Below, piece by piece: positions 1 through 30,727 of a stretch of 30,727 bases of DNA. The notes below the pieces were generated by a model. The model was not told where the DNA came from, ran no database searches, and was given only the letters and a program-made list of their open reading frames with translations. Origin of the DNA: a virus. The translations under genes and the position numbers were made by a program. The DNA lies in the UHGV virus genome UHGV-0157886; one strand, written 5' to 3'. How positions within the stretch are numbered: position 1 is the stretch's first letter; each line of letters begins with the position of its first letter.

Positions 1-838
1 TCGTGTAACCATACTGATCTTTAAGATCTGCGGTAATCTCATCGTCTATGATGCTGAATTCTAATTTCCAGTTCAGCGGCCTACGCGTACCACTGACATG
101 CCTGGAAATATGAGACAGGTAGCTTTTTTTCCCTCCGGCCAAAATGTAACGCGAGGTTATTTCTGTCACTATGCCGACTGCAGCAGGAGTAACACGATAA
201 ACAGCCCCATTAATCCTGACAAAGTTTGAAATGGTTTTTATCTCATACCCGACAGACATGTCCAAGCGAGAGCTGTCATATTTGCCATTAGCGAGATCTG
301 TAACATACATTGCGTTGTCGATGTTATCAGGCCTAACTACCCCACTATATAAGTCTTGCACATATTTTTTTGTTACAGCATCCTGAGAGTTCTTCGGATC
401 GGCCAAATTGGAAATTCTGTTTTGCTTTGCATCGTAATATTTTGCAAGCAAAGATGGTTTCATCAATGCACGTCTGAACCACCCAAAACATCGCTGGATC
501 AGCATCGTCAGGTAGTCAAATGCATCTTCATGAACTTCGGGGAAAAATTTTCCCTGATTGCGAAGATCAGTCTCCTGCACCACATCAAGCACACGCTCTA
601 TCGTGATTCGCCAGCCAGCAGCAAGCGGCGACGGAAGAACCACTGCACCGCCACTATAAGTTCCCGCCCCTGTTACTGTATAACCAGCATCCAGCACTAG
701 TTCTGTTACGTTACCGTTAAGGTCAGACACCTGAACAACCAGGTCGGATTTTTTGAAAATACGGAAGGTATACGGAAATGATGTCGTAACGCCGTTACCT
801 GTGTATTCGTTGTGGTCAACTTCGGTTGAGACCGTCAT
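1..838 (-). CDS. Tail fibre / tailspike, N-terminal part only (ORF open to the left window edge); T7 gp17-like N-terminal particle-binding domain
   Basis: ATG at 838-836 preceded by GGAG (rc of 846-849). Reading frame is open for about 279 codons to position 1; the supplied ORF track lists no minus-strand ORF here, consistent with no stop before the edge. Translation starts MTVSTEVDHNEYTGNGVTTSFPYTFRIFKKSDLVVQV and contains RISNLADPKNSQDAVTKKYVQ, which matches the pattern of the T7 gp17 N-terminal domain as I remember it. Last gene of the virion operon. Confidence 0.65.
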   Translation of the reverse strand, partial: MTVSTEVDHNEYTGNGVTTSFPYTFRIFKKSDLVVQVSDLNGNVTELVLDAGYTVTGAGTYSGGAVVLPSPLAAGWRITIERVLDVVQETDLRNQGKFFPEVHEDAFDYLTMLIQRCFGWFRRALMKPSLLAKYYDAKQNRISNLADPKNSQDAVTKKYVQDLYSGVVRPDNIDNAMYVTDLANGKYDSSRLDMSVGYEIKTISNFVRINGAVYRVTPAAVGIVTEITSRYILAGGKKSYLSHISRHVSGTRRPLNWKLEFSIIDDEITADLKDQYGYT

Positions 839-942
839 GTTAAATCTCCAGATAGTCGCAGCACCCGTTGCGCCGCATATCTGGTTATTCTATTACCTGA
901 AAAACCACATATGGATAGAAAGACTGTGAATATGAACAGATA

Positions 943-957
943 TTACCTTTCGGGTAA
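943..957. promoter_or_regulatory. Operator-like inverted repeat TTACC-N5-GGTAA (site 1), upstream of the tail fibre gene
   Basis: Perfect TTACCtttcgGGTAA with A/T flanks; an AACCACATA box lies at 903-911. Same motif recurs at the other transcription-unit heads. Confidence 0.5.
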
Positions 958-994
958 TTTGCAAAACGTGCTGGATAGCAAACAAATTATTTGA

Positions 995-1014
995 TACTGT
1001 ATAAATATACAGTT
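995..1014. promoter_or_regulatory. LexA (SOS) box overlapping a promoter
   Basis: TACTGTATAAATATACAGTT matches the E. coli LexA consensus TACTGTATATATATACAGTA at 18 of 20 positions, with CTGT-N8-ACAG intact. TTGATA at 991-996 is a possible -35. Lies 20 bp upstream of the ORF at 1034. Confidence 0.7.
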
Positions 1015-1033
1015 ATTGCATGGAGAAGATAAG

Positions 1034-1291
1034 ATGCAGCAGTATCACTATCCACTGGAAGACGGATTTACCGAAAGGATCCACACGCCGGGAGGCGTCA
1101 GGTCACTGGTGGAGGGATCGCACTTGATGAAATTACTCCGGGATCTCGATAAGGATGGATTTAATGTCGATGGCCCACTTGCCGAACTGACTGCACTGAT
1201 TAACTACGTCACCAGCTCACAGATGTCTATGCGGGATCTGCAAACACATCTCGACTATTGTGCCGAACAATTACGAAAACAAACCACATAA
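1034..1291 (+). CDS. Small soluble protein (85 aa) under the LexA box; candidate SOS-induced antirepressor
   Basis: ATG at 1034 with GGAGA 8 nt upstream (the ORF-track start at 1016 is a TTG). Plus strand, convergent with the virion operon. Acidic/charged 85-aa product, no TM segment. Function is inferred from context only. Confidence 0.5.
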   Translation: MQQYHYPLEDGFTERIHTPGGVRSLVEGSHLMKLLRDLDKDGFNVDGPLAELTALINYVTSSQMSMRDLQTHLDYCAEQLRKQTT

Positions 1292-1297
1292 AGAAAA

Positions 1298-1313
1298 GGC
1301 CGCGAAAGCGGCC
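1298..1313. terminator. GC hairpin GGCCGC-GAAA-GCGGCC between convergent genes; probable bidirectional intrinsic terminator
   Basis: Perfect 6-bp GC stem with GAAA loop. The minus-strand transcript would be followed by UUUUCUUUA (rc of 1289-1297); the plus-strand U-tract is weaker. Confidence 0.5.
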
Positions 1314-1314
1314 T

Positions 1315-1326
1315 GTGACATGTCAC
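1315..1326. repeat. Perfect 12-bp palindrome GTGACATGTCAC, copy A
   Basis: Identical 12-mer also at 18528-18539 and 20793-20804. Overlaps the stop codon of the 98-aa membrane ORF. Confidence 0.8.
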
Positions 1327-1619
1327 GTTCCTTTTCTGAATGATAGCCGTTCGAAAAATGATGACATTCCACCGCAGACAATAGCAAAGATGATCCCACC
1401 AAAGAAGAGAAGGCCAGCCTGCCACCACTCCCACCGCCATACATCCACAGCACCAACCATACCAACAATCGCTCCAACAAATGGAATATAGCTCACGATG
1501 AAAGCAATGGGGGCTGCAATTATCCAGTGCAATCCCCACCATGATTCAAGCCCAGCCATAATTGCTGCCAACTGAAAAAGACCAACGACGATATAAACAA
1601 TGAATCCTATAGCTTGCAT
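1323..1619 (-). CDS. Small integral membrane protein (98 aa, 3-4 predicted TM helices); holin-like or membrane moron candidate
   Basis: Strongly hydrophobic translation (MQAIGFIVYIVVGLFQLAAIMAGL...). ATG 11 nt after the stop of the preceding small ORF. Followed by the terminator hairpin. Confidence 0.55.
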   Translation of the reverse strand: MQAIGFIVYIVVGLFQLAAIMAGLESWWGLHWIIAAPIAFIVSYIPFVGAIVGMVGAVDVWRWEWWQAGLLFFGGIIFAIVCGGMSSFFERLSFRKGT

Positions 1620-1631
1620 GTAGTCACCTAT

Positions 1632-1805
1632 TTACCCAGTAAAAATCAGAGGCCTCCCCTCAATAAGGCTTGCAACAAGAACTATTCCCTGCACAACAAA
1701 GATGAACCAGCAAATAGCTTGAGTCTGAGGGTTAAGAAAATATTTGTAGCGGTCAATAAATAACAACCCACCAGAAATTATCACACTCAAAATAATTAAA
1801 AACAC
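1632..1805 (-). CDS. Small membrane peptide (57 aa, 2 hydrophobic segments), GTG start; not in the ORF track
   Basis: My translation of the minus strand: GTG at 1805 preceded by AAGGAAG (rc of 1810-1816), open to TAA at 1634-1632. Product (M)FLIILSVIISGGLLFIDRYKYFLNPQTQAICWFIFVVQGIVLVASLIEGRPLIFTG. Below the 60-aa track cutoff. Confidence 0.35.
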   Translation of the reverse strand: MFLIILSVIISGGLLFIDRYKYFLNPQTQAICWFIFVVQGIVLVASLIEGRPLIFTG

Positions 1806-1814
1806 AACACTTCC

Positions 1815-4289
1815 TTATTGCGGAGTGACATCCTGAGGTCGCCACCAGTATGTCTGATTAAACTCTTTCTTCGAACGTTGCTCCATTTTACGCAAATAGC
1901 CTGGTGAAAAATACTCCTGCATCTGGTTAAAGATCATATGATCGAGAGCCGCCTTTAAGTACCAGAGATTCGCACCTGGCATCAAACCTTTCCCCAGCTT
2001 CACCAGATCACCACCAGTCTGCTCACTCTTCCCTTCCACAGCATTTAACGGTATGCCCTGAGCAATCTTCACTACGTCATCAACCAGACCAGCTACCGGG
2101 CCAAGCATCGACGCCAGCGCGCCGCTTCCGTACCTAGTGTGATCTGACAATAAAAAGTCACCGTAAAGGCCAAGACCACCACCTTTCAGTAGAGCACCAA
2201 GCCAAAATTTAGCAGCATCTTCTCCTGTCATCTCGCGAGGATTACGACCAGACGCAAGGTCGTTAAGTTGCTGCGACAAAGCGCCAAGAATGGTCGTACT
2301 GGCAATAAACGTCGCAATATATGCCGCACGCCCACCAGCAGACGGCATACCCATAGCGCGTGACCAGTGACGCATAACCACCGAGATAGGGAACGATTTA
2401 AACAGGAAAACACTTCTCGTTAATTCACCTTTCCATGTTCCACGCTGAATACCAGAACCGGTTATCAGTTGCTCACGTGCTCCCGGTGTAATAACAGCCA
2501 TATCAACTTCTTCAGTTACGGCACCGAGCAGTTTACGCATTGCCTCAAATTTCACGCGTTCAGGCTCACCAAGATGTTTAACTGCTGAATCAGGGATACG
2601 CATAATGCTTTCCGGTGTCAGCATCGTATTATTGCCGTTCCCCCAGTCCTCCTGTTGCGCCAGCTTCCATACGCTCCAGTCTGTGTCAGTAATCCCTTTG
2701 CTTTTCAGGATACGAAAATCAGAATTATCGAGGCTACGAAGGTCTGGTGTCCGTGACACTACTTCTCCCAGGCTTCCAATCATGGTTACGCCATAGGCGC
2801 GCTTGTGCGCATCTGACCATGCTGTAAGCCCACTGGCACGCATTACCGCCGTTGCCGCCCAACGAGACACAGACGGCCCCATATTATCCATCGCCCAGCG
2901 GTTAACGCTGCCAAGTAGAGATTCCATCGCCAGACCAGCGCGGCGCGCCCGCGCAAGTTCTGTACGGTTCGTTGGGTCCATAGCTTCAAGCTGGTTGCGG
3001 AATAACTGGTTCATTGGAAGGTTGGTAACCTTCGCAGACAGATACATGGTTCCAAGATCAGAGAACGATGACAGCAACGCGGATCCGAGTCTGCTGGCAA
3101 CCAGCCAGTTGCGGATATTGTCAGACCATCGCGCGATGTGCGGATTCGCTACAGGCTGTGTCTTTCCGGAAATAAAGTTGTACAGATTCTCTGTGTTGTT
3201 CGCCAGCCGCTCGACTTTACCGGTTTTACTCGGGTTAGCTGTTGCCGTTTCTGCCTTCACCTGATCAAGAAGAGAGCGGAAAACATGATCGGGGTTTGGG
3301 CCATATGTTTCCACCAGTGCAATATCTTTACTGATACCTTCAAGGTGACCGACCATGATTTCCCATAGAGAGCGATCGCCATAAAGTTGCTGATATTGCA
3401 GATAGGAATCTGCATCTTTGAAATGTATCTGTCGTGATGCATTACCACGGTTAGCACGTGCGCCGGAAATTCGCATTCCGGTATCAGTAAGCTTATTCAG
3501 CCCACCAGTAGCGATCGTGTTATAAGCCTCTCCAAGAAATGCAGACAACTCGGCATCGTTCATCAGTTGTCCATCGGCTCGGGTATAATATTTGCGATCC
3601 AGCTTACCTATAACATCGCTAACCCATTTATCTTTTGATACCGCCCCAACCTTTTCCATAGAATGATGTTGAGGGATCCCCCAGTTTTCGAGATAGCCAA
3701 TGTCCCCACCAGCATCATTAAACCGGCGGCGCAGCAGCTCTGTAACTTCTCTCCACGCCTTAGCACCTTTTCTTGCTTTAGCATTGCCAGTATTTTGCCC
3801 TCGCATTTCATATACCAGATCACGCACGCCAGCTTCATCTTCAAACAGGCCAAAAAAGCGAGGATCAACTGCTTCAAATGCCTCCTGCAATTGACTCAAT
3901 GCATAATCACGAGTGGCTTTTGTTCTGGACTCAACAGAGAGGAAATTCGATTTACCGTCTGCATTAAAAGCAATAGTACGGTTAAGAGCGCCAAGTTTCC
4001 CATCAGCCCCTTGATAGCTATTGATAAATTTATCCAATCTCTGACGTGCGGCTATAGTGAGGGCCACACGACGTTTCTTTAATGCCGCTTCTCGCTGTAA
4101 TTCTTCAGATGCCAATTGTGCTGCTCGATATAGCCGCTCTGATTCGGAAAGTTGTCTCCACGACATCGGGTCATCACGAGCAATGGAGCGCATATTTCGA
4201 TAAATGCGGTCTTCAATGTTCTGTATTTCTCGCGCCGTTAACGTGCGCTGCGCCGCCTGCTGAACCGCTTGTATACATTCCTGTCTCAT
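1815..4289 (-). CDS. Internal virion / ejection protein (824 aa), T7 gp15/gp16-class by position
   Basis: Large ORF in a translationally coupled chain after the tail tubular genes. GAGAGG 9 nt upstream of the ATG at 4289. No family recognised from sequence alone. Confidence 0.55.
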   Translation of the reverse strand: MRQECIQAVQQAAQRTLTAREIQNIEDRIYRNMRSIARDDPMSWRQLSESERLYRAAQLASEELQREAALKKRRVALTIAARQRLDKFINSYQGADGKLGALNRTIAFNADGKSNFLSVESRTKATRDYALSQLQEAFEAVDPRFFGLFEDEAGVRDLVYEMRGQNTGNAKARKGAKAWREVTELLRRRFNDAGGDIGYLENWGIPQHHSMEKVGAVSKDKWVSDVIGKLDRKYYTRADGQLMNDAELSAFLGEAYNTIATGGLNKLTDTGMRISGARANRGNASRQIHFKDADSYLQYQQLYGDRSLWEIMVGHLEGISKDIALVETYGPNPDHVFRSLLDQVKAETATANPSKTGKVERLANNTENLYNFISGKTQPVANPHIARWSDNIRNWLVASRLGSALLSSFSDLGTMYLSAKVTNLPMNQLFRNQLEAMDPTNRTELARARRAGLAMESLLGSVNRWAMDNMGPSVSRWAATAVMRASGLTAWSDAHKRAYGVTMIGSLGEVVSRTPDLRSLDNSDFRILKSKGITDTDWSVWKLAQQEDWGNGNNTMLTPESIMRIPDSAVKHLGEPERVKFEAMRKLLGAVTEEVDMAVITPGAREQLITGSGIQRGTWKGELTRSVFLFKSFPISVVMRHWSRAMGMPSAGGRAAYIATFIASTTILGALSQQLNDLASGRNPREMTGEDAAKFWLGALLKGGGLGLYGDFLLSDHTRYGSGALASMLGPVAGLVDDVVKIAQGIPLNAVEGKSEQTGGDLVKLGKGLMPGANLWYLKAALDHMIFNQMQEYFSPGYLRKMEQRSKKEFNQTYWWRPQDVTPQ

Positions 4290-4294
4290 TTAAT

Positions 4295-6097
4295 TTAACC
4301 TCTCAAGAAACACGCCACAGCGACATCAAACAGGCTGGAATCCTGTATTGCCTGCTCACTTTCCATGTTCGCTTCATCCAGTACTTCACGCGCACTGCGC
4401 GATTGTGGATTACCATCATCATCCAGCACGGTGATTATCATGTCAGGTGATTCAAGCAGCGAGTCTTCAGCTATGCGCAGATCAATATCTCCTGCCGGAT
4501 CTGCCATCATCTTTTGTTCTGCCTGTTGCAATATCTTACCGGGCTCAAAAGGAGCTACTTCGTCTGGCGTCCTGACCTCTGCTGTTTTATAGAATGAAAC
4601 AGCCTGAGCATTAAGTTCACTTTCTGCCTGCTGTCTCCGAGCCAGTTCTGCTCGAGCTTCAAAAAACTGACCGCCAGGCTCGTGCGGTGCCAACGCGTTA
4701 CGGGAAAATTCCAGGCGTTCTTGTGCCTGCCGGATTCGTTGGTCAATATCGCGAAGTCTGACCTGTTTATCTGATCGAGCACGAGACAAAGCTTTACCGC
4801 TGCCGGTTGGCTCTTCTGCAAGAATTTGTGCGCGCTGTTCAGTGAGATTTTCAATAATTCGTTGGCTATTAGCGATTTCAGACTGGTAAACCTGTCTATC
4901 GCCACGCGGCAAAAGCTGCGCGGCCTGTTCTTCAAGCAACCGATTTTCTATAGCGCGCGCCGTTACTCCATCATCTACAGATGACAGAGCCTCATTAACT
5001 GCCTGAGACAGCAGACTCTTACGCCCAGGAATTTCACTGAAAGATGCAGGCTCAACAATGCTGGCAACGTCTACAGGTCTCCCTTGGCTAACATCAGACA
5101 TAGCTTTTCGCAGAGCCTGAATGTGAGAATTGCGCGAAAGCACGTTGATCGGCACGCCGGGAGAAATATCAATTTCAGCATGATGAGCGGCATTCGCCGC
5201 CAGTGCAGCATCGACATCAACTGGTGAAAAATTGGGGGTGCTTGTAGCCTCACCGCGAGAGTTAATAAATCTGCCGACACCACCAAACGCCACCCCAAGA
5301 ACAGCATCAATAGCAATTGCCTGTCGATCCAACACATCATACTGGTTAGCCATTTCGCTATAGCCACCATCACGAAGCGTTTTTGCAGTAAGCCCACGCT
5401 GTGCCATACCGAACGCAATATTTGTACCTGCGGCATAGGCAATATCTGGCGTTGCACGTACTGCTGTTGCTGCGGCGCGTCGCACTGAACTTTCACCCGT
5501 CCGCGCAAGCTGAGACGCCACACCTTCCGCCAGCGCACCACCAGCACGTAACCCGAGGCTCATAGGGATCAGTGTTCCGGCACCAGCAGTAATACCCTGC
5601 ACTAATCCCGCTTCCTGCGCCGTCCTGAAATCAACACCCTGTGCTGTCAGCCGTTCAAACTCAGAAAAACCCTGTAGCGAAGTTACCGCCGCAGCACCTC
5701 CGACCGGACCACCGAGCGTTGTACCGATAACAGCCTGCCCGCCCATATCGAACAACCCATAAAGAACCTGCCCGGCGGTTCCGGTTGTCGCGGCATCAGG
5801 CGTCAGCCGCTTAACCTGCTGCTCTGCTAGTTTTCTCTGCTCGGCAATGTATGAAACTGAAGTGTCATTGAGCGAGGTGTTTTCGTTAACAAACTGAGCA
5901 ATCGGGGATACGATTTTATCCATCCCTGCCCAGAGCAACTGATCTGGCTTTGCCACCAGCCCGGAGTACAAACCAGACAATGCCGCTCCTACAGCATTGT
6001 CGAAAAAGCCAACATCGCTGTTAAAGCCAACTGGATTTGATGCTGCTTCGTCAAGCTGCTGATTCTGGTTTACTGGATTAAGGCCAAAGTAACTCAT
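4295..6097 (-). CDS. Internal virion / ejection protein (600 aa) with Gly/Ala-rich hydrophobic N-terminal half and coiled-coil C-terminal half
   Basis: Start ATG overlaps the upstream stop (ATGA at 6094-6097). Gly/Ala-rich segments typical of membrane-inserting ejection proteins. Confidence 0.55.
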   Translation of the reverse strand: MSYFGLNPVNQNQQLDEAASNPVGFNSDVGFFDNAVGAALSGLYSGLVAKPDQLLWAGMDKIVSPIAQFVNENTSLNDTSVSYIAEQRKLAEQQVKRLTPDAATTGTAGQVLYGLFDMGGQAVIGTTLGGPVGGAAAVTSLQGFSEFERLTAQGVDFRTAQEAGLVQGITAGAGTLIPMSLGLRAGGALAEGVASQLARTGESSVRRAAATAVRATPDIAYAAGTNIAFGMAQRGLTAKTLRDGGYSEMANQYDVLDRQAIAIDAVLGVAFGGVGRFINSRGEATSTPNFSPVDVDAALAANAAHHAEIDISPGVPINVLSRNSHIQALRKAMSDVSQGRPVDVASIVEPASFSEIPGRKSLLSQAVNEALSSVDDGVTARAIENRLLEEQAAQLLPRGDRQVYQSEIANSQRIIENLTEQRAQILAEEPTGSGKALSRARSDKQVRLRDIDQRIRQAQERLEFSRNALAPHEPGGQFFEARAELARRQQAESELNAQAVSFYKTAEVRTPDEVAPFEPGKILQQAEQKMMADPAGDIDLRIAEDSLLESPDMIITVLDDDGNPQSRSAREVLDEANMESEQAIQDSSLFDVAVACFLRG

Positions 6098-8607
6098 TGC
6101 GGAATATCTCCGGAGAATCTCTGACGCTTCTGTGTCAGATCAAGAACAACGGGAGAACCATCATCTTTTAGCAGATAACCAGTACCAAGTTTCACCAGGT
6201 ACTGACTATCGCCGTAACTTTGCAAACCATACTGACCAGGCGGTGTTTTTATCCCTGTGCCAACAACTTGTTCATTCCAAGCCTGATTAACCTGCTTATC
6301 GAATTGCTCTGCAGACATTCCCCACGGCAAAAGAACATTCCCCATTCCGTTATAGTCATGCACGCCACCTGTAGCTACGTTAACAGCCTGTTTCCAGATA
6401 TCATTGTCAATTTCGCCTGATACCACGCCTTTTTTCGCCATCACACCAGCGTAATAGTCCTTTGCGATCTCGTATGCCATTGATGCCCCCTGAGCATCAC
6501 CAGCAAATGCATCCTTCACCATGTCAGAAAACTCAAGGCGAAGATCAGCATCTTTAGGCATCGGAATACCTTTCGCATCATCAGTACCTTTACGAGCCGC
6601 CGCGCCAGCAAGAATTGTCTGCGCAGCGGTTTCAGGAGACACGGAAACATCCGGATTAAACCAGTTTTTTTCTGCCAAAATACCACCTGGCTTATCCATC
6701 AGTATCCCGGCAACGGCAGCAGATGGAGCGTTGGCACTGATCTGCTGTAGTGCTGACATATACACCTGCCCACCACCAGTGCTCTGCCTGATGGTATCGA
6801 GATATGCTGCCTGTTGGGAAACGGGCGCATCACGAAAGAAAACACCGATCTGATTGGCCTCGTCTTTGGAAAAGAACGTCAGTGGAGTGCCATATGACTT
6901 AGCAAGGTCACTGACCTGAGCAGCACGCAAGGCAACGCTCTGTCCAAAGTTATCCTTATTGCTCATGTCGATAGGCTTTGTCTGTCCGGCGGCAAGAGAG
7001 AACTGTACAGGATCAGCCTGTCGCTGCTTTATCACCTGACTTGCAGCCGACACAACGTTGTCATAAAGAGCGGCTCGTGCCGCATAACCCTCCCCTGTCT
7101 CACCAGTATCCGGGCGTAATTGCTCAACATATGCTGTAATGCTGCTTGTCGGCATGTTGCGGAAAGAGCCTATATACTGTCCGGCGATTTGCGTATTTCT
7201 GAACTCGGTATATCGCAGGTTTCCTTCTCTTACTCCATAAGCTGCAATAAAATCAGCCTCACCAGGTGGGTTAGGAAATTCAACGCCACGCATATACGCA
7301 GCTGTCGCATCGCGAACCTGGCTGTCAATCATCGTTTTATATTCAGCCTGCTGCTGCCGACGCAGTTGATCCGCCTGTCGCATAAAACTTGCCTGCGCCT
7401 CAGGAGATGCCGCATCGAATGCTGCATTACCGGTATAGCGTTTGGTGTTGGTTGGAATTGTTGATAAACCAAGTGCTGCACTGACACCAGCAGTTAACTG
7501 CTGATCACTGTATGGCTGGCTACCGTTCTCATGATGGATAATGGCTGCACAAAGCGCCTTCAGGGTATCAGGATTAGATGCATCGAGAGGCTCATCAGCA
7601 GAAACGCCAAGTTGTTCGCACACTGCTTTGATATACGACATAGTGTCATTTTTATCAGCAGGCGGTGCCCAGCGATTAATTATCTCGCTGACGGTATCAA
7701 TACCCTGCCTCTGATACGACATCAGGTTCCGCCCTAATGCACGAATCCCGTGTTCAGGTGTTTCGAATTTAGCAAATCGACCATCATCACCGGTCTGGCC
7801 TACCCACGGATTAGTTTTGCTGTATTCGAGATTTCCTGGGTTATTGTTGCGTATGCCACGGGCACGCTCGGAAGAGTCACTATCTGCTACAGCACGGCGA
7901 GCTCCAGCAGCAGTATCACTTAACTCGCCATTACTTTGGATGAATGCGGTCTCATTGTTTGCCGACCACTGGGACAATGCAGCATCAGCAACCTTCTCTT
8001 TAAACTCGATTTTCTTGGCCTGGATTTGCTCGTTGCTCCAGCCATGTGCAACACCGTACTCCTCAATTTGCTGGAAAGTTTGTTTGTTAGCCAATACGTA
8101 TGCGGCGTTGTCGCCATACAATGCTGCGGCATTTTTACCATTGTTCAGCAGTGTCGCCTGAAACTGGCCTTCTTCGTAGGCATTAATTTGCCCTATCTCG
8201 TGTCGCCCGGCCTGCGTAGTGAACTGAATGCGCTGCTGCTGCGCCTGCTGCATGAAAGCATTACGAGCCTGTTCATCCGGCAGCGACATAGCCAGTTGTT
8301 CGACCTGAGCATCAAACTGCTGCGTATACTCATGGCCTTTTCCAATAGCATTTTTCCCTTTCAGGTTAAGCAATCCTGTTTCAGGATTATTCAGCAGATC
8401 GCTGCTTATCTGACTGAGGTTAAGAGATGCCTCCTGAGCCAGAGCGATATTGGCACGCTGTTTTGCCTGCCCCAAAACATCAATTGCCTCTGTCCCTGCC
8501 CGAACAAAAGCATCACCAATACCTTGCTGAGAAAACGTCTGCAAGCCTGCTGACTGAACTCCACGACTCTCAACCTGACGTCCGGATACTGTTGGTACGA
8601 CTGGCAT
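6094..8607 (-). CDS. Large internal virion protein (about 837 aa) with a possible cell-wall-hydrolase-like domain
   Basis: The ORF-track start at 8682 is probably too far upstream: the ATG at 8607 overlaps the stop of the preceding gene (TAATG) and has GGAGG 6 nt upstream. Internal segment RARGIRNNNPGNLEYSKTNPWVGQ...FAKFETPEHGIRALGRNLMSYQ looks like a conserved enzymatic or binding domain; the muralytic assignment is unverified. Confidence 0.55.
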   Translation of the reverse strand: MPVVPTVSGRQVESRGVQSAGLQTFSQQGIGDAFVRAGTEAIDVLGQAKQRANIALAQEASLNLSQISSDLLNNPETGLLNLKGKNAIGKGHEYTQQFDAQVEQLAMSLPDEQARNAFMQQAQQQRIQFTTQAGRHEIGQINAYEEGQFQATLLNNGKNAAALYGDNAAYVLANKQTFQQIEEYGVAHGWSNEQIQAKKIEFKEKVADAALSQWSANNETAFIQSNGELSDTAAGARRAVADSDSSERARGIRNNNPGNLEYSKTNPWVGQTGDDGRFAKFETPEHGIRALGRNLMSYQRQGIDTVSEIINRWAPPADKNDTMSYIKAVCEQLGVSADEPLDASNPDTLKALCAAIIHHENGSQPYSDQQLTAGVSAALGLSTIPTNTKRYTGNAAFDAASPEAQASFMRQADQLRRQQQAEYKTMIDSQVRDATAAYMRGVEFPNPPGEADFIAAYGVREGNLRYTEFRNTQIAGQYIGSFRNMPTSSITAYVEQLRPDTGETGEGYAARAALYDNVVSAASQVIKQRQADPVQFSLAAGQTKPIDMSNKDNFGQSVALRAAQVSDLAKSYGTPLTFFSKDEANQIGVFFRDAPVSQQAAYLDTIRQSTGGGQVYMSALQQISANAPSAAVAGILMDKPGGILAEKNWFNPDVSVSPETAAQTILAGAAARKGTDDAKGIPMPKDADLRLEFSDMVKDAFAGDAQGASMAYEIAKDYYAGVMAKKGVVSGEIDNDIWKQAVNVATGGVHDYNGMGNVLLPWGMSAEQFDKQVNQAWNEQVVGTGIKTPPGQYGLQSYGDSQYLVKLGTGYLLKDDGSPVVLDLTQKRQRFSGDIPQ

Positions 8608-9152
8608 TATAATCCTCCGGGTAATCTGGTTCCTGCTGCTGCCCCGATTGGCGCAGGAGTGCTTTGAGTAAACGGACTCCACGTCCCACCAAACATCTGG
8701 TACGCACCGTATGCCTTCAGAGGCGCAGTGAGCAATGTTGTTGCTGCTCCCACATTCCCCTGTTTACGGGCTGAACTGGCTTCTGCTTTATAGTTGGCAG
8801 CCTGAACCTGATAACCGTAAGCCTCGCGTTGCGCGTTATTCACCGTCGTCAGCGAATCAAGAGCGCCAAACTGGGCAGTGTCGCCAAATATATCCAGCGC
8901 GTTACCTGTAGATAAATCAGCGCCGGTAGCCCCCATTGTCGCCGCCTGTGTACCAAGCCGCTGTCGGGTCTCTCTGCGTCGTTGCTCAGCTTCAGCGTTA
9001 CCTCTGTTTATTGCATCATTTGCCTGAGCTGTGGCTATATCTGCGTTCGCTTCTGCAACCTTCGAGGCATACTTTCCCTGTTGGTACTGGGTGTATGCCT
9101 GAATGCCACTCATGGCGAGCATTGCGCCACCAGCAATAACCGGATCGCACAT
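8607..9152 (-). CDS. Internal virion protein (181 aa, Ala/Gln-rich), T7 gp14 position
   Basis: Start overlaps the upstream stop (TAATG at 9150-9154). Size and position match podovirus internal core protein B. Confidence 0.45.
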   Translation of the reverse strand: MCDPVIAGGAMLAMSGIQAYTQYQQGKYASKVAEANADIATAQANDAINRGNAEAEQRRRETRQRLGTQAATMGATGADLSTGNALDIFGDTAQFGALDSLTTVNNAQREAYGYQVQAANYKAEASSARKQGNVGAATTLLTAPLKAYGAYQMFGGTWSPFTQSTPAPIGAAAGTRLPGGL

Positions 9153-9616
9153 TATTTTCTCTCCATGTGAAATCTGTGGAAATTAAGACCAAGAGCACCA
9201 TAAGGCGCGGCTTCTTCAAGCCTGAATCCAAGCCAGTGCAGCCATGCTTTGGCAACATGGTTTCGCTCGTCGACGTAGTTTTCCAGGCGCGGATAAACTG
9301 CCAGCATCTGCTGCAATACAGGGCGGCAGTGGCGCAGAAATGTCTTCTGATATTTTTCAATACGGCTGGTTCCTACCAGCCAGGGCGTACCATTGCCACC
9401 GATCATTGACGCCGGAGATACACCAAACATGGTTACCAGTTCTCCGTTCGCGAACCCTGACCAGGCCATAGTCGCAGTGCGAAGACCAACGCGCAGCGCA
9501 TCTTCGGTAGTCATCAGCGATACCGCATACAGTTCGTCAATATCAGCCTGACGAACATCCGGCAAAATCATCTGAAGATGCTCTTCGGTAGCGGGAATAA
9601 TTTGAACATCGATCAT
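9152..9616 (-). CDS. Virion-associated protein (154 aa), T7 gp13 position
   Basis: Translationally coupled between the tail tubular B-like gene and the gp14-like gene. No recognisable motif. Confidence 0.4.
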   Translation of the reverse strand: MIDVQIIPATEEHLQMILPDVRQADIDELYAVSLMTTEDALRVGLRTATMAWSGFANGELVTMFGVSPASMIGGNGTPWLVGTSRIEKYQKTFLRHCRPVLQQMLAVYPRLENYVDERNHVAKAWLHWLGFRLEEAAPYGALGLNFHRFHMERK

Positions 9617-12087
9617 CAGAATCCCCCAACAGTAAGGCGAGGAATAACGGCAAGAACAGACAGCGGCAACGGGTCAAGCTGACGGATTTTTACACGCCCG
9701 TTTTTGCCCCAGTTACTGTCCAGTTTCACTTCTACTTTTCCGGTAGCATCATCAACAGGATCATCGTAGAACTCGAATTCACGCTGTGGATATTCGTACC
9801 ATTTACCGCCGGGCGTAGTCGCCCAGATGCCGCGACTGGCATTCACAACCAGAGTAACGGACGGGATCACCTGTTTTTTGTCCAGCAGCGTTTCCTGTCC
9901 GTTAATGTTGATATCCAGTGTTTCGAATTCAGCAGTTATTGGCAGGCCGATGTGCACAACAGCCCCCGGTGATTCCAGCGTGACGGCACCTCCGGAAACC
10001 ACTTTTTGTGGTTCCACGTTCGCATCAGAGAGGATGTTTACGGTCTGGCCTTCAAGATGAGACAAGCCGCCAAATGTCCGGCGCGCCATCTGCCAGTTCG
10101 TGGTGGCCACATTCCTGAGGGATGGCGGGACGTTCCTGTTAGCACGAACCACTACTGCGGTATTGCTGGTTACAGAAATAATGTCGCAACGTAATTCTTT
10201 TGACACTTCATCGCCAGTATCAGGATCAGCTCCGGTATAAGGGAACTGTAGTTGCGCACCAACATCACTACTGGTGAAGTACGCACCACCAGAAACACTG
10301 ATTGTATATTCCGCGTGGTAATCCCATTCACCAGAACCACCAGTGATGGTCATCGTTCTGTCAGACGTATTTCTTCCATCATAGCTAAGGCCAGAATCAA
10401 CAAAGAAAGCATCTTCATCGCTGGTAAATAAACGGCTGGACAGTCTCTCGATGTATCTCACTGTTTGCCCGTTAACGGTTCTGTTAACGACGAAATACAC
10501 CGCATCTTCATTGCCTTCGCTGATACTGCATGTGCTTTCATATTTTCCGGTACTGGATTGTGGTGCCCATGCAAAAACCTGCTGATCACGCAAATAGGTC
10601 ATCACCAGTAATTTACCGTCATCACGAATGCAGAAGGCACTGGAGTAAGGGACAATCGAGAAGCACCAGTCAACAATGCTGTGCTTCTGAAAAAGATGAT
10701 TGGCAAGGATAGTAAGGTCGTTCCCCTGATAGCCGTCAACATCGAATGAGTAGGCCAGATCACGGACAACACTGCCTTTCTCCTGGACGAACAGAGCAAT
10801 ATTCGCCACGGCAATTGGTGGGACATTGCTCGAACCATTTGATCCCTGAGAGCTGAATGCAAATGATGATGGAGTTAATACTTTGTTCTGGTCGCCGGTG
10901 ATGACGTACTCACCTCCGGAAGTCAGTGCCACCAGCGAACCGACATCAATCAGGTGGCGGATCTCATTAACCTGACGCCCGGCATAGGTGTAGATAATTC
11001 TGTCGTCATCCTGCGTAGGATTGCTTTTGCCAAAATCCTTATAATCCCCAGTACGGCTGGCCCAGATAGTCTGAGGGAACGCTGTCGATGCGGCGAAGTA
11101 AAGACGTTGTTGATAATAAACAACCGTGCCAGGATAACCGTTAACACTGTTCCAGGCATATTTAGCCCATTTATAGCTGGCATTATCCTCGCCAACGACC
11201 TGCGAAGGGATATAGGAAATCACCTCAGCAGTTGCAGTAGTGCCATTTACAGCAGTTATACGGGCAATGCCAAAACCACTGTGCAGATACTCCCACTCAA
11301 TGCCAGTATCATCATCACCGGATCCGCCCCAGCCATCCCATGATGTGCCTTCTGTATGCGAAGGGCGCAAAGTGCCTGTTTTGCCTGCTGTAACGGCGCG
11401 ATAGTAGTTACTGTCTGCACGGCGAATATCGCCAATCGACGTACTCTTACTGGTTTCCCATACCGGCACAGAATCCACTGCAGGCTGTTCCAGATAGAAC
11501 AATTTGCCTACCTGCTCCGCGCCAAAAATAGAGGCGCTTGCCGTTAACGTAATTGTCCCGGTGCTGGCGCTGGCATAAACCGTCACTGACTCATCAATAT
11601 TGATATCTTCAAATGGCCCGTTCTTCGTTACCACATCAACCAGTTGCCAGTTGTCATGCGCATAGCGGCGCAGCTCTTTCGGCGGGTATGCCGGGTGAAC
11701 CAGCGTAAGCACGTCGGCGCTTTGCGTGAATTTAATTCGGAACAGATCGGCTTCAGTATATGGCGTGGCAATTTCATAAATAACATTGCTGCTGTTCAGC
11801 ACCAACGCACCATCTTTGATAACGCGCATGTACTGGTGTCCGAACTCCAGAGCATAAGTCTGAACCGTCGAGAATTGGAACGGGATCAGGCGGCATTTCC
11901 GATTTGGGTATTTGGCGGCACCGACAAAACGCGTACCAGGTCGATTCTCAACGCCGCCATACTGCCGCACGATAAAGTTATCGCACTTGCGCAATGCTAC
12001 CTGGTACTTCGCCATGTCAATACGCCCGTACAACGACGGTCCAATCTCACCACCGGCAAAGCTGGGCTGGATCCAACTGATAGCCAT
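9616..12087 (-). CDS. Tail tubular protein B-like (nozzle; T7 gp12-like), 823 aa
   Basis: Size close to T7 gp12 (794 aa). N-terminus MAISWIQPSFAGGEIGPSLYGR...NFIVRQYGGVENRPGTRFV resembles the gp12 N-terminal pattern from memory. Directly follows the gp11-like gene. Confidence 0.5.
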   Translation of the reverse strand: MAISWIQPSFAGGEIGPSLYGRIDMAKYQVALRKCDNFIVRQYGGVENRPGTRFVGAAKYPNRKCRLIPFQFSTVQTYALEFGHQYMRVIKDGALVLNSSNVIYEIATPYTEADLFRIKFTQSADVLTLVHPAYPPKELRRYAHDNWQLVDVVTKNGPFEDINIDESVTVYASASTGTITLTASASIFGAEQVGKLFYLEQPAVDSVPVWETSKSTSIGDIRRADSNYYRAVTAGKTGTLRPSHTEGTSWDGWGGSGDDDTGIEWEYLHSGFGIARITAVNGTTATAEVISYIPSQVVGEDNASYKWAKYAWNSVNGYPGTVVYYQQRLYFAASTAFPQTIWASRTGDYKDFGKSNPTQDDDRIIYTYAGRQVNEIRHLIDVGSLVALTSGGEYVITGDQNKVLTPSSFAFSSQGSNGSSNVPPIAVANIALFVQEKGSVVRDLAYSFDVDGYQGNDLTILANHLFQKHSIVDWCFSIVPYSSAFCIRDDGKLLVMTYLRDQQVFAWAPQSSTGKYESTCSISEGNEDAVYFVVNRTVNGQTVRYIERLSSRLFTSDEDAFFVDSGLSYDGRNTSDRTMTITGGSGEWDYHAEYTISVSGGAYFTSSDVGAQLQFPYTGADPDTGDEVSKELRCDIISVTSNTAVVVRANRNVPPSLRNVATTNWQMARRTFGGLSHLEGQTVNILSDANVEPQKVVSGGAVTLESPGAVVHIGLPITAEFETLDININGQETLLDKKQVIPSVTLVVNASRGIWATTPGGKWYEYPQREFEFYDDPVDDATGKVEVKLDSNWGKNGRVKIRQLDPLPLSVLAVIPRLTVGGF

Positions 12088-12695
12088 CAGGACAACCTCG
12101 CAATGGTAAACTCATCAACCGGTGGCTGTGGTTCCTGTGATTCATTCTGGCTATGCGAGCCAGCACTAAGAATCACGCGATTGTACATATTGAGGGCAAA
12201 CGTACCGAGGTCTGCATTCCCAGTCAGCGCCATGTTAATAGCTGCCGCAAGACGCCAGGCCAACGCCTCCATAAAAATGGCATCAAACATGTTCACATCT
12301 GTAACGCGAGAGACATACTTGAGCCATGCCTGAGGCTGGTCTGTGTAGATCAACTTTCCTGTTCCGTTGGTGTCTGCACCAACTTCGTACTGAACGCGCA
12401 TTGCTGCTGTTGGATTGCGTACACCAGGAAGCATAATTTCAGTAATGCGCAGACAATCTGACGGGTACTGGTACGCATATTCCCAGTCAGGCGGTGGATT
12501 GCTCGTATCTGCAAGCGCCACGCGTTTGGTAGCAAAGTTCCAGTCAAAATCAGAAAGCACAGCATCACGACAGGCCTCAAAGTGCAGCGAACATTCCCCC
12601 GCTTCCTTGCTGGCTTCCGTCAGGCTGTTAATGCTGCGGCTGTTGCCAATATTGGACAGCGCACGATTACAGATCTCTACTACAGAGGCCATCAC
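12087..12695 (-). CDS. Tail tubular protein A-like (gatekeeper; T7 gp11-like), 202 aa
   Basis: Size matches T7 gp11 (196 aa). N-terminal EICNRALSNIGNSRSINSLTEAS resembles the gp11 N-terminal pattern. Confidence 0.5.
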   Translation of the reverse strand: MMASVVEICNRALSNIGNSRSINSLTEASKEAGECSLHFEACRDAVLSDFDWNFATKRVALADTSNPPPDWEYAYQYPSDCLRITEIMLPGVRNPTAAMRVQYEVGADTNGTGKLIYTDQPQAWLKYVSRVTDVNMFDAIFMEALAWRLAAAINMALTGNADLGTFALNMYNRVILSAGSHSQNESQEPQPPVDEFTIARLS

Positions 12696-13021
12696 TCACC
12701 TCCGTTACCGTACAGAGTTTCAGCCGCTGATTTTTCTACATCCCCGGAAACAGGAGCGATCGCCATATCAGTGATCTGCAGATCGGCGCTGCGATTAACG
12801 CCATCGTTAGTTTCTCTGGCAGACAGGCCTCGAATAACAGCCTTTGCAGTTATCATCACTTCCGTTCCGACGCCCTTAGGTTGCGCCTTCAGCTTATTCA
12901 ATGTGTCGTTATTAAGAGTGATGCACAGCCCCCACGGGTATTCATCGCGAGTTCTGGTTTCTCCGCTCTCATCCTGGTAGCTGTCAGTGCCGGTTTTGAG
13001 GTTTACGAGTTCCATATACAC
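12692..13021 (-). CDS. Hypothetical virion-module protein (109 aa)
   Basis: ORF in the operon between the capsid and tail tubular genes. Start follows a hairpin and GGAG. Confidence 0.4.
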   Translation of the reverse strand: MYMELVNLKTGTDSYQDESGETRTRDEYPWGLCITLNNDTLNKLKAQPKGVGTEVMITAKAVIRGLSARETNDGVNRSADLQITDMAIAPVSGDVEKSAAETLYGNGGE

Positions 13022-13024
13022 TCC

Positions 13025-13047
13025 TGCAATAAAGGGGCCGAAGCCCC
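13025..13047 (-). terminator. Intra-operon hairpin GGGGC-CGAA-GCCCC followed by a U-tract on the minus transcript; probable attenuator
   Basis: Stem 13034-13038 / 13043-13047; minus strand continues UUUAUUGCA. Lies downstream of the capsid-proximal genes, as often seen after highly expressed capsid genes. Confidence 0.4.
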
Positions 13048-13065
13048 TTGTCTGATCCGCGAGGC

Positions 13066-13410
13066 TTACACGCCCAGTTCTTTACGCTTATCTGCGATCT
13101 TCTCGCGGAGCGTTTCGGCTTTGGCGTTATGGTGTGGCTTCTCGTTAAAGAGCAATTCGTACTCTTCACGGAGCTTATCCAGTTCACCATCATCTGACAC
13201 ATCGTTGATGATTTTGGTGCTGGTTGCTGCCATTGACACCTTTCCTGCAACTTTTGCTTTTGCCTGTCTGGCTGCATCGTTAACAGGTTCCAGTGCGCTA
13301 CCAGGCTCACCTTCGTATTCGATTTCTGCCCCCTCCGGCCACAGAGTGTTATGGATATGAGAGAGGCGCAGAACGCGGTATCTTGGTTTCTCACCTGACA
13401 TCGATATCAC
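13066..13410 (-). CDS. Hypothetical protein (114 aa), charged/coiled-coil C-terminus
   Basis: Most protein-like of the overlapping frames here (the alternative 12984-13394 frame is Cys/Arg-rich). Confidence 0.4.
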   Translation of the reverse strand: MISMSGEKPRYRVLRLSHIHNTLWPEGAEIEYEGEPGSALEPVNDAARQAKAKVAGKVSMAATSTKIINDVSDDGELDKLREEYELLFNEKPHHNAKAETLREKIADKRKELGV

Positions 13411-13411
13411 C

Positions 13412-13849
13412 TTAACCAGTTACTTTTGAACGGATCGGATACGGCGTATTGGCATCAACATCAAGACTGATACCCGCAGTGAATTCGCCAGCCGTTAGTG
13501 GGCCAGTTGCGACGGAGTAGTTAACACGCAGATATCGCTGAACACCGGCAGGCACCTTTGCAGAAACAACTCGTTTACCTGCTGTCAGGGCGGTCTTTGC
13601 CAGTGCACCACTATCATAAATAGTGGTCCATGAGCTGTTATTCTCACTCGTCTGCAACTGGATGTTTACAGTTGCCTCACCACTTGCCGTGGCGGCTTCG
13701 TTAACCAGCACCCAAAACTCAAGCGGGTAACCCACGCCGATATCACGACGTTTTCCGTCAATTGGACCGAGATCGATTACGTCAGTAGAAGCCGCGGTAT
13801 TCGTAACCGCCTGAGCTTCGGAGAACATCAACAGTTTGTCGGTGATCAT
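13412..13849 (-). CDS. Virion protein (145 aa), Thr/Ala/Val-rich; possible capsid decoration protein
   Basis: GGAG 7 nt upstream of the ATG at 13849. Immediately downstream of the major capsid gene. Composition suggests beta-rich fold. Function inferred from position only. Confidence 0.4.
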   Translation of the reverse strand: MITDKLLMFSEAQAVTNTAASTDVIDLGPIDGKRRDIGVGYPLEFWVLVNEAATASGEATVNIQLQTSENNSSWTTIYDSGALAKTALTAGKRVVSAKVPAGVQRYLRVNYSVATGPLTAGEFTAGISLDVDANTPYPIRSKVTG

Positions 13850-13900
13850 CTTCTTTCTCCATTAGTGGGTCTGTTACGACCCACAGGTTAATAACAGGCG

Positions 13901-14893
13901 TTACACCACGCGGGCTTCTGTTTCCAGAAGCGCATCAGTTTCACGGATTGGTACACCACGGAATGAAGTCCACCACTCGCCTTCAGTCTCTTTTACGCTG
14001 ATAGCCAGAGATGTTTTCTCCAGAGACTGCAGATCAAGAGCCTGGCCTACAGTGCGGTTCATGTAGAACACCGGGCGGCCCATGCCACGGTTTGGAATGC
14101 GATGTAGTGCTTTAACCATCAACTTCGCAATATTTGCGGCAGAGGAAGGTTCTGAAAGATTGCTGACATCGATATTTGCAATGCGAACAACATAACGCCA
14201 GTCACGCAGAGCAAGTCCGTTGTCCCATTTGTAATGGGTGCGATAGCCTTCGTACTTGCCGCCATTAGCATCTTCCAGTGTCACCTGGCCTTTATCTTCC
14301 ATCTGGATGCCAGCCTTCTGCCCTTTCGGGAAGATGCCATGCACGGTGTTTTCGCCCCACACCACTAACCAGATTGAGGTGTTATCTGTACCCGTGCCAC
14401 CAGCATCAATGATGTTCTGAGCATTACCCGCAGACAGGCTGGAATAGCGGGAGGACAGTCCCATAAACTGCTGAGGGTTAACGCTGGAATCACCATAAAA
14501 CAGCGTCTGCGCCATCTGCTGATTCATCGCTTCAATAAATGCGCGGTCTTCAGACAGGCGGAATTCGGCGGTATTGCCGTTCAGATCAGCCAGTGACTTA
14601 TCGACTTCAGCATAGGTTTCCAGCATGCCCACGTAATCGGTTACCTGCACTGTGGTTGATTTGCTTGGCTGTACGCCATAGTTCAGCAAACGCCAGGTAG
14701 CTGAAGGTAAACCAGAACGAATGGTGGTTCGGTGTCCGGTAGGAAGGTTCCCTTCGACAAAAGGCATATCCTGAAGGATCGGGTTAGTTTGACCGAGAAG
14801 CTCGATAATCTTATCGACTTTCCCGTTTGGATCGACGCGCTTACCCCAGTCAGCCAGCGTTAGCGCAGTTAAGCCTTTAACAGACATTGTCAT
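13901..14893 (-). CDS. Major capsid protein (330 aa)
   Basis: Follows the scaffold gene in the canonical portal-scaffold-capsid order. Size typical of HK97-fold podovirus capsid proteins. Confidence 0.65.
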   Translation of the reverse strand: MTMSVKGLTALTLADWGKRVDPNGKVDKIIELLGQTNPILQDMPFVEGNLPTGHRTTIRSGLPSATWRLLNYGVQPSKSTTVQVTDYVGMLETYAEVDKSLADLNGNTAEFRLSEDRAFIEAMNQQMAQTLFYGDSSVNPQQFMGLSSRYSSLSAGNAQNIIDAGGTGTDNTSIWLVVWGENTVHGIFPKGQKAGIQMEDKGQVTLEDANGGKYEGYRTHYKWDNGLALRDWRYVVRIANIDVSNLSEPSSAANIAKLMVKALHRIPNRGMGRPVFYMNRTVGQALDLQSLEKTSLAISVKETEGEWWTSFRGVPIRETDALLETEARVV

Positions 14894-14901
14894 TTCCTCT
14901 C

Positions 14902-15597
14902 TTATTTGCCATAGAGCACTTCGGCCGCACTACGCTGGCCTTCATTACCACCGGTGACCATGCCATCTTCAGACATCGCCTTTCCGATTTTCACGAACGT
15001 TTTGACCAGATCAGGGTGATTACCCAGCCCGGTGGTGTTCAGATATTCTTTGAGTTCAGGTGTCCCGAACTGGTCAAGCGCACGCTGTGCGGCGCTAAGG
15101 TTAGAAATCAACTTGTCGCCACCGATTTCTTTGTCAGCTTTTACATCCGCAGCCCACTGCTCGGTTGTTTTCTGCCAGGCTTCTGCCTGGCGCTGCTGAA
15201 CACCTGCCAGAATCTTCGGATAAGCATCAACCAGCTTTTGCGCTTGCTCGTTGGTCAGGTTAAGTTCTCGCGCCACCGGCTCGAATTCCTTCAACGCTTC
15301 TGTATCCAGCTCTACGCCTTCGGCAGCCTGAAACTCGTACTTCTCAGGCGCACCCTCTGGTTTATCGCCGTCCTTTTTTTCATCCTGCTTATCGTTTTCA
15401 GGCTTTTTGTCATCAGCAGGTTTATCGCCATCAGCAACAGGTTGTGGCTTATCACCTTCCTGTTGTGATGGATCACCAACTGGAGCAGGGTTATCACCTG
15501 CAGGCGCTGACGGTTCTGACGCAGCCGGAGCTGCTCCACCATCGACTGGTTGCTCATTGCAAAGACGGCGATACAGCAAACGCTCAAATAAATTCAT
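14902..15597 (-). CDS. Scaffolding protein (about 231 aa) with an acidic Pro/Asp/Lys-rich N-terminal region
   Basis: ATG at 15597 with AGGAG 5 nt upstream (the track start at 15603 is a GTG). Low-complexity acidic N-terminal half and helical C-terminal half are typical of scaffolds. Confidence 0.6.
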   Translation of the reverse strand: MNLFERLLYRRLCNEQPVDGGAAPAASEPSAPAGDNPAPVGDPSQQEGDKPQPVADGDKPADDKKPENDKQDEKKDGDKPEGAPEKYEFQAAEGVELDTEALKEFEPVARELNLTNEQAQKLVDAYPKILAGVQQRQAEAWQKTTEQWAADVKADKEIGGDKLISNLSAAQRALDQFGTPELKEYLNTTGLGNHPDLVKTFVKIGKAMSEDGMVTGGNEGQRSAAEVLYGK

Positions 15598-15599
15598 GA

Positions 15600-15896
15600 T
15601 CACTCCTGTTCACTGGCCTCTTTGGCCATCTTCAAATACTGTTCAGGGCAATGCGCCATAACGCGCTGAAACAGTTCCAGCGCCAGATTGCGTTGCCCCT
15701 CATTAAATGCCATTGCCATAGCATCCATCGGAGAGATAGCGGAAAACACCCGGCCTTTCTCCAGCACAGACCAGACAACGCGACGCCCCTGTTCACTGCT
15801 CATGACAAAGCGAATGTCATCAATTTCACGCTGTGCCATGTCACGTTGCTTACGGGCGTTTTCTTCTTTCAGTTGATCGTCTTCGTAATCTGTCAT
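15600..15896 (-). CDS. Hypothetical head-assembly protein (98 aa) between portal and scaffold
   Basis: Start overlaps the portal stop (ATGA at 15893-15896). Charged helical translation. Confidence 0.45.
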   Translation of the reverse strand: MTDYEDDQLKEENARKQRDMAQREIDDIRFVMSSEQGRRVVWSVLEKGRVFSAISPMDAMAMAFNEGQRNLALELFQRVMAHCPEQYLKMAKEASEQE

Positions 15897-17572
15897 TGTG
15901 ATTGCCCACCCTGACCACTAACTGCATTCGCCATAGCTGACAAAACACTCGGATCCGAAGTTTTAGCTTCGCTTAGCGTCTTGGCACCCTGTGCCGCCGC
16001 CATCCCCATCGCCATCATTTGTTGCTGCTGTTGCTGCTGTGCCCGTTGCTGGCGAGCCTGCTCAACCTGTTCCTGCGGAACAATGACGATTGGAGACACT
16101 CCGGACATATCAGCGAATGCATCGATCGCCTGATCAACGTTGAGTTTGTCGAGAGCTTCTGGTTTCGCTTGCGCAAGTTGACCAATGAAGTTAACCGTGG
16201 ACGCCAGACTGGACAGGCCGATAGACTTCTGCGCCTGAGCCATGACGGAAATGTATTCGACCTTCAGGGGCATGCCTTCCATCGCGTCAGGCGGTGGCGG
16301 CAGCATGTTTTTACGCACCATCATCGAGAAAGCGCGGTCAATGAGAGGATTAAGACATTCGTCGTTCAGACGCTCCAGAACCGGCCCCAACATCAGAAGC
16401 TTTTCTTCTTTCATTTCGATCACCGCTTCAACAGGCATTGAGCGGGTATTGATGTTCTGCAACATCATGAACAGATCGACGAAGTAGGCGCTGTTAATGA
16501 TTTGACGAGTGTCCTGAATGTCTGCCACCAAATCTGCTGTACTGGGGTTAACCAGATAAGCAGGCCTGAAGCCATCCTGACCAGTAATCTGATCGATATA
16601 CGTGATGTCGCCAGGAAGAAGGGAGGCACGCTGATTCTTGAGGGAAGTCGGAGCAACCATCGGCGGATTGGTGGCTTTATCAATCAACTGCGACTTGCGC
16701 TTCTGGAGAAGCTGCAATGCCTTAACAGGTCCAAGCGCCAGCATACCCGGGCATGATGATCCATAAACATCTTCGCCATTAACTTCCCAGCGCGGAGCCA
16801 TAATTGGAAACTCATCGAATCCGGACTCACGCAACAACTTGTCGTTATCGCCACCAACCTCGTAATAAACCGATTTGAATGGCTTGTTCTTGCTATCCAG
16901 CTTCGATGTATCGCGGTCAATGTTCGGGTAAACCGAATGCATCACTTCGATCCACTTCTCGTAGGTGCCGCTTTCCCACATGCTTTTTACGGATTCGCTG
17001 ACGTTATTTAGCCCGAACTCCTGAACAAGCTGACGAACAGTCATAGAGAACTTGCGAAAACAGGTGTCAACACTGCCACGAGGTGAGTTAGCCAGGTAGT
17101 AACTGCCTATCGGGAATGGCATTGTGCGAATGATGTCCTCGTCATCCTCCAGTACCGCCATTGCACCGGTGCTGTATGTGCCGAGGCTTCCGTATAACTG
17201 CGGAAGAGACTGGTAGAGATTCGACTTATTGAACATATCGTTCATGCGGTTCTGCACCGCCTCAAGCCACAACTTAACAGGGCCATAATCCATCATTTCA
17301 GGATCTGGCGTAGCCAGGCGAAACCACGGACGCGCGGGGCTTGTGATGCCTGACATCATGCCGCTGGCGAGAGTGCGCGCCGCCATAGTCCCGGTCGAAT
17401 CAATAATACGTGTATTGCGTCGATCGTTACGGTTGACCTCAGAAGTCAGAAAGCGGGAACCACGCGGGTTGATGTAATCACTCAACTCGCGCCAGTGCGG
17501 CTCGAACGACTGACGCTCGCTTTCAAGTTGTGCGAACTGTTTGTTCAATCGCTCTTTAGTTGTTTCCGCCAT
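15893..17572 (-). CDS. Portal (head-to-tail connector) protein, T7 gp8-like, 559 aa, with C-terminal poly-Gln/Ala-Met tail
   Basis: Directly downstream of the large terminase, with expected size. C-terminus QQRAQQQQQQQMMAMGMAAAQGA resembles the Q/A/M-rich C-terminus of T7 gp8 from memory. Confidence 0.7.
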   Translation of the reverse strand: MAETTKERLNKQFAQLESERQSFEPHWRELSDYINPRGSRFLTSEVNRNDRRNTRIIDSTGTMAARTLASGMMSGITSPARPWFRLATPDPEMMDYGPVKLWLEAVQNRMNDMFNKSNLYQSLPQLYGSLGTYSTGAMAVLEDDEDIIRTMPFPIGSYYLANSPRGSVDTCFRKFSMTVRQLVQEFGLNNVSESVKSMWESGTYEKWIEVMHSVYPNIDRDTSKLDSKNKPFKSVYYEVGGDNDKLLRESGFDEFPIMAPRWEVNGEDVYGSSCPGMLALGPVKALQLLQKRKSQLIDKATNPPMVAPTSLKNQRASLLPGDITYIDQITGQDGFRPAYLVNPSTADLVADIQDTRQIINSAYFVDLFMMLQNINTRSMPVEAVIEMKEEKLLMLGPVLERLNDECLNPLIDRAFSMMVRKNMLPPPPDAMEGMPLKVEYISVMAQAQKSIGLSSLASTVNFIGQLAQAKPEALDKLNVDQAIDAFADMSGVSPIVIVPQEQVEQARQQRAQQQQQQQMMAMGMAAAQGAKTLSEAKTSDPSVLSAMANAVSGQGGQSQ

Positions 17573-17586
17573 TTCAATGACTCCGG

Positions 17587-17793
17587 TTACTGACCAAGTA
17601 GCGTTTTACCGCTGGTATTAGCGGTTGATGTGTCGCCCTGAGAACCGGTAAGCAGCGTAGAACTACGACCAGCAGCAGCGCGACGGCGACGTGTTTCTTC
17701 GTCGCGGGCATCAACAACGGCGGCATCCTGCTCCTGTGGTGCTGCCTGAACTTCTGGTGTTGCAGGCACTGATGGTGAGCTACCCATGCACAT
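17587..17793 (-). CDS. Small basic Ala/Pro/Arg-rich protein (68 aa) immediately upstream of portal
   Basis: ATG at 17793 with GGAG 7 nt upstream. Preferred over the overlapping 79-aa frame in the track. Confidence 0.4.
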   Translation of the reverse strand: MCMGSSPSVPATPEVQAAPQEQDAAVVDARDEETRRRRAAAGRSSTLLTGSQGDTSTANTSGKTLLGQ

Positions 17794-17883
17794 ATCAATG
17801 ACTCCGTACGCAATTAAATTATTACCAATTTAACCACATATGATTTATTTATCGTAGATAGTTGACATTTAACGCACAAATTA

Positions 17884-17898
17884 TTACCTTTCAGGTAA
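17884..17898. promoter_or_regulatory. Operator-like inverted repeat TTACC-N5-GGTAA (site 2) in the portal / tRNA intergenic region
   Basis: Perfect TTACCtttcaGGTAA. TTGACA at 17862-17867 sits 17 bp upstream on the plus strand; AACCACATA at 17832-17840. Confidence 0.5.
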
Positions 17899-18220
17899 CT
17901 AAAGAGTTCATTCCGGTTGCTAACCTGACTGGCTTGTCGTTAAATTGAACAGGTGGAGTGAGCTTTTGTTTTGAGCAGTACGGCGTATGGCACATGCGCC
18001 GATAGCGGTCTGGATACGTTTAAGGGGCACCCTCCCTTGCTCGGGCAAACGAACCAGGTAGCCGGAATGTGCAAGTCGAGCGGTTTTATTCCGCGCACGG
18101 GGATTCACCATCCCGGCGATTCGGTGTGACGCCTCGGAAGAGACGAGGGTACAACGATGAGAGCATTTATGGAGCCGCGACAAAGTGTGGCGCCTTAACA
18201 GGCTAAGTGCTCTCAGCGTT

Positions 18221-18297
18221 GTGGCATTAGCTCAGTTGGACAGAGCAACCGCCTTCTAAGCGGTTGGTCGCAGGTTCGAATCCTGCATGCCACGCCA
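18221..18297 (+). tRNA. tRNA-Arg, anticodon UCU (reads AGA), CCA encoded
   Basis: Manual cloverleaf: acceptor GTGGCAT / ATGCCAC, D-arm GCTCAGTTGGACAGAGC, anticodon stem ACCGC / GCGGT with loop CTTCTAA, T-arm GCAGG-TTCGAATC-CTGC, discriminator G, CCA at 18295-18297. Confidence 0.85.
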
Positions 18298-18340
18298 GAA
18301 TCACGCCTAAGGACCGTGATGCCAGAAGTTCCAGGTGCTT

Positions 18341-18382
18341 GGCGGTGATGGTTTCCCTTGAAGGACTATCACCGCCCTTTTT
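18341..18382 (+). terminator. Intrinsic terminator downstream of the tRNA
   Basis: 9-bp stem GGCGGTGAT / ATCACCGCC followed by CTTTTT. Confidence 0.65.
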
Positions 18383-18460
18383 ACAGCAGGACGCCATTGC
18401 GATGACTTCATGCTGTAAACCAGTACAGCCACGGAAGGCATAACTCATTGCTTCCAGTTC

Positions 18461-18484
18461 GCCCGGTTCGCCGGGCATTTTTTT
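18461..18484 (+). terminator. Second intrinsic terminator (GCCCGG-TTCG-CCGGGC + T8)
   Basis: Perfect 6-bp GC stem with TTCG tetraloop followed by ATTTTTTT. Confidence 0.7.
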
Positions 18485-18527
18485 AAGGTGTGAATCATGA
18501 AATACGAATTCGATGGATTTTGATGTC

Positions 18528-18539
18528 GTGACATGTCAC
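18528..18539. repeat. Perfect 12-bp palindrome GTGACATGTCAC, copy B
   Basis: Identical to copies at 1315-1326 and 20793-20804. Lies just downstream of the large terminase stop. Confidence 0.8.
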
Positions 18540-18543
18540 AAAC

Positions 18544-18570
18544 AGCCAGCCGATGAGCTGGCTTTGTTTT
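18544..18570. terminator. Hairpin AGCCAGC-CGATGA-GCTGGCT with T/A-rich flanks on both sides; possible bidirectional terminator after the large terminase gene
   Basis: 7-bp stem; TTGTTTT follows on the plus strand and GTTTG on the minus strand. Confidence 0.45.
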
Positions 18571-18613
18571 ATCCTCACCAGAGGATATCAGCAGCATTAT
18601 CCCCTCCAGAGGA

Positions 18614-20089
18614 TTAAGCATAGGGATCGTAATCTGTAATGGCCTTGCCTTGCTGGTTCTGCTGACCGGGAATTCGCAGACGCTTCGACACCGGGAAAGC
18701 AAACGTCAGCAGTAGCGCATCGCCTTTACCCGGCGAACGCCCAAGCCGCTCCTTGATATCTTCCTTCGGTTCGATAACGATTTTACCGTCCACGCGAACT
18801 TTGTACTCTGCCGCCGACAGGTCGTCCGCTGTTTCCTGGTCATCCAGCATGCCGCCCAGCCTCAGCCATGTCTTGCATGCATTGAACATCTCCCCACGCT
18901 TGTTAAGCATCTGCGGGTCAGTGGACGCACCGCCGAACGGAACAAGTTGCCATGTACGTCCCCAGCCATCACCGATTGACTTCAAACCGGTTCCGTAACC
19001 GAAGTCGATGAACACCGCGTCAGCCTGGTACTGGTCTTCAAAGTCAGCGATACGCTTCGCCATAATCAGATCGTCGGTTGTCTTGTTGCCAGTCCATAGC
19101 ACCTTACTGTGCAGCCCCTGCCGCAGGTATATCACCGCGTCATCAACGCCTGAATATGCCGGGTCAACACCGATTATCACCGGAGCATGCGCCACCTGCG
19201 CAGCGGTTACCACCCGTTTCATTGCCTCATCAGTAAGACCGGTAGGGATAAACTGCAATTCAGATGCATCAGGGAATATGCCGCGCACACGGATTTTAAC
19301 GAAGTCGCTGTCTTCCCCGTAGTCATCAACCCATTTCTGCAACTGCTGTTTGTTAGTGCCTTCCACCGTCCGGCTGTCAATCTGCGCAGTTTTCCAGCGG
19401 TGTTTATATTTGCGGAAACATTCACGGAATCGCCCGGTATTACGCGTCGGGTTTCCGAACGCCACCCAGATAATCTCAGTGTCTTCGTCCGTTAGCGCAC
19501 CTTCGGCAACTTCCCACACCAGATCCGCAATATTCGACGCTTCATCGAATACCACGATGATGCGTTTGCGCTCGTTGTGTAGTCCGGCGAATGCCTCAGT
19601 GTTGTGCTCAGACCAGGGGATTGCGTCAGCTCGCCACCGCTTGTCGTGTCCAGGGTCATTGCTGTACATCGCGGTAGCTGTACAGGTAAACCAGTCTTTC
19701 GTGATAGCAAGGTTTGACCACTTGATAATTTCCGGCCAGGTCTTCGTTCGTAGCTGGTTGTCGGTGTTGGCGGTCACCACGACCTTACAATCCTCGCAAG
19801 TGGACATGCCCCAGTTGATCAGCATTGAGATGAATGCGGATTTACCAATACCGTGACCCGAAGCACGTGCCAGCATAAGCGGCTGATAGCGCGTCTCTGG
19901 ATTCTGCAGGTGATCACGTATCTCTCGGAACGCATCAGCCTGCCACTTACGTGGGCCGGTAGCATGTGCCAGTTCAGTCCCCTCTTCCCCCCACGGGAAC
20001 GCATAGAGGGCATAGCCAAGCGGATCGTGAGTGAACCCTGCAATATCCTCGATCAACTGCTCTTCAGGAGATAACGCTGTATCTGTCAC
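18614..20089 (-). CDS. Terminase large subunit (491 aa)
   Basis: Walker-A-like ARASGHGIGKSA near the N-terminus. Size, acidic nuclease-like C-terminal half, and position immediately after the small subunit with overlapping stop/start. Confidence 0.8.
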   Translation of the reverse strand: MTDTALSPEEQLIEDIAGFTHDPLGYALYAFPWGEEGTELAHATGPRKWQADAFREIRDHLQNPETRYQPLMLARASGHGIGKSAFISMLINWGMSTCEDCKVVVTANTDNQLRTKTWPEIIKWSNLAITKDWFTCTATAMYSNDPGHDKRWRADAIPWSEHNTEAFAGLHNERKRIIVVFDEASNIADLVWEVAEGALTDEDTEIIWVAFGNPTRNTGRFRECFRKYKHRWKTAQIDSRTVEGTNKQQLQKWVDDYGEDSDFVKIRVRGIFPDASELQFIPTGLTDEAMKRVVTAAQVAHAPVIIGVDPAYSGVDDAVIYLRQGLHSKVLWTGNKTTDDLIMAKRIADFEDQYQADAVFIDFGYGTGLKSIGDGWGRTWQLVPFGGASTDPQMLNKRGEMFNACKTWLRLGGMLDDQETADDLSAAEYKVRVDGKIVIEPKEDIKERLGRSPGKGDALLLTFAFPVSKRLRIPGQQNQQGKAITDYDPYA

Positions 20090-20682
20090 TGATTACCATC
20101 CTGACGTTCTTTGAGTCGCTTCCTGGCTGCTGCTATGCGATCAGCAATTGTCACATTCACATTAACATCCAGACGTTCTTTGAACGCGTTGACATCAACA
20201 TGCTTACCAATCAGCTCAAGGTTCTTCACCTTGTCAGGCCATTTAATTTTTTTGAGGATTGTCTCTATCGAATCCTCGTTCATGTTCATGATGGTCGATG
20301 ACAGATCAAAGCCACTAAGCGTAGTGCGCCAGATTTTCGGCCACTCACGGATTGGTTTAAGGCTCCCATCGTCGTTGAGGATGTCGATCACGTCCATCTG
20401 GTCGATCTCCACCAGGCGCATGAGAACGTAATCAGCACTGACGCGCATTCGTTTGTTGCGCTCCTCCATCAACTCGGCAATCCGTTTTTGAATGCGTTCA
20501 TCGCGCATCATGACGCTGGCTTTAACTGCCGCTGTATTTGGGGAGAATCCTGCGTTAATCGCTGCCTGAGTCTGGTTTTCAGGCGTTTTGATGTATGACT
20601 GGCAATAAGCCTCCTGCATTGCTGTTAGTGGCTTAAATTGCGTTGATTTGCGTTTATAGGTTTTAGGTTCAGCAGGCATCAT
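20086..20682 (-). CDS. Terminase small subunit (about 198 aa)
   Basis: Basic helical N-terminus, then oligomerisation-like region, directly upstream of and overlapping the large subunit. The ORF-track start at 20760 adds a Thr/Val-rich extension that overlaps the operator repeats and a terminator, so the ATG pair at 20682/20679 (MMPAEPK...) is preferred. Confidence 0.55.
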   Translation of the reverse strand: MMPAEPKTYKRKSTQFKPLTAMQEAYCQSYIKTPENQTQAAINAGFSPNTAAVKASVMMRDERIQKRIAELMEERNKRMRVSADYVLMRLVEIDQMDVIDILNDDGSLKPIREWPKIWRTTLSGFDLSSTIMNMNEDSIETILKKIKWPDKVKNLELIGKHVDVNAFKERLDVNVNVTIADRIAAARKRLKERQDGNQ

Positions 20683-20691
20683 AACCACCGT

Positions 20692-20721
20692 GGTAATAGT
20701 TACCGTTGTGGTAATAGTACC
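20692..20721. promoter_or_regulatory. Cluster of TTACC/GGTAA half-sites, including a perfect TTACC-N5-GGTAA at 20700-20714, immediately upstream of the small terminase start
   Basis: GGTAAtagTTACCgttgtGGTAAtagTACC: four alternating half-sites. Confidence 0.5.
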
Positions 20722-20723
20722 AT

Positions 20724-20751
20724 GCAAAATAAAGCCGCCATAGTTGGCGGC
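20724..20751 (-). terminator. Intrinsic terminator in the leader of the packaging operon
   Basis: Hairpin GCCGCC-loop-GGCGGC (20734-20751) followed on the minus transcript by UUUAUUUUG. Confidence 0.55.
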
Positions 20752-20792
20752 AGTATCCAAAACCCGTCAAATTCATCATGCATAATCTACTC

Positions 20793-20804
20793 GTGACATG
20801 TCAC
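20793..20804. repeat. Perfect 12-bp palindrome GTGACATGTCAC, copy C
   Basis: Identical to copies A and B. Overlaps the stop codon of the 115-aa ORF upstream of the packaging operon. Confidence 0.8.
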
Positions 20805-21148
20805 ACTATTAATTTCGTTTCATGCCAGCCTTTAGTCACCCAGCATTGCGAGTCACCATTACACGGGCATGAATTAACGGGAACTCTCTCGCCGCACTTA
20901 CCGCAAAGTTTTCTGCTGATCGATTTTATACGCCCGCGCACACGTGCATCATCCTGGCGGATCAGCAGCGCGATGTACTCGGCCATTTCATAGGGATCGC
21001 GACCAGGGCGCCGGGCGGCGCAGTTCCGCGCCAGCATTTCCTGCTCCTGCTTATCCAGCACCAGTTCAATTTTGCGCTCACCGGCGGCGGACTGCCGAGC
21101 GCGCTGCGCGGCTTTGCGTTCTGCGGGGGATTTAGCCACGAATCGCAC
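20801..21148 (-). CDS. Hypothetical protein (112-115 aa) with basic N-terminus and C-terminal Cys cluster (CGKCG...CPCNGDSQC; possible zinc ribbon)
   Basis: GTG start. A second GTG at 21139 has GGAG 8 nt upstream and is the more likely start. High-GC region with competing frames, so the call is tentative. Confidence 0.35.
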   Translation of the reverse strand: MRFVAKSPAERKAAQRARQSAAGERKIELVLDKQEQEMLARNCAARRPGRDPYEMAEYIALLIRQDDARVRGRIKSISRKLCGKCGERVPVNSCPCNGDSQCWVTKGWHETKLIV

Positions 21149-21254
21149 TCCACGCCAGATTGATTAATGACTCCCAGGCAATATAAACCCGGATACCAGC
21201 AGCCAGGCCGAAACCAATCACCATGGCATAAAGCAGAGCGTTGCACTTGTTCAT
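21132..21254 (-). CDS. Small hydrophobic peptide (40 aa, single TM); not in the ORF track
   Basis: ATG at 21254-21252 overlaps the DUF551 stop (TAATG) and has AGGAGGTG 6 nt upstream. Product MNKCNALLYAMVIGFGLAAGIRVYIAWESLINLAWSAIRG. Confidence 0.45.
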   Translation of the reverse strand: MNKCNALLYAMVIGFGLAAGIRVYIAWESLINLAWSAIRG

Positions 21255-22099
21255 TACTTCACCTCCTGCGGTGGTTCCGGTAGCGGCATCCAGTGGGTTA
21301 CGTCATCTAGGATATTTCCTGATAAATACGTGAAAGCTCTGTATTTTTTGTAATCAATTGGATTTACAACCCAGTTCCAATATGCGGCCACGATTTCACC
21401 TTGACTAAATGCCAGTAACATTTTGGTGTCTTCCGGCATTCGCTCACTACAGCTTATCCAACCATCCGGAGTTACCGGAGAGTTGCCAGCGGCCTCGGGC
21501 ATATCCGGACCTTTGCGAATAGCCTTTGCAAGCTCAACAGGGTCATCGTAAAGCCAGTCGCCAGTTTGTGGGTGATTTGCTTCTGCAAGCTGCGCAGCCC
21601 ATTCAAGACCATCTTTTTGACCTTGGAGATAATCAAGCGGCAACTCTTCATGATTACTTGCAGGTTCGGCACTATGAAGCATGGCGGCGCGGCAGGCGTT
21701 CCAGCCTCTCACCTCTGCAATAGCGGCAACAGCATCAACCGCGTACATGCTAAGAGGATTAGGCATTGGTTTTTCTTCCGGTACTACTGGCACTGGAGGG
21801 GTGGCGTAGAGTGGAACTCCTCCCCCTCCACCAGAAAATTCATTGCGAGCGTTATACTCACGACCATCTGCGTCATCACGCATCCACGCCACCGGTTCTG
21901 CTCCCAGTGATGCCAGTGCAATTCGTGCCAGCTCACGCACAACTTCAGGGGGCGCGTGACGGTCATTCAGGTCATCCCACAGACGTAGCATGTTATCGCT
22001 ATCAGGGTTAACATCCTCATTAGTTCCGGCCAGCGCACTAATAACCTCATCGGCTGCTTCAATAATTTTCTGTGCCTGTTCTCTGGTAATAGTGGTCAT
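21254..22099 (-). CDS. DUF551-domain phage protein (281 aa)
   Basis: C-terminal segment DGWISCSERMPEDTK...YWNWVVNPIDYKKYRAFTYL...THWMPLPEPP matches the DUF551 signature as I remember it. Start overlaps the upstream stop (ATGA). Confidence 0.6.
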   Translation of the reverse strand: MTTITREQAQKIIEAADEVISALAGTNEDVNPDSDNMLRLWDDLNDRHAPPEVVRELARIALASLGAEPVAWMRDDADGREYNARNEFSGGGGGVPLYATPPVPVVPEEKPMPNPLSMYAVDAVAAIAEVRGWNACRAAMLHSAEPASNHEELPLDYLQGQKDGLEWAAQLAEANHPQTGDWLYDDPVELAKAIRKGPDMPEAAGNSPVTPDGWISCSERMPEDTKMLLAFSQGEIVAAYWNWVVNPIDYKKYRAFTYLSGNILDDVTHWMPLPEPPQEVK

Positions 22100-22305
22100 T
22101 TGTTAATCCTCAAAACTTTATGCCCGGGCGCAAAAGCACGTGTTTTGTCTTTACTTATTCGCCACCCGTCTTTACGGGCCTCTTTTGCACAACCAGACCA
22201 TGACGTACCGATATACTCACCGAAGTCTGGCACTGGATATACACCTTCCGTACACTGGCGGCAGTCACAATAGAGATGCATGGTGTAACTTGCGGCAATA
22301 GCCAT
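22096..22305 (-). CDS. Small Cys-rich hypothetical protein (69 aa)
   Basis: ATG at 22305 with AAGGAG upstream (the track start at 22338 is less likely). Confidence 0.4.
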   Translation of the reverse strand: MAIAASYTMHLYCDCRQCTEGVYPVPDFGEYIGTSWSGCAKEARKDGWRISKDKTRAFAPGHKVLRINK

Positions 22306-22306
22306 A

Positions 22307-22792
22307 TCATTCTCCTTTGATGCGAATGCCTGTTGCAATGCTGTTTATGATGCTGTCAGTGCATGGGGTAGAAAGCTGGGCATCTCCAGCAATTTTCATG
22401 ACCTCAACATCTGCATATCGAATACCGAGGTGTATCAGACCGGCTATGCCTGACTTAAGCCGAGCATTTTCCATAAATAGAACTTTTGCCCGCTGTTTTT
22501 CTGCTTCAAGCTCAACGCGCAGCTTCCCTACCGTTAGCGCAATATCCTCGTTCTCCTGATCGCGGCTTTTGATGTATTGCAGGTTTCTTTCCCGTTCATC
22601 CAGCAGTGCCAGCACGGTTTCTGGTCCGGTCAGAAATTTGAAGGCGTTGAGCGCATCAATATCCACACCGTAATCTTTAAGTTCCTGTTCACTTAACAAG
22701 TCATCATCAGCTGGCAACATTAACAGGCGTTCCATTGCTGGAATTGCACGTTCCGCCACCTCACGCAGTGCCTGATAATCAATCTTGCTCAC
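22307..22792 (-). CDS. Ea22-like (ead) early protein (about 162 aa)
   Basis: GTG at 22792 with GGAGG 6 nt upstream, overlapping the upstream stop (GTGA). Contains IDYQALREVAERA and LLDERERNLQYIKSRDQENEDIALTVGKLR, which I recall as Ea22-family motifs. Confidence 0.5.
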   Translation of the reverse strand: MSKIDYQALREVAERAIPAMERLLMLPADDDLLSEQELKDYGVDIDALNAFKFLTGPETVLALLDERERNLQYIKSRDQENEDIALTVGKLRVELEAEKQRAKVLFMENARLKSGIAGLIHLGIRYADVEVMKIAGDAQLSTPCTDSIINSIATGIRIKGE

Positions 22793-23352
22793 TGGTTGCC
22801 TCCTTTGCGAATCTGTTCCGCCCATTCTTCAAGGGATTTCTCCGCATATTCACCGGACAGGCCATCAATCGGATGCGGTTCATTAGCCAACTCTTCTTTC
22901 GCTGACAAAATCATGCGTGTAACGTCGAAAACTTCACGCAAAGACTTATTGATAAATCCGTGATTGAACGCAGCAGCAAGACGGCTTGCGGTGTAGTTAA
23001 TCCCCTCGTTGCGTGCCTCCGCACGTACTTCAGCCAGAAAAGCATCGGTGGCTGGCATATTTCCTGTTGCCTTCATGGCCTCCAAAATAACCAGAACGCC
23101 ATCTCTCCCAATCTCCTCGCAGATGACCTCGGTGCTGTCGCCAACAACATCGCAAAATGCCTGAACTGCTTTACGAGCCAGCTCATTCTCCGCCGCCAGC
23201 GCATTAGCACGCACCAGTTGCACTTCCAGTTGCGTTGCCAAATCGCTGATCAGCTTTGCTACACTGCGCATATCAACGGCACCACATTCAGCTTTCAGTT
23301 CCGAAGCCATCTCATGCCCGGCGGCAACTAACCCTTTGATATTACCGTCCAT
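22789..23352 (-). CDS. Hypothetical early protein (187 aa), helical
   Basis: GAGGG upstream of the ATG at 23352. No family recognised. Confidence 0.45.
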   Translation of the reverse strand: MDGNIKGLVAAGHEMASELKAECGAVDMRSVAKLISDLATQLEVQLVRANALAAENELARKAVQAFCDVVGDSTEVICEEIGRDGVLVILEAMKATGNMPATDAFLAEVRAEARNEGINYTASRLAAAFNHGFINKSLREVFDVTRMILSAKEELANEPHPIDGLSGEYAEKSLEEWAEQIRKGGNQ

Positions 23353-23413
23353 CTTTACCCTCGCTTATCCACATAACTTATTGATTACATTGATAACTAA
23401 AAAGATCGTCGAT

Positions 23414-23758
23414 TCAGAACTCTTCGATGTTCCAGCCACCACCTGCTTTCTTTGGTTTAACCGTTACCCCGATGATTCGGAACGGATACTGATCTGCGGC
23501 GACTTTGGTTTTCACCCTGGCGTCGTCGGTCCAGAAACCTTTCACTTCGTGCAGTTCCATCTCGCCGGTGGCGAGCATCACAGCAAAATCGGGCGTATAG
23601 AACGTGTTGTCAGCTAACCGAAGCTTGATACCCTCAAATCGATACCAGACGATTTCTCCTGCACGTTTACGCAGCTCAAGGTGCTGGCAATACGCAGATT
23701 CTGTTTTGTTCATCTGGCCTGTTTTGAGTCGACCAAGAGCCTGTATCTGTTTTCTCAT
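23414..23758 (-). CDS. DUF1064-family phage protein (114 aa)
   Basis: Size and motifs (YCQHLE...GEI..Y.FEGIKL...YTPDF...EVKG) fit DUF1064 as I remember it. Located just after the replication genes. Confidence 0.5.
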   Translation of the reverse strand: MRKQIQALGRLKTGQMNKTESAYCQHLELRKRAGEIVWYRFEGIKLRLADNTFYTPDFAVMLATGEMELHEVKGFWTDDARVKTKVAADQYPFRIIGVTVKPKKAGGGWNIEEF

Positions 23759-23761
23759 GAT

Positions 23762-23838
23762 TTACCTCTGAGGTAATTAAAAACCACATAAGACACGAAA
23801 TCAATAGATTTTAGAATATTTTATTACCTAACAGGTAA
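23762..23838. promoter_or_regulatory. Two perfect TTACC-N5-GGTAA sites (23762-23776 and 23824-23838) flanking an AACCACATA box (23782-23790) and a minus-strand TTGATT-N17-TTTAAT promoter-like element
   Basis: The proximal site overlaps the Shine-Dalgarno sequence (GAGG) of the DUF1064 gene. Confidence 0.5.
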
Positions 23839-23875
23839 TTGTCGAGGCGTAAAAAAATGCGCTATCGCGCTGGTA

Positions 23876-24676
23876 TTACTTGATAAATCCTGCCGCCTTT
23901 CCCCGCCTGTATTCCTCCATCAGCCACTGCGCCGGTGTTATTCCCCCAAGGGTGGCGGCGTTAGGCATGCACCCGAAACTTCGCCCTGGTGGATGGTAAA
24001 CGTCTCTCCCTGTGTCCGGAGGCGTACTCATGGGCTCTGGCTTTGCCTGTATGCTGATCACCGGATCGGGTATCTGCTGTCCGGAAGCCACCTTTTTCGC
24101 CCAATCATCGAGCAGCCTGCGTGCGTGTTTCTCAACCTCAATCTCGCTAAGCTGGCGCTGATACATTGCACGGCGGGTATCACATACGACCCAGTACATA
24201 ACCGGATGTCGCCACGGGAATCTTTCGGGACCACCAGGATATAAACTTTTTTCCTTGCTGTACCGGTGAAACTCCGCCATCACATCGTCAATGGTGACGC
24301 CAAGAACCATCTTGCTGTCTTTGCACCACTTGATAAATTGCCCTGGAGACGGCCAGAACGGAGATTCACTGGCGCGGGCGTGGCGCATACCAGCAGAAAC
24401 CTGTTCACGGGTTCGGATCCCCCCTTCGGCAAACGCAGCAATCCACTGCTGTTTTGCAGCAACTTCCTGCTCTGGCGTCTTCAGGTTGGTTACCACTGCC
24501 GCCGGAAACAGTTGTTTCAGCTGTTTAAAAAGGGCATCAACAAGCCTCTCTGCTGACATGTTCACCACATTGTCATTGTTGACGTACTGATGCTCATAAC
24601 CTGACATGCGAGAAAGGGCTTCTCCGTCACGGTTTTGTATCGCGGTAAAAACGTTGTTCACAAGAAATCCTCCCAT
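23876..24676 (-). CDS. Replication protein P-like helicase loader (lambda P family)
   Basis: LFPAAVVTNLKTPEQEVAAKQQWIAAFAEGGIRTREQVSAGMRHARASESPFWPSPGQFIKWCKD aligns by eye with lambda P (LATFPASLANRDQNEVNEIRRQWVLAFRENGITTMEQVNAGMRVARRQNRPFLPSPGQFVAWCRE). Exact start uncertain; overlaps the 3' end of the O-like gene. Confidence 0.75.
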   Translation of the reverse strand: MGGFLVNNVFTAIQNRDGEALSRMSGYEHQYVNNDNVVNMSAERLVDALFKQLKQLFPAAVVTNLKTPEQEVAAKQQWIAAFAEGGIRTREQVSAGMRHARASESPFWPSPGQFIKWCKDSKMVLGVTIDDVMAEFHRYSKEKSLYPGGPERFPWRHPVMYWVVCDTRRAMYQRQLSEIEVEKHARRLLDDWAKKVASGQQIPDPVISIQAKPEPMSTPPDTGRDVYHPPGRSFGCMPNAATLGGITPAQWLMEEYRRGKAAGFIK

Positions 24677-25455
24677 GCTTCAGGGCTGTTCCAGTGCGGA
24701 ACGTTGTTATCAGGTAATGTTGATTGCTTCTGTCTGCTAATCTGCAGCCGCCTTGCCAGCTTCTGCTCCCACTGTGCCTGATGGTATGCCTTACCCTCAG
24801 CCATCCAGTAAATTCTGAACTCTGCAAGTTCCTGTGCCGTTGGCAGACTGTCCAGGTAGATCCCCTGCAATGAGCTTTTCCGAAGAAAGTCATCTGATGG
24901 CTGCCATTGTTCATGCATGACAAATTTGCCTAATTGCCCTGGCCCACCAGGAGGAACAAAGTTATTCATCACGGCGTTGTTTGCTCCGGGGTCATGAGGC
25001 ACAGAATCCCCGCTTTTTGTCCTGCTCTCCCTCTCTTGGTTAAATGACTGGTTATATGACTGGTTCTGGATCCCGTTTTTGGGATCATTCAACATCCCGT
25101 TTTTGGGATCATTCAACATCCCGTTTTTGGGTATATTCCCGTTTTCGGGTTCATTGCCCCCCTCCCGGTTGCCTTTAATGTTCCCGTTTTTGGTTATATT
25201 AAGAGAGAAAACCCGCACTCTTTTTGTCGCTCCCTTTCTCTCTCCGGTATCTGAAATAAGCCCCATTTTCATGAGCGATATAAGCCCGGCCTGCACGGTT
25301 TTTTTATTCAGGCAAGTGTCTTTAACGAGGCGTTCTATGCTGGGGTAGCAGAGGTTATATTCATCGGCTCTGTCAGCCATCGAGAGCAGTATGAGCTTTA
25401 ATGATGAGCTACCTGGATCTGTCTCCCAGGCCCAATCTGTTGCATGTCTGCTCAT
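24658..25455 (-). CDS. Replication initiator, lambda O-like (N-terminal winged-helix domain), with origin iterons inside the gene
   Basis: N-terminal LKLILLSMADRADEYNLCYPSIERLVKDTCLNKKTVQAGLISLMKMGLI matches the phage replication-initiator HTH pattern. The repeated peptide NGNIPKNGMLNDPKNGMLNDPKNG is encoded by tandem DNA repeats, as in lambda O/ori. Confidence 0.7.
   Translation of the reverse strand: MSRHATDWAWETDPGSSSLKLILLSMADRADEYNLCYPSIERLVKDTCLNKKTVQAGLISLMKMGLISDTGERKGATKRVRVFSLNITKNGNIKGNREGGNEPENGNIPKNGMLNDPKNGMLNDPKNGIQNQSYNQSFNQERESRTKSGDSVPHDPGANNAVMNNFVPPGGPGQLGKFVMHEQWQPSDDFLRKSSLQGIYLDSLPTAQELAEFRIYWMAEGKAYHQAQWEQKLARRLQISRQKQSTLPDNNVPHWNSPEAWEDFL
25071..25200. repeat. Tandem direct repeats (iterons; about 24-bp unit TCCCGTTTTTGGGATCATTCAACA, 2 perfect and about 3 degenerate copies); probable replication origin
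   Basis: Copies at 25071-25094 and 25095-25118 are identical; degenerate copies follow through about 25200. A/T-rich stretch adjacent. Confidence 0.65.
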
Positions 25456-25470
25456 GATTAATCTCCGCTA

Positions 25471-25671
25471 TCAGTTTGAGTGTTGTGGGGAGGAATTAAT
25501 CATGATCTGCTTAATCTCTGCCCTGATGCGACGGTTTGATTCCATGGTGCACTCAACACAGTGTCCGTTGTAAACCCAGCGTTCACTGTCATGTCCGTGC
25601 TTACATGGTTTTCCGGTGTAGTAGCGTTTAAGTCCGCGCTTTGCGGCATCAATACGTGTAATGATTTCCAT
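25471..25671 (-). CDS. Small Zn-ribbon-like protein (66 aa; CxH...CxxC) in the position lambda gives to cII
   Basis: ATG at 25671 (MEIITRIDAAKR...). The longer track ORF starting at 25734 has an implausible hydrophobic extension. Not CII-like by sequence. Confidence 0.4.
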   Translation of the reverse strand: MEIITRIDAAKRGLKRYYTGKPCKHGHDSERWVYNGHCVECTMESNRRIRAEIKQIMINSSPQHSN

Positions 25672-25751
25672 GGTAAGCCCTGTTATTAGTATTGGGATTA
25701 CGGTTATTTTGTGCTGACACAAAAAAAAGATCAACCATATTTGGTTTTTTA

Positions 25752-25766
25752 TTACCTTTGAGGTAC
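25752..25766. promoter_or_regulatory. Operator-like site TTACC-N5-GGTAC (one mismatch), site 4
   Basis: TTACCtttgaGGTAC, between the post-cro terminator and the replication operon. Confidence 0.4.
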
Positions 25767-25770
25767 GAAT

Positions 25771-25800
25771 AGATATGAAAAGACCGCCGGATGGCGGTCT
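25771..25800 (-). terminator. Intrinsic terminator just downstream of cro (tR1-like position)
   Basis: 8-bp stem AGACCGCC / GGCGGTCT with GGAT loop; minus transcript continues UUUCAUAUCU. Confidence 0.6.
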
Positions 25801-25821
25801 ACAGAGGGTTGTGGCTGGATA

Positions 25822-26052
25822 TCATGAGTAGAAGAAGTATGCCAGTTCTGCTTTTGAGCGCAGCCATTGTCTTGATTTACAGGCTTTAAAAAGCCCATCC
25901 ATCAATACCTTACCTGGCATTTTGCGCTTACCTGTTAAGTGAGTCTGGATATAGTGACTCGTCGTTCCGGCTTCCTGTGCGAAGGCTTCACGCTCATCCG
26001 GAGTAAGTGCAAGCCAGTGCTTTTTGAAATCGAAATGTCCGTTATCGCTCAT
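25822..26052 (-). CDS. Cro-like small regulator (76 aa), divergent from the repressor gene
   Basis: Small basic protein with a putative HTH (FAQEAGTTSHYIQTHLTGKR). Transcribed divergently from the CI-like gene across an operator cluster. Family not recognised with certainty. Confidence 0.45.
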   Translation of the reverse strand: MSDNGHFDFKKHWLALTPDEREAFAQEAGTTSHYIQTHLTGKRKMPGKVLMDGLFKACKSRQWLRSKAELAYFFYS

Positions 26053-26088
26053 AGCTATTGCCTGATATTTATTTCAGATAATAAATAT

Positions 26089-26151
26089 TCACCTATAAGG
26101 TAACAAAAATCAAGGATAGTTACCCATGAGGTGCATTTACCTGTTGGGTAA
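26089..26151. promoter_or_regulatory. Immunity operator cluster: three 15-bp inverted repeats (26089-26103 TCACC-N5-GGTAA; 26120-26134 TTACC-N5-GGTGC; 26137-26151 TTACC-N5-GGTAA) between cro and cI
   Basis: OR1-3-like arrangement in the 154-bp divergent intergenic region. Half-site TTACC/GGTAA is shared with the sites elsewhere in the genome. Confidence 0.6.
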
Positions 26152-26206
26152 TATTGCTTTAAATTGAATCATCTTCTGATTCAGATATGAGGCGATTTTC
26201 CAGAAA

Positions 26207-26791
26207 ATGAAAAGTATCCAGGACGTCCGCAGGCAAAATCTCAACGACTTGATCGACCGTGAATTCAATGGTGTTCAGACGCGGATGGCAGAAAAACTTG
26301 GAACTCAGGCAAATCTGGTAAACCGCTGGGCTCTTGGCAAGAAGGTTATCGGCGACCAGGTTGCACGAAAAATTGAAGCTGCCGCCAATAAACCACGTAA
26401 CTGGCTTGATATCGATCGCTCGCTTTCTCAGGAGGGTTTTCAGCCTGTCGGACCAAGCGACATTGGTCAGCTGGCGGCTCACAACCTGGAACGCTGGATG
26501 AGCGAAAGCCGCGACCTTTCAACACAGGGAAAACTTCACCGCGCATCCGGCGTAGCCCAGGTGACAATCAGCCGCCTGTTAAACAATGAGGTCAGCGTTT
26601 CCATTTCCACCCTGGAGAATGTTGCATCCGCATTCGGGCGTCACGGATATGAATTACTGATTCACCCGCACGACCCTGCGACTATCAACTATGACCGCTC
26701 GCGCTACGCATTGTTACCCGAAACCGAGAAAGCAAAGATCGAAAGTTACATTGAATTTGTCATCAACCAGAACGAAAAAAATAAACAATAA
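26207..26791 (+). CDS. CI-like repressor (194 aa) with two HTH-like segments and no S24 peptidase / autocleavage domain
   Basis: HTH_XRE-like segment QTRMAEKLGTQANLVNRWALGKKVIGDQVARKI and a second HTH-like segment ASGVAQVTISRLLNNEVSVSISTLENVASAFG. No Ala-Gly/Ser-Lys protease motifs. No Shine-Dalgarno sequence (possibly leaderless, like lambda cI from PRM). Confidence 0.55.
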   Translation: MKSIQDVRRQNLNDLIDREFNGVQTRMAEKLGTQANLVNRWALGKKVIGDQVARKIEAAANKPRNWLDIDRSLSQEGFQPVGPSDIGQLAAHNLERWMSESRDLSTQGKLHRASGVAQVTISRLLNNEVSVSISTLENVASAFGRHGYELLIHPHDPATINYDRSRYALLPETEKAKIESYIEFVINQNEKNKQ

Positions 26792-26812
26792 AACTATAGT
26801 TTTCAGCAAGTA

Positions 26813-26836
26813 AGCCGCCTCATGGCGGCTTTTTTA
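26813..26836 (+). terminator. Intrinsic terminator after the repressor gene
   Basis: Hairpin AGCCGCC-TCAT-GGCGGCT followed by TTTTTT. Confidence 0.7.
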
Positions 26837-26848
26837 TTGCCATCAAGA

Positions 26849-26925
26849 TTACCTTATGGGTAATTTTTTTAACTCATATCTATTGACATCAAACCAAATA
26901 CGCATAATCATTACCCCAACGGTAA
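26849..26925. promoter_or_regulatory. PL-like early-left promoter region: TTGACA -35 (26883-26888) flanked by two perfect TTACC-N5-GGTAA sites (26849-26863 and 26911-26925)
   Basis: Operator / -35 / AT-rich -10 region (CATAATCA) / operator arrangement directly upstream of the first early-left ORF. The -10 spacing is ambiguous. Confidence 0.5.
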
Positions 26926-26944
26926 CAGACCGAGGTAACAAATT

Positions 26945-27097
26945 ATGCAGTGGAAAATCATCAACGGTTGGTACTGCGTTACTGCATGCGGATTCATGAG
27001 CTGGAAGTTCCGCACCTTACAGGAAGGCATTAAGTGGGCTTTCGTCAGCAAAGAAGCTCGCGATGTGGCCAACGATAACGAGATATGGGAGGGCTGA
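26945..27097 (+). CDS. Small hypothetical protein (50 aa), first gene of the early-left operon; not in the ORF track
   Basis: ATG at 26945 with GAGG 7 nt upstream. Product MQWKIINGWYCVTACGFMSWKFRTLQEGIKWAFVSKEARDVANDNEIWEG. Stop is 2 nt before the next start. Confidence 0.4.
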   Translation: MQWKIINGWYCVTACGFMSWKFRTLQEGIKWAFVSKEARDVANDNEIWEG

Positions 27098-27099
27098 TA

Positions 27100-27399
27100 A
27101 TGAACGTTAATCAGCAGAAAAATCTTCAAAAAATCATGCTGGCATTCGACAAGGACTACCGCCTGTCAGAACAGCTATATGACCGACAAGTTGAACTGAT
27201 TGAGAGTATCCGGCTTCATCAACTGGCCTCAACTTTCGATGTTGTAACAGGCAAAGGCGTTCGCCAGGAAGTACTGGAGGCCGCTAAAGACAGCCCTGAG
27301 TTCGAAGAACTAATGGATGCCTACCGGCGCGAGGCAATGGCAATTATCGCCCGCTGGGATCTGGCTGATCAGATTGATGGGCAGAGGGACGCGGCATGA
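27100..27399 (+). CDS. Hypothetical early protein (99 aa)
   Basis: ATG at 27100 (MNVNQQ...) with GGGAGGG upstream; the track start at 27085 is in-frame but lacks an SD. Stop overlaps the exonuclease start (ATGA). Confidence 0.45.
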   Translation: MNVNQQKNLQKIMLAFDKDYRLSEQLYDRQVELIESIRLHQLASTFDVVTGKGVRQEVLEAAKDSPEFEELMDAYRREAMAIIARWDLADQIDGQRDAA

Positions 27400-28295
27400 T
27401 GCGGAACGCTGGAATCATGGATAGAACAAAATACATCGGAGGAAGCGATGTTGCAGGGATTCTTGGAATTAGCCCATGGCGCACCCCGCTTGAGGTTTAT
27501 CTGGATAAGGTCCAGCCACGTGTCAAACCAGTAGACCCAAGCAAGCAGAAAGTTTTCACGCGTGGCCAGCGTATGGAGCCATACGTAATAGACCTGCTTT
27601 CTGAGGAAACAGGGATGGAAATCGTTCATCGCGGAAACCGCTATATCCACCGTGATTACGATTTTATTGCAGCTGAGATCGATGCAGAAGCAGCGTCAGG
27701 CGAGAACATTGAGATCAAAACAGTTAGTCCGTTCAAAGCCAAAGAATGGGGAGAAATCCAGACAGATGCAATTCCTGTGCATTACACGGCCCAGGCCATG
27801 CACGGGTTGATGGTTACAAACAAACAGGTATGCGTTTTCGGTGTGCTTATCGGTGGCGACGACTTCCGAATCTATCGGGTTGAGCGTGATGAAGAAACTA
27901 TCCAGGCGATCTTAGAAAAAGAAATCGCTTTCTGGGACCGAGTGAAAAATCTTAACCCGCCGGAAGCTACCAGCGTAAGCGATGTATCACTGATGTTTGA
28001 GAAAGATGCCGGGACAAGTATCGAGGCTGACGGAAAGGCACTCGCACTATTCAACGATCTACGAGACATGAAGTCACGCAGAAAATCACTGGAAGAAGAA
28101 ATAGCTATATCAGAAGAGAAGCTGAAGATGTACATGCAAGAGCACTCAGTCCTGACCCTGGACGGAAAGCCGCTCTGCACATGGAAATCTCAGATCAGCA
28201 ACAGATTCGACCAGAAGCTATTCCAGTCAGTACACCCTGAGTTATTCGAAAAATTCAAAACAACAACGACACAACGCGTCTTCAGAATGAAGTAA
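27396..28295 (+). CDS. YqaJ-family viral recombination exonuclease (lambda Exo-like PD-(D/E)XK alkaline exonuclease)
   Basis: N-terminal motif YIGGSDVAGILGISPWRTPLEVY and size (299 aa) are typical of YqaJ-like exonucleases. Immediately upstream of recT. Confidence 0.7.
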   Translation: MMRNAGIMDRTKYIGGSDVAGILGISPWRTPLEVYLDKVQPRVKPVDPSKQKVFTRGQRMEPYVIDLLSEETGMEIVHRGNRYIHRDYDFIAAEIDAEAASGENIEIKTVSPFKAKEWGEIQTDAIPVHYTAQAMHGLMVTNKQVCVFGVLIGGDDFRIYRVERDEETIQAILEKEIAFWDRVKNLNPPEATSVSDVSLMFEKDAGTSIEADGKALALFNDLRDMKSRRKSLEEEIAISEEKLKMYMQEHSVLTLDGKPLCTWKSQISNRFDQKLFQSVHPELFEKFKTTTTQRVFRMK

Positions 28296-28304
28296 GGAGA
28301 AAAA

Positions 28305-29327
28305 ATGTCTATCAATGCACTTAAGGCAGCGGCTACCGGTAACCAAGTTGCACATCATAATGAGAAACCAACAACTCTGGCCGGACTTCTGGCAGACCCA
28401 AAAATTAAAGCTCAGATGGCTTTGGCACTTCCAAAGCACATGACAGCAGACCGTCTGGCGCGCATAGCAACCACAGAGATCCGAAAGGTTCCAAAACTTG
28501 CATCATGCGACCAAGCCAGCTTCCTGGGGGCAATTATGCAATGTGCCCAATTGGGTCTTGAACCAGGCGGAGCTCTTGGACACGCTTACCTGATACCGTT
28601 CGACAAACGCCAGAAAGTAAATGGAAGATGGGAAACCGTATCTACAGAAGCACAGCTGATTATCGGCTATCGCGGAATGATTGACCTTGCCCGCCGCTCT
28701 GGGCAGATCCTGAGTATCTCGGCTCGTACCGTACATACAAACGACAAATTCAGCTACTCATACGGCCTGGAAGAAACGCTCGAGCATTTACCTTGCGAAA
28801 CAGGTGACCGCGGAGAATTAACGCACGTTTACGCCGTTGCACGACTGAAAGATGGCGGAGTCCAATTTGAAGTTATGAGCCGGGCAGACGTTGAGAAAGT
28901 TCGTGCACTGAGCAAAGCCGGTAGCAGTGGCCCATGGGTTGATCACTTCGATGAGATGGCTAAAAAAACAGTAATTCGCCGACTGTTCAAATATCTTCCT
29001 GTTTCTATTGAGATGCAGAAGGCTGTTGTTATGGATGAGCGCGCTGAAGCTGGACTTAGCCAAGATAACGCAGCTGTTATCACTGGTGAATATTCCGTAG
29101 TTGACGATGAGCGTCAACACCTGTCGCCAATTTCAGATTCAGAACGAGAAGAAGCTCGAGAATATATCATCGCGATACTTAATAGCCTGGATCCATCTGC
29201 TGAAGATGCAAAAACGATGTTCAAGCGCGCTGAAAATGAAATTAACACCATGGCTGAAAAGCTCGGTGATGAATATCACCAAAAATTCATGATGACGCTT
29301 AACGATATGCGTCCAGAATTCGAGTAA
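28305..29327 (+). CDS. recT: RecT-family single-strand annealing protein
   Basis: 340 aa with RecT-like core (LGLEPGGALGHAYLIPF...GYRGMIDLARRSG). Paired with the YqaJ exonuclease as in Rac RecET-type modules. Confidence 0.7.
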   Translation: MSINALKAAATGNQVAHHNEKPTTLAGLLADPKIKAQMALALPKHMTADRLARIATTEIRKVPKLASCDQASFLGAIMQCAQLGLEPGGALGHAYLIPFDKRQKVNGRWETVSTEAQLIIGYRGMIDLARRSGQILSISARTVHTNDKFSYSYGLEETLEHLPCETGDRGELTHVYAVARLKDGGVQFEVMSRADVEKVRALSKAGSSGPWVDHFDEMAKKTVIRRLFKYLPVSIEMQKAVVMDERAEAGLSQDNAAVITGEYSVVDDERQHLSPISDSEREEAREYIIAILNSLDPSAEDAKTMFKRAENEINTMAEKLGDEYHQKFMMTLNDMRPEFE

Positions 29328-29376
29328 CCACCACCGCGGCGCCACGCGCGCCGCACTGCAACCAAGAGAGGTATTT

Positions 29377-29625
29377 ATGAAAGGTGCATTAGGTAAGAAG
29401 GAACTCCTGGCGGTGGTGCCACTGTCATGGAGCACTATCGACCGTATGGAGCGCGCAGGTGAATTTCCTAAACGCTGGTATATCACTGACAAACGCTGCG
29501 CATGGAACCGTGACGAAGTTGAGCGTTGGCTTGATGAACGTCAGGCAGCAAGCCCGGCAGAGTTCCAGGGTAAAAAACCTCCTGTTCAGCAACGTGTATA
29601 TCGTCCTGTGAGCAACGCGGCATGA
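29377..29625 (+). CDS. AlpA-family (MerR-like HTH, excisionase-like) phage regulatory protein
   Basis: LSWSTIDRMERAGEFPKRWYITDKRCAWNRDEVERWLDE matches the AlpA / Phage_AlpA pattern from memory. Size 82 aa. Confidence 0.55.
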   Translation: MKGALGKKELLAVVPLSWSTIDRMERAGEFPKRWYITDKRCAWNRDEVERWLDERQAASPAEFQGKKPPVQQRVYRPVSNAA

Positions 29626-29734
29626 GTGTGCTGCTAAGGCACTGGAGCAAATGGTCAGGATGGTACTTATTCCTGGCCTCTGTTTCAGCATGGCTTTATC
29701 TGCTGGCATTAATTTTCAGAGAGGGTTGGATTAA

Positions 29735-30034
29735 GTGAGAAAGTTAAGCCGACTTGAAAAATATCACATGAACAAGGTTTCAATGCGCAGTCCGTCAAAG
29801 ATTGTCGCCGTTACTCCTGCGGCGATAGAGATCGAAAAACGCGCGATTGAAAGAGAGAAAAAAGGGCAGTTCCGCATTGCCGCTCACCTTTGGCTTCAGT
29901 GTATGGATGTTGCTTCTGGTGATGTTGAGCGTGCAAGGATCGCGGTTCGCAGGGACCAATGTATCACAAAAGGTAACGGCCTTCGCCGTGGAGACTATAG
30001 CGGTATAGGATGTTGCGGGGTGGTTTATGACTAA
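29735..30034 (+). CDS. PerC-family-like small transcriptional activator (99 aa)
   Basis: Pattern HLWLQCMDVA...ERARIAVRRDQC resembles the PerC/Pch W..M....ER....RR..C signature as I recall it. GTG start at 29735 or ATG at 29768. Confidence 0.4.
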   Translation: MRKLSRLEKYHMNKVSMRSPSKIVAVTPAAIEIEKRAIEREKKGQFRIAAHLWLQCMDVASGDVERARIAVRRDQCITKGNGLRRGDYSGIGCCGVVYD

Positions 30035-30677
30035 GAAATACACACTAATCTATGCAGATCCACCCTGGGTATACCGGGACAAAGCCGCAGATGGTAATCG
30101 CGGTGCCGGTTTTAAATATCCGGTTATGAGTGTGATGGATATCTGCCGCCTTCCTGTGTGGGATTTGTCCGATGAAAACTGTCTGTTGGCCATGTGGTGG
30201 GTGCCAACACAACCACTCGAAGCACTAAAAGTTGTTGAAGCCTGGGGGTTCCGTCTGATGACCATGAAGGGCTTCACGTGGATAAAATGTGGTAGTCGAC
30301 AACCAGATAAACTGGTTATGGGTATGGGACACATGACTCGCGCCAATAGTGAAGATTGCCTGTTTGCAGTTAAGGGAAAACTACCTCCGCGCATTAATGC
30401 AGGGATCGTTCAGTCATTTACCGCACCGCGGCTTGAGCATTCAAGAAAACCAGATGTCGTTCGTGAAAAACTTGTGCAATTGTTAGGCGATGTTTCTCGC
30501 ATTGAACTGTTCGCCCGCCAGTCGTCTCATGGCTTCGATGTTTGGGGTAATCAGTGCGAAGACCCGGCAGTGCAACTACACCCCGGATACGCGTTGGATA
30601 TTGGCGGATTAACAAATGCATTCAGCAATGCTCCGCTGTCACCAACAGACAACCAGGGGCGGGAGCGTGCAGCATGA
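30027..30677 (+). CDS. MT-A70-family DNA N6-adenine methyltransferase
   Basis: Catalytic DPPW motif in LIYADPPWVY near the N-terminus. Size 216 aa, typical of phage Dam-like MT-A70 enzymes. Confidence 0.7.
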   Translation: MTKKYTLIYADPPWVYRDKAADGNRGAGFKYPVMSVMDICRLPVWDLSDENCLLAMWWVPTQPLEALKVVEAWGFRLMTMKGFTWIKCGSRQPDKLVMGMGHMTRANSEDCLFAVKGKLPPRINAGIVQSFTAPRLEHSRKPDVVREKLVQLLGDVSRIELFARQSSHGFDVWGNQCEDPAVQLHPGYALDIGGLTNAFSNAPLSPTDNQGRERAA

Positions 30678-30727
30678 ACAGGGCATCACCAGCAGATTTA
30701 AGGAAATGCCTTGAAACTGCAAACATG
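30674..30727 (+). CDS. Start of a further early-left ORF (partial, runs off the right edge)
   Basis: ATG at 30674 overlapping the MTase stop (ATGA); open to the window end. Too short to identify. Confidence 0.3.
   Translation, partial: MNRASPADLRKCLETANM

What the first reader, a model, noticed from the sequence alone, without database searches (positions are those of the whole stretch)
1..20089. Mosaic architecture: lambdoid immunity and replication genes driving a T7-like virion module
Portal (T7 gp8-like C-terminus), tail tubular A and B (gp11/gp12-like N-termini and sizes) and the tail fibre N-terminal domain (gp17-like) indicate a T7-type short-tail particle with internal ejection proteins. 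The early region is lambdoid (CI/Cro, O with iterons, P, RecT/YqaJ), and there is no phage RNA polymerase gene in the window. Temperate T7-like particle modules under host-RNAP and repressor control are comparatively little studied, and the per-operon operator sites may be how this module is wired in without a T7-type RNAP.
Basis: inference. Interest (0 to 1): 0.4.

Follow-up and report, generated by a model that had tools for sequence, protein, structure and literature searches.

The report
Known epsilon15/phiV10-type temperate podovirus prophage
The window is most of an ordinary, already described E. coli prophage of the epsilon15/phiV10 group (genus Uetakevirus), whose distantly T7-related tail is run by host RNA polymerase under a repressor and antirepressor switch.

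Summary
The "mosaic" is the standard architecture of a known phage genus.

- **Identity:** window 1-25000 is about 98% identical over about 90% of its length to phages phiV10 and phiv142-3 (genus Uetakevirus, the epsilon15 group). 287 of 5426 complete E. coli genomes hold at least 80% of a 25-kb stretch.
- **T7 relationship of the virion module:**
  - The portal is in the T7 gp8 Pfam family.
  - One internal virion protein is in the T7 gp14 family.
  - The 201-aa adaptor has the T7 gp11 fold.
  - The nozzle shares the central domain of gp12.
  - The tail-fibre N-terminus is a borderline T7 gp17 N-domain.
  - None of these shows significant pairwise similarity to T7 proteins.
  - The head and the terminase are not of the T7 type.
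- **No phage RNA polymerase** is present.
- **Early region:** its layout is lambda-like, with a lambda P homologue, an iteron-bearing initiator and YqaJ/RecT. Immunity is not of the lambda CI type. It is the SPC32H Rep/Ant system, with a LexA box in front of ant.
- **Operators:** eight perfect TTACC-N5-GGTAA palindromes, all intergenic, precede the operons. The epsilon15 RefSeq record already annotates the same sites.

Novelty: already known. Interest is low.

The parts
1..838 (-). N-terminal 279 aa of the tail fibre/tailspike. The gene starts at 838 and runs off the left edge of the window. The first ~160 aa form the particle-binding domain, distantly related to the T7 gp17 N-domain.
   Evidence: Translation. 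100% match to E. coli 'phage tail protein'. PF03906 at 23.8 bits, below the cut-off of 25.2; 16 of 19 relatives match it. Profile hit to the Carin-1 tail fibre 8ck1, E=2e-41. hhalign against T7 gp17 residues 1-160: collinear, E=0.0037.
924..1012 (.). Divergent control region between the tail-fibre gene and ant. It holds LexA boxes at 924-939 and 997-1012 and a Rep operator at 943-957.
   Evidence: Perfect CTGT-N8-ACAG matches. Sequence. Operator.
1034..1291 (+). Ant antirepressor, 85 aa.
   Evidence: 5D50_E 'Anti-repressor protein' of phage SPC32H, E=6e-47. A LexA box lies 22 nt upstream of the ATG.
1815..4289 (-). 824-aa virion protein, the epsilon15 gp17 homologue. By the literature this is the counterpart of T7 gp16 (internal virion protein D).
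   Evidence: phrog_684, virion structural protein. phiV10p20. Hardies 2016, Table 2. No Pfam, PDB or T7 sequence hit obtained here.
4295..6097 (-). 600-aa epsilon15 gp16-like virion protein.
   Evidence: phrog_1145. Synteny with epsilon15 and phiV10.
6094..8682 (-). Large internal/ejection protein with a muralytic (transglycosylase) domain, the epsilon15 gp15 homologue. The true start is probably the ATG near 8607.
   Evidence: phrog_992, phrog_1044 and phrog_7182 'tail injection transglycosylase'. The epsilon15 record gives an HHpred hit to lytic transglycosylase.
8607..9152 (-). Internal virion protein B, in the T7 gp14 family.
   Evidence: PF24072 at 31.2 bits, above the cut-off of 27. T7 gp14 is in the same family. 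phrog_418.
9152..9616 (-). Internal virion protein A-like, in the position that gp13 holds in T7.
   Evidence: phrog_308. Synteny. Hardies 2016.
9616..12087 (-). Tail nozzle (tubular tail protein B), a distant homologue of T7 gp12.
   Evidence: 8ck1_A 'Tail Nozzle', E=6e-218, and the LME-1 nozzle 9efk_M. hhalign against T7 gp12 351-466, E=1.4e-4. Profile hit 23sh_T 'nozzle gp13'. 18,308 cluster representatives in the family.
12087..12695 (-). Tail adaptor/gatekeeper (tubular tail protein A), with the T7 gp11 fold.
   Evidence: AF2 model, pLDDT 83.7. Foldseek hits: Carin-1 8ck1_E TM 0.84, T7 gp11 7box_M E=5e-6, KP32 TTPA 5mu4.
12692..13849 (-). Head accessory genes: an epsilon15 gp10-like decoration protein (12692-13021), a 114-aa protein (13066-13410) and a Bbp16-like cement protein (13412-13849).
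   Evidence: PF21628 E=8e-52 and PF21190 E=7.5e-49. phrog_590.
13901..14893 (-). Major capsid protein of the epsilon15 gp7 type.
   Evidence: PF20911, E=5.5e-149.
14902..15896 (-). Protease/scaffold-like protein (14902-15603) and a Bbp19-like protein (15600-15896).
   Evidence: phrog_458 'protease'. PF25181.
15893..17572 (-). Portal protein, in the T7 gp8 family.
   Evidence: PF12236, E=4e-187. 8ck0_A portal, E=1e-178. T7 gp8 is in the same Pfam family.
17587..17898 (-). epsilon15 gp3-like small gene (17587-17793) and its upstream control region, with a Rep operator at 17884-17898 and the TATGTGGTT motif at 17832-17840.
   Evidence: phrog_831.. Homologous to the annotated epsilon15 repressor site at 2931-2947.
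18221..18297 (+). tRNA-Arg(UCU), in the moron region between the terminase and portal operons.
   Evidence: ARAGORN. Rfam RF00005, 73 bits.
18614..20089 (-). Terminase large subunit, not of the T7 gp19 type.
   Evidence: phrog_2, E=8e-53. No Pfam hit here, whereas T7 gp19 falls in PF22530. The epsilon15 record gives an HHpred hit to Sf6 gp2.
20086..20760 (-). Terminase small subunit. The real start is probably the ATG at about 20679. The region upstream of it carries Rep operators at 20682-20696 and 20700-20714 and a terminator hairpin at 20734-20751.
   Evidence: PF03592. Sequence. Terminator scan. The phiv142-3 and epsilon15 genes are annotated in the short form.
20801..21148 (-). epsilon15 gp49-like 'transcriptional regulator' and last gene of the middle operon. 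It is a candidate late-gene regulator.
   Evidence: phrog_536, E=1e-53. No Pfam, NCBIfam or PDB hit.
23762..23845 (-). Middle-operon promoter, TCGACA-16-TAAAAT, with one Rep operator in the spacer (23824-23838) and a second over the ribosome-binding site (23762-23776).
23876..25455 (-). Replication module. It comprises a lambda P-like helicase loader (23876-24676) and an initiator (24658-25455, HTH_36 plus a DnaT domain). The origin lies inside the initiator gene, as five 19-nt iterons at 25071-25200.
   Evidence: PF06992 E=1.5e-56; PF13730 and PF17948. phrog_1032. Iterons.
25822..26925 (.). Immunity region. It contains a cro-like gene (25822-26052, -), three operators at 26089-26151, the Rep repressor (26207-26791, +), a terminator at 26812-26831, and the leftward promoter with operators at 26849-26863 and 26911-26925.
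   Evidence: phrog_35. 5D50_A Repressor, E=4e-42. HTH_3 hit and no S24 domain..
27396..29327 (+). Recombination module: YqaJ-type exonuclease (27396-28295) and RecT (28305-29327). This is the epsilon15-type version.
   Evidence: PF09588 and PF03837. 80% nucleotide identity to epsilon15, with most of the module (about 27400-29300) absent from phiV10 and phiv142-3.

Best explanation
The window is about three quarters of a Uetakevirus prophage (epsilon15/phiV10 type) of E. coli.

**Virion genes.** Positions 1-20760 encode the virion on the minus strand, in this order:
1. Small and large terminase.
2. A small moron region with a tRNA-Arg.
3. A long operon, in this gene order:
   - a portal of the T7 gp8 family;
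   - a protease/scaffold protein;
   - an epsilon15-type capsid with cement proteins;
   - an adaptor with the T7 gp11 fold;
   - a nozzle related to gp12;
   - internal virion proteins A and B;
   - three large ejection proteins.
4. After a divergent antirepressor cassette, a separately transcribed tailspike. Its N-terminal domain docks on the adaptor/nozzle as T7 gp17 does.

**Control.**
- Host sigma-70 RNA polymerase transcribes everything.
- In the lysogen, a two-HTH repressor (SPC32H Rep type) binds 15-bp palindromes, TTACC-N5-GGTAA.
- These sites lie in or next to the promoter of every operon in the window. That covers the rightward and leftward early promoters, the middle operon, the terminase operon, the portal/structural operon and the tailspike gene. 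The repressor can therefore hold the structural genes silent directly.
- DNA damage removes LexA from the box in front of ant.
- Ant then takes the Rep oligomers apart, and all operons are derepressed.
- Replication uses an iteron-binding initiator and a lambda P-like helicase loader.

**Status of each step.**
- Shown here: gene identities, operator positions, the LexA box and the homologies.
- Taken from work on relatives: short-tailed particles, Rep and Ant function.
- Inferred: that the weak late promoters also need the gp49-like regulator encoded at the end of the middle operon.
For: - **Identity to known phages:** 97.8-98% nucleotide identity over 89-92% of window 1-25000 to phiv142-3, phiV10 and the O157 typing phages. 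99% identity across 2001-18000 to phiV10. Gene-for-gene synteny with phiV10, phiv142-3, epsilon15 and Tyrion. 287 of 5426 complete E. coli genomes hold at least 80% of a 25-kb stretch.
- **Protein assignments:**
- **T7 relationship:** PF12236 and PF24072 are shared with T7. The adaptor has the gp11 fold. The nozzle profile matches the central domain of gp12. The fibre N-domain is borderline. Hardies 2016 gives independent published HMM evidence.
- **Rep, Ant and LexA box:**. A review of SPC32H Rep and Ant function is in PMC9638917. Overexpression data for the repressor and antirepressor of relative ZX5, and its short tail, are in PMC9782041.
- **Operators:** 8 perfect sites against 0.02 expected, all intergenic. 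The motif and positions are the same in phiV10, phiv142-3, epsilon15 and Tyrion and absent from T7. They coincide with the 'repressor' binding features in the epsilon15 RefSeq record.
- **Promoter and operator geometry:**
Against: - The window lacks the integrase, the att sites, the lysis genes and most of the tailspike. Whether this copy is complete and inducible cannot be judged.
- No transcription data were examined, so promoter assignments are consensus matches only.
- The late regulator is unidentified: the gp49-like protein has no informative homologue.
- The T7 relationships of the adaptor and nozzle are invisible to Pfam and to pairwise search. They rest on one structural model, one weak profile match and the literature.
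- My nozzle structure model failed (pLDDT 38).
Confidence: 0.9

Rival explanations
1. This is a recent, unusual chimera in which a lambdoid early region was joined to a virion module from a T7-like (Autographiviridae) phage. This is the stronger form of the first reader's 'mosaic' reading.
For: Lambda P, Ea22, DUF551 and DUF1064 genes typical of lambdoid phages lie next to T7-family portal and gp14-like genes.
Against: - The same combination, in the same order, occurs in epsilon15, phiV10, Tyrion and phiv142-3 at 75-99% identity. It is therefore old and lineage-defining.
- There is no nucleotide similarity to T7 and no significant pairwise protein similarity between cognate proteins.
- The capsid, scaffold and terminase belong to non-T7 families.
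- Hardies 2016 dates the split of the epsilon15 and T7 tail groups as ancient.
Confidence: 0.03
2. This particular copy is a defective or cryptic Uetakevirus remnant rather than an inducible prophage.
For: - The window does not show the integrase, lysis cassette or attachment sites.
- The antirepressor cassette, the nin-like region (21-23 kb) and the recombination module differ from those of the sequenced isolates.
Against: - All structural and replication ORFs are full length, with the same sizes as in plaque-forming phages.
- Operators, iterons and the LexA box are intact.
- Identity to isolated phages is 98-99% across the virion module.
Confidence: 0.1
3. The scattered TTACC-N5-GGTAA palindromes are not repressor operators. 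They would instead be sites for another factor, such as a late activator or Cro alone.
For: No binding experiment was available for these exact sites. The late promoters beside them are weak, as expected for activator-dependent promoters.
Against: - Three copies sit in the rep-cro intergenic region and two at the leftward promoter, in the classic operator layout.
- At the middle promoter the site fills the spacer between the -35 and -10 elements.
- The epsilon15 record annotates the same sites as repressor binding sites.
- Overexpressing the identical repressor in ZX5 cut lysis-gene transcripts by 99.97-99.99%.
Confidence: 0.1

Closest known systems
Escherichia phages phiV10 and phiv142-3 (genus Uetakevirus)
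   Same: About 98% nucleotide identity over about 87-92% of the sequence compared. Same gene order and same repressor region. Same operator motif and positions.
   Different: - The tailspike differs beyond its first ~150-220 residues.
- The antirepressor cassette differs: the SPC32H-type Ant here against the Bro-N type in phiV10.
- The nin-like region at 21-23 kb differs.
- The recombination module differs: separate YqaJ and RecT here, as in epsilon15, against the phiV10 RecE-RecT fusion.
Salmonella phage epsilon15 (type phage of the group)
   Same: Syntenic virion, replication and immunity modules. Identical operator core, ATTACC-N5-GGTAAT, annotated before the terminase, gp3/portal and tailspike genes. 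The gp11 HHpred link to T7 tubular protein A is already in the record.
   Different: Only 56% of the window aligns, at about 74-81% identity. The repressor in this group has about 42% homology to that of epsilon15, per PMC9782041.
SPC32H Rep/Ant antirepression switch (PDB 5D50, 5D4Z)
   Same: Rep homologue (E=4e-42) and Ant homologue (E=6e-47). A consensus LexA box lies directly upstream of ant.
   Different: Function was not tested for this copy. A second LexA box and a Rep operator share the divergent region with the tailspike promoter.
Coliphage T7 tail and internal core (gp8, gp11, gp12, gp13-16, gp17)
   Same: - Same gene order from portal to fibre, with similar protein sizes.
- Shared Pfam families for the portal and gp14.
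- gp11 fold in the adaptor, gp12 central domain in the nozzle, gp17 N-domain in the fibre.
   Different: - No phage RNA polymerase, and a temperate lifestyle.
- The terminase lies upstream of the portal rather than downstream of the fibre.
- Different families for the capsid, scaffold and terminase, plus extra cement proteins.
- No pairwise sequence similarity.
Bordetella phage BPP-1 and phages Carin-1 and LME-1 (epsilon15 tail homology group)
   Same: Bbp16-like and Bbp19-like head proteins. The adaptor, nozzle, portal and fibre N-terminus match the solved Carin-1 structures 8ck0 and 8ck1. The adaptor and nozzle also match LME-1 9efk.
   Different: Different hosts, receptor-binding domains and early regions.
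Genome-wide repressor sites of phage P1 (C1 operators) and mycobacteriophage L5 (stoperators). This comparison is from my own knowledge and was not tested here.
   Same: One immunity repressor acts at many sites spread over the genome, including sites in front of late or structural operons.
   Different: Here the sites are symmetric 15-bp palindromes at promoters. There are about a dozen per genome, and the repressor family is unrelated.

Membership tests
Genus Uetakevirus (epsilon15-like temperate podoviruses) | High nucleotide identity to member genomes (the genus level is roughly 70% or more over the genome). | tested here: met
   97.8-98% identity over 87-92% coverage to phiV10 and phiv142-3. 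80% identity over 77% coverage to Tyrion.
Genus Uetakevirus (epsilon15-like temperate podoviruses) | Conserved gene order: terminase, portal, capsid, adaptor, nozzle, internal proteins, tailspike, then the early region. | tested here: met
   Gene-for-gene synteny with the annotated records.
Genus Uetakevirus (epsilon15-like temperate podoviruses) | Short-tailed virion, and integration through a P4-type integrase at guaA. | not testable with these tools
   The integrase and att sites lie outside the window. Morphology is known only for relatives, for example ZX5 (PMC9782041).
Autographiviridae (T7-like phages) | Phage-encoded single-subunit RNA polymerase. | tested here: not met
   No such Pfam hit on any ORF scanned. 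None is annotated in the complete relatives.
Autographiviridae (T7-like phages) | Portal in the T7 gp8 family (PF12236). | tested here: met
   E=4e-187. T7 gp8 scores E=3e-113 in the same family.
Autographiviridae (T7-like phages) | Tail tubular protein A in PF17212, or with the gp11 fold. | tested here: inconclusive
   No PF17212 hit and no hhalign match to T7 gp11. The AF2 model does match solved T7 gp11 and KP32 TTPA (E=5e-6 to 1e-4, TM 0.5-0.6). The fold is shared; sequence-family membership is not shown.
Autographiviridae (T7-like phages) | Nozzle in PF25675 (T7 gp12). | tested here: inconclusive
   No Pfam hit. A profile aligns only to the central domain, gp12 351-466, at E=1.4e-4 and probability 52%. 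Hardies 2016 reports a strong HMM-HMM match. My structure model failed.
Autographiviridae (T7-like phages) | Capsid, scaffold and terminase of the T7 families (PF21703, PF05396, PF22530). | tested here: not met
   The capsid is in PF20911. No T7-family hits were found on the scaffold/protease or the terminase.
T7 tail fibre N-terminal domain (PF03906) | A score above the Pfam gathering threshold. | tested here: inconclusive
   23.8-24.1 bits against a cut-off of 25.2, covering only profile positions 123-149. 16 of 19 close relatives match (best E=7.5e-9). hhalign against T7 gp17 1-160 is collinear at E=0.0037.
Lambdoid phages | Lambda P-type helicase loader. | tested here: met
   PF06992, E=1.5e-56.
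Lambdoid phages | Lambda O-family initiator with the origin iterons inside its gene. | tested here: inconclusive
   Five iterons lie inside the gene. The protein hits HTH_36 and the DnaT domain, with no Pfam lambda O hit reported. Only its N-terminal half matches PHROGs labelled 'O-like'.
Lambdoid phages | CI repressor with a RecA-stimulated S24 autocleavage domain. | tested here: not met
   Only HTH domains were found, with no Peptidase_S24. The homologue is SPC32H Rep.
Lambdoid phages | N-type and Q-type antiterminators. | tested here: not met
   No antiterminator family hit on any early or middle ORF. Very small or novel proteins cannot be excluded.
SPC32H-type Rep/Ant antirepression system | Rep homologue, Ant homologue, and a LexA operator controlling ant. 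| tested here: met
   Rep E=4e-42. Ant E=6e-47. A perfect LexA box at 997-1012, 22 nt before the ant ATG. Binding and induction were not tested.

The most novel reading that the evidence does not exclude
Uetakeviruses may carry an undescribed late-transcription control layer on top of the known Rep operators. Two conserved elements suggest it.
- A leader motif, TATGTGGTT, lies 31-43 nt downstream of the operator before the middle operon, the portal/structural operon and the tailspike gene. In epsilon15 it also precedes the lysis cassette.
- A perfect 12-bp palindrome, GTGACATGTCAC, is paired with an intrinsic terminator at the end of each of three transcription units.

The orphan gp49-like regulator, encoded just before the terminase terminator, could act on these elements, for example as a processive antiterminator. 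None of the records I read annotates either element, and the palindrome does not occur in the searchable literature.
Probability: 0.2. Interest if true: 0.4.

Novelty: already known. Interest (0 to 1): 0.1.

Why it matters
It matters little as a discovery.

- The phage group, its short-tailed particle, its distant T7-type tail and ejection proteins, its Rep/Ant switch and its per-operon repressor sites are all on record.
- The useful outcome is a clean annotation of this prophage and a correction of the immunity type. Induction should run through the LexA-controlled antirepressor, not through CI autocleavage.
- The only open point is how the late operons are switched on. That makes the two unannotated conserved motifs and the gp49-like regulator a small, testable lead.

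Tried and rejected
- **Direct comparison with T7 proteins** (BLASTP and phmmer, all against all): nothing convincing.
- **hhalign of a shallow adaptor family profile against T7 gp11:** no match. The link appeared only through a structure model.
- **AlphaFold2 model of the nozzle from a shallow alignment:** pLDDT 38, unusable, so no fold search was run on it. I used a profile built from 25 diverse representatives instead.
- **The 824-aa ORF at 1815-4289 as the tail fibre:** rejected. It is the epsilon15 gp17 / internal-protein-D homologue, and the fibre gene starts at 838.
- **The gp49-like regulator:** no Pfam, NCBIfam or PDB match.
- **GTGACATGTCAC as a CRP site:** rejected, because the half-site spacing is wrong (my own knowledge of the consensus).
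- **The TATGTGGTT ATG as the start of a leaderless mRNA:** considered and dropped, because there is no conserved -10 element at the right distance.
- **Primary papers:** the epsilon15 genome paper (PMC2698709), the SPC32H papers (PNAS, PMC4983836; J Virol) and the epsilon15 tailspike preprint were not held. A search for the PDB codes 8CK0 and 8CK1 found nothing.

Full report
**What the window is**

- A megablast of window 1-25000 against 50,697 phage records gave nine records covering at least 80% of the query. The best were Escherichia phages phiv142-3, phiV10, O157 typing phages 9 and 10, HEMP4, PAS61 and ZX5, at 97-98% identity over 88-92% of the query.
- Weaker matches (75-81%) were to Enterobacter phage Tyrion and Salmonella phage epsilon15. 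The annotated records I opened (phiV10, phiv142-3, epsilon15, Tyrion) are classified in the genus Uetakevirus, and the ZX5 paper places the other E. coli phages there.
- A 1-kb-bin comparison shows 99% identity to phiV10 across 2001-18000 and 97% across the replication and immunity region.
- The same comparison shows four local replacements: the left 2 kb, the 21-23 kb region, and most of the recombination module (about 27.4-29.3 kb). That module is instead 80% identical to the one in epsilon15.
- No nucleotide similarity to T7 was found.
- 287 of 5426 complete E. coli genomes carry at least 80% of window 5728-30727. This is a common prophage type.

**Gene content**

The ORF list and the Pfam, PHROG and PDB searches give the map in the parts table.

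Virion genes (minus strand, right to left):
- TerS (PF03592) and TerL.
- A moron region with tRNA-Arg(UCU).
- A gp3-like gene and the portal (PF12236, E=4e-187).
- A Bbp19-like protein and a protease/scaffold protein (phrog_458).
- The epsilon15-type capsid (PF20911, E=5.5e-149).
- A Bbp16-like cement protein, a 114-aa protein (phrog_590) and a gp10-like decoration protein.
- The adaptor (201 aa) and the nozzle (823 aa).
- Internal virion protein A-like (154 aa) and internal virion protein B (PF24072, the T7_gp14 family).
- A muralytic protein of about 840 aa, a 600-aa protein and an 824-aa protein.
- Two small membrane proteins.

Next comes a plus-strand antirepressor gene. At the left edge is the first 279 aa of the tail fibre/tailspike, whose gene starts at 838 and runs out of the window.

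Early genes:
- A middle operon with DUF1064, Ea22-like and DUF551 genes, ending in an epsilon15 gp49-like 'transcriptional regulator'.
- A lambda P homologue (PF06992).
- An initiator (HTH_36 plus a DnaT domain) with five 19-nt iterons at 25071-25200.
- A cro-like gene, and divergent from it a 194-aa repressor.
- A leftward operon with YqaJ, RecT, AlpA-like, PerC-like and MT-A70 genes.

**How T7-like is the virion module?**

I fetched T7 itself and tested each claim.

- **Pairwise search.** BLASTP and phmmer of all 18 window virion proteins against 15 T7 proteins found nothing convincing.
- **Pfam families.** T7 gp8 and the window portal share PF12236. T7 gp14 and the 181-aa protein share PF24072. 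T7 gp11 (PF17212), gp12 (PF25675), gp9, gp10 and gp19 fall in families that the window proteins do not hit.
- **Adaptor.**
  - An AlphaFold2 model from 20 homologues (pLDDT 83.7) matched solved adaptors.
  - Carin-1 8ck1_E gave TM 0.84 and LME-1 9efk gave E=1.5e-8.
  - T7 gp11 (7box, 7ey7, 6r21) gave E=5e-6 to 2.5e-4, TM about 0.55-0.6.
  - KP32 tail tubular protein A and several other T7-group podoviruses also matched.
- **Nozzle.**
  - It matches Carin-1 'Tail Nozzle' at E=6e-218 and the LME-1 nozzle.
  - The family is very large, with 18,308 representatives at the 50%-identity cluster level.
  - A 25-member profile aligned to T7 gp12 residues 351-466 (E=1.4e-4, probability 52%).
  - It also aligned to another solved 'nozzle gp13' over the same stretch.
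  - This is the central domain that Hardies et al. 2016 reported as conserved.
- **Tail fibre.**
  - The N-terminus scores just under the PF03906 threshold.
  - 16 of 19 relatives match the family.
  - The alignment to T7 gp17 1-160 is collinear (E=0.0037).
- **Published evidence.** Hardies et al. 2016 (PMC4819975) had already shown three things by HMM-HMM comparison.
  - epsilon15 gp12 is a tubular tail B homologue, strongly matching the T7 group.
  - epsilon15 has standard internal virion protein A and B homologues in syntenic position.
  - epsilon15 gp17 (the 824-aa protein here) is the counterpart of T7 gp16.
  - They concluded that the T7-like ejection mechanism is ancestral to most podoviruses.

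So the tail and ejection apparatus is T7-related at the level of ancient homology and gene order. The head, its cement proteins, the protease and the terminase are not.

**No phage RNA polymerase**

- None of the ORFs scanned hits an RNA polymerase family.
- The complete genomes of the relatives annotate none.

**Immunity is not of the lambda CI type**

- The repressor has two HTH regions and no S24 peptidase domain.
- It is homologous over its full length to the Rep repressor of Salmonella podovirus SPC32H (5D50_A, E=4e-42).
- The 85-aa ORF at 1034-1291, inside the 'virion' region, is the SPC32H Ant antirepressor (5D50_E, E=6e-47).
- A consensus LexA box (CTGTATAAATATACAG, 997-1012) lies 22 nt upstream of its ATG. 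A second box lies at 924-939.
- According to the summary in PMC9638917, Rep binds DNA as a tetramer, and tetrameric Ant binds two Rep dimers and breaks the tetramer.
- ZX5, whose paper reports the same repressor sequence as phiV10 and phiv142-3, is short-tailed and integrates at guaA (PMC9782041). Overexpressing its repressor abolished free phage and cut lysis-gene transcripts by more than 99.9%. Overexpressing its antirepressor favoured the lytic cycle.

**Operators**

- The rep-cro intergenic region holds three copies of a 15-bp palindrome, TTACC-N5-GGTAA.
- Across the window there are eight perfect copies against 0.02 expected, and several one-mismatch copies.
- All eight lie in the 8% of the window that is intergenic.
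- Their positions:
  - the rightward promoter (26089-26151);
  - the leftward promoter (26849 and 26911, flanking a TTGACA-17-AATCAT promoter);
  - just after the cro terminator (25752);
  - the middle promoter (23824 in the spacer between -35 and -10, and 23762 over the ribosome-binding site);
  - immediately before the likely TerS start (20700 and 20682);
  - before the gp3/portal operon (17884);
  - between ant and the tailspike gene (943).
- phiV10, phiv142-3, epsilon15 and Tyrion have the same motif at the same places. In phiV10, epsilon15 and Tyrion it also lies before the lysis cassette and the integrase. The T7 region has none.
- The epsilon15 RefSeq record already carries 'protein_bind: repressor' features on exactly these sequences, before the terminase, gp3 and the tailspike.

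**Mechanism**

- *Shown here:* the gene identities, the operator layout, the LexA box and the iterons.
- *Taken from relatives:* podovirus morphology, and the functions of Rep and Ant.
- *Inferred:* Rep occupies promoter-embedded operators at every operon, so it silences the structural genes directly. SOS induction releases Ant, which strips Rep from the DNA.
- *Also inferred:* the hexamers flanking the late operators are poor matches to the sigma-70 consensus. Full late expression therefore probably needs a further factor. The gp49-like regulator, the last gene of the Rep-controlled middle operon, is the obvious candidate, but it has no informative homologue.

**Side observations**

Two further conserved DNA elements turned up.
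- TATGTGGTT occurs four times, all on the transcribed strand, against 0.22 expected. Three copies lie 31-43 nt downstream of the operator before the middle operon, the portal operon and the tailspike gene. The fourth, at 1282-1290, follows a terminator instead. The positions are conserved in the relatives.
- The perfect palindrome GTGACATGTCAC occurs three times against 0.00 expected. Each copy lies next to an intrinsic-terminator hairpin at the end of a transcription unit. It is found at all three corresponding places in epsilon15 and phiv142-3 (one copy there has a mismatch) and at two of them in phiV10 and Tyrion.
- Neither element is annotated in the records I read. The palindrome was not found in the searchable literature.

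**Verdict**

- It is wrong about the immunity type and about this being a little-studied mosaic.
- This is a known phage genus with solved structures and a characterised lysogeny switch.
- Novelty: already known. Interest: low.

Noticed in passing
window 903-911, 1282-1290, 17832-17840, 23782-23790 (all - strand): The 9-mer TATGTGGTT occurs four times against 0.22 expected. Three copies lie 31-43 nt downstream of the Rep operator, in the leaders of the tailspike gene, the portal operon and the middle operon. The fourth follows a terminator. The positions are conserved in phiV10, phiv142-3, epsilon15 (there also before the lysis cassette) and Tyrion. It is not annotated in any record I read, and its function is unknown.
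   Followed up: partly
window 1315-1326, 18528-18539, 20793-20804: The perfect 12-bp palindrome GTGACATGTCAC occurs three times against 0.00 expected. Each copy is adjacent to an intrinsic-terminator hairpin at the end of a transcription unit: after the structural operon, after TerL, and after the gp49-like regulator gene. epsilon15 and phiv142-3 have it at the same three places (one phiv142-3 copy has a mismatch); phiV10 and Tyrion have it at two. It is unannotated and absent from the searchable literature.
   Followed up: partly
window 924-957: A second LexA box (924-939) abuts the Rep operator (943-957), directly upstream of the tailspike leader. The tailspike promoter region may therefore be under both LexA and Rep control. 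phiV10 lacks this box and phiv142-3 has it with one mismatch.
   Followed up: partly
window 18221-18297 (+): ARAGORN and Rfam (73 bits) call tRNA-Arg(UCU) on the plus strand, opposite to the structural genes. The phiv142-3 record annotates the same tRNA on the other strand and 8 nt shorter.
   Followed up: partly
window 20679-20760: The long TerS ORF (TTG at 20760, as annotated in phiV10) contains a terminator hairpin and two Rep operators. The short form, starting at the ATG near 20679 as annotated in phiv142-3 and epsilon15, is more likely. If so, the phiV10 annotation is about 27 codons too long.
   Followed up: partly
window 27396-29327 (+): The recombination module (separate YqaJ exonuclease and RecT) is the epsilon15 version, at 80% identity. 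Most of it (about 27.4-29.3 kb) is missing from phiV10 and phiv142-3, which carry a RecE/RecT arrangement. This is a within-genus module swap.
   Followed up: yes
window 29735-30034 (+) and 30027-30677 (+): The leftward early operon encodes a PerC-family transcriptional activator homologue and an MT-A70 DNA methyltransferase. In pathogenic E. coli, PerC/Pch-type prophage proteins are known (my own knowledge) to activate LEE virulence genes. This was not examined further.
   Followed up: no
window 1323-1619 and 1632-1805 (-): Two small hydrophobic proteins (98 and 57 aa) lie at the end of the structural operon, just before its terminator. One has a faint holin-family hit (E=0.027). Their function is unknown.
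   Followed up: no

Follow-up and report, generated by a model that had tools for sequence, protein, structure and literature searches.

An ATTACC-N5-GGTAAT palindrome, a likely operator of the repressor Rep, heads nearly every transcription unit of an E. coli Uetakevirus prophage

Results

Regulatory genes of the prophage

The window analyzed here, a 30,727-nucleotide stretch of viral DNA (UHGV-0157886), is an E. coli Uetakevirus prophage of the epsilon15/phiV10 group. Its principal regulatory features are as follows (binding sites, here and below, are given without strand):

995..1013: LexA box TACTGTATAAATATACAGT, overlapping the putative ant promoter
1034..1291, + strand: ant, small antirepressor homologue (phrog_450, E 1e-47; syntenic with SPC32H ant beside the tailspike)
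25822..26052, - strand: cro-like small regulator, gp39 homologue (phrog_35 "transcriptional repressor," E 9e-13, and position)
26207..26791, + strand: rep, repressor with an N-terminal HTH and a C-terminal tetramerization/Ant-binding domain (homology)

Rep matched SPC32H Rep over its full length (PDB 5d50_A; phmmer E 4e-42, residues 1-190) and is 100% identical to the phiV10 and ZX5 repressors and 42% identical to epsilon15 gp38. The HTH motif NLVNRW was invariant in 21 Rep homologues from at least six genera. No S24 (LexA-like) autocleavage domain was found in Rep: Pfam returned HTH families only, and the C-terminal domain matched 5d4z and no peptidase. An earlier note on this DNA had likened the repressor to lambda CI. 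That likeness in mechanism appears not to hold, in that Rep would by homology be tetrameric and inactivated by an antirepressor, and the operator spacings (17, 31, and 62 bp) are unlike those of lambda. A preprint reports that the Rep tetramer binds palindromic DNA (bioRxiv 10.1101/2021.09.07.459249), and the Rep tetramerization domain resembles that by which Rco, the repressor of plasmid pLS20, loops DNA (PMC9986798). Overexpression of the ZX5 repressor abolishes lysis-gene transcription, with holin and endolysin mRNA down >99.9% (PMC9782041), a result that leaves direct and indirect repression undistinguished.

The putative ant promoter consists of a -35 element TGGATA (972-977) and a -10 element TACTGT (995-1000). 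The LexA box contains a perfect CTGT-N8-ACAG at 997-1012 and is conserved in five lineages; in SPC32H, ant is reportedly under LexA control, a finding attributed to Kim and Ryu in 2013. The cro-like gene is the first of the rightward early operon, and its product may compete for the Rep operators. The early-right operon ends with a conserved small regulator gene that is RHH-like/Cys4.

Distribution of the palindrome in the window

Eight perfect copies of TTACC-N5-GGTAA had been listed in the earlier note, and all eight were recovered (starting at 943, 17884, 20700, 23762, 23824, 26137, 26849, and 26911), against 0.02 expected from 100 dinucleotide shuffles (maximum, 1). Allowing one mismatch or fewer raised the count to 12 (0.41 expected). 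The four one-mismatch copies lie at 20682, 25752, 26089, and 711-725; those at 25752 and 26089, together with a two-mismatch copy at 26120, had been noticed before as degenerate copies. The non-coding sites are arranged as follows:

943..957: perfect predicted Rep operator in the divergent region between ant (1034-1291, + strand) and the tail fiber gene (ATG at 838, - strand)
17884..17898: perfect predicted Rep operator between the gp3/portal unit (- strand) and the tRNA-Arg unit (+ strand)
20682..20714: two adjacent operators, 20700-20714 (perfect) and 20682-20696 (one mismatch)
23762..23838: operators at 23824-23838 and 23762-23776, paired at 62 bp, at the head of the DUF1064/nin-like unit
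25752..25766: one-mismatch operator directly after a terminator (25800-25781, - strand), heading the gp40/replication unit
26089..26151: OR-like array between the cro-like gene (25822-26052, - strand) and rep
26849..26925: pair of operators 62 bp apart flanking a PL-like promoter, at roughly -62 and +1

To divide coding from non-coding DNA, we used a gene map built from open reading frames and the phiV10/epsilon15 annotations, in which 7.1% of the window is non-coding. All eight perfect sites fell in this fraction (P ~7e-10), as did three of the four one-mismatch sites and the two-mismatch site at 26120. The one-mismatch copy at 711-725, within the tail fiber gene, is the only good intragenic copy, about as many as chance predicts. 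The sites are placed at the head of nearly every operon.

The early sites flank or overlap predicted promoters, as pairs 62 bp apart. The PL-like promoter (+ strand; TTGACA at 26883-26888, -10 at 26906-26911) is flanked by two sites, as had been supposed. At the nin-like unit, a promoter-like TCGACA-16-TAAAAT was found at 23845..23818, and a second, PL-like candidate, CTATTGATT-17-TTTAAT, was picked out by eye at 23804..23776. The proposed three-site, OR-like operator between the cro-like gene and rep was also corroborated: its members at 26089-26103 (one mismatch), 26120-26134 (two mismatches), and 26137-26151 (perfect) have center spacings of 31 and 17 bp, a PR-like TTGTTA-17-TATTAT at 26106..26078 overlaps the 26089 site, and a three-site geometry (17 and 30 bp) recurs in epsilon15, SPC32H, and C. 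werkmanii. Sites equivalent to the degenerate one at 25752 occur in phiV10, L005, and Klebsiella.

Among the late boundaries, the small terminase (terS) operators sit between a terminator (20751-20734, - strand) and the terS ATG (20679, - strand). What had been described as a cluster of four half-sites is indeed a cluster, made of two adjacent operators, 20700-20714 and 20682-20696, of which the latter stops 2 nt short of the ATG and covers the Shine-Dalgarno (SD) sequence. The downstream nin copy (23762-23776) covers the SD of the gene starting at 23758 (- strand), and the overlap of palindromes with SD sequences remarked on earlier is therefore real at both places. The palindrome GTGACATGTCAC was also seen beside terminators.

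The 17884 operator covers the -10 element and start of a predicted + strand promoter, TTGACA (17862-17867)-17-TACCTT (17885-17890), which points toward tRNA-Arg and away from portal; five lineages share an unchanged operator and TTGAC element, and their upstream flanks are unalignable. The 943 site lies ~57 bp upstream of the putative ant start and ~71 bp upstream of the putative tail fiber start, and overlaps neither putative core promoter. It is kept as an island in the window, phiV10, epsilon15, SPC32H, and Klebsiella, beside ~33 nt of variable sequence. By promoter prediction and by eye, no late-direction sigma-70 promoter overlapping the 943, 17884, or terS sites was recognizable, and the terS operators have no promoter of their own recognizable in the sequence.

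Conservation in relatives and the epsilon15 record

TTACC-N5-GGTAA is the commonest hyphenated palindrome in eight genomes that encode Rep (the window, epsilon15, SPC32H, phiV10, Tyrion, Klebsiella BUCT711, and two prophages), with 6 to 11 copies each at syntenic positions (10 perfect copies in SPC32H). In contrast, the structural relatives Carin1, Vibrio 1.021.A, and phiSG1, which lack Rep, each have none. The 62-bp spacing (63 in one case) at PL and nin is conserved in all eight Rep-encoding genomes while the intervening sequence diverges, and the copies at the packaging, portal, and tail fiber boundaries, to which the earlier note had drawn attention, recur in every related genome examined. 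Extra operators lie between ant and the next anti-late gene in phiV10, Tyrion, and Klebsiella.

The RefSeq record of epsilon15 (NC_004775) labels syntenic sites "protein_bind: repressor; lysogeny." The annotated sites precede the small terminase (12-27), gp3/portal (2931-2947), the tail fiber gene (19895-19911, the counterpart of the 943 operator), and the nin-like unit, and two or three lie on the PL side of the repressor gene, including the counterparts of the PL pair (32554-32570 and 32616-32632). Copies at OR (33341 and 33358), lysis (24704), and the second nin position (35969) carry no annotation in the record. Since the same sites in the same places are already annotated publicly, the operator pattern found here is a rediscovery; the genome-wide pattern is already known and does not constitute a new system. 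Kropinski and colleagues reportedly predicted repressor-binding sites of Salmonella phage epsilon15 in 2007. In epsilon15, a serotype-conversion gene lies ~20 nt downstream of the perfect site at 24704. This gene is expressed in lysogens, and a simple block by Rep fits poorly there.

Half-site variation and a second motif

Outside the Uetakeviruses, sharing was detected for the N-terminal domain of the repressor only, in the siphoviruses PseuP_224, JBD68, and Turba and in an Acinetobacter phage, and in each of these palindromic sites flank the repressor gene. PseuP_224 and JBD68 (recognition helices NYISRC and SYVSRC) have TTACC-N4-GGTAA sites, Turba (AQVSSF) has TAACC-N5-GGTTA, and the Acinetobacter phage (AYLSQI) has TTAGT-N5-ACTAA. 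As judged from these sequences, the operator half-site changes along with the Rep-type recognition helix. Homology, co-occurrence, and this covariation together support the product of 26207-26791 as the best candidate binder, as first suggested from the window.

A second phased motif, the quasi-palindrome AACCATATATGGTT, accompanies the operators at ~20, 41 to 44, or 53 bp from the operator center, roughly in helical phase. It occupies the promoter spacer at PL and the nin-like promoter, and ~-27 to -30 at the putative gp3, tail fiber, and lysis promoters. Candidate regulators acting on it are the cro-like protein, the RHH-like/Cys4 protein ending the early operon, and a PerC-like protein.

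Discussion

Taking these observations together, we consider it likely, on comparative sequence grounds, that the ATTACC-N5-GGTAAT palindromes are operators of the prophage repressor Rep that head nearly every unit. An N-terminal HTH dimer of Rep would read each palindrome, and because the tetramer comprises two HTH dimers, it could hold two operators. At PL and the nin-like promoter, with operators 62 bp (about six helical turns) apart, one upstream and the other over the transcription start, the pair would hold the promoter clamped within a small loop. The three OR sites, with spacings of 17 and 31 bp, would lie over the divergent PR/PRM region. The remaining units would each carry their operator(s) at the 5' boundary: one after the preceding terminator for the replication genes; two after the terminator for the small terminase, the second on the ribosome-binding site; one over the promoter -10 of the tRNA-Arg/accessory unit, divergent from gp3/portal; and a single one between the ant and tail fiber promoters. 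With operators at every unit, we propose, one protein could therefore silence or insulate all units in the lysogen, the non-immunity sites included. Rep would be inactivated by LexA-controlled Ant without RecA-mediated cleavage: SOS would remove LexA, and Ant would then strip Rep off all sites simultaneously.

For late transcription the support is partial. The earlier note suggested that one DNA-binding protein contacts every operon directly; a single protein-binding DNA site does recur at the late boundaries, but the copies there overlap no recognizable late-direction promoter, and direct late repression is a possibility only. A separate late regulator may also operate, and would be compatible with the conserved regulator gene ending the early-right operon and with the second motif accompanying the operators. 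Tentatively, a two-part module, the Rep operator plus AACCATATATGGTT as target of a further phage regulator, could head each Uetakevirus transcription unit; that regulator could turn early promoters off and late ones on, and tetrameric Rep could silence all of them by clamping or looping operator pairs. Such a module would make a compact genome-wide switch, in which the repressor acts directly on late genes and a dedicated regulator controls them as well.

The most serious alternative, possible although we favor it less than the Rep-operator reading as a whole, accepts the operators as real but assigns the non-immunity copies to functions other than late repression, the late genes being silent simply through an absent activator. 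These copies would serve oppositely oriented accessory units (tRNA-Arg/p03, ant, and, in relatives, Bro-type genes), or they would be distant anchors for Rep tetramers seated at OR and PL, engaging the tetramer's second DNA-binding face, with putative long-range looping stabilizing repression. Accessory targets would suit the 17884 site, which overlaps the -10 of a conserved + strand promoter leading to tRNA-Arg, the 943 site, which is closer to the ant promoter than to the tail fiber start, and the extra operators beyond ant in phiV10, Tyrion, and Klebsiella. Anchoring would suit a tetrameric Rep whose tetramerization domain is like the looping-inducing one of Rco, and a late activator would suit both the conserved RHH-like/Cys4 regulator gene ending the early operon and the second motif at the putative late promoters. 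However, the terS operators lie outside any divergent region and directly abut the terS ribosome-binding site, and all promoter assignments are predictions.

It is improbable that the palindrome is bound mainly by another phage protein (the cro-like gp39 homologue, a PerC-like activator, or a gp49-like regulator) or by a host factor, with Rep having a different target. Such proteins co-occur with the motif in Uetakeviruses as much as Rep does, and Cro-type proteins usually use the operators of their repressor. However, the half-site follows the Rep-type N-terminal domain into PseuP_224, JBD68, Turba, and the Acinetobacter phage and changes with the recognition helix, and rep is bracketed by sites in the manner of OR and OL. 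A host factor is unlikely because the hosts span at least seven genera while relatives lacking Rep have no copies.

That the palindromes act instead as leader RNA hairpins (SD sequestration, or processing/stability elements), a role the earlier note had entertained, is very unlikely: every 17-mer can fold and the 23762 and 20682 sites contain an SD, but the folds are weak (5 to 8 bp, -2.6 to -6.5 kcal/mol) and lack U-tracts, several copies lie upstream of predicted starts (e.g., the upstream PL and nin members at ~-62), a search of the sites against Rfam gave no family match, and the half-site flanks repressor genes in unrelated phages and tracks the recognition helix. Across 47 sites, ACC/GGT was invariant in 94 of 94 cases, which is conservation of the sequence itself beyond mere complementarity, and departures from the consensus broke (37) or weakened to G-U wobble (5) the pairing far more often than they compensated (2). 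Since these departures break pairing rather than compensating, the sites are best regarded as DNA sites.

Several features of a Uetakevirus Rep-Ant system are present in the window: the Rep architecture, a LexA-boxed ant by the tail fiber gene, and the motif to either side of rep and also at the boundaries of terS, gp3, and the tail fiber gene. Epsilon15 has the same 17-bp ATTACC-N5-GGTAAT motif at syntenic positions with 62-bp pairs, and the recognition helix and operator are kept although gp38 is only 42% identical to Rep. With the SPC32H Rep-Ant switch (PDB 5d4z/5d50), the window shares the full-length Rep homologue, the small ant beside the tail fiber or tailspike gene with its LexA box, and the motif; a Rep tetramer is described as binding palindromic operators. 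The SPC32H publications (Kim & Ryu 2013; Kim et al. 2016) reportedly concern the switch and the structure rather than the genome-wide distribution of operators.

Lambda OR1-3/OL1-3, with CI and Cro, is similar in having multiple palindromes between divergent repressor and cro-like genes and a second set at the leftward early promoter. Unlike the window, however, lambda spaces its operators by ~24 bp, and the window operators flank PL rather than cover it. The tripartite operators of lambda are confined to OL and OR, whereas the window has three sites at OR and seven more outside the immunity region; in the lambda-like genomes PseuP_224 and Turba, with their related N-terminal domain, sites occur in the immunity region only. 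Lambda late genes are silent only for want of an early-made antiterminator. In contrast, if Rep occupies the head of every unit, the prophage would be silenced by direct parallel repression, from which an antirepressor releases it in one step.

Phage P1 (C1, with dispersed operators) and Streptomyces phage phiC31 (conserved inverted repeats) too each have a single repressor with sites at the heads of many units. Their proteins and site sequences are unrelated to the Rep system, and in P1 the C1 repressor controls the late genes indirectly, by repressing their activator. The stoperators of cluster A mycobacteriophages (L5 gp71), about thirty per genome, likewise pair one immunity repressor with many intergenic sites across early and late operons. 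By analogy, the terS and downstream nin copies are placed where an elongation block after a terminator could occur: terminators lie directly before the 20682/20700 and 25752 copies, and that at 23762 is part of a leader. The window sites differ in being symmetric palindromes in about a dozen copies, read, by homology, by a tetramer, whereas stoperators are asymmetric 13-bp sites of fixed orientation read by a monomer (PMC9283540). The Uetakeviruses include Salmonella phages that convert serotype, prophages found in E. coli O157 and in avian-pathogenic strains, and reporter phages built on phiV10. Should Rep indeed occupy the head of every unit, the group would parallel the mycobacteriophage stoperator system as its simple counterpart among Gram-negative hosts, and engineers could tune all operons through one operator.

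A dispersed, intergenic operator set

The early region of the window is mostly ∼97% identical, in the parts compared, to the Uetakevirus phages of E. coli phiv142-3, PAS61, phiV10, ZX5, and TL-2011b, and its portal protein shares 80% identity with that of Salmonella phage epsilon15. The minus strand carries most of the structural and rightward-early genes. The eight perfect copies of TTACC-N5-GGTAA listed in the earlier note were recovered at exactly the same coordinates (starting at 943, 17884, 20700, 23762, 23824, 26137, 26849, and 26911), against 0.02 expected. Allowing up to one mismatch raised the count to 12 (0.41 expected), and a weaker copy at 26120 was recovered with two mismatches. 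On a gene map based on the ORF list and the phiV10 and epsilon15 annotations, non-coding DNA makes up 7.1% of the window and holds all eight perfect copies, all but one of the four one-mismatch copies, and the copy at 26120, bearing out the intergenic restriction previously judged by eye. The sole good intragenic copy (711-725), inside the tail fibre gene, is at about chance level. Chance or a mobile repeat is ruled out by these statistics, the non-coding restriction, and syntenic conservation. The set is real and strongly non-random, and it had been correctly recognized as a repressor operator set. Two genes anchor the description:

838, continuing beyond the left end of the window, minus strand: tail fibre gene
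26207-26791, plus strand: rep, whose product is homologous over its full length to Rep, the repressor of SPC32H (PDB 5d50, E = 4e-42)

Rep as the predicted binder

The product of 26207-26791 has the same sequence as the repressors of phiV10 and ZX5. Four lines of evidence indicate that the palindrome is the Rep operator. The motif was the commonest hyphenated palindrome, with 6 to 11 perfect copies each, in all Rep-carrying genomes examined (the window, epsilon15, SPC32H, phiV10, Tyrion, Klebsiella phage BUCT711, and the Pseudocitrobacter and Citrobacter werkmanii prophages). No copy was found in three structural relatives without Rep, Carin1, Vibrio 1.021.A, and phiSG1; these have neither a Rep gene nor a heteroimmune repressor at the equivalent locus and serve as negative controls only. 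The Rep helix NLVNRW is invariant although the proteins diverge to 42% identity, and this constancy of the recognition helix accounts for the identical operator across genera. Third, in siphoviruses and an Acinetobacter phage, in which the N-terminal domain is the only part found in common with Rep, the 5-N4/5-5 geometry of the palindromes beside the repressor gene is retained while the half-site changes along with the helix:

Helices of Rep-related N-terminal domains and the palindromes beside their genes
NLVNRW, Uetakeviruses: TTACC-N5-GGTAA
NYISRC / SYVSRC, PseuP_224 and JBD68: TTACC-N4-GGTAA (one JBD68 half-site is TAACC)
AQVSSF, Turba: TAACC-N5-GGTTA
AYLSQI, Acinetobacter phage: TTAGT-N5-ACTAA

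Moraxella phage Mcat9 was left out, its N-terminal domain being weakly related and the nearby half-sites ambiguous. A homologue search with the Rep N-terminal domain alone returned fragments only; a scan of GTDB genomes with the Rep alignment yielded two loci only, its peptide patterns being too permissive.

The cro-like protein (25822-26052, minus strand) may well share the operators with Rep, and a binder other than Rep appears unlikely. An RNA hairpin role had also been raised, as several copies overlap a Shine-Dalgarno sequence; that of the DUF1064 gene is indeed covered by the downstream operator of the nin-like unit. As the fourth line of evidence, ACC/GGT shows no variation in a sequence logo built from 47 sites, and deviations from the consensus comprise 37 pairing breaks and 5 wobbles versus 2 compensatory changes. 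Folding indicated that operator hairpins would be weak, and the palindrome had no Rfam match. Since sequence rather than pairing is conserved, an RNA role is unlikely, and we consider the palindrome below as a DNA site for Rep.

Early operators and their spacing

The early operators are classical in position and unusual in geometry. The OR array comprises three sites, as the earlier note had read it; they are spaced 17 and 31 bp apart and lie over a PR-like promoter. At PL, the two operators lie on either side of a TTGACA-17-AATCAT promoter, near -62 and +1, and the pair at the nin-like unit has the same 62-bp spacing. This spacing (63 bp in one case) is constant in all eight lineages, while the sequence between the operators diverges. 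Rep is reported to be a tetramer whose DNA-binding dimers form across dimers, a single tetramer being enough to repress (bioRxiv 10.1101/2021.09.07.459249), and its tetramerization domain is described as resembling the DNA-looping domain of the pLS20 repressor Rco (PMC9986798). Taken with the 62-bp pairs, these properties would fit a Rep tetramer clamping two operators about six helical turns apart. A 62-bp partner rule for the single late sites was rejected, as GGTAAT lies inconsistently at 61 bp (gp3) and 50 bp (tail fibre).

Remaining sites and the late operons

Sites beyond the early promoters mark unit boundaries, in differing ways. The 25752 operator directly follows a terminator; so does the operator pair at the small terminase gene (20682-20714), the second copy of which abuts the start codon. 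The 17884 operator, which precedes every plausible gp3 start by ∼80 bp, overlaps the -10 of a perfectly conserved promoter that points away from the portal unit:

17862-17890, plus strand: promoter TTGACA-17-TACCTT, leading to tRNA-Arg(UCU)
18221-18297, plus strand: tRNA-Arg(UCU)

With an operator over this -10, tRNA-Arg would appear only after derepression. The leader between operator and tRNA gene also contains a palindrome centred on ACATGT, GGCACATGCGCC / GCACATGTGCC-like, at 17975-18000, conserved in the Klebsiella phage, SPC32H, and C. werkmanii. The 943 operator sits between the promoter of the antirepressor gene ant and a putative tail fibre promoter, overlapping neither.

The proposal that one repressor contacts every unit is thus well supported as to site placement, whereas direct repression of the late operons is only predicted. 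In the ZX5 study, that phage's repressor, whose sequence is the same as that of Rep here, eliminated the transcripts of holin and endolysin (PMC9782041), an outcome compatible with direct and indirect repression alike. In two phages with related N-terminal domains, Turba and the Q-gene carrier PseuP_224, the sites are confined to the immunity region across the whole genome, so dispersal is a Uetakevirus trait.

A second motif, a terminator palindrome, and a candidate late regulator

A second dispersed motif, a quasi-palindrome close to AACCATATATGGTT with TATnTGGTT as its conserved half, occurs in the window as follows:

903-916: AACCATATATGGTT-like motif
17832-17845: AACCATATATGGTT-like motif
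23782-23795: AACCATATATGGTT-like motif
25733-25746: AACCATATATGGTT-like motif
26892-26905: AACCATATATGGTT-like motif

The motif always lies 19.5, 40.5 to 42.5, or 52.5 bp off a Rep operator centre, and these offsets are common to five genomes (the window, epsilon15, SPC32H, Tyrion, and Klebsiella BUCT711). Uetakevirus genomes carry 6 to 9 copies each versus ∼1.3 expected; three of four control genomes have none, and phiSG1 has two weak matches. Copies fall in the spacer of the PL and nin-like promoters and, for the putative promoters of gp3, tail fibre, and lysis, near -27 to -30. By-eye comparison with the IHF, DnaA, CRP, and FNR consensus sequences gave no fit.

A perfect 12-bp palindrome, GTGACATGTCAC, is present three times (1315-1326, 18528-18539, and 20793-20804; 0.08 expected at up to one mismatch). 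Each copy lies 0 to 45 nt from a unit-ending Rho-independent terminator; one follows the last virion gene, one follows the large terminase gene, and the third is at the stop codon of the final early gene. Epsilon15 and Klebsiella BUCT711 have the palindrome at syntenic positions, and it may be a site for termination/antitermination or for a regulator. The last early gene is itself of note:

20801-21139, minus strand: gp49-like regulator gene, last of the rightward early operon (112 aa, highly conserved, phrog_536 "transcriptional regulator")

By eye, its product has an RHH-like N terminus and a C terminus with four invariant cysteines (Cys4). It had no match in Pfam or PDB, its AlphaFold model was poor (pLDDT 61), and we regard it as a candidate late-gene regulator. 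Together, the AACCATATATGGTT-like motif, GTGACATGTCAC, and this protein suggest a further regulatory layer on the late genes, which weakens the contrast previously drawn between direct repression and a regulatory cascade.

Relation to known systems

The operator set is not new: it is already annotated in epsilon15, the type phage of the genus. RefSeq "protein_bind, repressor, lysogeny" features lie there before the small terminase gene, gp3/portal, and the tail fibre gene; a further three flank the repressor gene on its PL side, and one precedes the nin-like unit. All read as the identical ATTACC-N5-GGTAAT sequence. Records of the phiV10 type are without such repressor-site annotation, and a literature text search with one version of the consensus string returned no match. 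Relatives also carry an additional perfect operator, placed between ant and the anti-late accessory gene that comes next (phiV10, 20484-20524; Tyrion, 21393; Klebsiella, 17377); in phiV10 this operator forms the apex of a perfect 18-bp hairpin, GGAGTGCTTATATTTACC-GCAAA-GGTAAATATAAGCACTCC. Beyond the extent of the window, epsilon15 has a conserved one-mismatch copy, TTACC-N5-GGTAT (26882-26896), that forms part of a longer inverted repeat (GACGGTA...TACCGTC) on the upstream side of the integrase gene, with equivalents in phiV10, the Klebsiella phage, and two further relatives (L005 and L006).

Two features at the left end bear on the type of immunity:

995-1013: perfect LexA box TACTGTATAAATATACAGT, ahead of ant and overlapping the -10 of its putative promoter
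1034-1291, plus strand: ant, of the small SPC32H-type antirepressor family, adjoining the tail fibre gene as in SPC32H

Given the LexA box at the putative ant promoter, induction would be expected to proceed via LexA and Ant rather than by repressor cleavage. The Rep homology, the family and position of Ant, and the LexA box therefore point to immunity of the Rep-Ant type, which, unlike that of lambda, is without the autocleavage domain of CI.

Follow-up and report, generated by a model that had tools for sequence, protein, structure and literature searches.

The window analysed, i.e. the whole 30,727-nucleotide stretch of virus genome UHGV-0157886, contains near its left end a small plus-strand gene (ant) with the tailspike gene on one side and the late genes on the other, both on the minus strand, and thus running against its neighbours as the first-pass annotation had stated. 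The features of this region are as follows:

1 to 838, minus strand: 5' part of the tailspike gene, an open frame from the ATG at 838 to the window edge
887 to 915, minus strand: putative late-promoter block CATATGTGGTT-N5-GGTAATAGAAT, upstream of the tailspike gene and conserved in seven phages
942 to 958, no strand: predicted Rep operator ATTACCTTTCGGGTAAT, a perfect copy between the tailspike gene and ant
972 to 1000, plus strand: candidate ant promoter, with -35 TGGATA (972–977), a 17-nt spacer and -10 TACTGT (995–1000)
995 to 1014, no strand: LexA (SOS) box TACTGTATAAATATACAGTT, matching the consensus at 18 of 20 positions
1022 to 1025, plus strand: Shine-Dalgarno sequence GGAG of ant, eight bases before the ATG and invariant in a seven-phage alignment
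1034 to 1291, plus strand: ant, with an ATG start, encoding an 85-aa ortholog of the antirepressor Ant of phage SPC32H (match to PDB 5D50 chain E)
1297 to 1314, minus strand: intrinsic terminator hairpin GGCCGC-GAAA-GCGGCC, supported by a terminator scan, by folding and by its conserved stem

In relatives of the phage, the counterparts of the gene at 1–838 are annotated as tailspike or tail fiber. Over the ant region, DNA identity is 94–98% with Escherichia phages phiV10, YDC107_2, TL-2011b and their relatives and about 77% with the Salmonella ε15-like phages, and these phiV10- and ε15-like relatives all belong to the genus Uetakevirus. In addition, 491 bases of the ant region were found in 544 of 5,426 complete E. 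coli genomes, nearly always in the chromosome. Based on the DNA identity to Uetakevirus and on this occurrence in E. coli, the window can be assigned to an ε15/phiV10-type (Uetakevirus) temperate podovirus prophage of E. coli.

These phages have a common gene order, consisting of the last late genes, a terminator, ant on the opposite strand, a regulatory region of about 195 bp and the tailspike gene, which is found in the window, SPC32H, ε15, 65FD and BUCT554. In phiV10 and BUCT711 extra genes are inserted downstream of ant, and the window has a gene for a 98-aa membrane protein there. The position of ant is fixed throughout the genus, while the true morons adjoining it vary.

When the 85-aa protein was compared with the Protein Data Bank, one entry matched: 5D50, in which Rep and Ant of Salmonella phage SPC32H were solved together as a complex. 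Residues 2–85 align with residues 3–86 of chain E ('Anti-repressor protein', E 4.6e-47), and 73 of the 84 aligned residues (87%) are identical. The earlier statement that this protein has no nameable homolog was therefore wrong. The orthologous genes are annotated as ant and rep in the GenBank record of SPC32H (KC911856). By tblastn (E ≤ 1e-5), Ant homologs were detected in 35 phage records, every one of which also has a Rep homolog. Functional labels are largely missing for this protein: it is called 'hypothetical protein' (WP_001188255.1) by RefSeq in the one E. coli prophage inspected, its group in PHROG (450) is labelled 'unknown function', and neither Pfam nor NCBIfam has a model for it. 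No Pfam ANT, Bro-N, KilA-C or P22_AR domain was detected in Ant at E ≤ 0.1; residues 27–75 weakly match the C-terminal end of PHROG 1760, 'anti-repressor' (E 6.6e-7).

The cognate repressor gene and its surroundings lie toward the right end of the window:

25822 to 26052, minus strand: Cro-like regulator divergent from rep (phrog_35 'transcriptional repressor', E 8.7e-13)
26136 to 26152, no strand: predicted Rep operator in the cro-rep intergenic region, from the motif search
26207 to 26791, plus strand: rep, encoding a 194-aa prophage repressor without an autocleavage domain (match to PDB 5D50 chain A)
26848 to 26864 and 26910 to 26926, no strand: predicted pair of Rep operators, 62 bp apart, downstream of rep

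The CI-like protein encoded at 26207–26791 matches chain A of 5D50 ('Repressor', E 4e-42; residues 1–190 aligned, 43% identity) and also 5D4Z, the C-terminal half of the repressor (E 4.1e-20). By segment, identity to SPC32H Rep amounts to 54% for the DNA-binding domain at the N terminus, 33% for the helix-turn-helix (HTH) domain in the middle and 48% for the last 40 residues, and the window Rep is 100% identical to the phiV10 repressor. With Pfam, an HTH_3 domain was found at residues 106–147 and a weaker Cro/YdaS-type HTH at residues 21–61, and no Peptidase_S24 domain was detected, in agreement with the earlier description of a CI-like protein with two HTH-like segments and no S24 domain. We call the product of 25822–26052 Cro-like on our own reading of its position divergent from rep.

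At ≤2 mismatches, the window contains 11 copies of the palindrome ATTACC-N5-GGTAAT, versus 0.7 expected. The pair downstream of rep flanks an early promoter (TTGACA...CATAAT), a second pair, likewise 62 bp apart, is located at 23761 and 23823, and further copies are present upstream of the terminase gene and of a gp3-like gene. Phage ε15 carries the same motif, and in RefSeq its syntenic sites are labelled 'repressor, lysogeny', the one syntenic to 942–958 being annotated 'protein_bind repressor, lysogeny'. Since ε15 shares both the motif and its annotated positions, we conclude that these copies are probably Rep operators.

On the minus strand upstream of the tailspike gene, the operator is followed after 28 nt by CATATGTGGTT and, 5 nt further, by GGTAATAGAAT. 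Upstream of the gp3-like gene, also on the minus strand (near 17840–17815), an operator is followed after 40 nt by CATATGTGGTT and, 4 nt further, by GGTAATAAT. Since this operator-plus-promoter layout is repeated, the operator at 942–958 most likely belongs to the late promoter of the tailspike gene, leaving roughly 960–1033 as the ant control region. Control of ant by Rep through 942–958 was considered as the main reading and was rejected, as the layout of operator and CATATGTGGTT...GGTAATA recurs before the gp3-like gene.

The two proteins of the module have diverged to different extents from their SPC32H counterparts (87% identity for Ant versus 43% for Rep). This would be compatible with a module that is LexA-controlled but whose Ant is not the antirepressor, or not the sole one, of the resident phiV10-type Rep, so that induction might require some other factor and Ant might work mainly on other prophages in trans; in phiV10, a Bro-N 'antirepressor-like' gene has been added immediately downstream of ant. 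We consider this improbable, since Ant and Rep occur together in 35 of 35 Ant-bearing phage records and Rep retains its length, its domain order and the operator motif of ε15. The window, moreover, lacks the Bro-N gene, so that Ant is the only antirepressor candidate seen in it. A conserved Ant/Rep system is favoured by the operator motif in common with ε15, by the unchanged domain layout and by the fact that the two proteins always occur together, and the far greater divergence of Rep is the main residual doubt about it. The same disparity suggests that Ant may induce co-resident relatives in trans.

The sequence TACTGTATAAATATACAGTT at 995–1014 differs from the LexA consensus TACTGTATATATATACAGTA at two positions, with CTGT-N8-ACAG intact, which confirms the 18/20 match noted in the first-pass annotation. 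It is the sole match at ≤3 mismatches in the 30.7-kb window, and no site at this threshold appeared in 100 dinucleotide-preserving shuffles of the window; the match is far beyond chance. Its heterology index is 1.2, compared with 1.0–10.0 for the 26 known E. coli SOS boxes from which the index was built and 10.6 for the next-best site in the window. The site has the properties of an E. coli SOS box, namely CTGT-N8-ACAG, an AT-rich spacer and a low heterology index. A second exact CTGT-N8-ACAG is present at 924–939, with a heterology index of about 10.9 and in a stretch that varies among relatives and E. coli prophages; it was treated as a chance occurrence or, at best, a weak strain-specific LexA site.

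The box ends 19 nt before the ATG of ant. In an alignment of the tailspike-ant intergenic regions of seven phages, with Escherichia, Salmonella, Enterobacter and Klebsiella as hosts, it lies at an equal distance from the ant start in all seven. TACTGT and TATACAGT are kept in the box, while the spacer and the flanks vary. The box is conserved in phiV10, SPC32H, ε15, 65FD and BUCT554, and Klebsiella phage BUCT711 alone has a change in one half-site (ATGT for CTGT). It can also be aligned position by position with the box of SPC32H, which is the one altered in SPC32N. In the 3.2-kb locus compared, SPC32H and SPC32N differ by two bases, one in the tailspike gene and one changing ACAG to AAAG in the LexA box, at the position that corresponds to C1010 of the window. 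Kim & Ryu (2013) reportedly found that the two genomes differ by only two nucleotides overall and that the box mutation causes constitutive Ant synthesis and lytic behaviour. The box difference agrees with this phenotype and was counted in favour of control of Ant by LexA.

A perfect Rep operator 37 bp upstream of the box would suit the view that the LexA-like sequence arose as a palindrome by chance and that ant is constitutive or under the control of Rep only. This is hardly credible, given that i) none of the 100 shuffles contained a comparable site, ii) the relatives have kept the box but not the sequence on either side of it, iii) the operator layout is common to another late promoter, which assigns that operator to the tailspike gene, and iv) mutation of the box in SPC32N has a published phenotype.

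The box had been described as sitting over the promoter of ant. A consensus scan upstream of ant found no promoter reaching 9 of 12 consensus matches, while homology and weaker hexamers agree with the description. In a conservation-weighted hexamer search, the -10 element overlapped the LexA box in all six of the top-ranked candidates and was wholly inside it in five. One pair, TGGATA/TACTGT, is identical in 6 of the 7 aligned phages, and its -10 hexamer is the first hexamer of the box. The candidates from this search are only moderate, the TGGATA/TACTGT pair lying below the threshold of the consensus scan. We infer from these data that the LexA box overlaps the ant promoter.

The hairpin at 1297–1314 starts 6 nt after the ant stop codon; across relatives its stem is conserved and its loop varies. 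Its counterparts in ε15 and phiV10 are annotated as late-operon terminators, on the late strand. The hairpin reported earlier (1298–1313) therefore exists, with the qualification that it should be read first of all as the late-operon terminator, since its T-tract is on the minus strand. On the ant strand, the hairpin is followed by the 12-nt sequence GTGACATGTCAC and then by a T-rich run, with no U-run directly adjoining it. Since GTGACATGTCAC separates the hairpin from the T-rich run, termination of ant transcripts may be incomplete, and read-through from ant, which would be antisense to the late genes, is possible.

Such read-through bears on the alternative raised in the first-pass annotation, that the gene is an SOS-induced moron unrelated to prophage induction, possibly acting by antisense transcription into the late genes. 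With no U-tract after the hairpin on the ant strand, read-through antisense to the gene of the 98-aa membrane protein would be possible, and PHROG 450, Pfam and NCBIfam assign no function to Ant. In contrast, the protein is 87% identical to an antirepressor that was co-crystallised with its repressor, and ant keeps its place across the genus while the true morons beside it vary. The homology to the SPC32H antirepressor largely refutes the moron interpretation, which we regard as very improbable.

Taken together, these data make it very probable that the locus serves as the module by which a phiV10/ε15-type prophage is induced in the SOS response, and that it is an ortholog of the SPC32H Ant/Rep system. 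The earlier proposal of a LexA-repressed antirepressor acting on a non-cleaving repressor is supported, as Ant and Rep are both full-length homologs of the 5D50 pair, the LexA box is placed as in SPC32H, and SPC32N differs in that box by one base. For SPC32H, Kim & Ryu (2013, J Virol 87:11775) and Kim et al. (2016, PNAS 113:E2480) reportedly established the repression of ant by LexA and, after SOS induction, the removal of the uncleavable Rep from its operators by tetrameric Ant. For several Salmonella prophages including SPC32H, one paper describes an antirepressor that, following LexA self-cleavage, blocks the lytic repressor by protein contact (PMC7380047). Other papers state that Rep binds DNA as a tetramer and that tetrameric Ant binds two Rep dimers and breaks this tetramer (PMC9638917), that Rep forms tetramers and binds Ant through one and the same C-terminal domain (PMC9986798), and that Ant is a conformational antirepressor, which acts by trapping a non-functional conformation (bioRxiv 10.1101/2025.11.27.690993).

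By analogy, Ant and Rep of the window would act like the SPC32H pair, under the control of E. coli LexA and with an Ant-Rep interface that is assumed to be conserved. In a lysogen, host LexA bound to the box at 995–1014 would keep ant silent because the box would cover the -10 region of the ant promoter, and Rep would occupy the ATTACC-N5-GGTAAT operators at the early and late promoters. Upon DNA damage, activated RecA would cause the self-cleavage of LexA, and ant would be transcribed. The 85-aa Ant, as a tetramer, would then bind the C-terminal domains of Rep dimers and capture their N-terminal DNA-binding domains, so that the Rep tetramer would leave its operators uncleaved and the lytic genes would be turned on.

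Judged at the sequence level, the module fits the SPC32H-type Ant/Rep family on every criterion; its small protein (SPC32H-type Ant, about 86 aa) is a full-length homolog of SPC32H Ant, and its Rep, lacking an S24 autocleavage domain, aligns end to end with SPC32H Rep. SPC32H belongs to the same genus and shares with the window the gene order, the offset of the LexA box and an Ant that is 87% identical, as well as a Rep composed of two HTH domains and a C-terminal tetramerisation/Ant-binding domain with no S24 peptidase. The ATTACC-N5-GGTAAT operators of the window match those of ε15, a congener of SPC32H, SPC32H itself having been scanned at the ant-tailspike site only. Compared with SPC32H, the window phage has E. 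coli in place of Salmonella as its host, a Rep of only 43% identity, an Ant shorter by one residue, the box spacer ATAAATAT instead of ATGTTTAT, and the gene of the 98-aa membrane protein downstream of ant. These differences leave the kind of system unchanged.

Several other phages use comparable switches. Like ant, the tum gene of phage 186 is repressed by LexA, lies away from the immunity region and encodes a product inactivating a non-cleavable CI. The p95/tum box of 186, TACTGTATGTTTATACAGTA, is identical to the ant box of ε15, and the annotated -10 element of p95 is a TACTGT starting the LexA box, which is the layout proposed here for ant. Tum differs from Ant in its length (146 aa), its annotated similarity to DinI and its origin from a P2-like myovirus, and in a single BLASTP comparison no significant homology was detected between the two (E 0.066 over 46 residues). 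Ant therefore probably works like Tum without being a member of the Tum family.

In Gifsy-1 and Gifsy-3 of Salmonella, GfoA and GfhA were reportedly identified by Lemire et al. in 2011 as small LexA-controlled antirepressors of uncleavable repressors, and PMC7380047 cites the Gifsy antirepressors alongside SPC32H Ant. Unlike the window phage, the Gifsy phages are lambdoid siphoviruses, and it is by phage type that Ant is set apart from their antirepressors; Gifsy names are absent among the 35 tblastn hits (E ≤ 1e-5), from a collection that may lack Gifsy records. The gp30 Ant of N15, the Ant of P22 and the Bro-N/KilA-C proteins resemble the present Ant in inactivating a prophage repressor by protein-protein contact, with no significant homology between Ant and N15 gp30 Ant in BLASTP (E 1.5). 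By the Pfam and BLASTP results, Ant does not belong to these large antirepressors. The logic of a LexA-repressed antirepressor for an uncleavable repressor is also shared by AntC of N15.

The system found here is already known, since its close ortholog in the same genus has been characterised and crystallised, and the function proposed in the first-pass annotation is correct but not new. It adds little to the biology, since the disassembly of an uncleavable Rep by a LexA-controlled Ant was reportedly described for SPC32H genetically in 2013 and structurally in 2016. The remaining gap is one of annotation: Ant is 'hypothetical' in the RefSeq prophage inspected, of 'unknown function' in PHROG 450 and without a Pfam or NCBIfam model. 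The gene is carried by about 10% of the complete E. coli genomes, and naming it would make the prophages concerned, among them phiV10-type phages of O157:H7 and of further pathogenic E. coli, recognisable as inducible by SOS via an antirepressor, which is relevant to prophage induction triggered by antibiotics.

The sequence GTGACATGTCAC beside the terminator is the only recurring 12-nt perfect palindrome in the window. Exact copies are located at 1315, 18528 and 20793, three in total versus about 0.002 expected from length alone. Each copy overlaps or follows a stop codon, 1–40 nt upstream of an intrinsic terminator, and the copy at 1315–1326 abuts the terminator common to ant and the late operon. 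In ε15 and SPC32H all three syntenic places carry an exact copy, as do the two that are reached by the linear record of phiV10, and the copy at the late-operon terminator is exact in 65FD, BUCT554, Klebsiella phage BUCT711 and an E. coli chromosome. In phiV10 and BUCT711, where extra genes lie between ant and the late operon, it remains at the late-operon terminator, and it is therefore a feature of the late operon and not a part of ant. A literature search for GTGACATGTCAC returned no papers. The sequence resembles matS (GTGAC-RNY-GTCAC), being one base shorter. It could be a protein or RNA site gating read-through among the late operon, the tailspike gene and ant, which such read-through would transcribe in antisense. 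We think it unlikely, however, that the ant locus holds such an undescribed layer of control beside the LexA-Ant-Rep switch.

The ant locus (window 1034–1291, plus strand) was found in 544 of 5,426 complete E. coli genomes. Ant represents an annotation gap: no model for it was found in Pfam or NCBIfam, its family PHROG 450 is labelled 'unknown function', and in the inspected E. coli prophage (L009, 3195–3452) its RefSeq name is 'hypothetical protein' (WP_001188255.1). Residues 27–75 (window 1112–1258), i.e. the C-terminal two-thirds of Ant, match PHROG 1760 'anti-repressor' (E 6.6e-7). The part of PHROG 1760 matched is its C-terminal end (positions 177–225 of 232). The alignment suggests that larger antirepressors also carry the Ant fold as a domain.

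The tailspike and gp3-like genes share an upstream layout, consisting of a Rep operator, a gap of 28 or 40 nt, CATATGTGGTT, a further 4–5 nt and GGTAATA(G/A)AT:

887–958, minus strand, layout upstream of the tailspike gene
17815–17899, minus strand, layout upstream of the gp3-like gene

The shared arrangement suggests one type of late promoter for both genes, controlled directly by Rep. Rep operators also occur in pairs in the window, spaced exactly 62 bp centre to centre:

23761–23777 and 23823–23839, Rep operator pair
26848–26864 and 26910–26926, Rep operator pair

The spacing is identical in ε15 (32554/32616 and 35906/35968) and fits a tetrameric repressor bridging two sites.

A second exact CTGT-N8-ACAG, GACTGTGAATATGAACAGAT, lies at 922–941, 73 bp upstream of the main LexA box. 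With a heterology index of about 10.9 it is weak as a LexA site, and phiV10, SPC32H and ε15 lack it. The stretch holding it is variable among E. coli prophages, and the ε15 record annotates the corresponding stretch as an IHF site. GACTGTGAATATGAACAGAT is probably a chance match or a weak strain-specific site. In the Klebsiella phage vB_KpnP_BUCT711, a sewage isolate, the left half-site of the ant LexA box (L005, about 1455–1475) is ATGT instead of CTGT, a change reminiscent of the box mutation in the SPC32H variant SPC32N, and this might loosen LexA control.

The slot that separates ant from the late-operon terminator is an insertion hotspot for accessory genes. In the window the positions concerned are:

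1323–1619 and 1632–1805, minus strand, accessory slot downstream of ant

The 98-aa membrane protein just downstream of ant belongs to PHROG 3075 (unknown function) and has a weak holin-like Pfam match; the same slot is occupied by a Bro-N gene in phiV10 and by a DUF2335 gene in BUCT711.

Only one 12-nt palindrome, the perfect GTGACATGTCAC, recurs within the window:

1315–1326, 18528–18539 and 20793–20804, exact copies
15833–15844, copy with one mismatch

It is exactly conserved across the genus at three syntenic places, with copies in ε15 (2142, 19517 and 39612), SPC32H (2145, 19634 and 38629), phiV10 (2262 and 19493) and BUCT711 (2967). All copies sit at 3' ends of transcription units, each with an intrinsic terminator 1–40 nt downstream. 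A literature search for GTGACATGTCAC found no paper with the sequence. The palindrome is similar to matS, although shorter by one base.

A tRNA gene separates the terminase genes from the portal-side genes, on the strand opposite to the late genes:

18221–18297, plus strand, tRNA-Arg (anticodon TCT)

SPC32H carries a tRNA-Arg in the syntenic position.

Follow-up and report, generated by a model that had tools for sequence, protein, structure and literature searches.

Three exact copies of a 12-bp palindrome, GTGACATGTCAC, lie at positions 1315-1326 (copy A), 18528-18539 (copy B), and 20793-20804 (copy C) of the window, the whole 30,727-nt stretch of viral DNA that was analysed, and there is roughly an even chance that they are operators (GTGAC-N2-GTCAC) of the phage-encoded protein gp49, which would act on RNA polymerase at the boundaries of transcription units. 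Among the roles suggested in the initial annotation, binding of a dimeric regulator other than the protein that binds the TTACC sites is the best supported, as the palindrome tracks gp49 (phrog_536) across unrelated phages. The link between gp49 and the operator rests on this co-occurrence, and gene and site could also be inherited jointly as one module. The window stems from a Uetakevirus (epsilon15/phiV10-like) prophage of E. coli, in which the starts of transcription units carry CI-type operators (ATTACC-N5-GGTAAT, the TTACC sites) and the ends carry terminators and the palindrome. Each of the three sites combines the end of a transcription unit, an intrinsic terminator, and a mosaic breakpoint beside a variable slot for accessory genes.

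The number and coordinates of the copies reported initially were confirmed by exact matching. The accompanying expectation of 0.002 occurrences is right for one pre-specified 12-mer, whereas perfect 12-bp palindromes in general number 10 in the window against 8.0 expected; palindromes as such are unremarkable there, and the unusual feature is the recurrence. A 12-bp palindrome recurring three times was not obtained in any of 500 first-order Markov simulations, the maximum being two copies, in eight of them. One further copy with a single mismatch (15833) lies within a coding ORF and is not retained in epsilon15. The motif was absent from 166 kb of control DNA without the gp49 gene, and the limited sample of host DNA that was searched (about 111 kb) contained no copy of the 12-mer. 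In related prophages its positions are conserved: the 12-mer occupies the homologous sites A, B, and C in epsilon15, SPN1S, Tyrion, phiV10, phiv142-3, and E. coli 4/1-1 (Salmonella, Enterobacter, and E. coli relatives), and sites B and C in the Klebsiella relative Kp4865-1. Single-base exceptions are a half-site base in copy C of phiV10 and a central base in copy B of phiv142-3. Mean pairwise identity is 0.97-1.00 for the motif versus 0.38-0.76 for the adjoining 12 nt, and at all three sites the homology between relatives ends within a few bases of the palindrome. The 12-mer thus marks mosaic module junctions, a possibility already raised in the initial annotation.

Copy A marks where the long structural operon ends. 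As first described, it overlaps the stop codon of a 98-aa hydrophobic membrane ORF (phrog_3075; 1323-1619, minus strand), the last gene of this unit, whose TGA forms bases 2-4 of the palindrome. It is abutted by an intrinsic minus-strand terminator identified in terminator scans (1297-1314; hairpin AGGCCGCTTTCGCGGCCT plus a T-run), on the other side of which a convergent plus-strand ORF (1016-1291) has its 3' end. The 98-aa ORF is replaced by other small genes in phiV10/SPN1S, epsilon15, and Tyrion. The same 12-mer is nevertheless found at this place in all six relatives that carry the three sites, with differing upstream genes and terminator loops, and the hairpin beside it is kept with loop and spacer changes.

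Copy B has the terL terminator on one side and a hypervariable accessory-gene slot on the other. It lies 75 nt beyond the terL stop and 4-5 nt from a bidirectional intrinsic terminator (18544-18563, both strands; terminator scans, also annotated as a terminator in phiV10), which is common to terL on the minus strand and a plus-strand tRNA/accessory unit. Its location just after the large terminase and beside a terminator therefore stands. The claim that the palindrome always marks the 3' end of a minus-strand unit holds for A and C, but B is more aptly placed at the 3' end of the plus-strand tRNA/accessory-gene unit converging on terL. This unit contains a tRNA-Arg(tct) gene on the strand opposite the late genes (18221-18297; ARAGORN, in agreement with the RefSeq annotation of E. 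coli 4/1-1). A vestigial plus-strand ORF of eight codons (MKYEFDGF; 18497-18523) stops 4 nt before copy B; its 3' end is homologous to a 70-aa gene of L019, and it is what remains of an accessory gene in a slot that is otherwise empty. In relatives the slot holds full genes, each with a stop codon, 4 nt, and then the palindrome. That the palindrome is part of these accessory genes was rejected, as homologues of the B-slot gene occur without it in Sf6 and Akira. Copy B is present in 67 of 80 close relatives, where six unrelated downstream alleles begin right at the palindrome edge and three upstream alleles occur, and also in five of five more distant Uetakevirus genomes (epsilon15, SPN1S, Tyrion, Kp4865-1, and phiV10).

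Copy C is even more widely kept, in 79 of the 80 close relatives (exactly in 77) and in all five of the more distant Uetakeviruses examined. As noted initially, it overlaps the TGA stop of a 115-aa ORF (20801-21148, minus strand). The intrinsic minus-strand terminator found 39 nt downstream in terminator scans (20735-20753), which is kept in epsilon15, SPN1S, Tyrion, and phiV10, had been read as belonging to the leader of the packaging operon. It ends the early operon instead, because repressor operators and the start of terS lie downstream of it: two CI-type operators of the ATTACC-N5-GGTAAT class (20681-20715; epsilon15 annotation and sequences) sit at the terS start and mark the 5' end of the next unit. 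The slot downstream of C holds a remnant, a 70-aa gene, or an umuD-like gene with a LexA box. The 12-mer itself was rejected as a terminator. Of the termination or processing signal considered initially, an effect on termination remains plausible, given that the adjacency to terminators is conserved.

The gene at copy C (20801-21139, minus strand) encodes the putative cognate regulator, a homologue of epsilon15 gp49 and PhiV10p55 with 112 aa if translated from the ATG at 21139 or 115 aa from the GTG at 21148. As the last of the early genes, it is directly followed by a terminator and terS. In the protein, a basic N-terminal helix precedes a probable ribbon-helix-helix core, and cysteines cluster at the C-terminus. 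Its structural model best resembles ribbon-helix-helix DNA binders, with MatP-matS among the three best matches, and points weakly to a ribbon-helix-helix fold. Distant homologues occur in N15-like, P2-like, Vibrio, and Aeromonas phages, most of them together with GTGAC-N2-GTCAC. Homologues of 35-44% identity accompany this motif in phiKO2 and PhiR46_1 (N15-like), Yersinia vB_YenM_201.16 (P2-like), and Vibrio K308, PE002A, and VPHZ6, whose genomes contain one to three copies where 0.03-0.05 are expected. The first half-site contains the TGA stop in four of the six, and in VPHZ6 the motif begins one base past the stop; K308 lacks a copy at the stop of the homologue, and an Aeromonas phage has a variant motif. 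A survey of 80 diverse IMG/VR loci (1.29 Mb) recovered 74 motifs against 1.2 expected. The exact motif occurs at the homologue's stop in 45 of these loci, 43 of them with the same register (offset -1, TGA embedded), and was seen in 10 of 15 protein clusters (70% identity), with seven different central dinucleotides. About a third of the homologue loci have neither an exact motif nor one with a single mismatch at the stop, and some of these have variants nearby. The half-sites are invariant, the central two nucleotides differ between lineages and are mostly uniform per genome, and the orientation relative to transcription is mixed, as would be expected for duplex DNA bound by a symmetric dimer. 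Terminator adjacency is conserved in Uetakeviruses and also found in some other lineages, whereas the sites of N15-like phages, K308, and the Aeromonas phages abut Shine-Dalgarno sequences.

If the palindrome is the operator of gp49, the protein would be produced from the early operon's final gene, bind A, B, and C, and act there on elongating RNA polymerase. In the version that we prefer, bound gp49 would be a roadblock or boundary element backing up the terminators: it would halt read-through from the early operon at C, keep the convergent tRNA/accessory unit apart from terL at B, and keep the structural operon apart from convergent accessory genes at A. Since the stop codon of gp49 lies inside site C, a roadblock there would truncate the gp49 mRNA ahead of the stop, resulting in negative autoregulation. 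Abo et al. are said to have described in 2000 a comparable LacI-O3 roadblock with tmRNA tagging of LacI. As at gp49, the regulator's own gene has an operator across its 3' end, so that bound protein would truncate the mRNA ahead of its stop codon and feed back on the regulator's level; in lac, however, this comes about as a by-effect of an auxiliary operator, whereas the gp49 overlap is kept in register in 43 of the 80 diverse loci. For gp49, such a roadblock is entirely inferred. The operators of the ribbon-helix-helix repressors Arc, Mnt, CopG, and MetJ and of type II antitoxins (KacA/TacA) overlap the promoter of the regulated operon, unlike the phage site, which falls within the stop codon at the 3' end of the gene and recurs next to terminators where other units end, with no conserved promoter. 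The mosaic breakpoints may be a by-product, recombinants surviving at a conserved island beside accessory-gene slots. For sites kept unchanged from genus to genus, however, the reinforcement of boundaries seems a rather small role.

A and C are located upstream of a terminator, which suits an antitermination loader no less than a roadblock. In that case gp49 on the palindrome would be handed to passing RNA polymerase and allow read-through of the adjacent terminator, so that the early operon would be coupled to terS-terL and the late units would be linked among themselves. We regard this as a real but unlikely possibility. Like lambda Q (considered here with RfaH/ops), gp49 is encoded by the last early gene directly upstream of the terminator that precedes the packaging and late genes, and in those Vibrio and Aeromonas phages that were examined, terS likewise follows 0-2.5 kb downstream of the homologue. 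At A and C, in VPHZ6, and in L117/L131/L134 and L167, the site is located 0-39 nt upstream of a terminator hairpin, as the cis-site of Q lies a few tens of bases upstream of its terminator. A Cys-rich C-terminus is common among late-gene regulators such as Ogr and Q, and an essential role would account for the invariant sites. However, copy B follows the terL terminator on the late strand, and a palindromic loader would also license convergent accessory transcripts antisense into terL. The late units moreover look independently promoted, because each has its own upstream CI-type operator region and IHF sites are annotated there in epsilon15. The P2-like members possess Ogr, and their single site has nothing but cos and convergent late genes in front of it; N15-like phages already encode a Q-like protein; and no similarity of gp49 to Q families was found. 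The Q-binding element, finally, is a single element per genome, embedded in a promoter that has a sigma-dependent pause, whereas the phage sites are three palindromes, one of them after its terminator, with no conserved promoter.

The half-sites GTGAC and GTCAC are identical to those of matS, GTGACRNYGTCAC (PMC6907758), which the dimeric MatP, organiser of the E. coli Ter macrodomain, reads through its ribbon-helix-helix domain (PMC12756933). The palindrome might thus be an architectural site at which host MatP, or gp49 as a miniature MatP, organises or bridges phage DNA or interferes with MukBEF or Ter organisation, instead of controlling transcription; this reading is improbable. Three dispersed sites per genome resemble a bridging arrangement, and the hosts of all pair-carrying phages belong to the Enterobacterales, Vibrio, or Aeromonas, the latter two also being MatP-bearing taxa. 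Yet matS is a chromosomal site of 13 bp with a spacing of 3, present about two dozen times in Ter, whereas the phage-borne site has 12 bp and a spacing of 2 and occurs one to three times at gene ends; the 13-bp version is absent from every Uetakevirus examined. Sequence-level similarity between gp49 and MatP was not detected, and gp49 is shorter (112 versus 150 aa), has a Cys-rich tail, and in its AF2 model shows a single N-terminal helix in place of the four-helix bundle of MatP. The lineage-specific central dinucleotide argues for phage-specific recognition over one host protein, and the single site of the P2-like members leaves nothing to bridge. The site of another host protein, the TetR-family member SlmA (GTGAGTACTCAC), is likewise a 12-bp palindrome with outer GTGA and TCAC, but its central four bases differ, and the centre of the phage motif varies by phage lineage.

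The breaks in homology at the palindrome edge, the six downstream and three upstream alleles at B, the several slot variants at C, and the RecE/RecT-like proteins encoded by the phage would also suit a pure recombination boundary, a crossover or microhomology point (for example for phage RecE/RecT) without a protein reader. This is very unlikely, as a passive point would not stay identical at 12 of 12 positions across four host genera beside a changing terminator, and the same half-sites with other centres occur at the stops of homologues in P2-like, N15-like, and Vibrio phages without an evident mosaic slot. Of the module-boundary recombination site proposed initially, the junctions at all three sites are borne out, but they are more simply explained as a by-product than by a dedicated recombination site. 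Short conserved boundary or linker sequences at which homology switches are familiar from lambdoid phages (HK620/HK97-type comparisons). Such sequences mostly flank genes, tend to be longer and less exact, and have no binding protein assigned to them, whereas the 12-bp dyad is exact, tied to one protein family, and present also where mosaicism is not seen.

An RNA-level signal, such as a small hairpin or a protein-binding RNA element for termination, processing, or translation of a neighbouring gene, has a similarly slim chance. It would agree with the transcribed 3' or 5' untranslated location of all sites, with the Shine-Dalgarno sequences next to sites 9-19 nt upstream of a start codon in several lineages, and with the arginine-rich N-terminus of gp49. 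The possible stem, however, has only 4 bp with a tetraloop (-1.2 kcal/mol), both half-sites stay invariant even between very distant lineages and show no compensatory changes, sites are found in either orientation with respect to transcription, and by inspection the palindrome has no evident complementarity to the adjacent terminator stems. A promoter with GTGACA as -35 hexamer in one or both directions, also hinted at initially, is hardly credible: a consensus scan gave GTGACA-18 nt-CATGAT at C (minus) and GTGACA-18 nt-AATGAT at A (plus), but these 9/12 matches are no commoner than in shuffles, the weak -10 partners are not kept in the unrelated flanks of relatives, B has none, and a promoter at A would fire antisense into a gene or, on the other strand, straight into the terminator.

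No description of the gp49-palindrome pair was found in the literature searched. The small, uncharacterised gp49 is a putative regulator and the palindrome most likely its binding site; the pair recurs in several unrelated groups of phages.

The palindrome GTGACATGTCAC occurs exactly three times in the window, at 1315-1326 (copy A), 18528-18539 (copy B), and 20793-20804 (copy C), and each copy lies in the context described for it in the initial annotation. The stop codon (TGA) of a hydrophobic 98-aa ORF overlaps A, which directly adjoins a hairpin with a T-run; B follows terL at a distance of 75 nt, with a bidirectional hairpin 4-5 nt away; and C overlaps the TGA stop of a 115-aa ORF, with a hairpin 39 nt downstream. 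A perfect 12-bp palindrome is by itself unremarkable, because the window contains 10 of them versus 8.0 expected. The threefold recurrence of one such palindrome was found in 0 of 500 first-order Markov simulations, where the maximum was two copies (in 8 runs). A near-copy with one mismatch at 15833 was discounted, as it is part of a coding ORF and has no counterpart in epsilon15. No copy was seen in a limited sample of approximately 111 kb of E. coli chromosome.

The window represents a Uetakevirus prophage of the epsilon15/phiV10 type with the late genes on the minus strand, and its terS-terL is 96% identical to those of phiv142-3 and phiV10. The "TTACC" sites noticed initially are CI-type operators (ATTACC-N5-GGTAAT), which are annotated in epsilon15. 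The window contains 11 matches to this operator (0.7 expected), located at 942, 17883, 20681, 20699, 23761, 23823, 25751, 26136, 26848, and 26910, and, as a weak match inside a coding region, at 8609. They occur in the immunity region, at the start of terS, and upstream of the gp3-like gene, the early-region DUF1064 gene, and a plus-strand accessory ORF. The operators outside the immunity region suggest that the prophage repressor controls late units directly, and the operator positions imply units that start with a repressor operator and finish with a terminator. Placement of the palindromes at unit ends was confirmed, but two of the units had to be redefined. With the terS operators located on its far side, the hairpin past C closes the early operon and is not part of a packaging leader. 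B marks the end of a plus-strand unit of tRNA and accessory genes convergent on terL, as indicated by a tRNA-Arg(tct) gene at 18221-18297 on the plus strand, opposite to the late genes. Public annotations disagree over this DNA, which is a protein ORF (p04) in phiV10 and a minus-strand tRNA in phiv142-3. Elsewhere in the window, a 24-bp iteron, TCCCGTTTTTGGGATCATTCAACA, is repeated in tandem at 25070-25195 (three complete copies and a partial one) inside a DnaT/O-like replication gene (24658-25455, minus strand); this array probably is the phage origin of replication.

The 12-mer is present at all three homologous positions in epsilon15, SPN1S (Salmonella), Tyrion (Enterobacter), phiV10, phiv142-3, and E. 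coli 4/1-1, and at B and C in Kp4865-1 (Klebsiella). Single-base variants affect a half-site of C in phiV10 (GTGACATGTTAC, one mismatch to the 12-mer) and the center of B in phiv142-3. Among 80 close relatives from IMG/VR, C is found in 79 (77 exact) and B in 67 (60 exact). Hence, the copies are conserved in position across relatives from Salmonella, Enterobacter, E. coli, and Klebsiella, a point on which the initial annotation had made its reading depend. Mean pairwise identity is 0.97-1.00 within the motif versus 0.38-0.76 in the adjoining 12 nt, and the adjoining terminators have kept their stems while loops and spacers changed. The GenBank and RefSeq records of phiV10 (L005 and L001) are linearized inside C, so that the split palindrome is invisible to a linear scan. 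In the Salmonella phages, the Rz stop lies within a degenerate copy (GTGACATGTCAT or GTGACATGGCAT) just before attP, at 26722 in SPN1S (L087) and 26618 in epsilon15 (L089). It was dismissed as a fourth site, since the SPN1S form GTGACATGTCAT is not conserved in the E. coli phages. One IMG/VR relative (L045) carries two exact palindromes after terL, at 4551 and 4944 and thus 393 bp apart, each preceded by its own terminator hairpin, which looks like a tandem duplication of a terminator-palindrome boundary unit.

Homology between relatives switches within a few bases of the palindrome edge at A, B, and C, in agreement with the module-boundary position proposed initially. At B, the 80 close relatives have three upstream and six unrelated downstream alleles. 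Five of the latter are different convergent accessory genes, whose stop is in each case separated from the palindrome by 4 nt (mostly CRCC). In the remaining allele, that of the window, the slot is empty except for an 8-codon vestige (MKYEFDGF and a stop, 18497-18523, plus strand). The slot at C, from palindrome to terminator, has at least three variants. A 70-aa gene occupies it in 21 of the 79 relatives having C, and the window has a remnant there (20768-20790, minus strand). Both the mini-ORF before B and the remnant after C are homologous to the 3' end of this 70-aa gene, suggesting that one small gene visited both slots. The gene (L019, 2121-2333) ends in DEFDGL and is intact between C and the terminator in other relatives. 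In Kp4865-1, the C slot contains a umuD-like gene behind a LexA box; the near-perfect box TACTGTTTAAATATACAGTA and the gene (L088, around 12709-12800) follow immediately after C toward terS. Upstream of A, at least four different small genes are found (in the window, phiV10/SPN1S, epsilon15, and Tyrion, respectively). The palindrome as the end of an accessory-gene (moron) cassette was ruled out, because homologues of the B-slot gene in Sf6 (gene 66) and Akira are not followed by it. The palindrome is therefore an element of the phage backbone and not of the cargo.

The ORF ending in C is a homologue of epsilon15 gp49 and PhiV10p55 (phrog_536). Members of phrog_536 are labeled "hypothetical" or "transcriptional regulator", and no basis for the latter label was found. 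By tblastn, homologues with 35-44% identity were detected in N15-like phages (phiKO2 p45, PhiR46_1), a P2-like Yersinia phage, several Vibrio phages, and one Aeromonas phage. Except for the Aeromonas phage, which carries the variant GTGACCGGACAC twice instead, these genomes contain GTGAC-N2-GTCAC one to three times each versus 0.03-0.05 expected. In phiKO2, PhiR46_1, the Yersinia phage, and Vibrio PE002A, the TGA of the homologue forms motif bases 2-4, which is the register seen in the window, and in VPHZ6 the motif begins one base past the stop. For a larger set, 80 IMG/VR loci were taken from a scan with a diverse alignment. Here, the exact motif lies at the homologue stop in 45 loci, 43 of them at offset -1; allowing a distance of up to 25 nt, the count is again 45/80, and 7/8 for the named phage lineages. 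Together, these 80 loci contain 74 motifs in 1.29 Mb versus 1.2 expected. The motif was seen in 10 of 15 protein clusters (70% identity), with seven central dinucleotides and differing C-terminal residues of the protein. As a low-power control, 166 kb without the gene (lambda, part of P2, and E. coli chromosome) contained no motif versus 0.16 expected. The half-sites are invariant, the center is lineage-specific and mostly uniform per genome, and the orientation to transcription is mixed; this pattern reads as the signature of a symmetric dimer on duplex DNA that would co-evolve with its sites. In the N15-like phages, two extra motif copies are positionally conserved (phiKO2, L092, 31182 and 36062; PhiR46_1, L096, 3009 and 7689), one in the leader of the antirepressor (icd/antA/antB) operon and one inside the repA/primase gene. 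In two Vibrio phages (L094, 7187-8859; L095, 18603-20261), the homologue directly follows a same-strand integrase gene and has the motif at its stop.

The gp49 family has four features in common: a basic N-terminal helix containing invariant arginines, an extended segment with two helices after it, a long helix, and a C-terminal Cys cluster (CxxC...C...C). Searches of Pfam, NCBIfam, and PDB (phmmer, hmmsearch), hhalign against Arc/Mnt/CopG and MatP (with approximate sequences), and Foldseek of a gp49 model against PDB and BFVD all returned nothing significant; a first AF2 model, from a shallow alignment, was unusable (pLDDT 59). As in ribbon-helix-helix (RHH) regulator-operator pairs, a short dyad is linked to the regulator gene. 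An operator overlapping the regulated promoter was not recognized, as no conserved -35/-10 pair exists at A, B, or C and all three copies are at unit 3' ends.

The sites are conserved, lie at unit ends beside terminators and at mosaic edges, and co-occur with the gp49 protein. This protein would bind them and act on elongating RNA polymerase, and a roadblock or boundary function of the gp49-bound sites is favored. One reason is that the units appear to be independently promoted: terS, gp3, and gp20 are all preceded by operators, to which epsilon15 adds IHF sites. Furthermore, B is located after the terL terminator on the late strand and before it for the convergent accessory unit, and the single site of P2-like phages has nothing but cos and convergent late genes in front of it. 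Antitermination by gp49, which occupies the position of Q, is the main rival. Consistent with this alternative, A, C, and the sites in VPHZ6, L117, L131, L134, and L167 are just upstream of terminators, and a terminator follows C by 24-39 nt in the window, epsilon15, and most relatives examined. Membership of gp49 in a Q family was not indicated by any Pfam, NCBIfam, or PDB match. A check for a Q-type late promoter revealed only a weak, non-conserved promoter-like match at C, with the terminator located between C and the terS operators. The sites of the N15-like, K308, and Aeromonas phages instead abut the Shine-Dalgarno sequence 9-19 nt before a start codon, an arrangement compatible with translational coupling or a block of read-through, though not with an upstream activator. 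With a roadblock, the stop codon inside the candidate operator would have a further consequence: roadblocked transcripts would be non-stop, resulting in autoregulation, and this would explain the conserved register. Autoregulation by roadblocked non-stop transcripts has reportedly been described for LacI and O3.

A more distant possibility is suggested by the host protein MatP, whose 13-bp consensus site matS, GTGACRNYGTCAC, has half-sites 3 bases apart (PMC6907758) and is read through an RHH domain (PMC12756933). The half-sites of the phage motif are identical to those of matS but one base closer, with a spacing of 2 instead of 3, and GTGAC-N3-GTCAC was found neither in the window nor in any Uetakevirus genome examined. 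Moreover, matS clusters in the chromosomal terminus, whereas the phage sites lie in the prophage and are missing from the sampled chromosome. By its bases the motif thus seems to resemble matS, still strikingly, rather than to belong to it. All hosts of phages carrying the gene-site pair are Enterobacterales, Vibrio, or Aeromonas, which we take to be MatP-bearing taxa. An RHH protein marking a few matS-like sites could bridge or insulate segments of phage DNA, or gp49 could act on the host MatP-MukBEF machinery rather than as a classical transcription factor. That gp49 and its sites form a phage-borne miniature MatP/matS system or, as a related idea, an elongation switch that is coupled to a terminator and loaded from a site within its own stop codon is rather unlikely.

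The remaining readings of the site were rejected. The 12-mer itself, initially considered as a termination signal, is no intrinsic terminator, for it folds weakly (-1.2 kcal/mol) and lacks a T-run, and the actual terminators are separate adjacent hairpins; a functional RNA hairpin is contradicted by the same folding energy and the lack of covariation. The "-35-like GTGACA" does not mark a sigma-70 promoter, since only 9-of-12 matches at background frequency occur at A and C, the -10 partners are not conserved, and the flanks in relatives are unrelated. A restriction or methylation site (ACATGT core) is at odds with central bases that vary by lineage between fixed outer half-sites, and for an attP or integrase core the spacing of 2 is too short and the Uetakevirus attP is elsewhere. 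A pure recombination site was rejected, too, because a passive crossover point would not stay identical across four host genera while the adjacent terminator changes, nor would it account for the half-sites at the stop of homologous genes in P2-like, N15-like, and Vibrio phages. A physical genome end (cos/pac) had been suggested by the phiV10 record, which starts inside C; this record was simply opened after the stop of the last gene, and the other two copies are internal.

Full-text literature on the 12-mer, its variants, Uetakevirus regulation, and MatP- or matS-like phage elements yielded nothing relevant, and the palindrome is not annotated in the phage records examined, whose annotated cis-sites are limited to terminators, operators of the repressor, and sites for IHF, integrase, and RNase III. 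Regulators acting on a dyad operator are already known as a kind; what is new, as far as can be determined, is the family, the motif with its matS-like half-sites, and the position of this motif in a stop codon and at unit ends flanked by terminators. The regulation of epsilon15-like phages is poorly mapped. A specific 12-bp candidate operator, together with a defined small regulon, can now be assigned to phrog_536, a family that ranges over Uetakevirus, N15-like, P2-like, Vibrio, and Aeromonas phages and is very common among the prophages of enterobacteria. The palindromes are the exact edges of three accessory-gene slots, which is useful for cargo annotation and phage engineering, and phiV10, SPN1S, and the O157 typing phages are among the relatives used in detection and typing. 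Because the half-sites are identical to those of matS, the question arises of cross-talk with, or descent from, the Ter-organizing system of the host. The layout, in which a candidate operator lies within the stop codon of its own regulator gene and additional copies lie at terminator-flanked unit ends, is unusual and offers a testable case for protein-controlled unit boundaries in temperate phages, be it by roadblock or antitermination.

What the first reader, a model, noticed from the sequence alone, without database searches (positions are those of the whole stretch)
1323..1805. Two translationally linked small membrane proteins between the ejection-protein genes and the tail fibre gene
A 57-aa two-TM peptide (1632-1805, GTG start, SD overlapping the upstream stop) is followed 11 nt later by a 98-aa multi-TM protein (1323-1619), then a terminator. 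They are unlike the large soluble virion proteins around them. Position and topology fit a holin / antiholin pair (T7 also places its holin late, near the fibre gene), but superinfection-exclusion or membrane-moron functions are equally possible. They would be antisense targets of the LexA-controlled transcript if it read through.
Basis: inference. Interest (0 to 1): 0.4.

Follow-up and report, generated by a model that had tools for sequence, protein, structure and literature searches.

The report
Accessory membrane-protein genes after ejection genes
Two small inner-membrane protein genes sit at the end of the DNA-ejection operon of an epsilon15/phiV10-like E. coli prophage; they are real, dispensable add-on genes, not the phage's lysis genes, and most plausibly protect the cell membrane against incoming phage DNA, though this is untested.

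Summary
Both ORFs exist on the minus strand: a 57-aa two-helix protein (1632-1805, GTG start) and a 98-aa three-helix protein (1323-1619). A strong terminator follows at 1297-1314. Both evolve as coding genes, with dN/dS about 0.2 and 0.03.

The window is a Uetakevirus (epsilon15/phiV10-like) prophage. The holin/antiholin reading is not supported:
- The identical prophage has a complete lysis cassette (two holins, GH19 endolysin, Rz-like spanin) beyond the tail-fibre gene.
- phiV10 has a 99% identical ejection protein and carries neither gene.

The two genes are not an obligate pair. The 98-aa gene (PHROG 3075, no Pfam family, at least 745 clusters) is the usual last gene of a variable slot. 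That slot holds interchangeable small membrane or secreted proteins. The 98-aa gene keeps this position after ejection genes in podoviruses down to 33% identity. It also occurs in lysogeny modules, islands and a plasmid-like contig. No lytic phage isolate carries a detectable homologue.

My best reading is that these are accessory inner-membrane proteins, most likely acting like P22 SieA or HK97 gp15 (superinfection exclusion). I found no homology to either, no own promoter and no expression data. Interest is modest.

The parts
1815..4289 (-). 824-aa internal virion / ejection protein (homologue of epsilon15 gp17 and phiV10 gp20); the last large gene of the ejection operon. Context, not part of the cassette.
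   Evidence: phrog_684 'virion structural protein', E=0. 816/824 residues identical to phiV10 gp20.
1810..1817 (-). Junction: the TAA stop of the 824-aa gene (1817-1815) overlaps the Shine-Dalgarno sequence AAGGAAG (1816-1810) of p57.
   Evidence: Read from the sequence. A Shine-Dalgarno sequence is conserved here in all variants although the start codon varies GTG/TTG/ATG.
1632..1805 (-). p57: 57-aa protein forming a two-transmembrane-helix hairpin, GTG start. It is one of several interchangeable occupants of the slot. It is unannotated in the RefSeq genomes listed.
   Evidence: ORF. Hydropathy. AlphaFold2 helices 2-20 and 26-49. Homologues in Escherichia, Citrobacter, Klebsiella, Salmonella and Enterobacter at 74-98% identity. 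dN/dS 0.19-0.27. No annotated feature under the match in the five RefSeq E. coli genomes listed.
1620..1631 (-). 12-nt spacer containing the p98 Shine-Dalgarno sequence AGGTGA (1629-1624). It marks the start of the p98 module.
   Evidence: The string ATAGGTGACTAC-ATG is conserved upstream of p98 for most of the different upstream partner genes.
1323..1619 (-). p98: 98-aa protein with three transmembrane helices, predicted N-terminus out and C-terminus in, with a basic C-terminal tail. It is the usual terminal gene of the slot and belongs to PHROG 3075.
   Evidence: phrog_3075, E=5e-54, full length. No Pfam, NCBIfam or PADLOC family. AlphaFold2 pLDDT 89. dN/dS about 0.03. 745 representative clusters at E<=1e-3.
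1315..1326 (.). 12-bp perfect palindrome GTGACATGTCAC. Its TGA is the p98 stop codon. It is a conserved boundary motif between the variable slot and the terminator.
   Evidence: Three exact copies and one near copy in the window against 0.08 expected. Conserved at this junction in phiV10, epsilon15 and the Cronobacter, Klebsiella and Salmonella prophages, whichever gene precedes it.
1287..1314 (-). Intrinsic terminator ending the ejection-operon transcript: stem GGCCGC/GCGGCC, loop TTTC, then the T-tract TTTTCTTTAT.
   Evidence: Terminator scan: 7 pairs, 6 of them GC. Annotated at the same place in phiV10 and epsilon15.
1034..1291 (+). Convergent 85-aa gene (homologue of epsilon15 gp19, phrog_450) preceded by a LexA box at 995-1014. 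Context for possible antisense read-through into p98 and p57.
   Evidence: phrog_450, E=1e-47; weak similarity to an anti-repressor C-terminus. LexA-box search and sequence. No plus-strand terminator flagged here.

Best explanation
p57 and p98 are two independent accessory genes. They sit in a variable slot for envelope-targeted proteins at the 3' end of the ejection-protein operon of an epsilon15/phiV10-like temperate podovirus. Both proteins insert into the inner membrane.

Shown here: they are real genes, they are not needed for virion assembly, ejection or lysis, and they are not the lysis genes.

Inferred: they act as membrane-level immunity or superinfection-exclusion factors, in the manner of P22 SieA or HK97 gp15. 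In this model p98 oligomerises through its conserved small-residue motif (G49, G53, G56/A57). It then occupies or blocks the inner-membrane site or host factor that an incoming phage's ejection-protein conduit needs, so the superinfecting DNA does not cross the inner membrane. p57 would be an alternative or additional module of the same kind.

Expression is probably by read-through of the late operon. A weak internal promoter active in the lysogen is possible but was not found.
For: **Accessory and dispensable**
- phiV10, an isolated phage with a complete genome record, has a 99% identical ejection protein and identical flanks. It carries only an unrelated 46-aa two-helix gene in the slot.
- epsilon15 carries only the unrelated gp18.

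**Independent modules**
- p98 occurs without p57 in Cronobacter, Salmonella, Yersinia and about 17 of 80 viral loci.
- p57 occurs without p98 in Klebsiella oxytoca and Salmonella.

**Every occupant of the slot is an envelope protein**
- Two-helix peptides of 46-103 aa.
- Signal-peptide proteins of 102, 123 and 175-179 aa.
- A 107-aa lipoprotein.
- A 145-aa secreted protein on the opposite strand.

**p98 is not tied to its neighbouring ejection protein.** A 99% identical p98 lies next to ejection proteins that are only 30% identical.

**Position is deeply conserved.** p98 homologues follow the last ejection gene in podovirus contigs at 33-63% identity.

**Other contexts are positions expected to be expressed in lysogens or cargo positions**
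- Directly downstream of a LexA/CI-type repressor and before the integrase, in a Pyramidobacter record filed as a plasmid that carries phage genes.
- Between regulator genes and the integrase (L130).
- Next to an integrase.
- Islands carrying a serine recombinase.
- A plasmid-like contig.

**Found only in temperate phage records.** tblastn against 50,697 phage records gave 7 hits, all E. coli or Klebsiella records.

**Precedents**
- P22 SieA is a three-helix inner-membrane protein encoded between ejection gene 16 and tailspike gene 9. It blocks injection through gp16 and gp20 (PMC10883804).
- HK97 gp15 is a small inner-membrane exclusion protein inside the tail operon, with non-phage homologues (PMC3594210).
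Against: - No sequence or profile similarity to SieA or to any PADLOC defence model.
- No sigma-70-like promoter was found upstream of p57 or p98. Both genes are co-oriented and translationally linked with the late operon, whereas P22 sieA is on the opposite strand with its own promoter. Expression in the lysogen is therefore undemonstrated.
- p98 is under very strong purifying selection (dN/dS about 0.03) and is more conserved than the ejection proteins. This is unlike the fast-diverging SieA types and suggests a conserved host partner or an intrinsic activity.
- Some homologues are in apparently non-mobile chromosomal contexts, for example next to umuDC-like genes.
- GC3 and codon usage barely differ from the neighbouring genes.
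- No experimental data were found for any family member.
Confidence: 0.4

Rival explanations
1. A holin/antiholin pair, or an auxiliary lysis-timing regulator. p98 would be a class-I-like holin (three transmembrane helices, N-terminus out, C-terminus in, charged C-terminal tail) and p57 its partner. Both would be made late and would permeabilise the inner membrane.
For: The size, the three helices and the basic C-terminal tail of p98 match class I holin topology. Placement in the late operon fits. There is a weak Phage_holin_5_2 hit, E=0.027.
Against: - A complete lysis cassette lies elsewhere in the same prophage and in all relatives examined: Phage_holin_8, Phage_holin_3_7, GH19 or M15 endolysin, and Rz.
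- The holin hit is 15.1 bits against a cut-off of 29.2.
- There is no profile similarity to the prophage's own holins.
- p98 and p57 are absent from phiV10 and epsilon15.
- The family occurs in islands, a plasmid-like contig, repressor-integrase modules and chromosomal sites.
- dN/dS of 0.03 and high sequence conservation are atypical for holins.
- The two genes are not co-inherited.
Confidence: 0.05
2. A late-acting helper of the ejection machinery. In this model the proteins are small hydrophobic virion components or membrane-anchored assembly factors. They would assist packaging of the ejection proteins, or insert into the recipient inner membrane as part of the DNA conduit.
For: - Translational linkage to the last ejection gene.
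- Synteny with ejection genes is conserved down to 33% identity in epsilon15-like and T7-like prophages.
- Every variant of the slot has at least one small hydrophobic or secreted protein.
Against: - phiV10 functions with a 99% identical ejection protein and no p57 or p98.
- A 99% identical p98 sits beside ejection proteins that are only 30% identical, so there is no co-variation.
- Family members occur in non-phage elements and in lysogeny modules.
- The slot occupants are non-homologous and include secreted proteins, a lipoprotein and a gene on the opposite strand.
- No homologue was detected in any lytic podovirus record.
Confidence: 0.12
3. Another accessory membrane function unrelated to phage exclusion. 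Examples are inhibition or modulation of a host inner-membrane enzyme or transporter (as epsilon15 gp22 does to the O-antigen polymerase), a small channel or stress-response protein, or immunity against a membrane-damaging toxin.
For: - Uetakeviruses are known to use small two-helix peptides to inhibit host membrane enzymes (epsilon15 annotation).
- The p98 family is broad: 745 clusters, spanning Proteobacteria, Synergistota, Desulfovibrio relatives and a Thermoflexus metagenome-assembled genome.
- It is sometimes fused to, or flanked by, DUF805, RDD and DUF6804 membrane domains.
- Very strong purifying selection suggests a conserved host target.
Against: - p57 shows no similarity to epsilon15 gp22.
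- No functional annotation exists anywhere in the family.
- The repeated placement right after ejection genes has no explanation under this model.
Confidence: 0.3
4. p57 is not a translated gene. It would be a conserved spacer or regulatory sequence between the ejection gene and p98, and only p98 would be functional.
For: - PGAP does not annotate it in RefSeq genomes.
- It has a GTG or TTG start, is short, and has low GC (37%).
- A weak hairpin plus T-run lies inside its 3' end at 1669-1648.
Against: - The reading frame is intact across Escherichia, Citrobacter, Klebsiella, Salmonella and Enterobacter at 74-98% identity, with dN/dS of 0.19-0.27 at dS of about 0.6.
- The Shine-Dalgarno sequence is preserved while the start codon changes, including ATG with AAGGAGG in Klebsiella oxytoca.
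- It occurs as the first gene of the slot without p98.
- A helical hairpin is predicted with reasonable confidence.
Confidence: 0.07

Closest known systems
P22 SieA (superinfection exclusion A; Leavitt et al. 2024, PMC10883804)
   Same: It is a predicted three-helix inner-membrane protein of a temperate podovirus. It is encoded between the last ejection-protein gene and the tailspike gene. It is present in only some members of the phage group and comes in several unrelated sequence types.
   Different: - No sequence similarity.
- 98 aa against 162-164 aa.
- p98 lacks the cytoplasmic FxRYPxEAxxFNK motif.
- sieA is on the opposite strand with its own promoter, whereas p57 and p98 are co-oriented and translationally linked to the late operon.
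- The exclusion phenotype is untested here.
HK97 gp15 moron (Cumby et al. 2012; reviewed in PMC3594210)
   Same: It is a small inner-membrane protein encoded inside a virion-structure operon, next to the gene for the DNA-delivery protein. It is dispensable, and its homologues are largely outside prophages.
   Different: It belongs to an unrelated family (YebO-like). HK97 gp15 has its own promoter and terminator and is shown to be expressed from the prophage. For p57 and p98 only the terminator was found.
epsilon15 gp18 and phiV10 gp21 (positional counterparts)
   Same: They occupy the same slot and are small two-helix proteins of 64 and 46 aa. They are followed by the same GTGACATGTCAC motif and terminator.
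   Different: They are not homologous to p57 or p98 (24% identity in a forced alignment) and belong to different PHROGs (29212 and 7892). Their function is also unknown.
Class I holins (lambda S type) and the Uetakevirus lysis cassette holins (Phage_holin_8, Phage_holin_3_7)
   Same: About 100 aa, three transmembrane helices, N-terminus out and C-terminus in, basic C-terminal tail, late expression.
   Different: p98 is not in the lysis cassette, reaches no holin profile threshold, has no dual-start motif, is highly conserved in sequence, and is present in non-phage elements.
epsilon15 gp22 / phage D3 Iap-type small hydrophobic inhibitors of O-antigen polymerase
   Same: Small two-helix peptides of a seroconverting Uetakevirus that act on a host inner-membrane enzyme. 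This is a possible analogue for p57.
   Different: No similarity. gp22 lies beside the polymerase gene downstream of the tail fibre, on the opposite strand.

Membership tests
PHROG 3075 (uncharacterised phage protein family) | Full-length match to the family profile | tested here: met
   p98 residues 1-98 match profile positions 1-98 of 98, E=5.4e-54, 182 bits.
Holins (class I) | Small membrane protein with three transmembrane helices, N-terminus out and C-terminus in, and a charged C-terminus | tested here: met
   Hydropathy, alignment and the AlphaFold2 model of p98. Topology is inferred from the positive-inside rule only.
Holins (class I) | Gene located in a lysis cassette next to endolysin and spanin genes | tested here: not met
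   The lysis cassette lies after the tail-fibre gene, more than 3.5 kb away, in the identical prophage and in relatives.
Holins (class I) | Match to a curated holin family profile above threshold | tested here: not met
   The best hit is Phage_holin_5_2 at 15.1 bits against a cut-off of 29.2. hhalign against the prophage's own holins gives probability 0.2%.
Holins (class I) | Triggers membrane permeabilisation and is required for lysis | not testable with these tools
   Indirect only: phiV10 and epsilon15 lack the genes.
P22 SieA-type superinfection exclusion | Sequence homology to SieA types A-C, including the FxRYPxEAxxFNK motif | tested here: not met
   BLASTP E=19. The motif is absent from the p98 alignment.
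P22 SieA-type superinfection exclusion | Multi-pass inner-membrane protein encoded between the last ejection gene and the tailspike/fibre gene | tested here: met
P22 SieA-type superinfection exclusion | Expressed from the repressed prophage, with its own promoter | tested here: inconclusive
   The consensus scan found no promoter upstream of p57 or p98. Distant homologues do sit in repressor/integrase modules. No transcript data are available.
P22 SieA-type superinfection exclusion | Blocks DNA injection of related phages | not testable with these tools
   Requires plating and DNA-entry assays.
Moron (Juhala/Hendrix definition) | Present in one genome and absent between the same flanking genes in a close relative | tested here: met
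   phiV10 flanks are 97-99% identical while the slot content differs.
Moron (Juhala/Hendrix definition) | Own promoter and terminator | tested here: inconclusive
   The terminator is present. It is shared with the operon and conserved in all variants. No promoter was found.
Moron (Juhala/Hendrix definition) | Base composition differs from that of the neighbours | tested here: inconclusive
   p57 is 37% GC and p98 46% GC, against 49-52% for the neighbours. GC3 is 0.38 and 0.42 against 0.43-0.45, and the bias is partly explained by hydrophobic codons.

The most novel reading that the evidence does not exclude
The p98 family is a widespread, unnamed class of three-helix inner-membrane proteins carried as cargo by temperate phages, islands and plasmids. 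It has at least 745 clusters at 50% identity, no Pfam model and no characterised member. Under this reading it blocks DNA entry at the inner membrane by engaging a conserved host factor or the membrane-inserting end of ejection-protein conduits.

This would explain three things: why podoviruses keep it immediately after their ejection genes down to 33% identity, why it is so strongly conserved, and why that slot collects other envelope proteins as a dedicated 'entry-immunity' hotspot.
Probability: 0.25. Interest if true: 0.6.

Novelty: new variant of a known kind. Interest (0 to 1): 0.3.

Why it matters
If p98 or p57 do exclude phages, they would define a new and fairly common family of inner-membrane exclusion proteins. 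The prophage carrying them is present in about 4% of complete E. coli genomes, including ETEC H10407 and O26 strains, and also occurs in Klebsiella and Salmonella. That is relevant to predicting phage susceptibility and to phage therapy against such lysogens.

The work also flags three other things:
- A 57-aa gene that is unannotated in the RefSeq genomes listed.
- A recombination-prone slot, bounded by a conserved palindrome, where temperate podoviruses swap envelope-protein cargo.
- For annotation, these genes should not be labelled as holins.

Tried and rejected
**Profile libraries.** Pfam, NCBIfam and PADLOC gave no significant family for either protein. A Pfam scan of 75 diverse family members found only the fused domains DUF805, RDD and MORN.

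**Structure searches.** Foldseek searches with the p98 model against PDB and BFVD gave no hit below E=1. The potassium-channel and holin hits are noise.

**Pairwise and profile comparisons.** p98 against P22 SieA, p98 against the prophage's two holins, and p57 against epsilon15 gp22 all gave nothing.

**Alternative slot occupants.** Pfam and PHROGs scans returned only 'unknown function'.

**SOS link.** Distant homologues lie near S24-peptidase and UmuDC-type genes. No LexA box lies within 400 nt upstream of any of 20 homologues, so I dropped this idea.

**Rfam.** Only a sub-threshold Trp_leader hit, caused by the Trp-rich codons of p98.

**Literature.**
- No paper mentions WP_001147903.
- Searches on phiV10 and Uetakevirus found nothing about these genes.
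- The phiv142-3 study did not report orf12, which is p98.

**Searches that failed or yielded little.**
- The genome-contig scan found only 9 loci because the peptide pattern was narrow.
- Alignment A3 was too diverse to derive a search pattern.
- The exact-sequence look-up of P0022 failed.

**Composition.** Compositional evidence for horizontal acquisition was weak.
Full report
**What is there**

On the minus strand, the 824-aa gene (1815-4289) ends with TAA at 1817-1815. The Shine-Dalgarno sequence AAGGAAG overlaps that stop. A GTG at 1805 opens a 57-codon ORF, p57 (1632-1805). Twelve bases later, behind AGGTGA, an ATG at 1619 opens a 98-codon ORF, p98 (1323-1619).

A strong intrinsic terminator follows at 1314-1297, with a 7-bp stem, 6 GC pairs and a T-tract.

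- p57 is a helical hairpin: hydrophobic stretches at 2-17 and 30-48, and AlphaFold2 helices at 2-20 and 26-49.
- p98 has three membrane helices: 2-28, 32-59 (kinked at the invariant Pro46) and 65-97, with pLDDT 89. It has a Trp-rich loop (WxWEWWQA) and a basic C-terminal tail. The positive-inside rule predicts N-terminus out and C-terminus in.

**Are they genes?**

Yes, for both.

- Relatives with synonymous divergence of 1.6-2.1 give dN/dS of about 0.03 for p98.
- Relatives with dS of about 0.6 give dN/dS of 0.19-0.27 for p57.
- The p57 start codon is GTG, TTG or ATG in different lineages, but a Shine-Dalgarno sequence is always kept. Klebsiella oxytoca has AAGGAGG followed by ATG.
- p57 homologues occur in Escherichia, Citrobacter, Klebsiella, Salmonella and Enterobacter.
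- p98 homologues extend to Cronobacter, Yersinia, Dickeya, Kosakonia and beyond.
- p98 is in 216 and p57 in 205 of 5426 complete E. coli genomes. In the five RefSeq genomes listed for p57, which include ETEC H10407, no feature is annotated over it.

**Genomic setting**

The window is an epsilon15/phiV10-like (Uetakevirus) prophage. The 1-kb region is 100% identical to E. coli NZ_AP027844.1 and is related to phiV10, phiv142-3, HEMP4 and others.

The 824-aa protein is the homologue of epsilon15 gp17 and phiV10 gp20, the last internal virion or ejection protein.

Downstream on the plus strand, the convergent 85-aa gp19-like gene (1034-1291) is preceded by a near-consensus LexA box at 995-1014. 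The tail-fibre gene starts at 838 on the minus strand and runs off the window.

**Holin/antiholin is not supported**

- In the identical prophage, the lysis cassette lies after the tail-fibre gene, outside the window. It comprises a putative holin, a phage holin family protein, a GH19 endolysin and a DUF2514 Rz-like protein.
- epsilon15 and the Cronobacter, Salmonella and Yersinia relatives have equivalent cassettes away from the slot.
- p98 has no profile similarity to those holins.
- Its only holin-profile hit is 15.1 bits against a 29.2-bit cut-off.
- phiV10 has an ejection protein 816/824 identical to the one here, and it carries neither p57 nor p98. epsilon15 lacks both as well. The genes are therefore dispensable for assembly, ejection and lysis.

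**A variable slot, not a pair**

I compared about 100 related loci. The stretch between the last ejection gene and the terminator holds one to three small genes in many combinations:

| Slot content | Where seen |
|---|---|
| p57 + p98 | most E. coli loci |
| p98 alone | Cronobacter, a T7-like Salmonella prophage, L181 |
| p57 alone, or with another two-helix ORF | Klebsiella oxytoca |
| p57 + a gp18-like gene | Salmonella |
| p57 + a 93-aa membrane protein + p98 | Salmonella |
| 103-aa two-helix protein + p98 | viral contigs |
| 102- or 123-aa signal-peptide protein + p98 | viral contigs |
| 175-179-aa secreted protein before or after p98 | viral contigs |
| 107-aa lipoprotein + p98 | viral contig |
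| 145-aa secreted protein on the opposite strand, then p98 | Yersinia |
| only an unrelated two-helix peptide | phiV10, epsilon15 |

Every occupant is membrane-bound or exported, and none has a known function. Where p98 is present, it is almost always the last gene of the slot; in L132 a 179-aa secreted-protein gene follows it. In most loci the p98 module begins with the conserved string ATAGGTGACTAC-ATG, across several different upstream partner genes.

The slot ends at a 12-bp perfect palindrome, GTGACATGTCAC. Its TGA often serves as the stop codon. It is conserved from epsilon15 to the Cronobacter prophages.

A 99% identical p98 sits beside ejection proteins that are only 30% identical in their C-terminal 150 residues (L052 against the window). 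p98 therefore does not co-vary with its neighbour.

**The p98 family**

- It is PHROG 3075, function unknown.
- No Pfam, NCBIfam or PADLOC model covers it.
- Structure searches found nothing.
- A profile search of 1.84 billion representative proteins found 745 clusters at E<=1e-3, of which 318 are at E<=1e-10. Most are stand-alone proteins of about 100 aa. A few are fused to DUF805, RDD or MORN domains.

The family occurs in two kinds of context.

*After the last ejection gene in temperate podoviruses.* This position holds at 33-63% identity in both epsilon15-like and T7-like prophage architectures, sometimes with overlapping stop and start codons.

*At lysogeny-module or cargo positions in other elements:*
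- Immediately downstream of a LexA/CI-type repressor and upstream of the integrase, in a Pyramidobacter record that PLSDB files as a plasmid but that carries phage genes.
- Between regulator genes and the integrase, in L130.
- Beside an integrase.
- On an island inserted in comM that carries a serine recombinase.
- On a plasmid-like contig.
- Flanked by DUF6804-like and DUF805-like small membrane proteins.
- Near umuDC-type genes.

tblastn against 50,697 phage records found p98 in only seven. All are E. coli or Klebsiella records, and those examined have Uetakevirus-type gene content. The plasmid hit that was opened (Klebsiella pRJBSI76-3) proved to be the same kind of prophage carried on a plasmid, and the remaining E. 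coli and Klebsiella plasmid hits are near-identical copies whose context was not checked; the Pyramidobacter record is the exception.

**Interpretation**

*Shown:*
- The genes are real and encode small inner-membrane proteins.
- They are accessory and modular.
- They are not the lysis genes.
- They are not required by nearly identical ejection proteins.

*Inferred:* they have an envelope-level accessory function.

The best precedent is P22 SieA. It is a three-helix inner-membrane protein encoded between ejection gene 16 and tailspike gene 9, and it blocks DNA injection through gp16 and gp20. [quoted passage not shown] A second precedent is HK97 gp15. This small inner-membrane exclusion protein is embedded in the tail operon next to the tape-measure gene, and its homologues lie mostly outside prophages (PMC3594210).

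I therefore favour superinfection exclusion or entry immunity at the inner membrane, with a probability of about 0.4. p98 would be a conserved module acting on a conserved host factor or membrane site, and p57 would be one of several swappable companions.

**Caveats**

- There is no homology to SieA.
- No promoter was detected, and both genes are co-oriented and translationally linked with the late operon. P22 sieA is on the opposite strand with its own promoter.
- Purifying selection on p98 is unusually strong for a protein in an arms race.
- Some homologues lie in contexts that do not look mobile.
- No experiment exists for any family member.

**Rivals**

| Rival | Probability |
|---|---|
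| Another host-membrane modulating function (Iap-like inhibition, channel or stress function, toxin immunity) | about 0.3 |
| A non-essential helper of the ejection machinery | about 0.12 |
| p57 is untranslated | about 0.07 |
| A holin/antiholin pair | about 0.05 |

**Verdict**

The holin idea is rejected, and the exclusion or moron alternative is retained as a hypothesis. This is an ordinary kind of prophage cargo, but it belongs to a sizeable, uncharacterised family with a conserved position. Interest is modest, at 0.3.

Noticed in passing
window 1315-1326, 18528-18539, 20793-20804; one mismatch at 15833-15844: The 12-bp perfect palindrome GTGACATGTCAC occurs three times exactly and once nearly, against 0.08 expected. 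The three exact copies lie at operon or module junctions. At 1315 and 20793 its TGA is the stop codon of the upstream ORF. At 18528 it directly follows a terminator hairpin. It is conserved at the slot boundary in phiV10, epsilon15 and the Cronobacter, Klebsiella and Salmonella prophages. It is a candidate regulator-binding site or recombination boundary.
   Followed up: partly
window 995-1014 and 924-939; gene 1034-1291 (+): A near-consensus LexA box (TACTGTATAAATATACAGTT) and a second weaker CTGT-N8-ACAG site lie upstream of the 85-aa gp19-like gene. That gene belongs to phrog_450 and shows weak similarity to an anti-repressor C-terminus. It looks like an SOS-controlled small antirepressor module. 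No plus-strand terminator was flagged at its end, so its transcript could read antisense into p98 and p57.
   Followed up: partly
window 1632-1805 (-): p57 has no annotated feature under the match in the five RefSeq complete E. coli genomes listed for it, including ETEC H10407. It is conserved across five genera and under purifying selection.
   Followed up: yes
L091 5461-5988, L132 9191-9730, L146 5453-5983; L222 1564-1887; L052 5621-5992; L112 6539-6976(-): The same slot in related prophages carries recurring families of exported proteins. These are a 175-179-aa signal-peptide protein before or after p98, a 107-aa lipoprotein, 102- and 123-aa periplasmic proteins, and an AT-rich 145-aa secreted protein on the opposite strand. 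All are of unknown function.
   Followed up: partly
L095, L105, L107, L130, L214, L227 (around the p98 homologue): In non-podovirus elements the p98 homologue is flanked by DUF6804-like and DUF805-like small membrane proteins. This matches the DUF805 fusions seen among the representative clusters and suggests a recurring trio of small membrane proteins.
   Followed up: no
L109 4146-6285; L236 7001-10417; L115 4226-5252: Distant p98 homologues lie next to S24-peptidase genes three times: after umuDC, before an SRAP-S24-IMS operon, and after a LexA/CI-like repressor. No gamma-proteobacterial-type LexA box was found upstream of any homologue.
   Followed up: partly
window 1648-1669 (-): A weak hairpin followed by a T-run (AGGGGAGGCCTCT GATTTTT) lies inside the 3' end of p57, just before p98. 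It could attenuate transcription into p98, or it could be a by-product of the conserved EGRPLIF codons.
   Followed up: no
L005-L007 8362-8820; L114 5870-6328: In the Cronobacter and Klebsiella relatives, a HicA/DUF1902 (HicB-like) toxin-antitoxin pair and a Bro-N antirepressor sit right after the p98 terminator. The whole region between the ejection genes and the tail fibre is therefore an accessory-gene hotspot.
   Followed up: no

Follow-up and report, generated by a model that had tools for sequence, protein, structure and literature searches.

A putative ejection protein with a central, predicted wall-cutting domain of the Enc34 type in a phiV10/epsilon15-like podophage

The Enc34-type fold was first solved in the endolysin of phage Enc34 (PDB 7Q47), where cells of E. 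coli, P. aeruginosa and H. alvei with a permeabilised outer membrane are lysed by the catalytic domain of ORF39 (PMC8943055). W79, Y95 and E131 are proposed as catalytic there, the Trp serving substrate positioning; these roles were assigned by structural superposition, with no mutagenesis, and, compared with GH23/GH73, the helix that bears the catalytic Glu is permuted (PMC8943055). M4Lys of phage BSPM4, minus its transmembrane domain, degrades purified peptidoglycan, and the results were interpreted as glucosaminidase together with endopeptidase activity, with muramidase named in one figure legend (PMC7143992). Muralytic domains also occur on gp15-like or gp16-like ejection proteins (reviewed in PMC8954989), and a trans-envelope density during epsilon15 infection has been reported, as cited in PMC4755594.

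Here we describe a large open reading frame in a 30,727-nucleotide stretch of viral DNA (the window). The frame, which a first-pass annotation had placed at 6094-8607, is indeed present there, on the minus strand, and encodes 837 aa. We take its product, at a probability of roughly three in four, to be an ejection protein carried inside the virion of a phiV10/epsilon15-like podophage (Uetakevirus), with a central Enc34-type glycosidase domain.

The gene and its neighbours

The gene shares 99.7% nucleotide identity with gene 18 of Escherichia phage phiV10 (PhiV10p18), its orthologue in epsilon15 is gp15, and its product matches phrog_992 with E = 0. The GenBank label of epsilon15 gp15 is 'putative lytic transglycosylase', and the phiV10 annotation mentions a likeness to PM2 P5. 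The genes around it run in the same direction:

1815..4289, minus strand: 824-aa downstream gene, orthologue of epsilon15 gp17, virion structural or core protein (phrog_684 'virion structural protein', annotation)
4295..6097, minus strand: 600-aa downstream gene, orthologue of epsilon15 gp16 (phrog_1145, annotation)
6094..8607, minus strand: gene for the 837-aa protein, with stop, a putative three-module internal virion (ejection) protein (ORF and translation)
8614..8618, minus strand: Shine-Dalgarno GGAGG, 6 nt 5' of the ATG at 8607 (read from the sequence)
8607..9152, minus strand: upstream gene for a T7 gp14-like internal virion protein, 181 aa (Pfam T7_gp14, PF24072, E = 2.5e-7, above the curated cut-off)
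9152..9616, minus strand: gene for an internal virion protein in the gp13 position, 154 aa (phrog_308, E = 9e-63)

The ATG at 8607 shares 1 nt with the TAA that ends the upstream gene (TAATG), an overlap that suggests translational coupling of the 837-aa gene to the gp14-like gene. A longer, mechanically called frame of 862 aa begins at a GTG at 8682. The string quoted in the first-pass annotation, GIRNNNPGNLEYSKTNPWVGQTGDDGRFAKFETPEHGIRALGRNLMSYQRQGIDTVSEIINRWAP, is found letter for letter in the 837-aa protein, at aa 251-315 (7663-7857, minus strand); its placement at about residues 270-380 follows a numbering that suits the 862-aa frame instead.

The 181-aa gene also falls in phrog_418 ('internal virion protein'), whereas the 154-aa gene matches Pfam Phage_T7_Gp13 weakly (E = 0.088) and has an epsilon15 orthologue annotated as a GNAT acetyltransferase. 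Downstream, the 600-aa product has a single hydrophobic segment (aa 260-278, by hydropathy) and is probably another ejected protein. Genes of 202 aa and 823 aa lie upstream and are classed as 'tail protein' (phrog_376); HHpred pairs epsilon15 gp11 with T7 tail tubular protein A. The place of the 837-aa gene, directly after the gp13-like and gp14-like genes, fits an ejection protein that opens peptidoglycan during DNA injection. The earlier remark that this would be the sole peptidoglycan-degrading activity holds within the window, but only because the window is cut: phiV10 has a lysis cassette (PhiV10p27-30) annotated as holin, COG3179-type endolysin and Rz/Rz1, and by collinearity with phiV10 a holin/endolysin/spanin cassette would lie just past the window's left edge.

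A central domain between two scaffold modules

The first-pass annotation had singled out a conserved motif region and a compact, possibly muralytic domain that it could not name, because neither Pfam nor NCBIfam holds a model for the Enc34-type domain. The features of the protein are as follows:

7879..8607, minus strand: N-terminal module, aa 1-243 (AlphaFold2: disordered aa 7-43, long helices aa 40-226)
7408..7872, minus strand: Enc34-type (CDD PHA02564) lysozyme-like catalytic domain, aa 246-400, predicted (PDB sequence matches, Foldseek)
7831..7851, minus strand: RNNNPGN signature, aa 253-259, near-invariant in representatives (codon positions)
7669..7671, minus strand: W313, equivalent of Enc34 Trp79 (alignment to 7q47)
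7633..7635, minus strand: Y325, equivalent of Enc34 Tyr95 (alignment to 7q47)
7528..7530, minus strand: E360, equivalent of Enc34 Glu131, the proposed catalytic residue (HENG motif; alignment to 7q47)
6094..7407, minus strand: C-terminal module, aa 401-837 plus stop, a conserved scaffold, helical except for a small beta C-terminus

Against PDB sequences (phmmer), aa 249-398 match 9vvp_L (Gp29) at E = 5.7e-38 and 7q47_A, the Enc34 endolysin catalytic domain, at E = 3e-17, far beyond chance; with a 56-homologue profile the values become 1.2e-45 and 3.9e-32, the Enc34 match spanning residues 4-163 of the 170-residue chain. The best PDB fold matches of the AlphaFold2 model (Foldseek) are the same endolysin, 7q47_B (E = 3.6e-7, target-normalised TM 0.76) and 7q47_A (E = 4.6e-7, 0.73), at 34-36% identity. 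Searches of the central domain thus lead to the Enc34-type (PHA02564) family, two characterised members of which degrade Gram-negative peptidoglycan in vitro. No SLT match to the 837-aa protein appears in Pfam even at E <= 10.

Conservation was counted in about 70 representatives with pairwise identity of at most 50%. N256, P257 and G258 are invariant (70/70), flanked by R253 (67/70), N254 (68/70) and N259 (69/70); E360 is kept in 70/71 and Y325 in 64 of 68. E360 is also conserved in epsilon15 gp15. Position 313 is W in 59 of 73 and aromatic in 70 of 73. The retention of E360, Y325, W313 and the RNNNPGN loop together indicates selection on an active site. The motif region is therefore real and, judged from sequence, is the mark of a well-conserved Enc34-type enzyme domain with predicted peptidoglycan-cutting activity; profile, structure and comparison all support the earlier suggestion of a compact enzymatic domain in a podovirus ejection protein.

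The surrounding protein, which had been described as low-complexity, proved otherwise: its sequence entropy is ordinary, its C-terminal 440 aa are conserved, and the full-length model has a mean pLDDT of 89.9, with disorder confined to aa 7-43 and a few residues at the C-terminal end. The C-terminal module (pLDDT 94.7, pTM 0.87) has no significant match among PDB folds; the same 440 aa form a widely conserved module common to proteins with other muralytic domains. Some representatives match over aa 1-243 alone and others only over about aa 400-826, 935-aa variants carry a 98-aa insert at the C-terminal boundary of the N-terminal module, and the Enc34-type domain is present in 73 of 150 representatives, among the matches listed.

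We also asked what homologues carry ahead of the C-terminal module. We took 54 representatives in which that module gives the best match to the query; Pfam SLT was found in 27 and GH108 in 16. The domain was placed in ten proteins scanned singly and in P0129: five SLT and four GH108 domains lie within about aa 233-452 and end 38-92 residues ahead of the C-terminal module, the gap exceeds 200 residues in the longer SLT carriers P0169 and P0208, and one protein gave no hit. Foldseek against BFVD returned 83 viral proteins at E <= 1e-3, mostly of 540-980 aa, and the informative names among the 50 matches listed are GH108, SLT, LT_GEWL, tail lysozyme, NlpC/P60, Peptidase M23 and 'putative lysin'. 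Because homologues with the same C-terminal module have SLT or GH108 at this point, we regard the slot as a swappable wall-cutting module.

Alternative roles for the protein

The 837-aa protein could instead be an entry hydrolase borne by the particle in an external tail hub or tube, its enzyme displayed at the tail tip and not ejected from the head. Guichard et al. in 2013 reportedly proposed gp15 and gp17 of epsilon15 as a central tail tube. In one review, gp17 alone makes up the internal core of epsilon15 (PMC5850374), and gp15 has been listed with gp4, gp20 and gp17/16 as a packaging/injection device, without placement (PMC12391199); an internal-core location for the 837-aa protein is therefore putative. 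Nevertheless, we think a tail-hub location unlikely: hub candidates are already present in the 202-aa and 823-aa genes, the 837-aa gene follows genes for gp13-like and gp14-like internal proteins as in T7, and copies of the Gp29 domain that are 95-99% identical reside in proteins named internal virion protein D or 'DNA ejectosome component' in Kayfunavirus.

A central domain that has no catalytic activity, or serves purely to bind peptidoglycan or as structure, and so anchors or positions the ejection complex in the wall but does not cut it, is quite improbable. The family's triad has been inferred from superposition only, and the Enc34 structure has no substrate complex; however, the near-universal retention of E360 (70/71), with Y325, W313 and the RNNNPGN loop, speaks for an active enzyme, as do the SLT and GH108 domains, both catalytically typical, that homologues place in the slot.

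Because the Enc34-type domain is a lysis endolysin in Enc34, M4Lys and D3112-like phages, the domain alone is silent on time of action. The family is a proven endolysin elsewhere, and two PHROG families matched by the 837-aa protein (1044 and 873) carry the label 'endolysin', so a lysis enzyme or second late-infection endolysin, as in the Enc34, BSPM4 and D3112-like homologues, might be considered. Such a role is very hard to reconcile with the complete, separate phiV10 cassette, with a gene that belongs to a virion-protein operon, and with a product of 837 aa that has no transmembrane or signal segment and holds its domain between two large conserved scaffold modules. Just as poorly placed is a plain 'head protein' or scaffold without a role at the cell envelope, since that label, identical in RefSeq (PhiV10p18) and phrog_992, is generic and leaves the conserved glycosidase active site and the SLT/GH108 swaps unexplained.

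Proposed action and comparison with known systems

As an ejection protein, the 837-aa product would consist of a helical module at the N-terminus (aa 1-243), a lysozyme-like module of the Enc34 type (aa ~246-400) and a conserved C-terminal scaffold (aa ~401-837). We infer that the particle packages it with the gp14-like, 600-aa and 824-aa proteins, and that all four would leave through the portal-tail channel once the tailspike binds O-antigen. In the periplasm, the groove of the central domain (W313, Y325) would bind glycan strands and cleave them, with E360 as the presumed general acid; the local hole in the sacculus would be widened, allowing a trans-envelope DNA conduit to reach the inner membrane. 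For the bond cut, the best guess in the literature on the family is beta-N-acetylglucosaminidase, with lytic transglycosylase and muramidase as alternatives. By analogy with the transglycosylase domain of T7 gp16, the phage could probably do without the activity where walls are loosely cross-linked, and the activity would probably be important where they are highly cross-linked, as in cold or stationary cells.

Enc34 ORF39 and M4Lys share with the 837-aa protein the N-terminal RNNNPGN loop, the Trp/Tyr/Glu signature and the CDD assignment PHA02564 'V virion protein'. They are, however, lysis proteins of about 26 kDa with a C-terminal transmembrane domain, encoded in lysis cassettes, whereas here the domain is internal, no transmembrane segment is present and the gene sits among ejection-protein genes. 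The loop has been described as all-helical in Enc34; there, our model also predicts a short beta-hairpin (aa 271-281).

Of the solved structures, Gp29 (PDB 9VVP, 1295 aa) is the one most closely related to the central domain; we found no publication for it. Its domain lies at the extreme N-terminus (aa 3-146), outside which phmmer gave no match to the 837-aa protein, whereas ours occupies aa 246-400 of a protein encoded after a gp14-like gene. The Kayfunavirus copies of this N-terminal domain are in large coliphage podovirus proteins whose labels read 'internal virion protein D', 'internal virion protein with endolysin domain' or else 'DNA ejectosome component'. A wall-cutting domain within a large injected virion protein is an ordinary, already-annotated arrangement among short-tailed phages.

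The parallel with T7 gp16 drawn by the first-pass annotation stands as a functional resemblance, in that the N-terminal lytic transglycosylase (SLT/GH23) of this ejected internal protein is proposed to open the wall for the DNA conduit (PMC8954989); it does not extend to the enzyme, which is Enc34-type and outside the SLT family, or to the carrier protein. K1E/K1-5 gp35, a gp15-like ejection protein with lysozyme activity, is a precedent for a muralytic function on the protein following gp14 and not on a gp16-like one (PMC8954989); its enzyme family is a lysozyme and not of the Enc34 type. Finally, the Enc34-type fold and triad recur in a structural-protein lysin, P5 of the tailless membrane-containing phage PM2 and its Vinavirales homologues (PMC9502842), and, by similarity, in the T6SS effector Tae5's N-terminal domain (PMC13340143), which differ from the 837-aa protein in delivery vehicle and domain architecture.

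The gene and its surroundings

The window represents a mosaic relative of the epsilon15-like Escherichia phage phiV10 (genus Uetakevirus), whose genome is collinear with most of it, and along the whole of the interval 6094-8607 the identity to phiV10 is 99.7%. The first-pass annotation, which left the strand unstated, saw here a large internal virion protein with a possible cell-wall hydrolase in it; the coding strand is minus (the plus-strand translation has many stops), and the motif that it quoted is present verbatim at aa 251-315 of the 837-aa product (window 7663-7857). The minus-strand reading frame runs down to 6094 from either GTG 8682 or ATG 8607. We reject the GTG and take the ATG as the credible start because it has a GGAGG 6 nt upstream and overlaps the TAA of the upstream gene by one base; ATG 8607 is also the start in the phiV10 annotation, where the gene (PhiV10p18) is labeled 'head protein; similar to structural protein P5 from phage PM2'.

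The gene follows tail genes and homologues of gp13 and gp14, as do those of podophage internal virion and ejection proteins, and the order in the window is that of T7: tail, gp13, gp14 and then the large internal proteins.

Genes around the 837-aa gene, from upstream to downstream
Upstream of the 'tail protein' genes: epsilon15-type capsid genes and a T7-type portal
Upstream of the gp13-position gene: two 'tail protein' genes
9152-9616, minus: 'internal virion protein' gene at the gp13 position (phrog_308; weak Pfam match to T7 Gp13, E = 0.088)
Directly upstream of the 837-aa gene on the coding strand: T7 gp14-family gene, 181 aa (Pfam PF24072, T7_gp14, E = 2.5e-7)
6094-8607, minus: the 837-aa gene
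Downstream of the 837-aa gene: 600-aa and 824-aa virion proteins

When the 181-aa, 600-aa and 824-aa neighbors were compared with the PDB by phmmer, nothing meaningful was returned. The epsilon15 orthologue of the gp13-position protein is annotated as a GNAT acetyltransferase in GenBank (by HHpred), and an enzyme fold at that position would be unusual.

The window begins in a tailspike gene (1-~840, minus), whose N-terminus (MTVSTEVDHNEYTGNG…) reads leftwards off the edge. At 1-662 and 1292-1811, megablast gives no match to phiV10, suggesting that the receptor-binding part differs and that a Bro-N/small-gene region has been replaced. A YqaJ-type exonuclease (299 aa, 27396-28295, plus) and RecT (340 aa, 28305-29327, plus) are separate ORFs where the phiV10 record has a single RecE/RecT fusion (PhiV10p37), and much of 27400-29323 is likewise free of megablast matches to phiV10. 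After the small terminase gene, 20801-23352 (minus) holds lambdoid accessory genes (DUF551, Ead/Ea22-like). Since patches there are common to many Stx-converting phages and about a third of 20700-30727 is uncovered by any single phage record, the early region is, on these matches, mosaic.

Family of the central domain

The central domain had earlier been left without a family name because Pfam-A and NCBIfam, which match neither the whole protein nor the excised domain even at permissive thresholds, have no model for the Enc34-type family. A sequence search of the PDB did assign it: aa 249-398 match the N-terminal domain of Gp29 (9VVP) at E = 5.7e-38 and the catalytic domain in the Hafnia phage Enc34's endolysin (7Q47, chain 7q47_A) at E = 3e-17. 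With a profile of 56 homologues, these values become 1.2e-45 for Gp29 and 3.9e-32 for 7Q47, and the profile match spans residues 4-163 of the 170 in 7q47_A, practically all of the Enc34 domain. The AlphaFold2 model of the entire protein (mean pLDDT 89.9, pTM 0.69; pLDDT >90 in the region of the catalytic domain) has the two 7Q47 chains as its sole strong PDB fold matches in Foldseek (7q47_B at E = 3.6e-7 and the other chain at 4.6e-7; target-normalized TM 0.76 and 0.73; 34-36% identity), and the predicted structure of the catalytic domain matches the helical, alpha-lobe-like fold of 7Q47.

This family, defined as PHA02564 in the Enc34 paper (PMC8943055), is already characterized structurally and biochemically. 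The Enc34 fold is all-helical, resembles the lysozyme alpha-lobe and is distant kin of GH73 and GH23; Glu131 is proposed to be catalytic, with Trp79 and Tyr95 positioning the substrate, and the isolated domain is muralytic on outer-membrane-permeabilized E. coli, P. aeruginosa and H. alvei (PMC8943055). The M4Lys domain, which is related, breaks down purified peptidoglycan (PMC7143992), and it and Enc34 ORF39 are the only members for which peptidoglycan-degrading activity has been demonstrated (PMC8943055, PMC7143992); a glucosaminidase is favored in the family literature (PMC8943055). The domain also occurs in PM2 structural protein P5 and its relatives (PMC9502842) and, by similarity, in a T6SS effector (PMC13340143).

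With a one-residue offset in the deposited chain allowed for, Trp79, Tyr95 and Glu131 of Enc34 align to W313, Y325 and E360. An exhaustive search with the whole protein covered a library clustered at 50% identity. At E <= 1e-3 it found 12,675 representatives, some share of which match the catalytic domain only (6,624 reach E <= 1e-10 and 322 reach E <= 1e-30). The domain is present in 73 of the best 150 of these 12,675 representatives. Among the aligned relatives from that best 150, E360 is conserved in 70 of 71, Y325 in 64 of 68, W313 in 59 of 73 (with an aromatic residue in 70 of 73) and N256-P257-G258 in 70 of 70. From the PDB sequence matches, the conserved residues and the predicted-fold match, membership in the Enc34-type (PHA02564) family is established as far as computation allows. 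An SLT/GH23 identity of the T7 gp16 N-domain type is rejected: PF01464 matched neither the whole protein at E <= 1 nor the isolated domain at E <= 10, and the SLT domain is present only in other homologues.

Other architectures of the Enc34-type domain are found in two library representatives, P0270 and P0177: one is a 1337-aa protein with two copies (aa 87-204 and 701-815) and the other an 869-aa protein with the domain at its extreme C-terminus (aa 732-860).

Flanking modules and the central slot

The protein outside the domain had been described as low-complexity, a description that the models contradict. The N module is helical over aa 40-226, preceded by a disordered stretch at aa 7-43 (AlphaFold2), and the C module of ~440 aa is folded, with a pLDDT of 94.7 and a pTM of 0.87 when modeled alone. 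A Foldseek search of the PDB with the C module alone gave no significant fold match (best E = 0.66). Relative to epsilon15 gp15, identity is just 41% in the C module (window 6094-7407, minus, aa 401-837) but 76% in the N module and 84% in the catalytic domain, so the gene 6094-8607 is, at the sequence level, internally mosaic. Epsilon15 gp15 keeps the W/Y/E residues in its catalytic domain.

Most close E. coli prophage orthologues have 935 aa rather than 837. Their 98-aa insert (…GNINLFNRPSVKNEDGTISTVRTISIG…; for example, aa 243-346 of the representative P0010) had no significant match in Pfam and none to PDB sequences; because its place is precisely the N-terminal boundary of the catalytic domain, it marks that boundary as a modular junction, corresponding to window ~7861-7881.

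Many library representatives match the C module only. When 54 representatives with their best match in the C module were scanned against Pfam, half (27/54) carried an SLT lytic-transglycosylase domain and 16 a GH108 lysozyme domain, and five more had a divergent Enc34-type domain. Domain position was determined in one of the representatives, P0129, and in ten proteins that were each scanned on their own; one of these ten gave no hit. Somewhere within about aa 233 to 452 lie five SLT and four GH108 domains, whose ends fall 38-92 residues short of the C module; this is the same position as that of the Enc34-type domain in the window protein; in two longer SLT carriers (P0169 and P0208), the gap before the C module exceeds 200 residues. 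A Foldseek search of predicted viral structures found 83 proteins, mostly of 540-980 aa, and the informative names among the 50 listed were GH108, SLT, LT_GEWL, 'phage tail lysozyme', 'putative lysin', NlpC/P60 and Peptidase M23. The slot between the N and C modules takes glycosidases from three unrelated families or more (Enc34-type, SLT and GH108), and NlpC/P60 and M23 peptidases, going by protein names only, may perhaps occupy it too. That three unrelated wall-cutting folds fill the same slot in a shared scaffold argues strongly, on comparative grounds, that this slot serves to cut peptidoglycan.

A putative ejection protein and its parallels

By position, the 837-aa protein is the equivalent of T7 gp15. 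Its full-length model gives weak Foldseek hits to T7 gp15 (6yt5_A, E = 3e-3, probability 0.93; 7k5c_A, E = 7e-3, probability 0.87), with a TM to 6YT5/7K5C of just 0.15-0.18. We do not claim homology despite these matches because the C module alone finds nothing significant in the PDB (no hit below E = 0.6); an hhalign comparison of the family profile A2 with T7 gp15 likewise gave no similarity (probability 0.2, E = 0.36). It is a tentative idea, and on balance a rather doubtful one, that the N and C modules make up a carrier scaffold very widespread among podophages, with one hot-spot slot in it; this scaffold could then do the work that the periplasmic tunnel of gp15 does in T7. If this were true, the tunnel subunit itself would be what carries the wall-cutting activity in Uetakeviruses and many uncultured podophages.

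The best-supported reading is that the window protein is a putative particle-borne ejection protein, whose packaging, ejection, activity and bond specificity we infer. During DNA injection, its central glycosidase would make a local opening in the sacculus, and the scaffold modules could contribute to a trans-envelope conduit; trans-envelope density has been reported for epsilon15 in work cited in PMC4755594. A location in the tail hub is a minor rival, to which the disagreement between reviews on where epsilon15 gp15 sits in the particle lends some weight (PMC12391199, PMC5850374); a literature search for Uetakevirus virion proteomics was unproductive. A canonical lysis-cassette endolysin is rejected, as this is an 837-aa protein in a virion operon, has no hydrophobic segment, and the phiV10 cassette (holin, COG3179-type endolysin and Rz/Rz1; PhiV10p27-30) is annotated elsewhere. 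By collinearity with phiV10, that cassette lies just outside the window, beyond the left edge, and the window begins in the tailspike gene; an endolysin hidden within the window is therefore also rejected. The earlier statement that this, if muralytic, would be the sole peptidoglycan-degrading activity visible in the window is correct, with no other muralytic domain visible there, and is an effect of the window cut, since the lysis cassette falls just beyond it.

The idea of a virion-associated muralytic domain on this protein is already in the databases, because epsilon15 gp15 is a 'putative lytic transglycosylase' in GenBank (from an HHpred match to SltB) and the domain is found in 747 phage records, epsilon15 gp15 among them, by tblastn with the Gp29 domain. 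Despite those records, it has no Pfam-A or NCBIfam match, and our literature search found no paper for 9VVP. What we add is the correct family (Enc34-type, not SLT), in place of the RefSeq 'head protein' and the SLT-type transglycosylase label of the epsilon15 orthologue; three testable putative catalytic residues to mutate, W313, Y325 and E360; and the picture of slot swapping. For phage biology, this is a further case of mosaic swapping of wall-cutting domains among ejection proteins and leaves the current understanding of podophage DNA injection unchanged. The conserved scaffold also gives enzyme mining a way to gather diverse Gram-negative muralytic domains.

The same domain family is found in lysis proteins (Enc34, M4Lys and D3112-like phages). 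The transglycosylase on the ejection protein gp16 of T7 and the lysozyme on the gp15-like gp35 of K1E/K1-5 are precedents for the arrangement proposed here (PMC8954989). In Kayfunavirus, the same Enc34-type domain lies at the N-terminus of ejection-annotated proteins, which are named internal virion protein D, 'internal virion protein with endolysin domain' or 'DNA ejectosome component'.

Follow-up and report, generated by a model that had tools for sequence, protein, structure and literature searches.

A pseudoknotted RNA beside a phage tRNA-Arg gene is apparently a member of an undescribed RNA family of Enterobacterales temperate phages

GOLLD and ROOL are large phage-associated structured non-coding RNAs that often adjoin tRNA genes. 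The CI RNA of P4 and the c4 RNA of P1 and P7 (RF01695) are leader-encoded antisense regulators of early or immunity operons in temperate enterobacterial phages. They are ~70–77 nt long, act on cis targets and are matured by a tRNA-processing enzyme, RNase P. Phages also carry tRNAs for rare codons, such as ileZ-argN-argO upstream of stx and the tRNAs of the P1 ban operon. Untranslated transcripts are protected by boxA/Nus antitermination in lambda nut, rrn leaders and CRISPR leaders; nut combines a single-stranded boxA (CGCUCUUA / UGCUCUUUAACA) with a boxB hairpin bound by N. In HK022, the putL RNA located just downstream of PL alone makes RNA polymerase terminator-resistant (PMC9378689). The put element is ~70 nt long, folds into two stem-loops and is present in two copies per phage; put sites resemble one another in sequence, and their cis action needs no protein factor but does require the beta' zinc-binding domain.

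Here we describe the gap between the terminase and portal genes of UHGV-0157886, a phiV10/epsilon15-like phage whose 30,727-nucleotide genome was analysed as a whole (the window). The gap contains a tRNA-Arg(UCU) gene and, just 5' of it, a pseudoknotted RNA of ~245 bases. The best explanation is a short transcription unit on the plus strand that runs antisense to the late genes and is controlled by the phage repressor; to this reading as a whole, mechanism included, we assign a probability of about 0.4. The unit would comprise, in this order, a promoter/operator (17862–17898), a leader hairpin, the ~245-nt structured RNA (17977–18224), the tRNA, two terminators, a cargo-gene slot now empty and one further terminator. 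This very antisense unit is conserved in Uetakeviruses of E. coli, Klebsiella, Salmonella and Enterobacter. Its orientation, which an earlier note on this DNA considered unusual, is therefore no oddity of one phage. The same note suspected a variable island, and related phages do differ: epsilon15 has only a deletion remnant of the core (38.8 bits), and phiV10 carries an extra ORF past the second terminator. The tRNA on which the note centred is itself ordinary, and the upstream RNA is the more remarkable object.

The candidate early promoter is located on the plus strand at 17862–17890, with the –35 box TTGACA (17862–17867), a 17-nt spacer and the –10 box TACCTT (17885–17890). It was identified from the sequence and its relatives, as Uetakevirus loci of E. 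coli, Klebsiella and Salmonella show the layout TTGACA/TTGACC-17-TACCTT ahead of the RNA. A generic sigma-70 scan misses the promoter because of the TACCTT –10 box. The predicted repressor operator, TTACCTTTCAGGTAA (17884–17898, assigned to no strand), is a perfect palindrome overlapping the –10 box. Its motif, TTACCT-N3-AGGTAA, is found 15 times in the window versus 0.6 expected. Copies at 17884, 23762 and 23824 are perfect, and the immunity region contains a pair (26089/26137). Two operator copies lie between a divergent HTH-protein gene (26207–26791) and its neighbour. The epsilon15 record annotates a repressor site at the place equivalent to 17884–17898. The TTGACA box is real, and a plus-strand promoter with an operator over its –10 region, as first read from the letters, is supported; this operator agrees perfectly with that of the phage itself. 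Within 170 nt upstream of the RNA, promoter-like sites (at least 9 of 12 matches) are present in 67 of 124 family loci (54%), versus 6% of control windows.

Downstream of the promoter, AAAGAGUUCAUUCC pairs with GGUGGAGUGAGCUUUU in the MFE fold to form a leader hairpin (17901–17967, plus strand). This hairpin is specific to the Uetakevirus versions of the RNA, and an 11-bp consensus stem is kept in Tyrion, a Klebsiella phage and epsilon15. The epsilon15 record annotates the corresponding stretch as an RNase III processing site, which is a prediction in the present phage.

The conserved core of the RNA occupies 17977–18150 of the plus strand and corresponds to 165 positions of our covariance model R1. 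The segment 17976–18155 scores 147.4 bits against this family model (E 3e-46). The core contains three covarying hairpins, a junction helix and a covarying pseudoknot. Besides the pseudoknot, it has five helices and two variable hairpins. Helix H1 (17981–18001) is followed by H2 (18006–18013 with 18054–18064), which encloses the variable hairpin V1. An invariant 19-mer (18057–18075) leads into the junction helix H3 (18075–18077 with 18115–18117), enclosing the variable hairpin V2. H5 is the hairpin GGGA-UUCACCA-UCCC (18100–18114), whose loop forms the pseudoknot PK1 (18106–18109 with 18123–18126), and H6 (18132–18148) carries the loop GAAGAGA. Invariant single-stranded blocks, including GGUAGCCGGAAUGUGCAAG, are kept across unrelated phage types.

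The pairing was assessed over 56 distinct family sequences. In these, 96.8% of cells are paired, versus 27–40% with the partners slid, and 13 pairs are changed on both sides; none of 500 shuffles reaches these values. In PK1, the loop UUCACCA pairs with a GGUG located 13 nt downstream, and CACC:GGUG is replaced by AACC:GGUU in eight sequences (CG in 48, AU in 8). A second helix-loop pseudoknot may form between GCAC of the H1 loop and GUGC of the 19-mer. As all eight positions are almost invariant, covariation can neither back nor refute it. The core is a real, structured RNA and is non-coding.

These compensatory changes also bear on the idea that the block is a DNA-level linker, kept as a homology patch for cargo swapping while the RNA is inert. 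Variable cargo begins at sharp junctions beside the conserved sequence, and the block is common to podo-, sipho- and myovirus-type temperate phages; in one locus (L029), tandem copies flank morons. However, changes that preserve five helices and the pseudoknot, together with hypervariable hairpins amid invariant blocks, indicate selection on RNA structure, and the block invariably faces the same way with respect to the promoter. Such an inert linker is already disfavoured by the covariation, and we consider it very improbable.

No reading frame in the core is open in more than 20 of the 56 family members, and the core lengths fall into all three classes modulo 3 (24/15/17). The earlier note saw no credible ORF in 17920–18220 and suggested either an ncRNA or remnants of further tRNAs, pointing to a T-arm-like hairpin near 18100–18116. 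The lack of a gene is confirmed by the Pfam search, the missing family-wide open frame and indels that are not multiples of three, and the ncRNA suggestion by the family membership of 17977–18224. The hairpin exists at 18100–18114, but it is the conserved helix H5 with its covarying pseudoknot, and ARAGORN finds no other tRNA.

Decayed tRNA genes in 17920–18220, or a small protein gene on the minus strand, would be consistent with the 7-nt loop and G-C stem of this hairpin. In addition, the phiV10 record annotates a minus-strand ORF, p04, antisense to the tRNA (equivalent to 18227–18478 of the window), and in the mEp460 record such an ORF covers the RNA. The region, however, yields no further tRNA or tmRNA call and no Rfam tRNA match, and the supposed T-loop UUCACCA pairs with the GGUG downstream, whereas a T-loop (consensus UUCRANY) would be expected in a hairpin free of such pairing. 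The two minus-strand ORFs of the gap, of 87 aa (17920–18183) and 83 aa (18227–18478, antisense to the tRNA), have no Pfam match and were rejected as genes. This explanation is already refuted. A leader peptide beginning at the invariant AUG in GGAAUGUGC was rejected as well: manual translation of the window, locus L008 and mEp460 revealed that the frame is not kept, because the length of V2 varies.

The core is followed by a 3' module of 'type A' (18150–18223, plus strand), with the closing stem P7 (18150–18169 with 18204–18223) around a variable insert, V3 (18170–18203). Thirty-two distinct variants of the stem keep pairing, and cognate strands fold with a mean of –26.2 kcal/mol, versus –19.5 kcal/mol for non-cognate combinations. 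Fully compensatory variants include GAUGAUGGCU/AGUCAUC and AAAGGCG/CGCCGUUU. The 3' strand often reads UGCUCUUU or CGCUCC and is followed by a short hairpin, an arrangement that resembles boxA. While the boxA of nut is single-stranded, the boxA-like bases of stem P7 are paired, and in several members they are replaced compensatorily by AGUCAUC, CGCCGUUU or UACUCUC, which destroy the boxA-like sequence. It is therefore the stem that is selected and not a boxA sequence, and the boxA/nut reading of this strand was rejected.

The stem leads directly into tRNA-Arg(UCU) (18221–18297, plus strand), which includes an encoded CCA. The first three bases of the tRNA are the last three of the 3' strand of stem P7, and this junction is the same in 29 related loci. 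The tRNA had been proposed at these positions in the earlier note and is called both by ARAGORN (anticodon tct) and by Rfam (RF00005, 73.3 bits, E 9e-16; gathering score 29).

A family search by covariance model found matches only in Enterobacterales prophages and phages, barring one 1.75-kb contig binned as Bacillota. A genome-wide pattern scan gave 56 hits, about half of them chance matches in unrelated phyla, of which the covariance model kept 24. These matches, on GTDB species-representative contigs, score 126–176 bits and come from Enterobacterales species in 23 cases and from the Bacillota-binned contig in the remaining one. The 19-mer is present in more than 120 IMG/VR contigs, and 1840 of 5426 complete E. 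coli genomes (about a third) have a blastn match. The carriers include phages P1, P7 and phiV10, Stx2a- and Stx2c-converting phages, and phages of Klebsiella, Salmonella and Enterobacter. The e14 prophage of K-12 has no R1 match, and its gap after ymfK is only 175 nt.

Rfam 15 (4227 models) contains no match to the RNA at E ≤ 1 in 17400–18900 or in six homologous loci. In 13 further loci searched at E ≤ 0.1, only tRNA and cargo elements were found. No annotated feature covers the RNA in any of 40 sampled E. coli genome records, and PGAP does not annotate it. Full-text literature searches (the 19-mer, prophage leader and antiterminator RNAs, yfdP/ymfK sRNAs, P1 ban transcripts and RprA mimics) returned no description of it, and a P1vir transcriptome preprint does not mention the region. 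The Pas sRNAs, which are located near Q and the lysis genes, and HnrS, a 66-nt sRNA, were rejected as its identity. The RNA at 17977–18224 is thus apparently a member of an undescribed RNA family of Enterobacterales temperate phages. At 165–250 nt and with conservation as strong as that of a riboswitch core, it has apparently escaped both annotation and Rfam. Like GOLLD and ROOL, it is conserved, intricately folded, non-coding, borne by phages or prophages and often located beside tRNA genes. Those RNAs are 580–800 nt long and mainly known from Firmicutes and metagenomes, whereas the present RNA is shorter, restricted to Enterobacterales, tied to repressor-controlled promoters and without an Rfam match.

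Three genomic settings can be distinguished. In lambdoid prophages, the RNA comes directly after the gene for a cI-type repressor and is preceded by a pL-like promoter; in P1 it lies in the ban operon, and in Uetakeviruses it occupies the terminase-portal slot. In 63 of 124 loci it is found 120–160 nt 3' of a LexA/cI-type repressor gene on the same strand, and in about half of the loci examined it lies just past repressor-controlled early promoters. An O26 prophage has the order repressor stop, terminator, TTGACA-16-CATAAT, RNA, strong terminator and yfdP, with the promoter bearing the same ATGTA-N9-TACAT operator as the OR region. No ORF for an N antiterminator is annotated between the repressor gene and the early-left genes in four inspected lambdoid-type loci. 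In P1, the RNA is 2.3 kb from the C1-controlled ban promoters.

The closest parallel to this arrangement is HK022 put. Both are non-coding RNAs of temperate enterobacterial phages, transcribed first from a repressor-controlled early promoter and followed by terminators and early genes, in phages without an N gene at that position. Both are also independent of the downstream sequence. In contrast to put, the present RNA occurs in a single copy per phage; its core spans 165 nt and comprises five helices, one pseudoknot and the variable hairpins V1 and V2, and an optional module adds 70–130 nt beyond the core. No sequence similarity to put was found, and the HK022 early region, fetched to cover PL and put, gave no R1 match.

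On this basis, we tentatively propose that the RNA is an early leader that acts on the transcribing polymerase like put and enables the expression of cargo behind terminators. The antitermination step is suggested by the analogy and by the gene order. In repressor-flanked lambdoid and Uetakevirus loci, transcription from the early promoter would reach the RNA before anything else. Once folded, the nascent core would act in cis on its own RNA polymerase and render it termination-resistant, and untranslated cargo and genes behind terminators would be expressed once the repressor is gone. The cargo would be interchangeable (a tRNA, an sRNA look-alike, accessory or anti-defence ORFs) and would lie behind an intrinsic terminator in about two thirds of loci. 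In the window, the tRNA would be the only surviving cargo; RNase P would free it, thereby trimming the 3' end of the RNA. Tandem terminators would keep the modified polymerase from running into the convergent transcription of the terminase gene.

The three terminators that the earlier note placed 3' of the tRNA are each supported by a G+C-rich hairpin and a T-tract on the plus strand. The predicted terminator T1 (18341–18382; hairpin and T-tract at 18341–18376 in the scan) has a 14-bp stem followed by CUUUUU. T2, also predicted on the plus strand (18461–18484; 18461–18476 in the scan), reads GCCCGG-UUCG-CCGGGC followed by AUUUUUUU and constitutes a conserved junction ahead of the cargo ORF slot. 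The predicted T3 (18544–18570; 18544–18563 in the scan), not assigned to a strand, is located just past the terminase stop codon. As the phiV10 record annotates T3 on the other strand, it may serve both directions. The plus strand has four terminator-like sites, versus 1.5 ± 1.1 in shuffles; the fourth (17913–17932) is weak and lies inside the leader. Between T2 and T3, alignment with phiV10 identifies a stump of the cargo slot (18485–18523, plus strand) with the Shine-Dalgarno sequence AAGGUG, an ATG (18497) and eight codons. At this site, past the second terminator, phiV10 carries a 123-aa ORF of the gp49/66 family (Pfam PF13876, E 6e-35). In related Uetakevirus loci, an ORF with a Shine-Dalgarno sequence starts 11–16 nt past the T-tract of T2.

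The same layout can be observed across the family. An intrinsic terminator is found within 700 nt downstream of the RNA in 84 of 121 loci, compared to 29% of controls. In 58 of 78 such loci an ORF with a Shine-Dalgarno sequence starts within 150 nt past the terminator (control 15.5%), while an ORF between core and terminator occurs in three loci only. The sequence 3' of the core falls into 38 unrelated classes: the core is followed variously by tRNA-Arg, RprA-like or STnc100-like sRNAs, an immediate ORF or an immediate terminator. ORFs directly after the terminator include members of the gp49/66 family and Tad2-like ones; other cargo includes a helicase and an excisionase. A core that stays constant while all 3' sequence changes fits an element acting on a conserved host machine, rather than a local expression platform.

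Several observations speak against antitermination. Epsilon15 is a viable phage without most of the core, and the RNA is therefore dispensable in Uetakeviruses. No downstream terminator is detectable in 37 of 121 loci, the P1 copy has none before ban, and the stretch behind the terminators of the window offers nothing useful. Cargo genes could also be expressed from their own promoters, missed by a simple scan. The core is over twice as large as put, with which it has nothing in common. The RNase III-type leader hairpin, the flanking tRNA (46 loci) and a hammerhead-like motif (one locus) suggest instead a released, trans-acting product.

A processed, stable RNA of this kind, cut from the early transcript and binding a conserved host component, is nearly as likely as the put-like leader RNA, if on balance rather unlikely. 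For example, it could inhibit a defence or housekeeping factor of the host, or act as its decoy, in early infection or induction. Its release is proposed to involve cleavage of the leader by RNase III and, where a tRNA abuts, RNase P or processing of the tRNA 3' end; in one variant, a hammerhead would do the cutting. The invariant single-stranded blocks shared by unrelated phage types fit recognition of a conserved partner. A tRNA directly adjoins the RNA at its 3' end in 29 loci and at its 5' end in 17 P1-type loci, and the RNase III annotation in epsilon15 and the dispensability of the RNA there agree with such a product. In one locus (L091), a terminator directly follows the core. With Tad2-like anti-defence genes among the nearby cargo, the slot resembles an early island for accessory or anti-defence functions. 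On the other hand, a released RNA would have no consistent 3' end, as the first terminator lies ~40–640 nt past the core (132–735 nt from the start of the 19-mer) and is absent in a third of loci. The core is also preceded by a variable, untranscribed-looking leader of 35–96 nt, and the genes regularly sitting right behind the downstream terminator are left unexplained.

With respect to the hammerhead, a convincing core was found only in locus L064, within the insert V3, and its activity is a prediction. A hammerhead built from the window's own GAUGAG was rejected, as the U of CUGANGA is missing.

The distribution of terminators also bears on a riboswitch-like sensor, in which binding of a small molecule to the core, conceivably of a nucleotide that signals stress or immunity, would gate transcription into the cargo. 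The size, the pseudoknot, the multi-helix junction and its strictly conserved nucleotides resemble aptamers, the core is located in a 5' leader with terminators downstream, and some cargo genes are Tad2-like nucleotide sponges. However, there is no conserved expression platform, be it a terminator/antiterminator or a helix that masks the Shine-Dalgarno sequence, among the 38 classes of 3' sequence and variably spaced terminators, the cargo is functionally heterogeneous (tRNA, sRNA, helicase, excisionase), and no riboswitch family in Rfam 15 matches. We consider such a sensor improbable.

Even less probable is a negative, immunity-type leader RNA that is processed, pairs nearby and causes premature termination at the downstream terminators, as CI and c4 do. 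The gene order is that of P4 (promoter, RNA, terminator, early genes), and the adjacent tRNA is reminiscent of the way RNase P matures CI and c4. This mechanism needs complementary targets in cis, whereas here an invariant core is set between flanks that show no relationship from one member to the next. Protein repressors already act on the same promoter, and the present RNA is much larger than CI and c4 and lacks complementary repeats. P1 does have a copy, in ban, another operon than that of c4. The RF01695 model does not match the core, yet it detects a true c4 elsewhere in mEp460.

The RNA is located at the point of early-gene activation in temperate phages. Should it modify RNA polymerase, RNA-only antitermination would be a widespread strategy and not a peculiarity of HK022, and it would explain how lambdoid prophages without N, Stx phages among them, get past the terminator that follows pL. 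A new class of antiterminator would be only the second kind of phage antiterminator RNA after put, and could provide a common 'ignition' module for the early islands of accessory and anti-defence genes that lambdoid, P1-like and epsilon15-like phages carry. More broadly, it is possible, at rather less than even odds, that the family is a new RNA class that reprograms host transcription unaided, or a ligand-sensing or catalytic RNA that couples cargo expression to a signal of the infected cell; in the latter case, the coupled cargo would include Thoeris-sponge (Tad2-like) genes. A released RNA would be a candidate for a new host-takeover or anti-defence factor. Under either reading, the RNA marks a recombination-prone slot that collects tRNAs, RprA-like look-alikes of host sRNAs and anti-defence genes, which makes it useful for finding cargo. 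The covariance model R1 gives annotators a direct handle on the family.

As for the tRNA, it decodes AGA, a rare codon in E. coli, and thus resembles other phage rare-codon tRNAs; like those of P1 ban, it is located within a repressor-controlled non-coding stretch. It differs in two respects, as it runs antisense to the late operon and is joined base for base with a larger RNA through the 3' stem of the latter. In the late ORFs, AGA is used at 5.8 per 1000 codons and is confined to the tail and injection genes. This is about three times the host value in E. coli codon tables, which makes a translational role for the tRNA plausible, as the earlier note suggested.

The segment directly upstream of the tRNA in the window is well supported as a member of a new RNA family that is widespread in Escherichia coli and its relatives. 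The window is 97-98% identical to the Escherichia phages phiv142-3 and phiV10 (genus Uetakevirus, epsilon15-like podophages). The RNA and a tRNA-Arg(UCU) occupy an 820-nt gap between the large terminase (18614-20089) and gp3-like (17587-17793) genes, which are minus-strand late genes, as is the portal gene (15893-17572). A sensitive blastn search of phage genomes with window 17880-18225 gave matches that extend beyond the Uetakeviruses. Unannotated stretches of lambdoid phages (mEp460, cdtI, Ayreon, Stx2c- and Stx2a-converting phages) share about 80% identity with window 17980-18224, while P1, P7, D6, SJ46 and RCS47 match 17980-18142. Shorter matches were found in Klebsiella phages and in one phage deposited as a Stenotrophomonas phage. 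In the alignment, invariant blocks alternate with hairpins whose sequences and lengths are unrelated, and compensatory changes are obvious. One block, the 19-mer GGTAGCCGGAATGTGCAAG (18057-18075), is invariant in the alignment, and an exact-pattern search with it retrieved at least 120 IMG/VR contigs.

The structure was written from the compensatory changes in an alignment of 64 distinct cores. All of its elements lie on the plus strand. H1 (17981-18001) carries the loop GGCAC, H2 (18006-18013 with 18054-18064) encloses the variable hairpin V1, and the junction helix H3 (18075-18077 with 18115-18117) encloses the variable hairpin V2. The hairpin that the earlier note took for a degenerate T-arm is H5 (18100-18114), the loop of which forms a pseudoknot strand (CACC, 18106-18109) paired with GGUG at 18123-18126. 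H6 (18132-18148) has the loop GAAGAGA. Standard pairs fill 96.2% of the alignment cells, compared with 27-40% when the partners are slid, and twelve pairs show changes on both sides. A covariance model of the core (165 positions, 28 pairs) re-aligned 60 matches, 56 of them distinct, from a set that includes genome sequences fished with another pattern. In this alignment 96.8% of cells are paired and 13 pairs are changed on both sides; the observed pairing and covariation values were reached by none of 500 shuffles. The pseudoknot pair is C-G in 48 and A-U in 8 of the 56 distinct sequences, and is unpaired in none. A second pseudoknot is possible between GCAC of the H1 loop and GUGC of the 19-mer, both sides being almost invariant.

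The commonest 3' module of the family, which is also the one present in the window, is the long plus-strand stem P7 (18150-18169 with 18204-18223), enclosing a variable insert. Across 32 distinct versions, cognate P7 strands pair with a mean of -26.2 kcal/mol, compared with -19.5 kcal/mol for non-cognate strands, and some versions have been rewritten on both strands. The suggestion that 17920-18220 contains no credible ORF agrees with our data: at most 20 of the 56 cores keep any one frame open, whichever strand is read, and the lengths of the cores fall into every residue class modulo 3. Pfam returned no match for two minus-strand ORFs of the region. The RNA is structured, non-coding and strongly constrained; a purely DNA-level role is among the less likely readings of the block.

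A blastn search detected the 251-nt element in 1840 of 5426 complete RefSeq E. coli genomes, with 1920 chromosomal and 554 plasmid locations. In 40 E. coli records sampled across the ranking no annotated feature lies over the RNA; the adjacent tRNA alone is named. We also scanned one genome per GTDB species with an H1-based pattern and filtered the matches with the covariance model, which left 24 matches of 126-176 bits. All are Enterobacterales (Escherichia, Citrobacter, Enterobacter, Klebsiella, Kosakonia, Kluyvera, Phytobacter, Pseudescherichia, Pseudocitrobacter, Superficieibacter and 'Candidatus Erwinia dacicola'), except one 1.75-kb contig binned as Bacillota. The remaining 32 pattern matches, in unrelated phyla, were dropped by the model as chance. 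OM816834 ('Stenotrophomonas phage vB_SmeS_BUCT708') is the only RNA-bearing phage record with a non-enterobacterial host label, and several IMG/VR contigs nearly match its copy. As all isolate-genome matches of the GTDB scan are Enterobacterales, this label may deserve a second look. In the window itself, the model gives a weak minus-strand match at 28413-28553 (11.5 bits, E ~0.1) inside a 340-aa ORF (28305-29327), most likely by chance.

The RNA is absent from the K-12 e14 prophage and from the HK022 early region. Epsilon15 retains a remnant of H1 and the start of H2 (3543-3618 of the locus, 38.8 bits), fused by a deletion to the sequence equivalent to window ~18385; together with the tRNA and first terminator, the deletion removed all other parts of the RNA. 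The site annotated as 'RNaseIII' in epsilon15 is the conserved leader hairpin. With Rfam 15, the core remained unmatched at E<=1 in the window and six homologous loci, and at E<=0.1 in thirteen more, in runs that detected tRNAs, C4, isrK and other elements. The known prophage sRNAs Pas and HnrS are different objects. The full-text literature, searched with the invariant sequence and with likely descriptions of such an RNA, returned nothing on it; because the searchable literature is incomplete, the family is probably, but not certainly, undescribed. The RNA falls among phage early-leader or structured non-coding RNAs, and the family itself is without known relative.

The tRNA, terminators and promoter/operator of the window are real and ordinary, and these observations of the earlier note held in every part. 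TTGACA at 17862-17867 is followed after 17 bases by TACCTT, a poor -10, and this candidate promoter was rejected by a generic promoter scan. The -10 falls inside the perfect palindrome TTACCTTTCAGGTAA (17884-17898), which to judge from its sequence is the phage's own operator. The pattern TTACCT-N3-AGGTAA occurs at 15 sites in the window, compared with 0.6 expected, with perfect copies at 17884, 23762 and 23824. The sites at 26089 and 26137 form a pair between two divergent genes, one for an HTH protein (26207-26791, plus) and the other at 25822-26052 (minus), an arrangement that looks like the immunity switch. Further sites are found at 943, 25752 and 26849, along with weaker ones. One repressor seems to control many promoters of the window, including those with sites beside late genes. 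The GenBank record of epsilon15 annotates repressor, IHF and RNase III sites at places equivalent to those of the window. A pattern scan recovered the three plus-strand terminator-like hairpins (18341-18376, 18461-18476 and 18544-18563); four such sites were found where 1.5 are expected, the fourth being weak and within the leader.

Beyond the core, 38 unrelated sequence classes are found, and the core is independent of what follows it. The tRNA-Arg(UCU) occupies a fixed post-core junction in 29 loci. At least 22 loci, of several post-core classes, carry an RprA-like sRNA with an intact rpoS-pairing seed GCUGUGUGUAGUCUU and its own terminator (1631-1750 in OM816834; also the L123, L142, L018, L112 and L182 classes). 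The Rfam RprA match (50 bits, E 8e-4) is below the gathering score, and the element looks like a phage-borne mimic of the host sRNA. A hammerhead-like motif lies inside the P7 variable insert of locus L064 (384-430), in the order stem I, CUGAAGAG, stem II, CGAAAC, stem III, GUC. It scores 28.7 bits with Hammerhead_1 against a gathering score of 34; no other locus examined gave a convincing instance. Other elements are an STnc100-like element after the core (L119, 4242-4452; 45.8 bits against 47), two 47-nt 16S rRNA-like pieces (L075, 4600-4646, and L102, 1953-1999; E 1e-5 to 6e-7) and a 127-nt tRNA-like match (L100, 1077-1203). In some loci an ORF or a terminator follows the core directly.

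The order RNA, terminator, gene is frequent. In 84 of 121 loci the 700 nt after the core include an intrinsic terminator, compared with 29% of controls. A Shine-Dalgarno-bearing ORF of at least 60 codons starts within 150 nt past the terminator in 58 of 78 loci (control 15.5%), and an ORF separates core and terminator in three loci only. The 71 distinct first ORFs include nine of the N4 gp49/Sf6 gp66 family, six Tad2-like (Thoeris anti-defence) and two excisionase-like ones; RdgC, a DnaB-type helicase (ban) and an HNH endonuclease are matched once each, and most have no Pfam match. In the Uetakeviruses this ORF varies in identity and starts 11-16 nt past the second terminator's T-tract. PhiV10 has a 123-aa gp49/66 protein (PF13876) and epsilon15 an ORF of the same family (PF13876), while in other relatives the ORF is Tad2-like or unknown. 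The slot is empty in the window (18485-18523), where the second terminator is followed only by an AAGGUG Shine-Dalgarno, ATG and eight codons. In Tyrion, an int-alpA RNA motif (2708-2772 of the locus; 44 bits, threshold 35.8) lies between two cargo ORFs. In mEp460, C4 antisense RNA and isrK lie within the 3' end of an annotated Rha-type antirepressor gene (206-407 of the locus), and the same stretch gives a weak, sub-threshold match to c4-a1b1, the c4 target motif (22.6 bits against 46.7).

Upstream, 63 of 124 loci have as neighbour a same-strand LexA/cI-type S24 repressor gene, whose end is 120-160 nt from the core. In an O26:H11 prophage the repressor stop is followed by an intrinsic terminator, TTGACA-16-CATAAT and, ~40 nt on, the RNA; a 40-nt terminator hairpin with T-tract, yfdP-yfdQ-yfdR and the rest of the early-left genes come next. 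The promoter spacer bears ATGTA-N9-TACAT, an operator also found between the repressor and cro-like genes. Stx2a phage Stx2a_1447, phage 1720a-02 and mEp460 share this layout, with no annotated N antiterminator ORF at that place. P1-type phage-plasmids carry the RNA within the C1-controlled ban operon, with tRNA-Ile(CAU) 14 nt upstream and ban ~110 nt downstream, and Uetakeviruses carry it in the terminase-gp3 slot. Of 124 distinct loci, 67 have a promoter-like site (at least 9 of 12 matches) in the 170 nt upstream, compared with 6% of control windows; its spacing is characteristic, 47-54 nt for lambdoids and 35-96 nt for Uetakeviruses. In both of these settings the RNA is the first element behind a repressor-controlled early promoter. 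Locus L029 has two tandem cores (4800-4962 and 3993-4157, minus) behind one repressor-controlled promoter, each followed by an opposite-strand ORF of ~165 aa, one of which looks membrane-associated.

Genes directly behind strong terminators would need read-through, and the only conserved element between promoter and terminator is the RNA, with no protein gene there that could supply it. There is one precedent: HK022 put RNA, located just after PL, alone renders RNA polymerase terminator-resistant (PMC9378689). For these reasons we tentatively favor a put-like, cis-acting antiterminator or leader function, at a probability of roughly 40%, although the core differs from the put family in size, architecture and sequence and is not a member. 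We can only guess that the tandem terminators of the window would halt a termination-resistant polymerase ahead of convergent terminase transcription. A released RNA acting in trans is a doubtful reading as well, yet nearly as likely. It is favored by possible cutting devices at the RNA borders (the leader hairpin annotated for RNase III, tRNAs at either end and the one hammerhead-like motif), by the dispensability of the RNA in epsilon15 and by the anti-defence genes that its slot collects. Ligand sensing by the folded RNA, or a negative role like that of P4 CI, is less likely than either.

The tRNA-Arg(UCU) that the earlier note had described is the sole ARAGORN tRNA in the window (18221-18297, plus strand, anticodon tct; 73.3 bits with the Rfam tRNA model). 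Its first three bases double as the last three of the P7 stem. E. coli uses AGA at about 2 per 1000 codons, and the late ORFs of the window at 5.8 per 1000. The tail and injection genes (1815-13394) hold 35 of 35 late-region AGA codons, and the capsid, portal, gp3 and terminase genes (13412-20760) hold none. A translational benefit is plausible. Since the tRNA is one of several interchangeable cargoes in the family, we read it as a passenger of the RNA-headed unit and not its reason. The records of relatives already annotate the tRNA-Arg, one of them on the wrong strand: in phiv142-3 (MN187550, 3228-3296 of the locus) the strand is opposite to that supported by ARAGORN and Rfam. The original phiV10 record (DQ126339, 3228-3479 of the locus) places an 83-aa ORF, p04, antisense to the tRNA. 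This ORF and the phiv142-3 strand assignment both appear to be errors of annotation.
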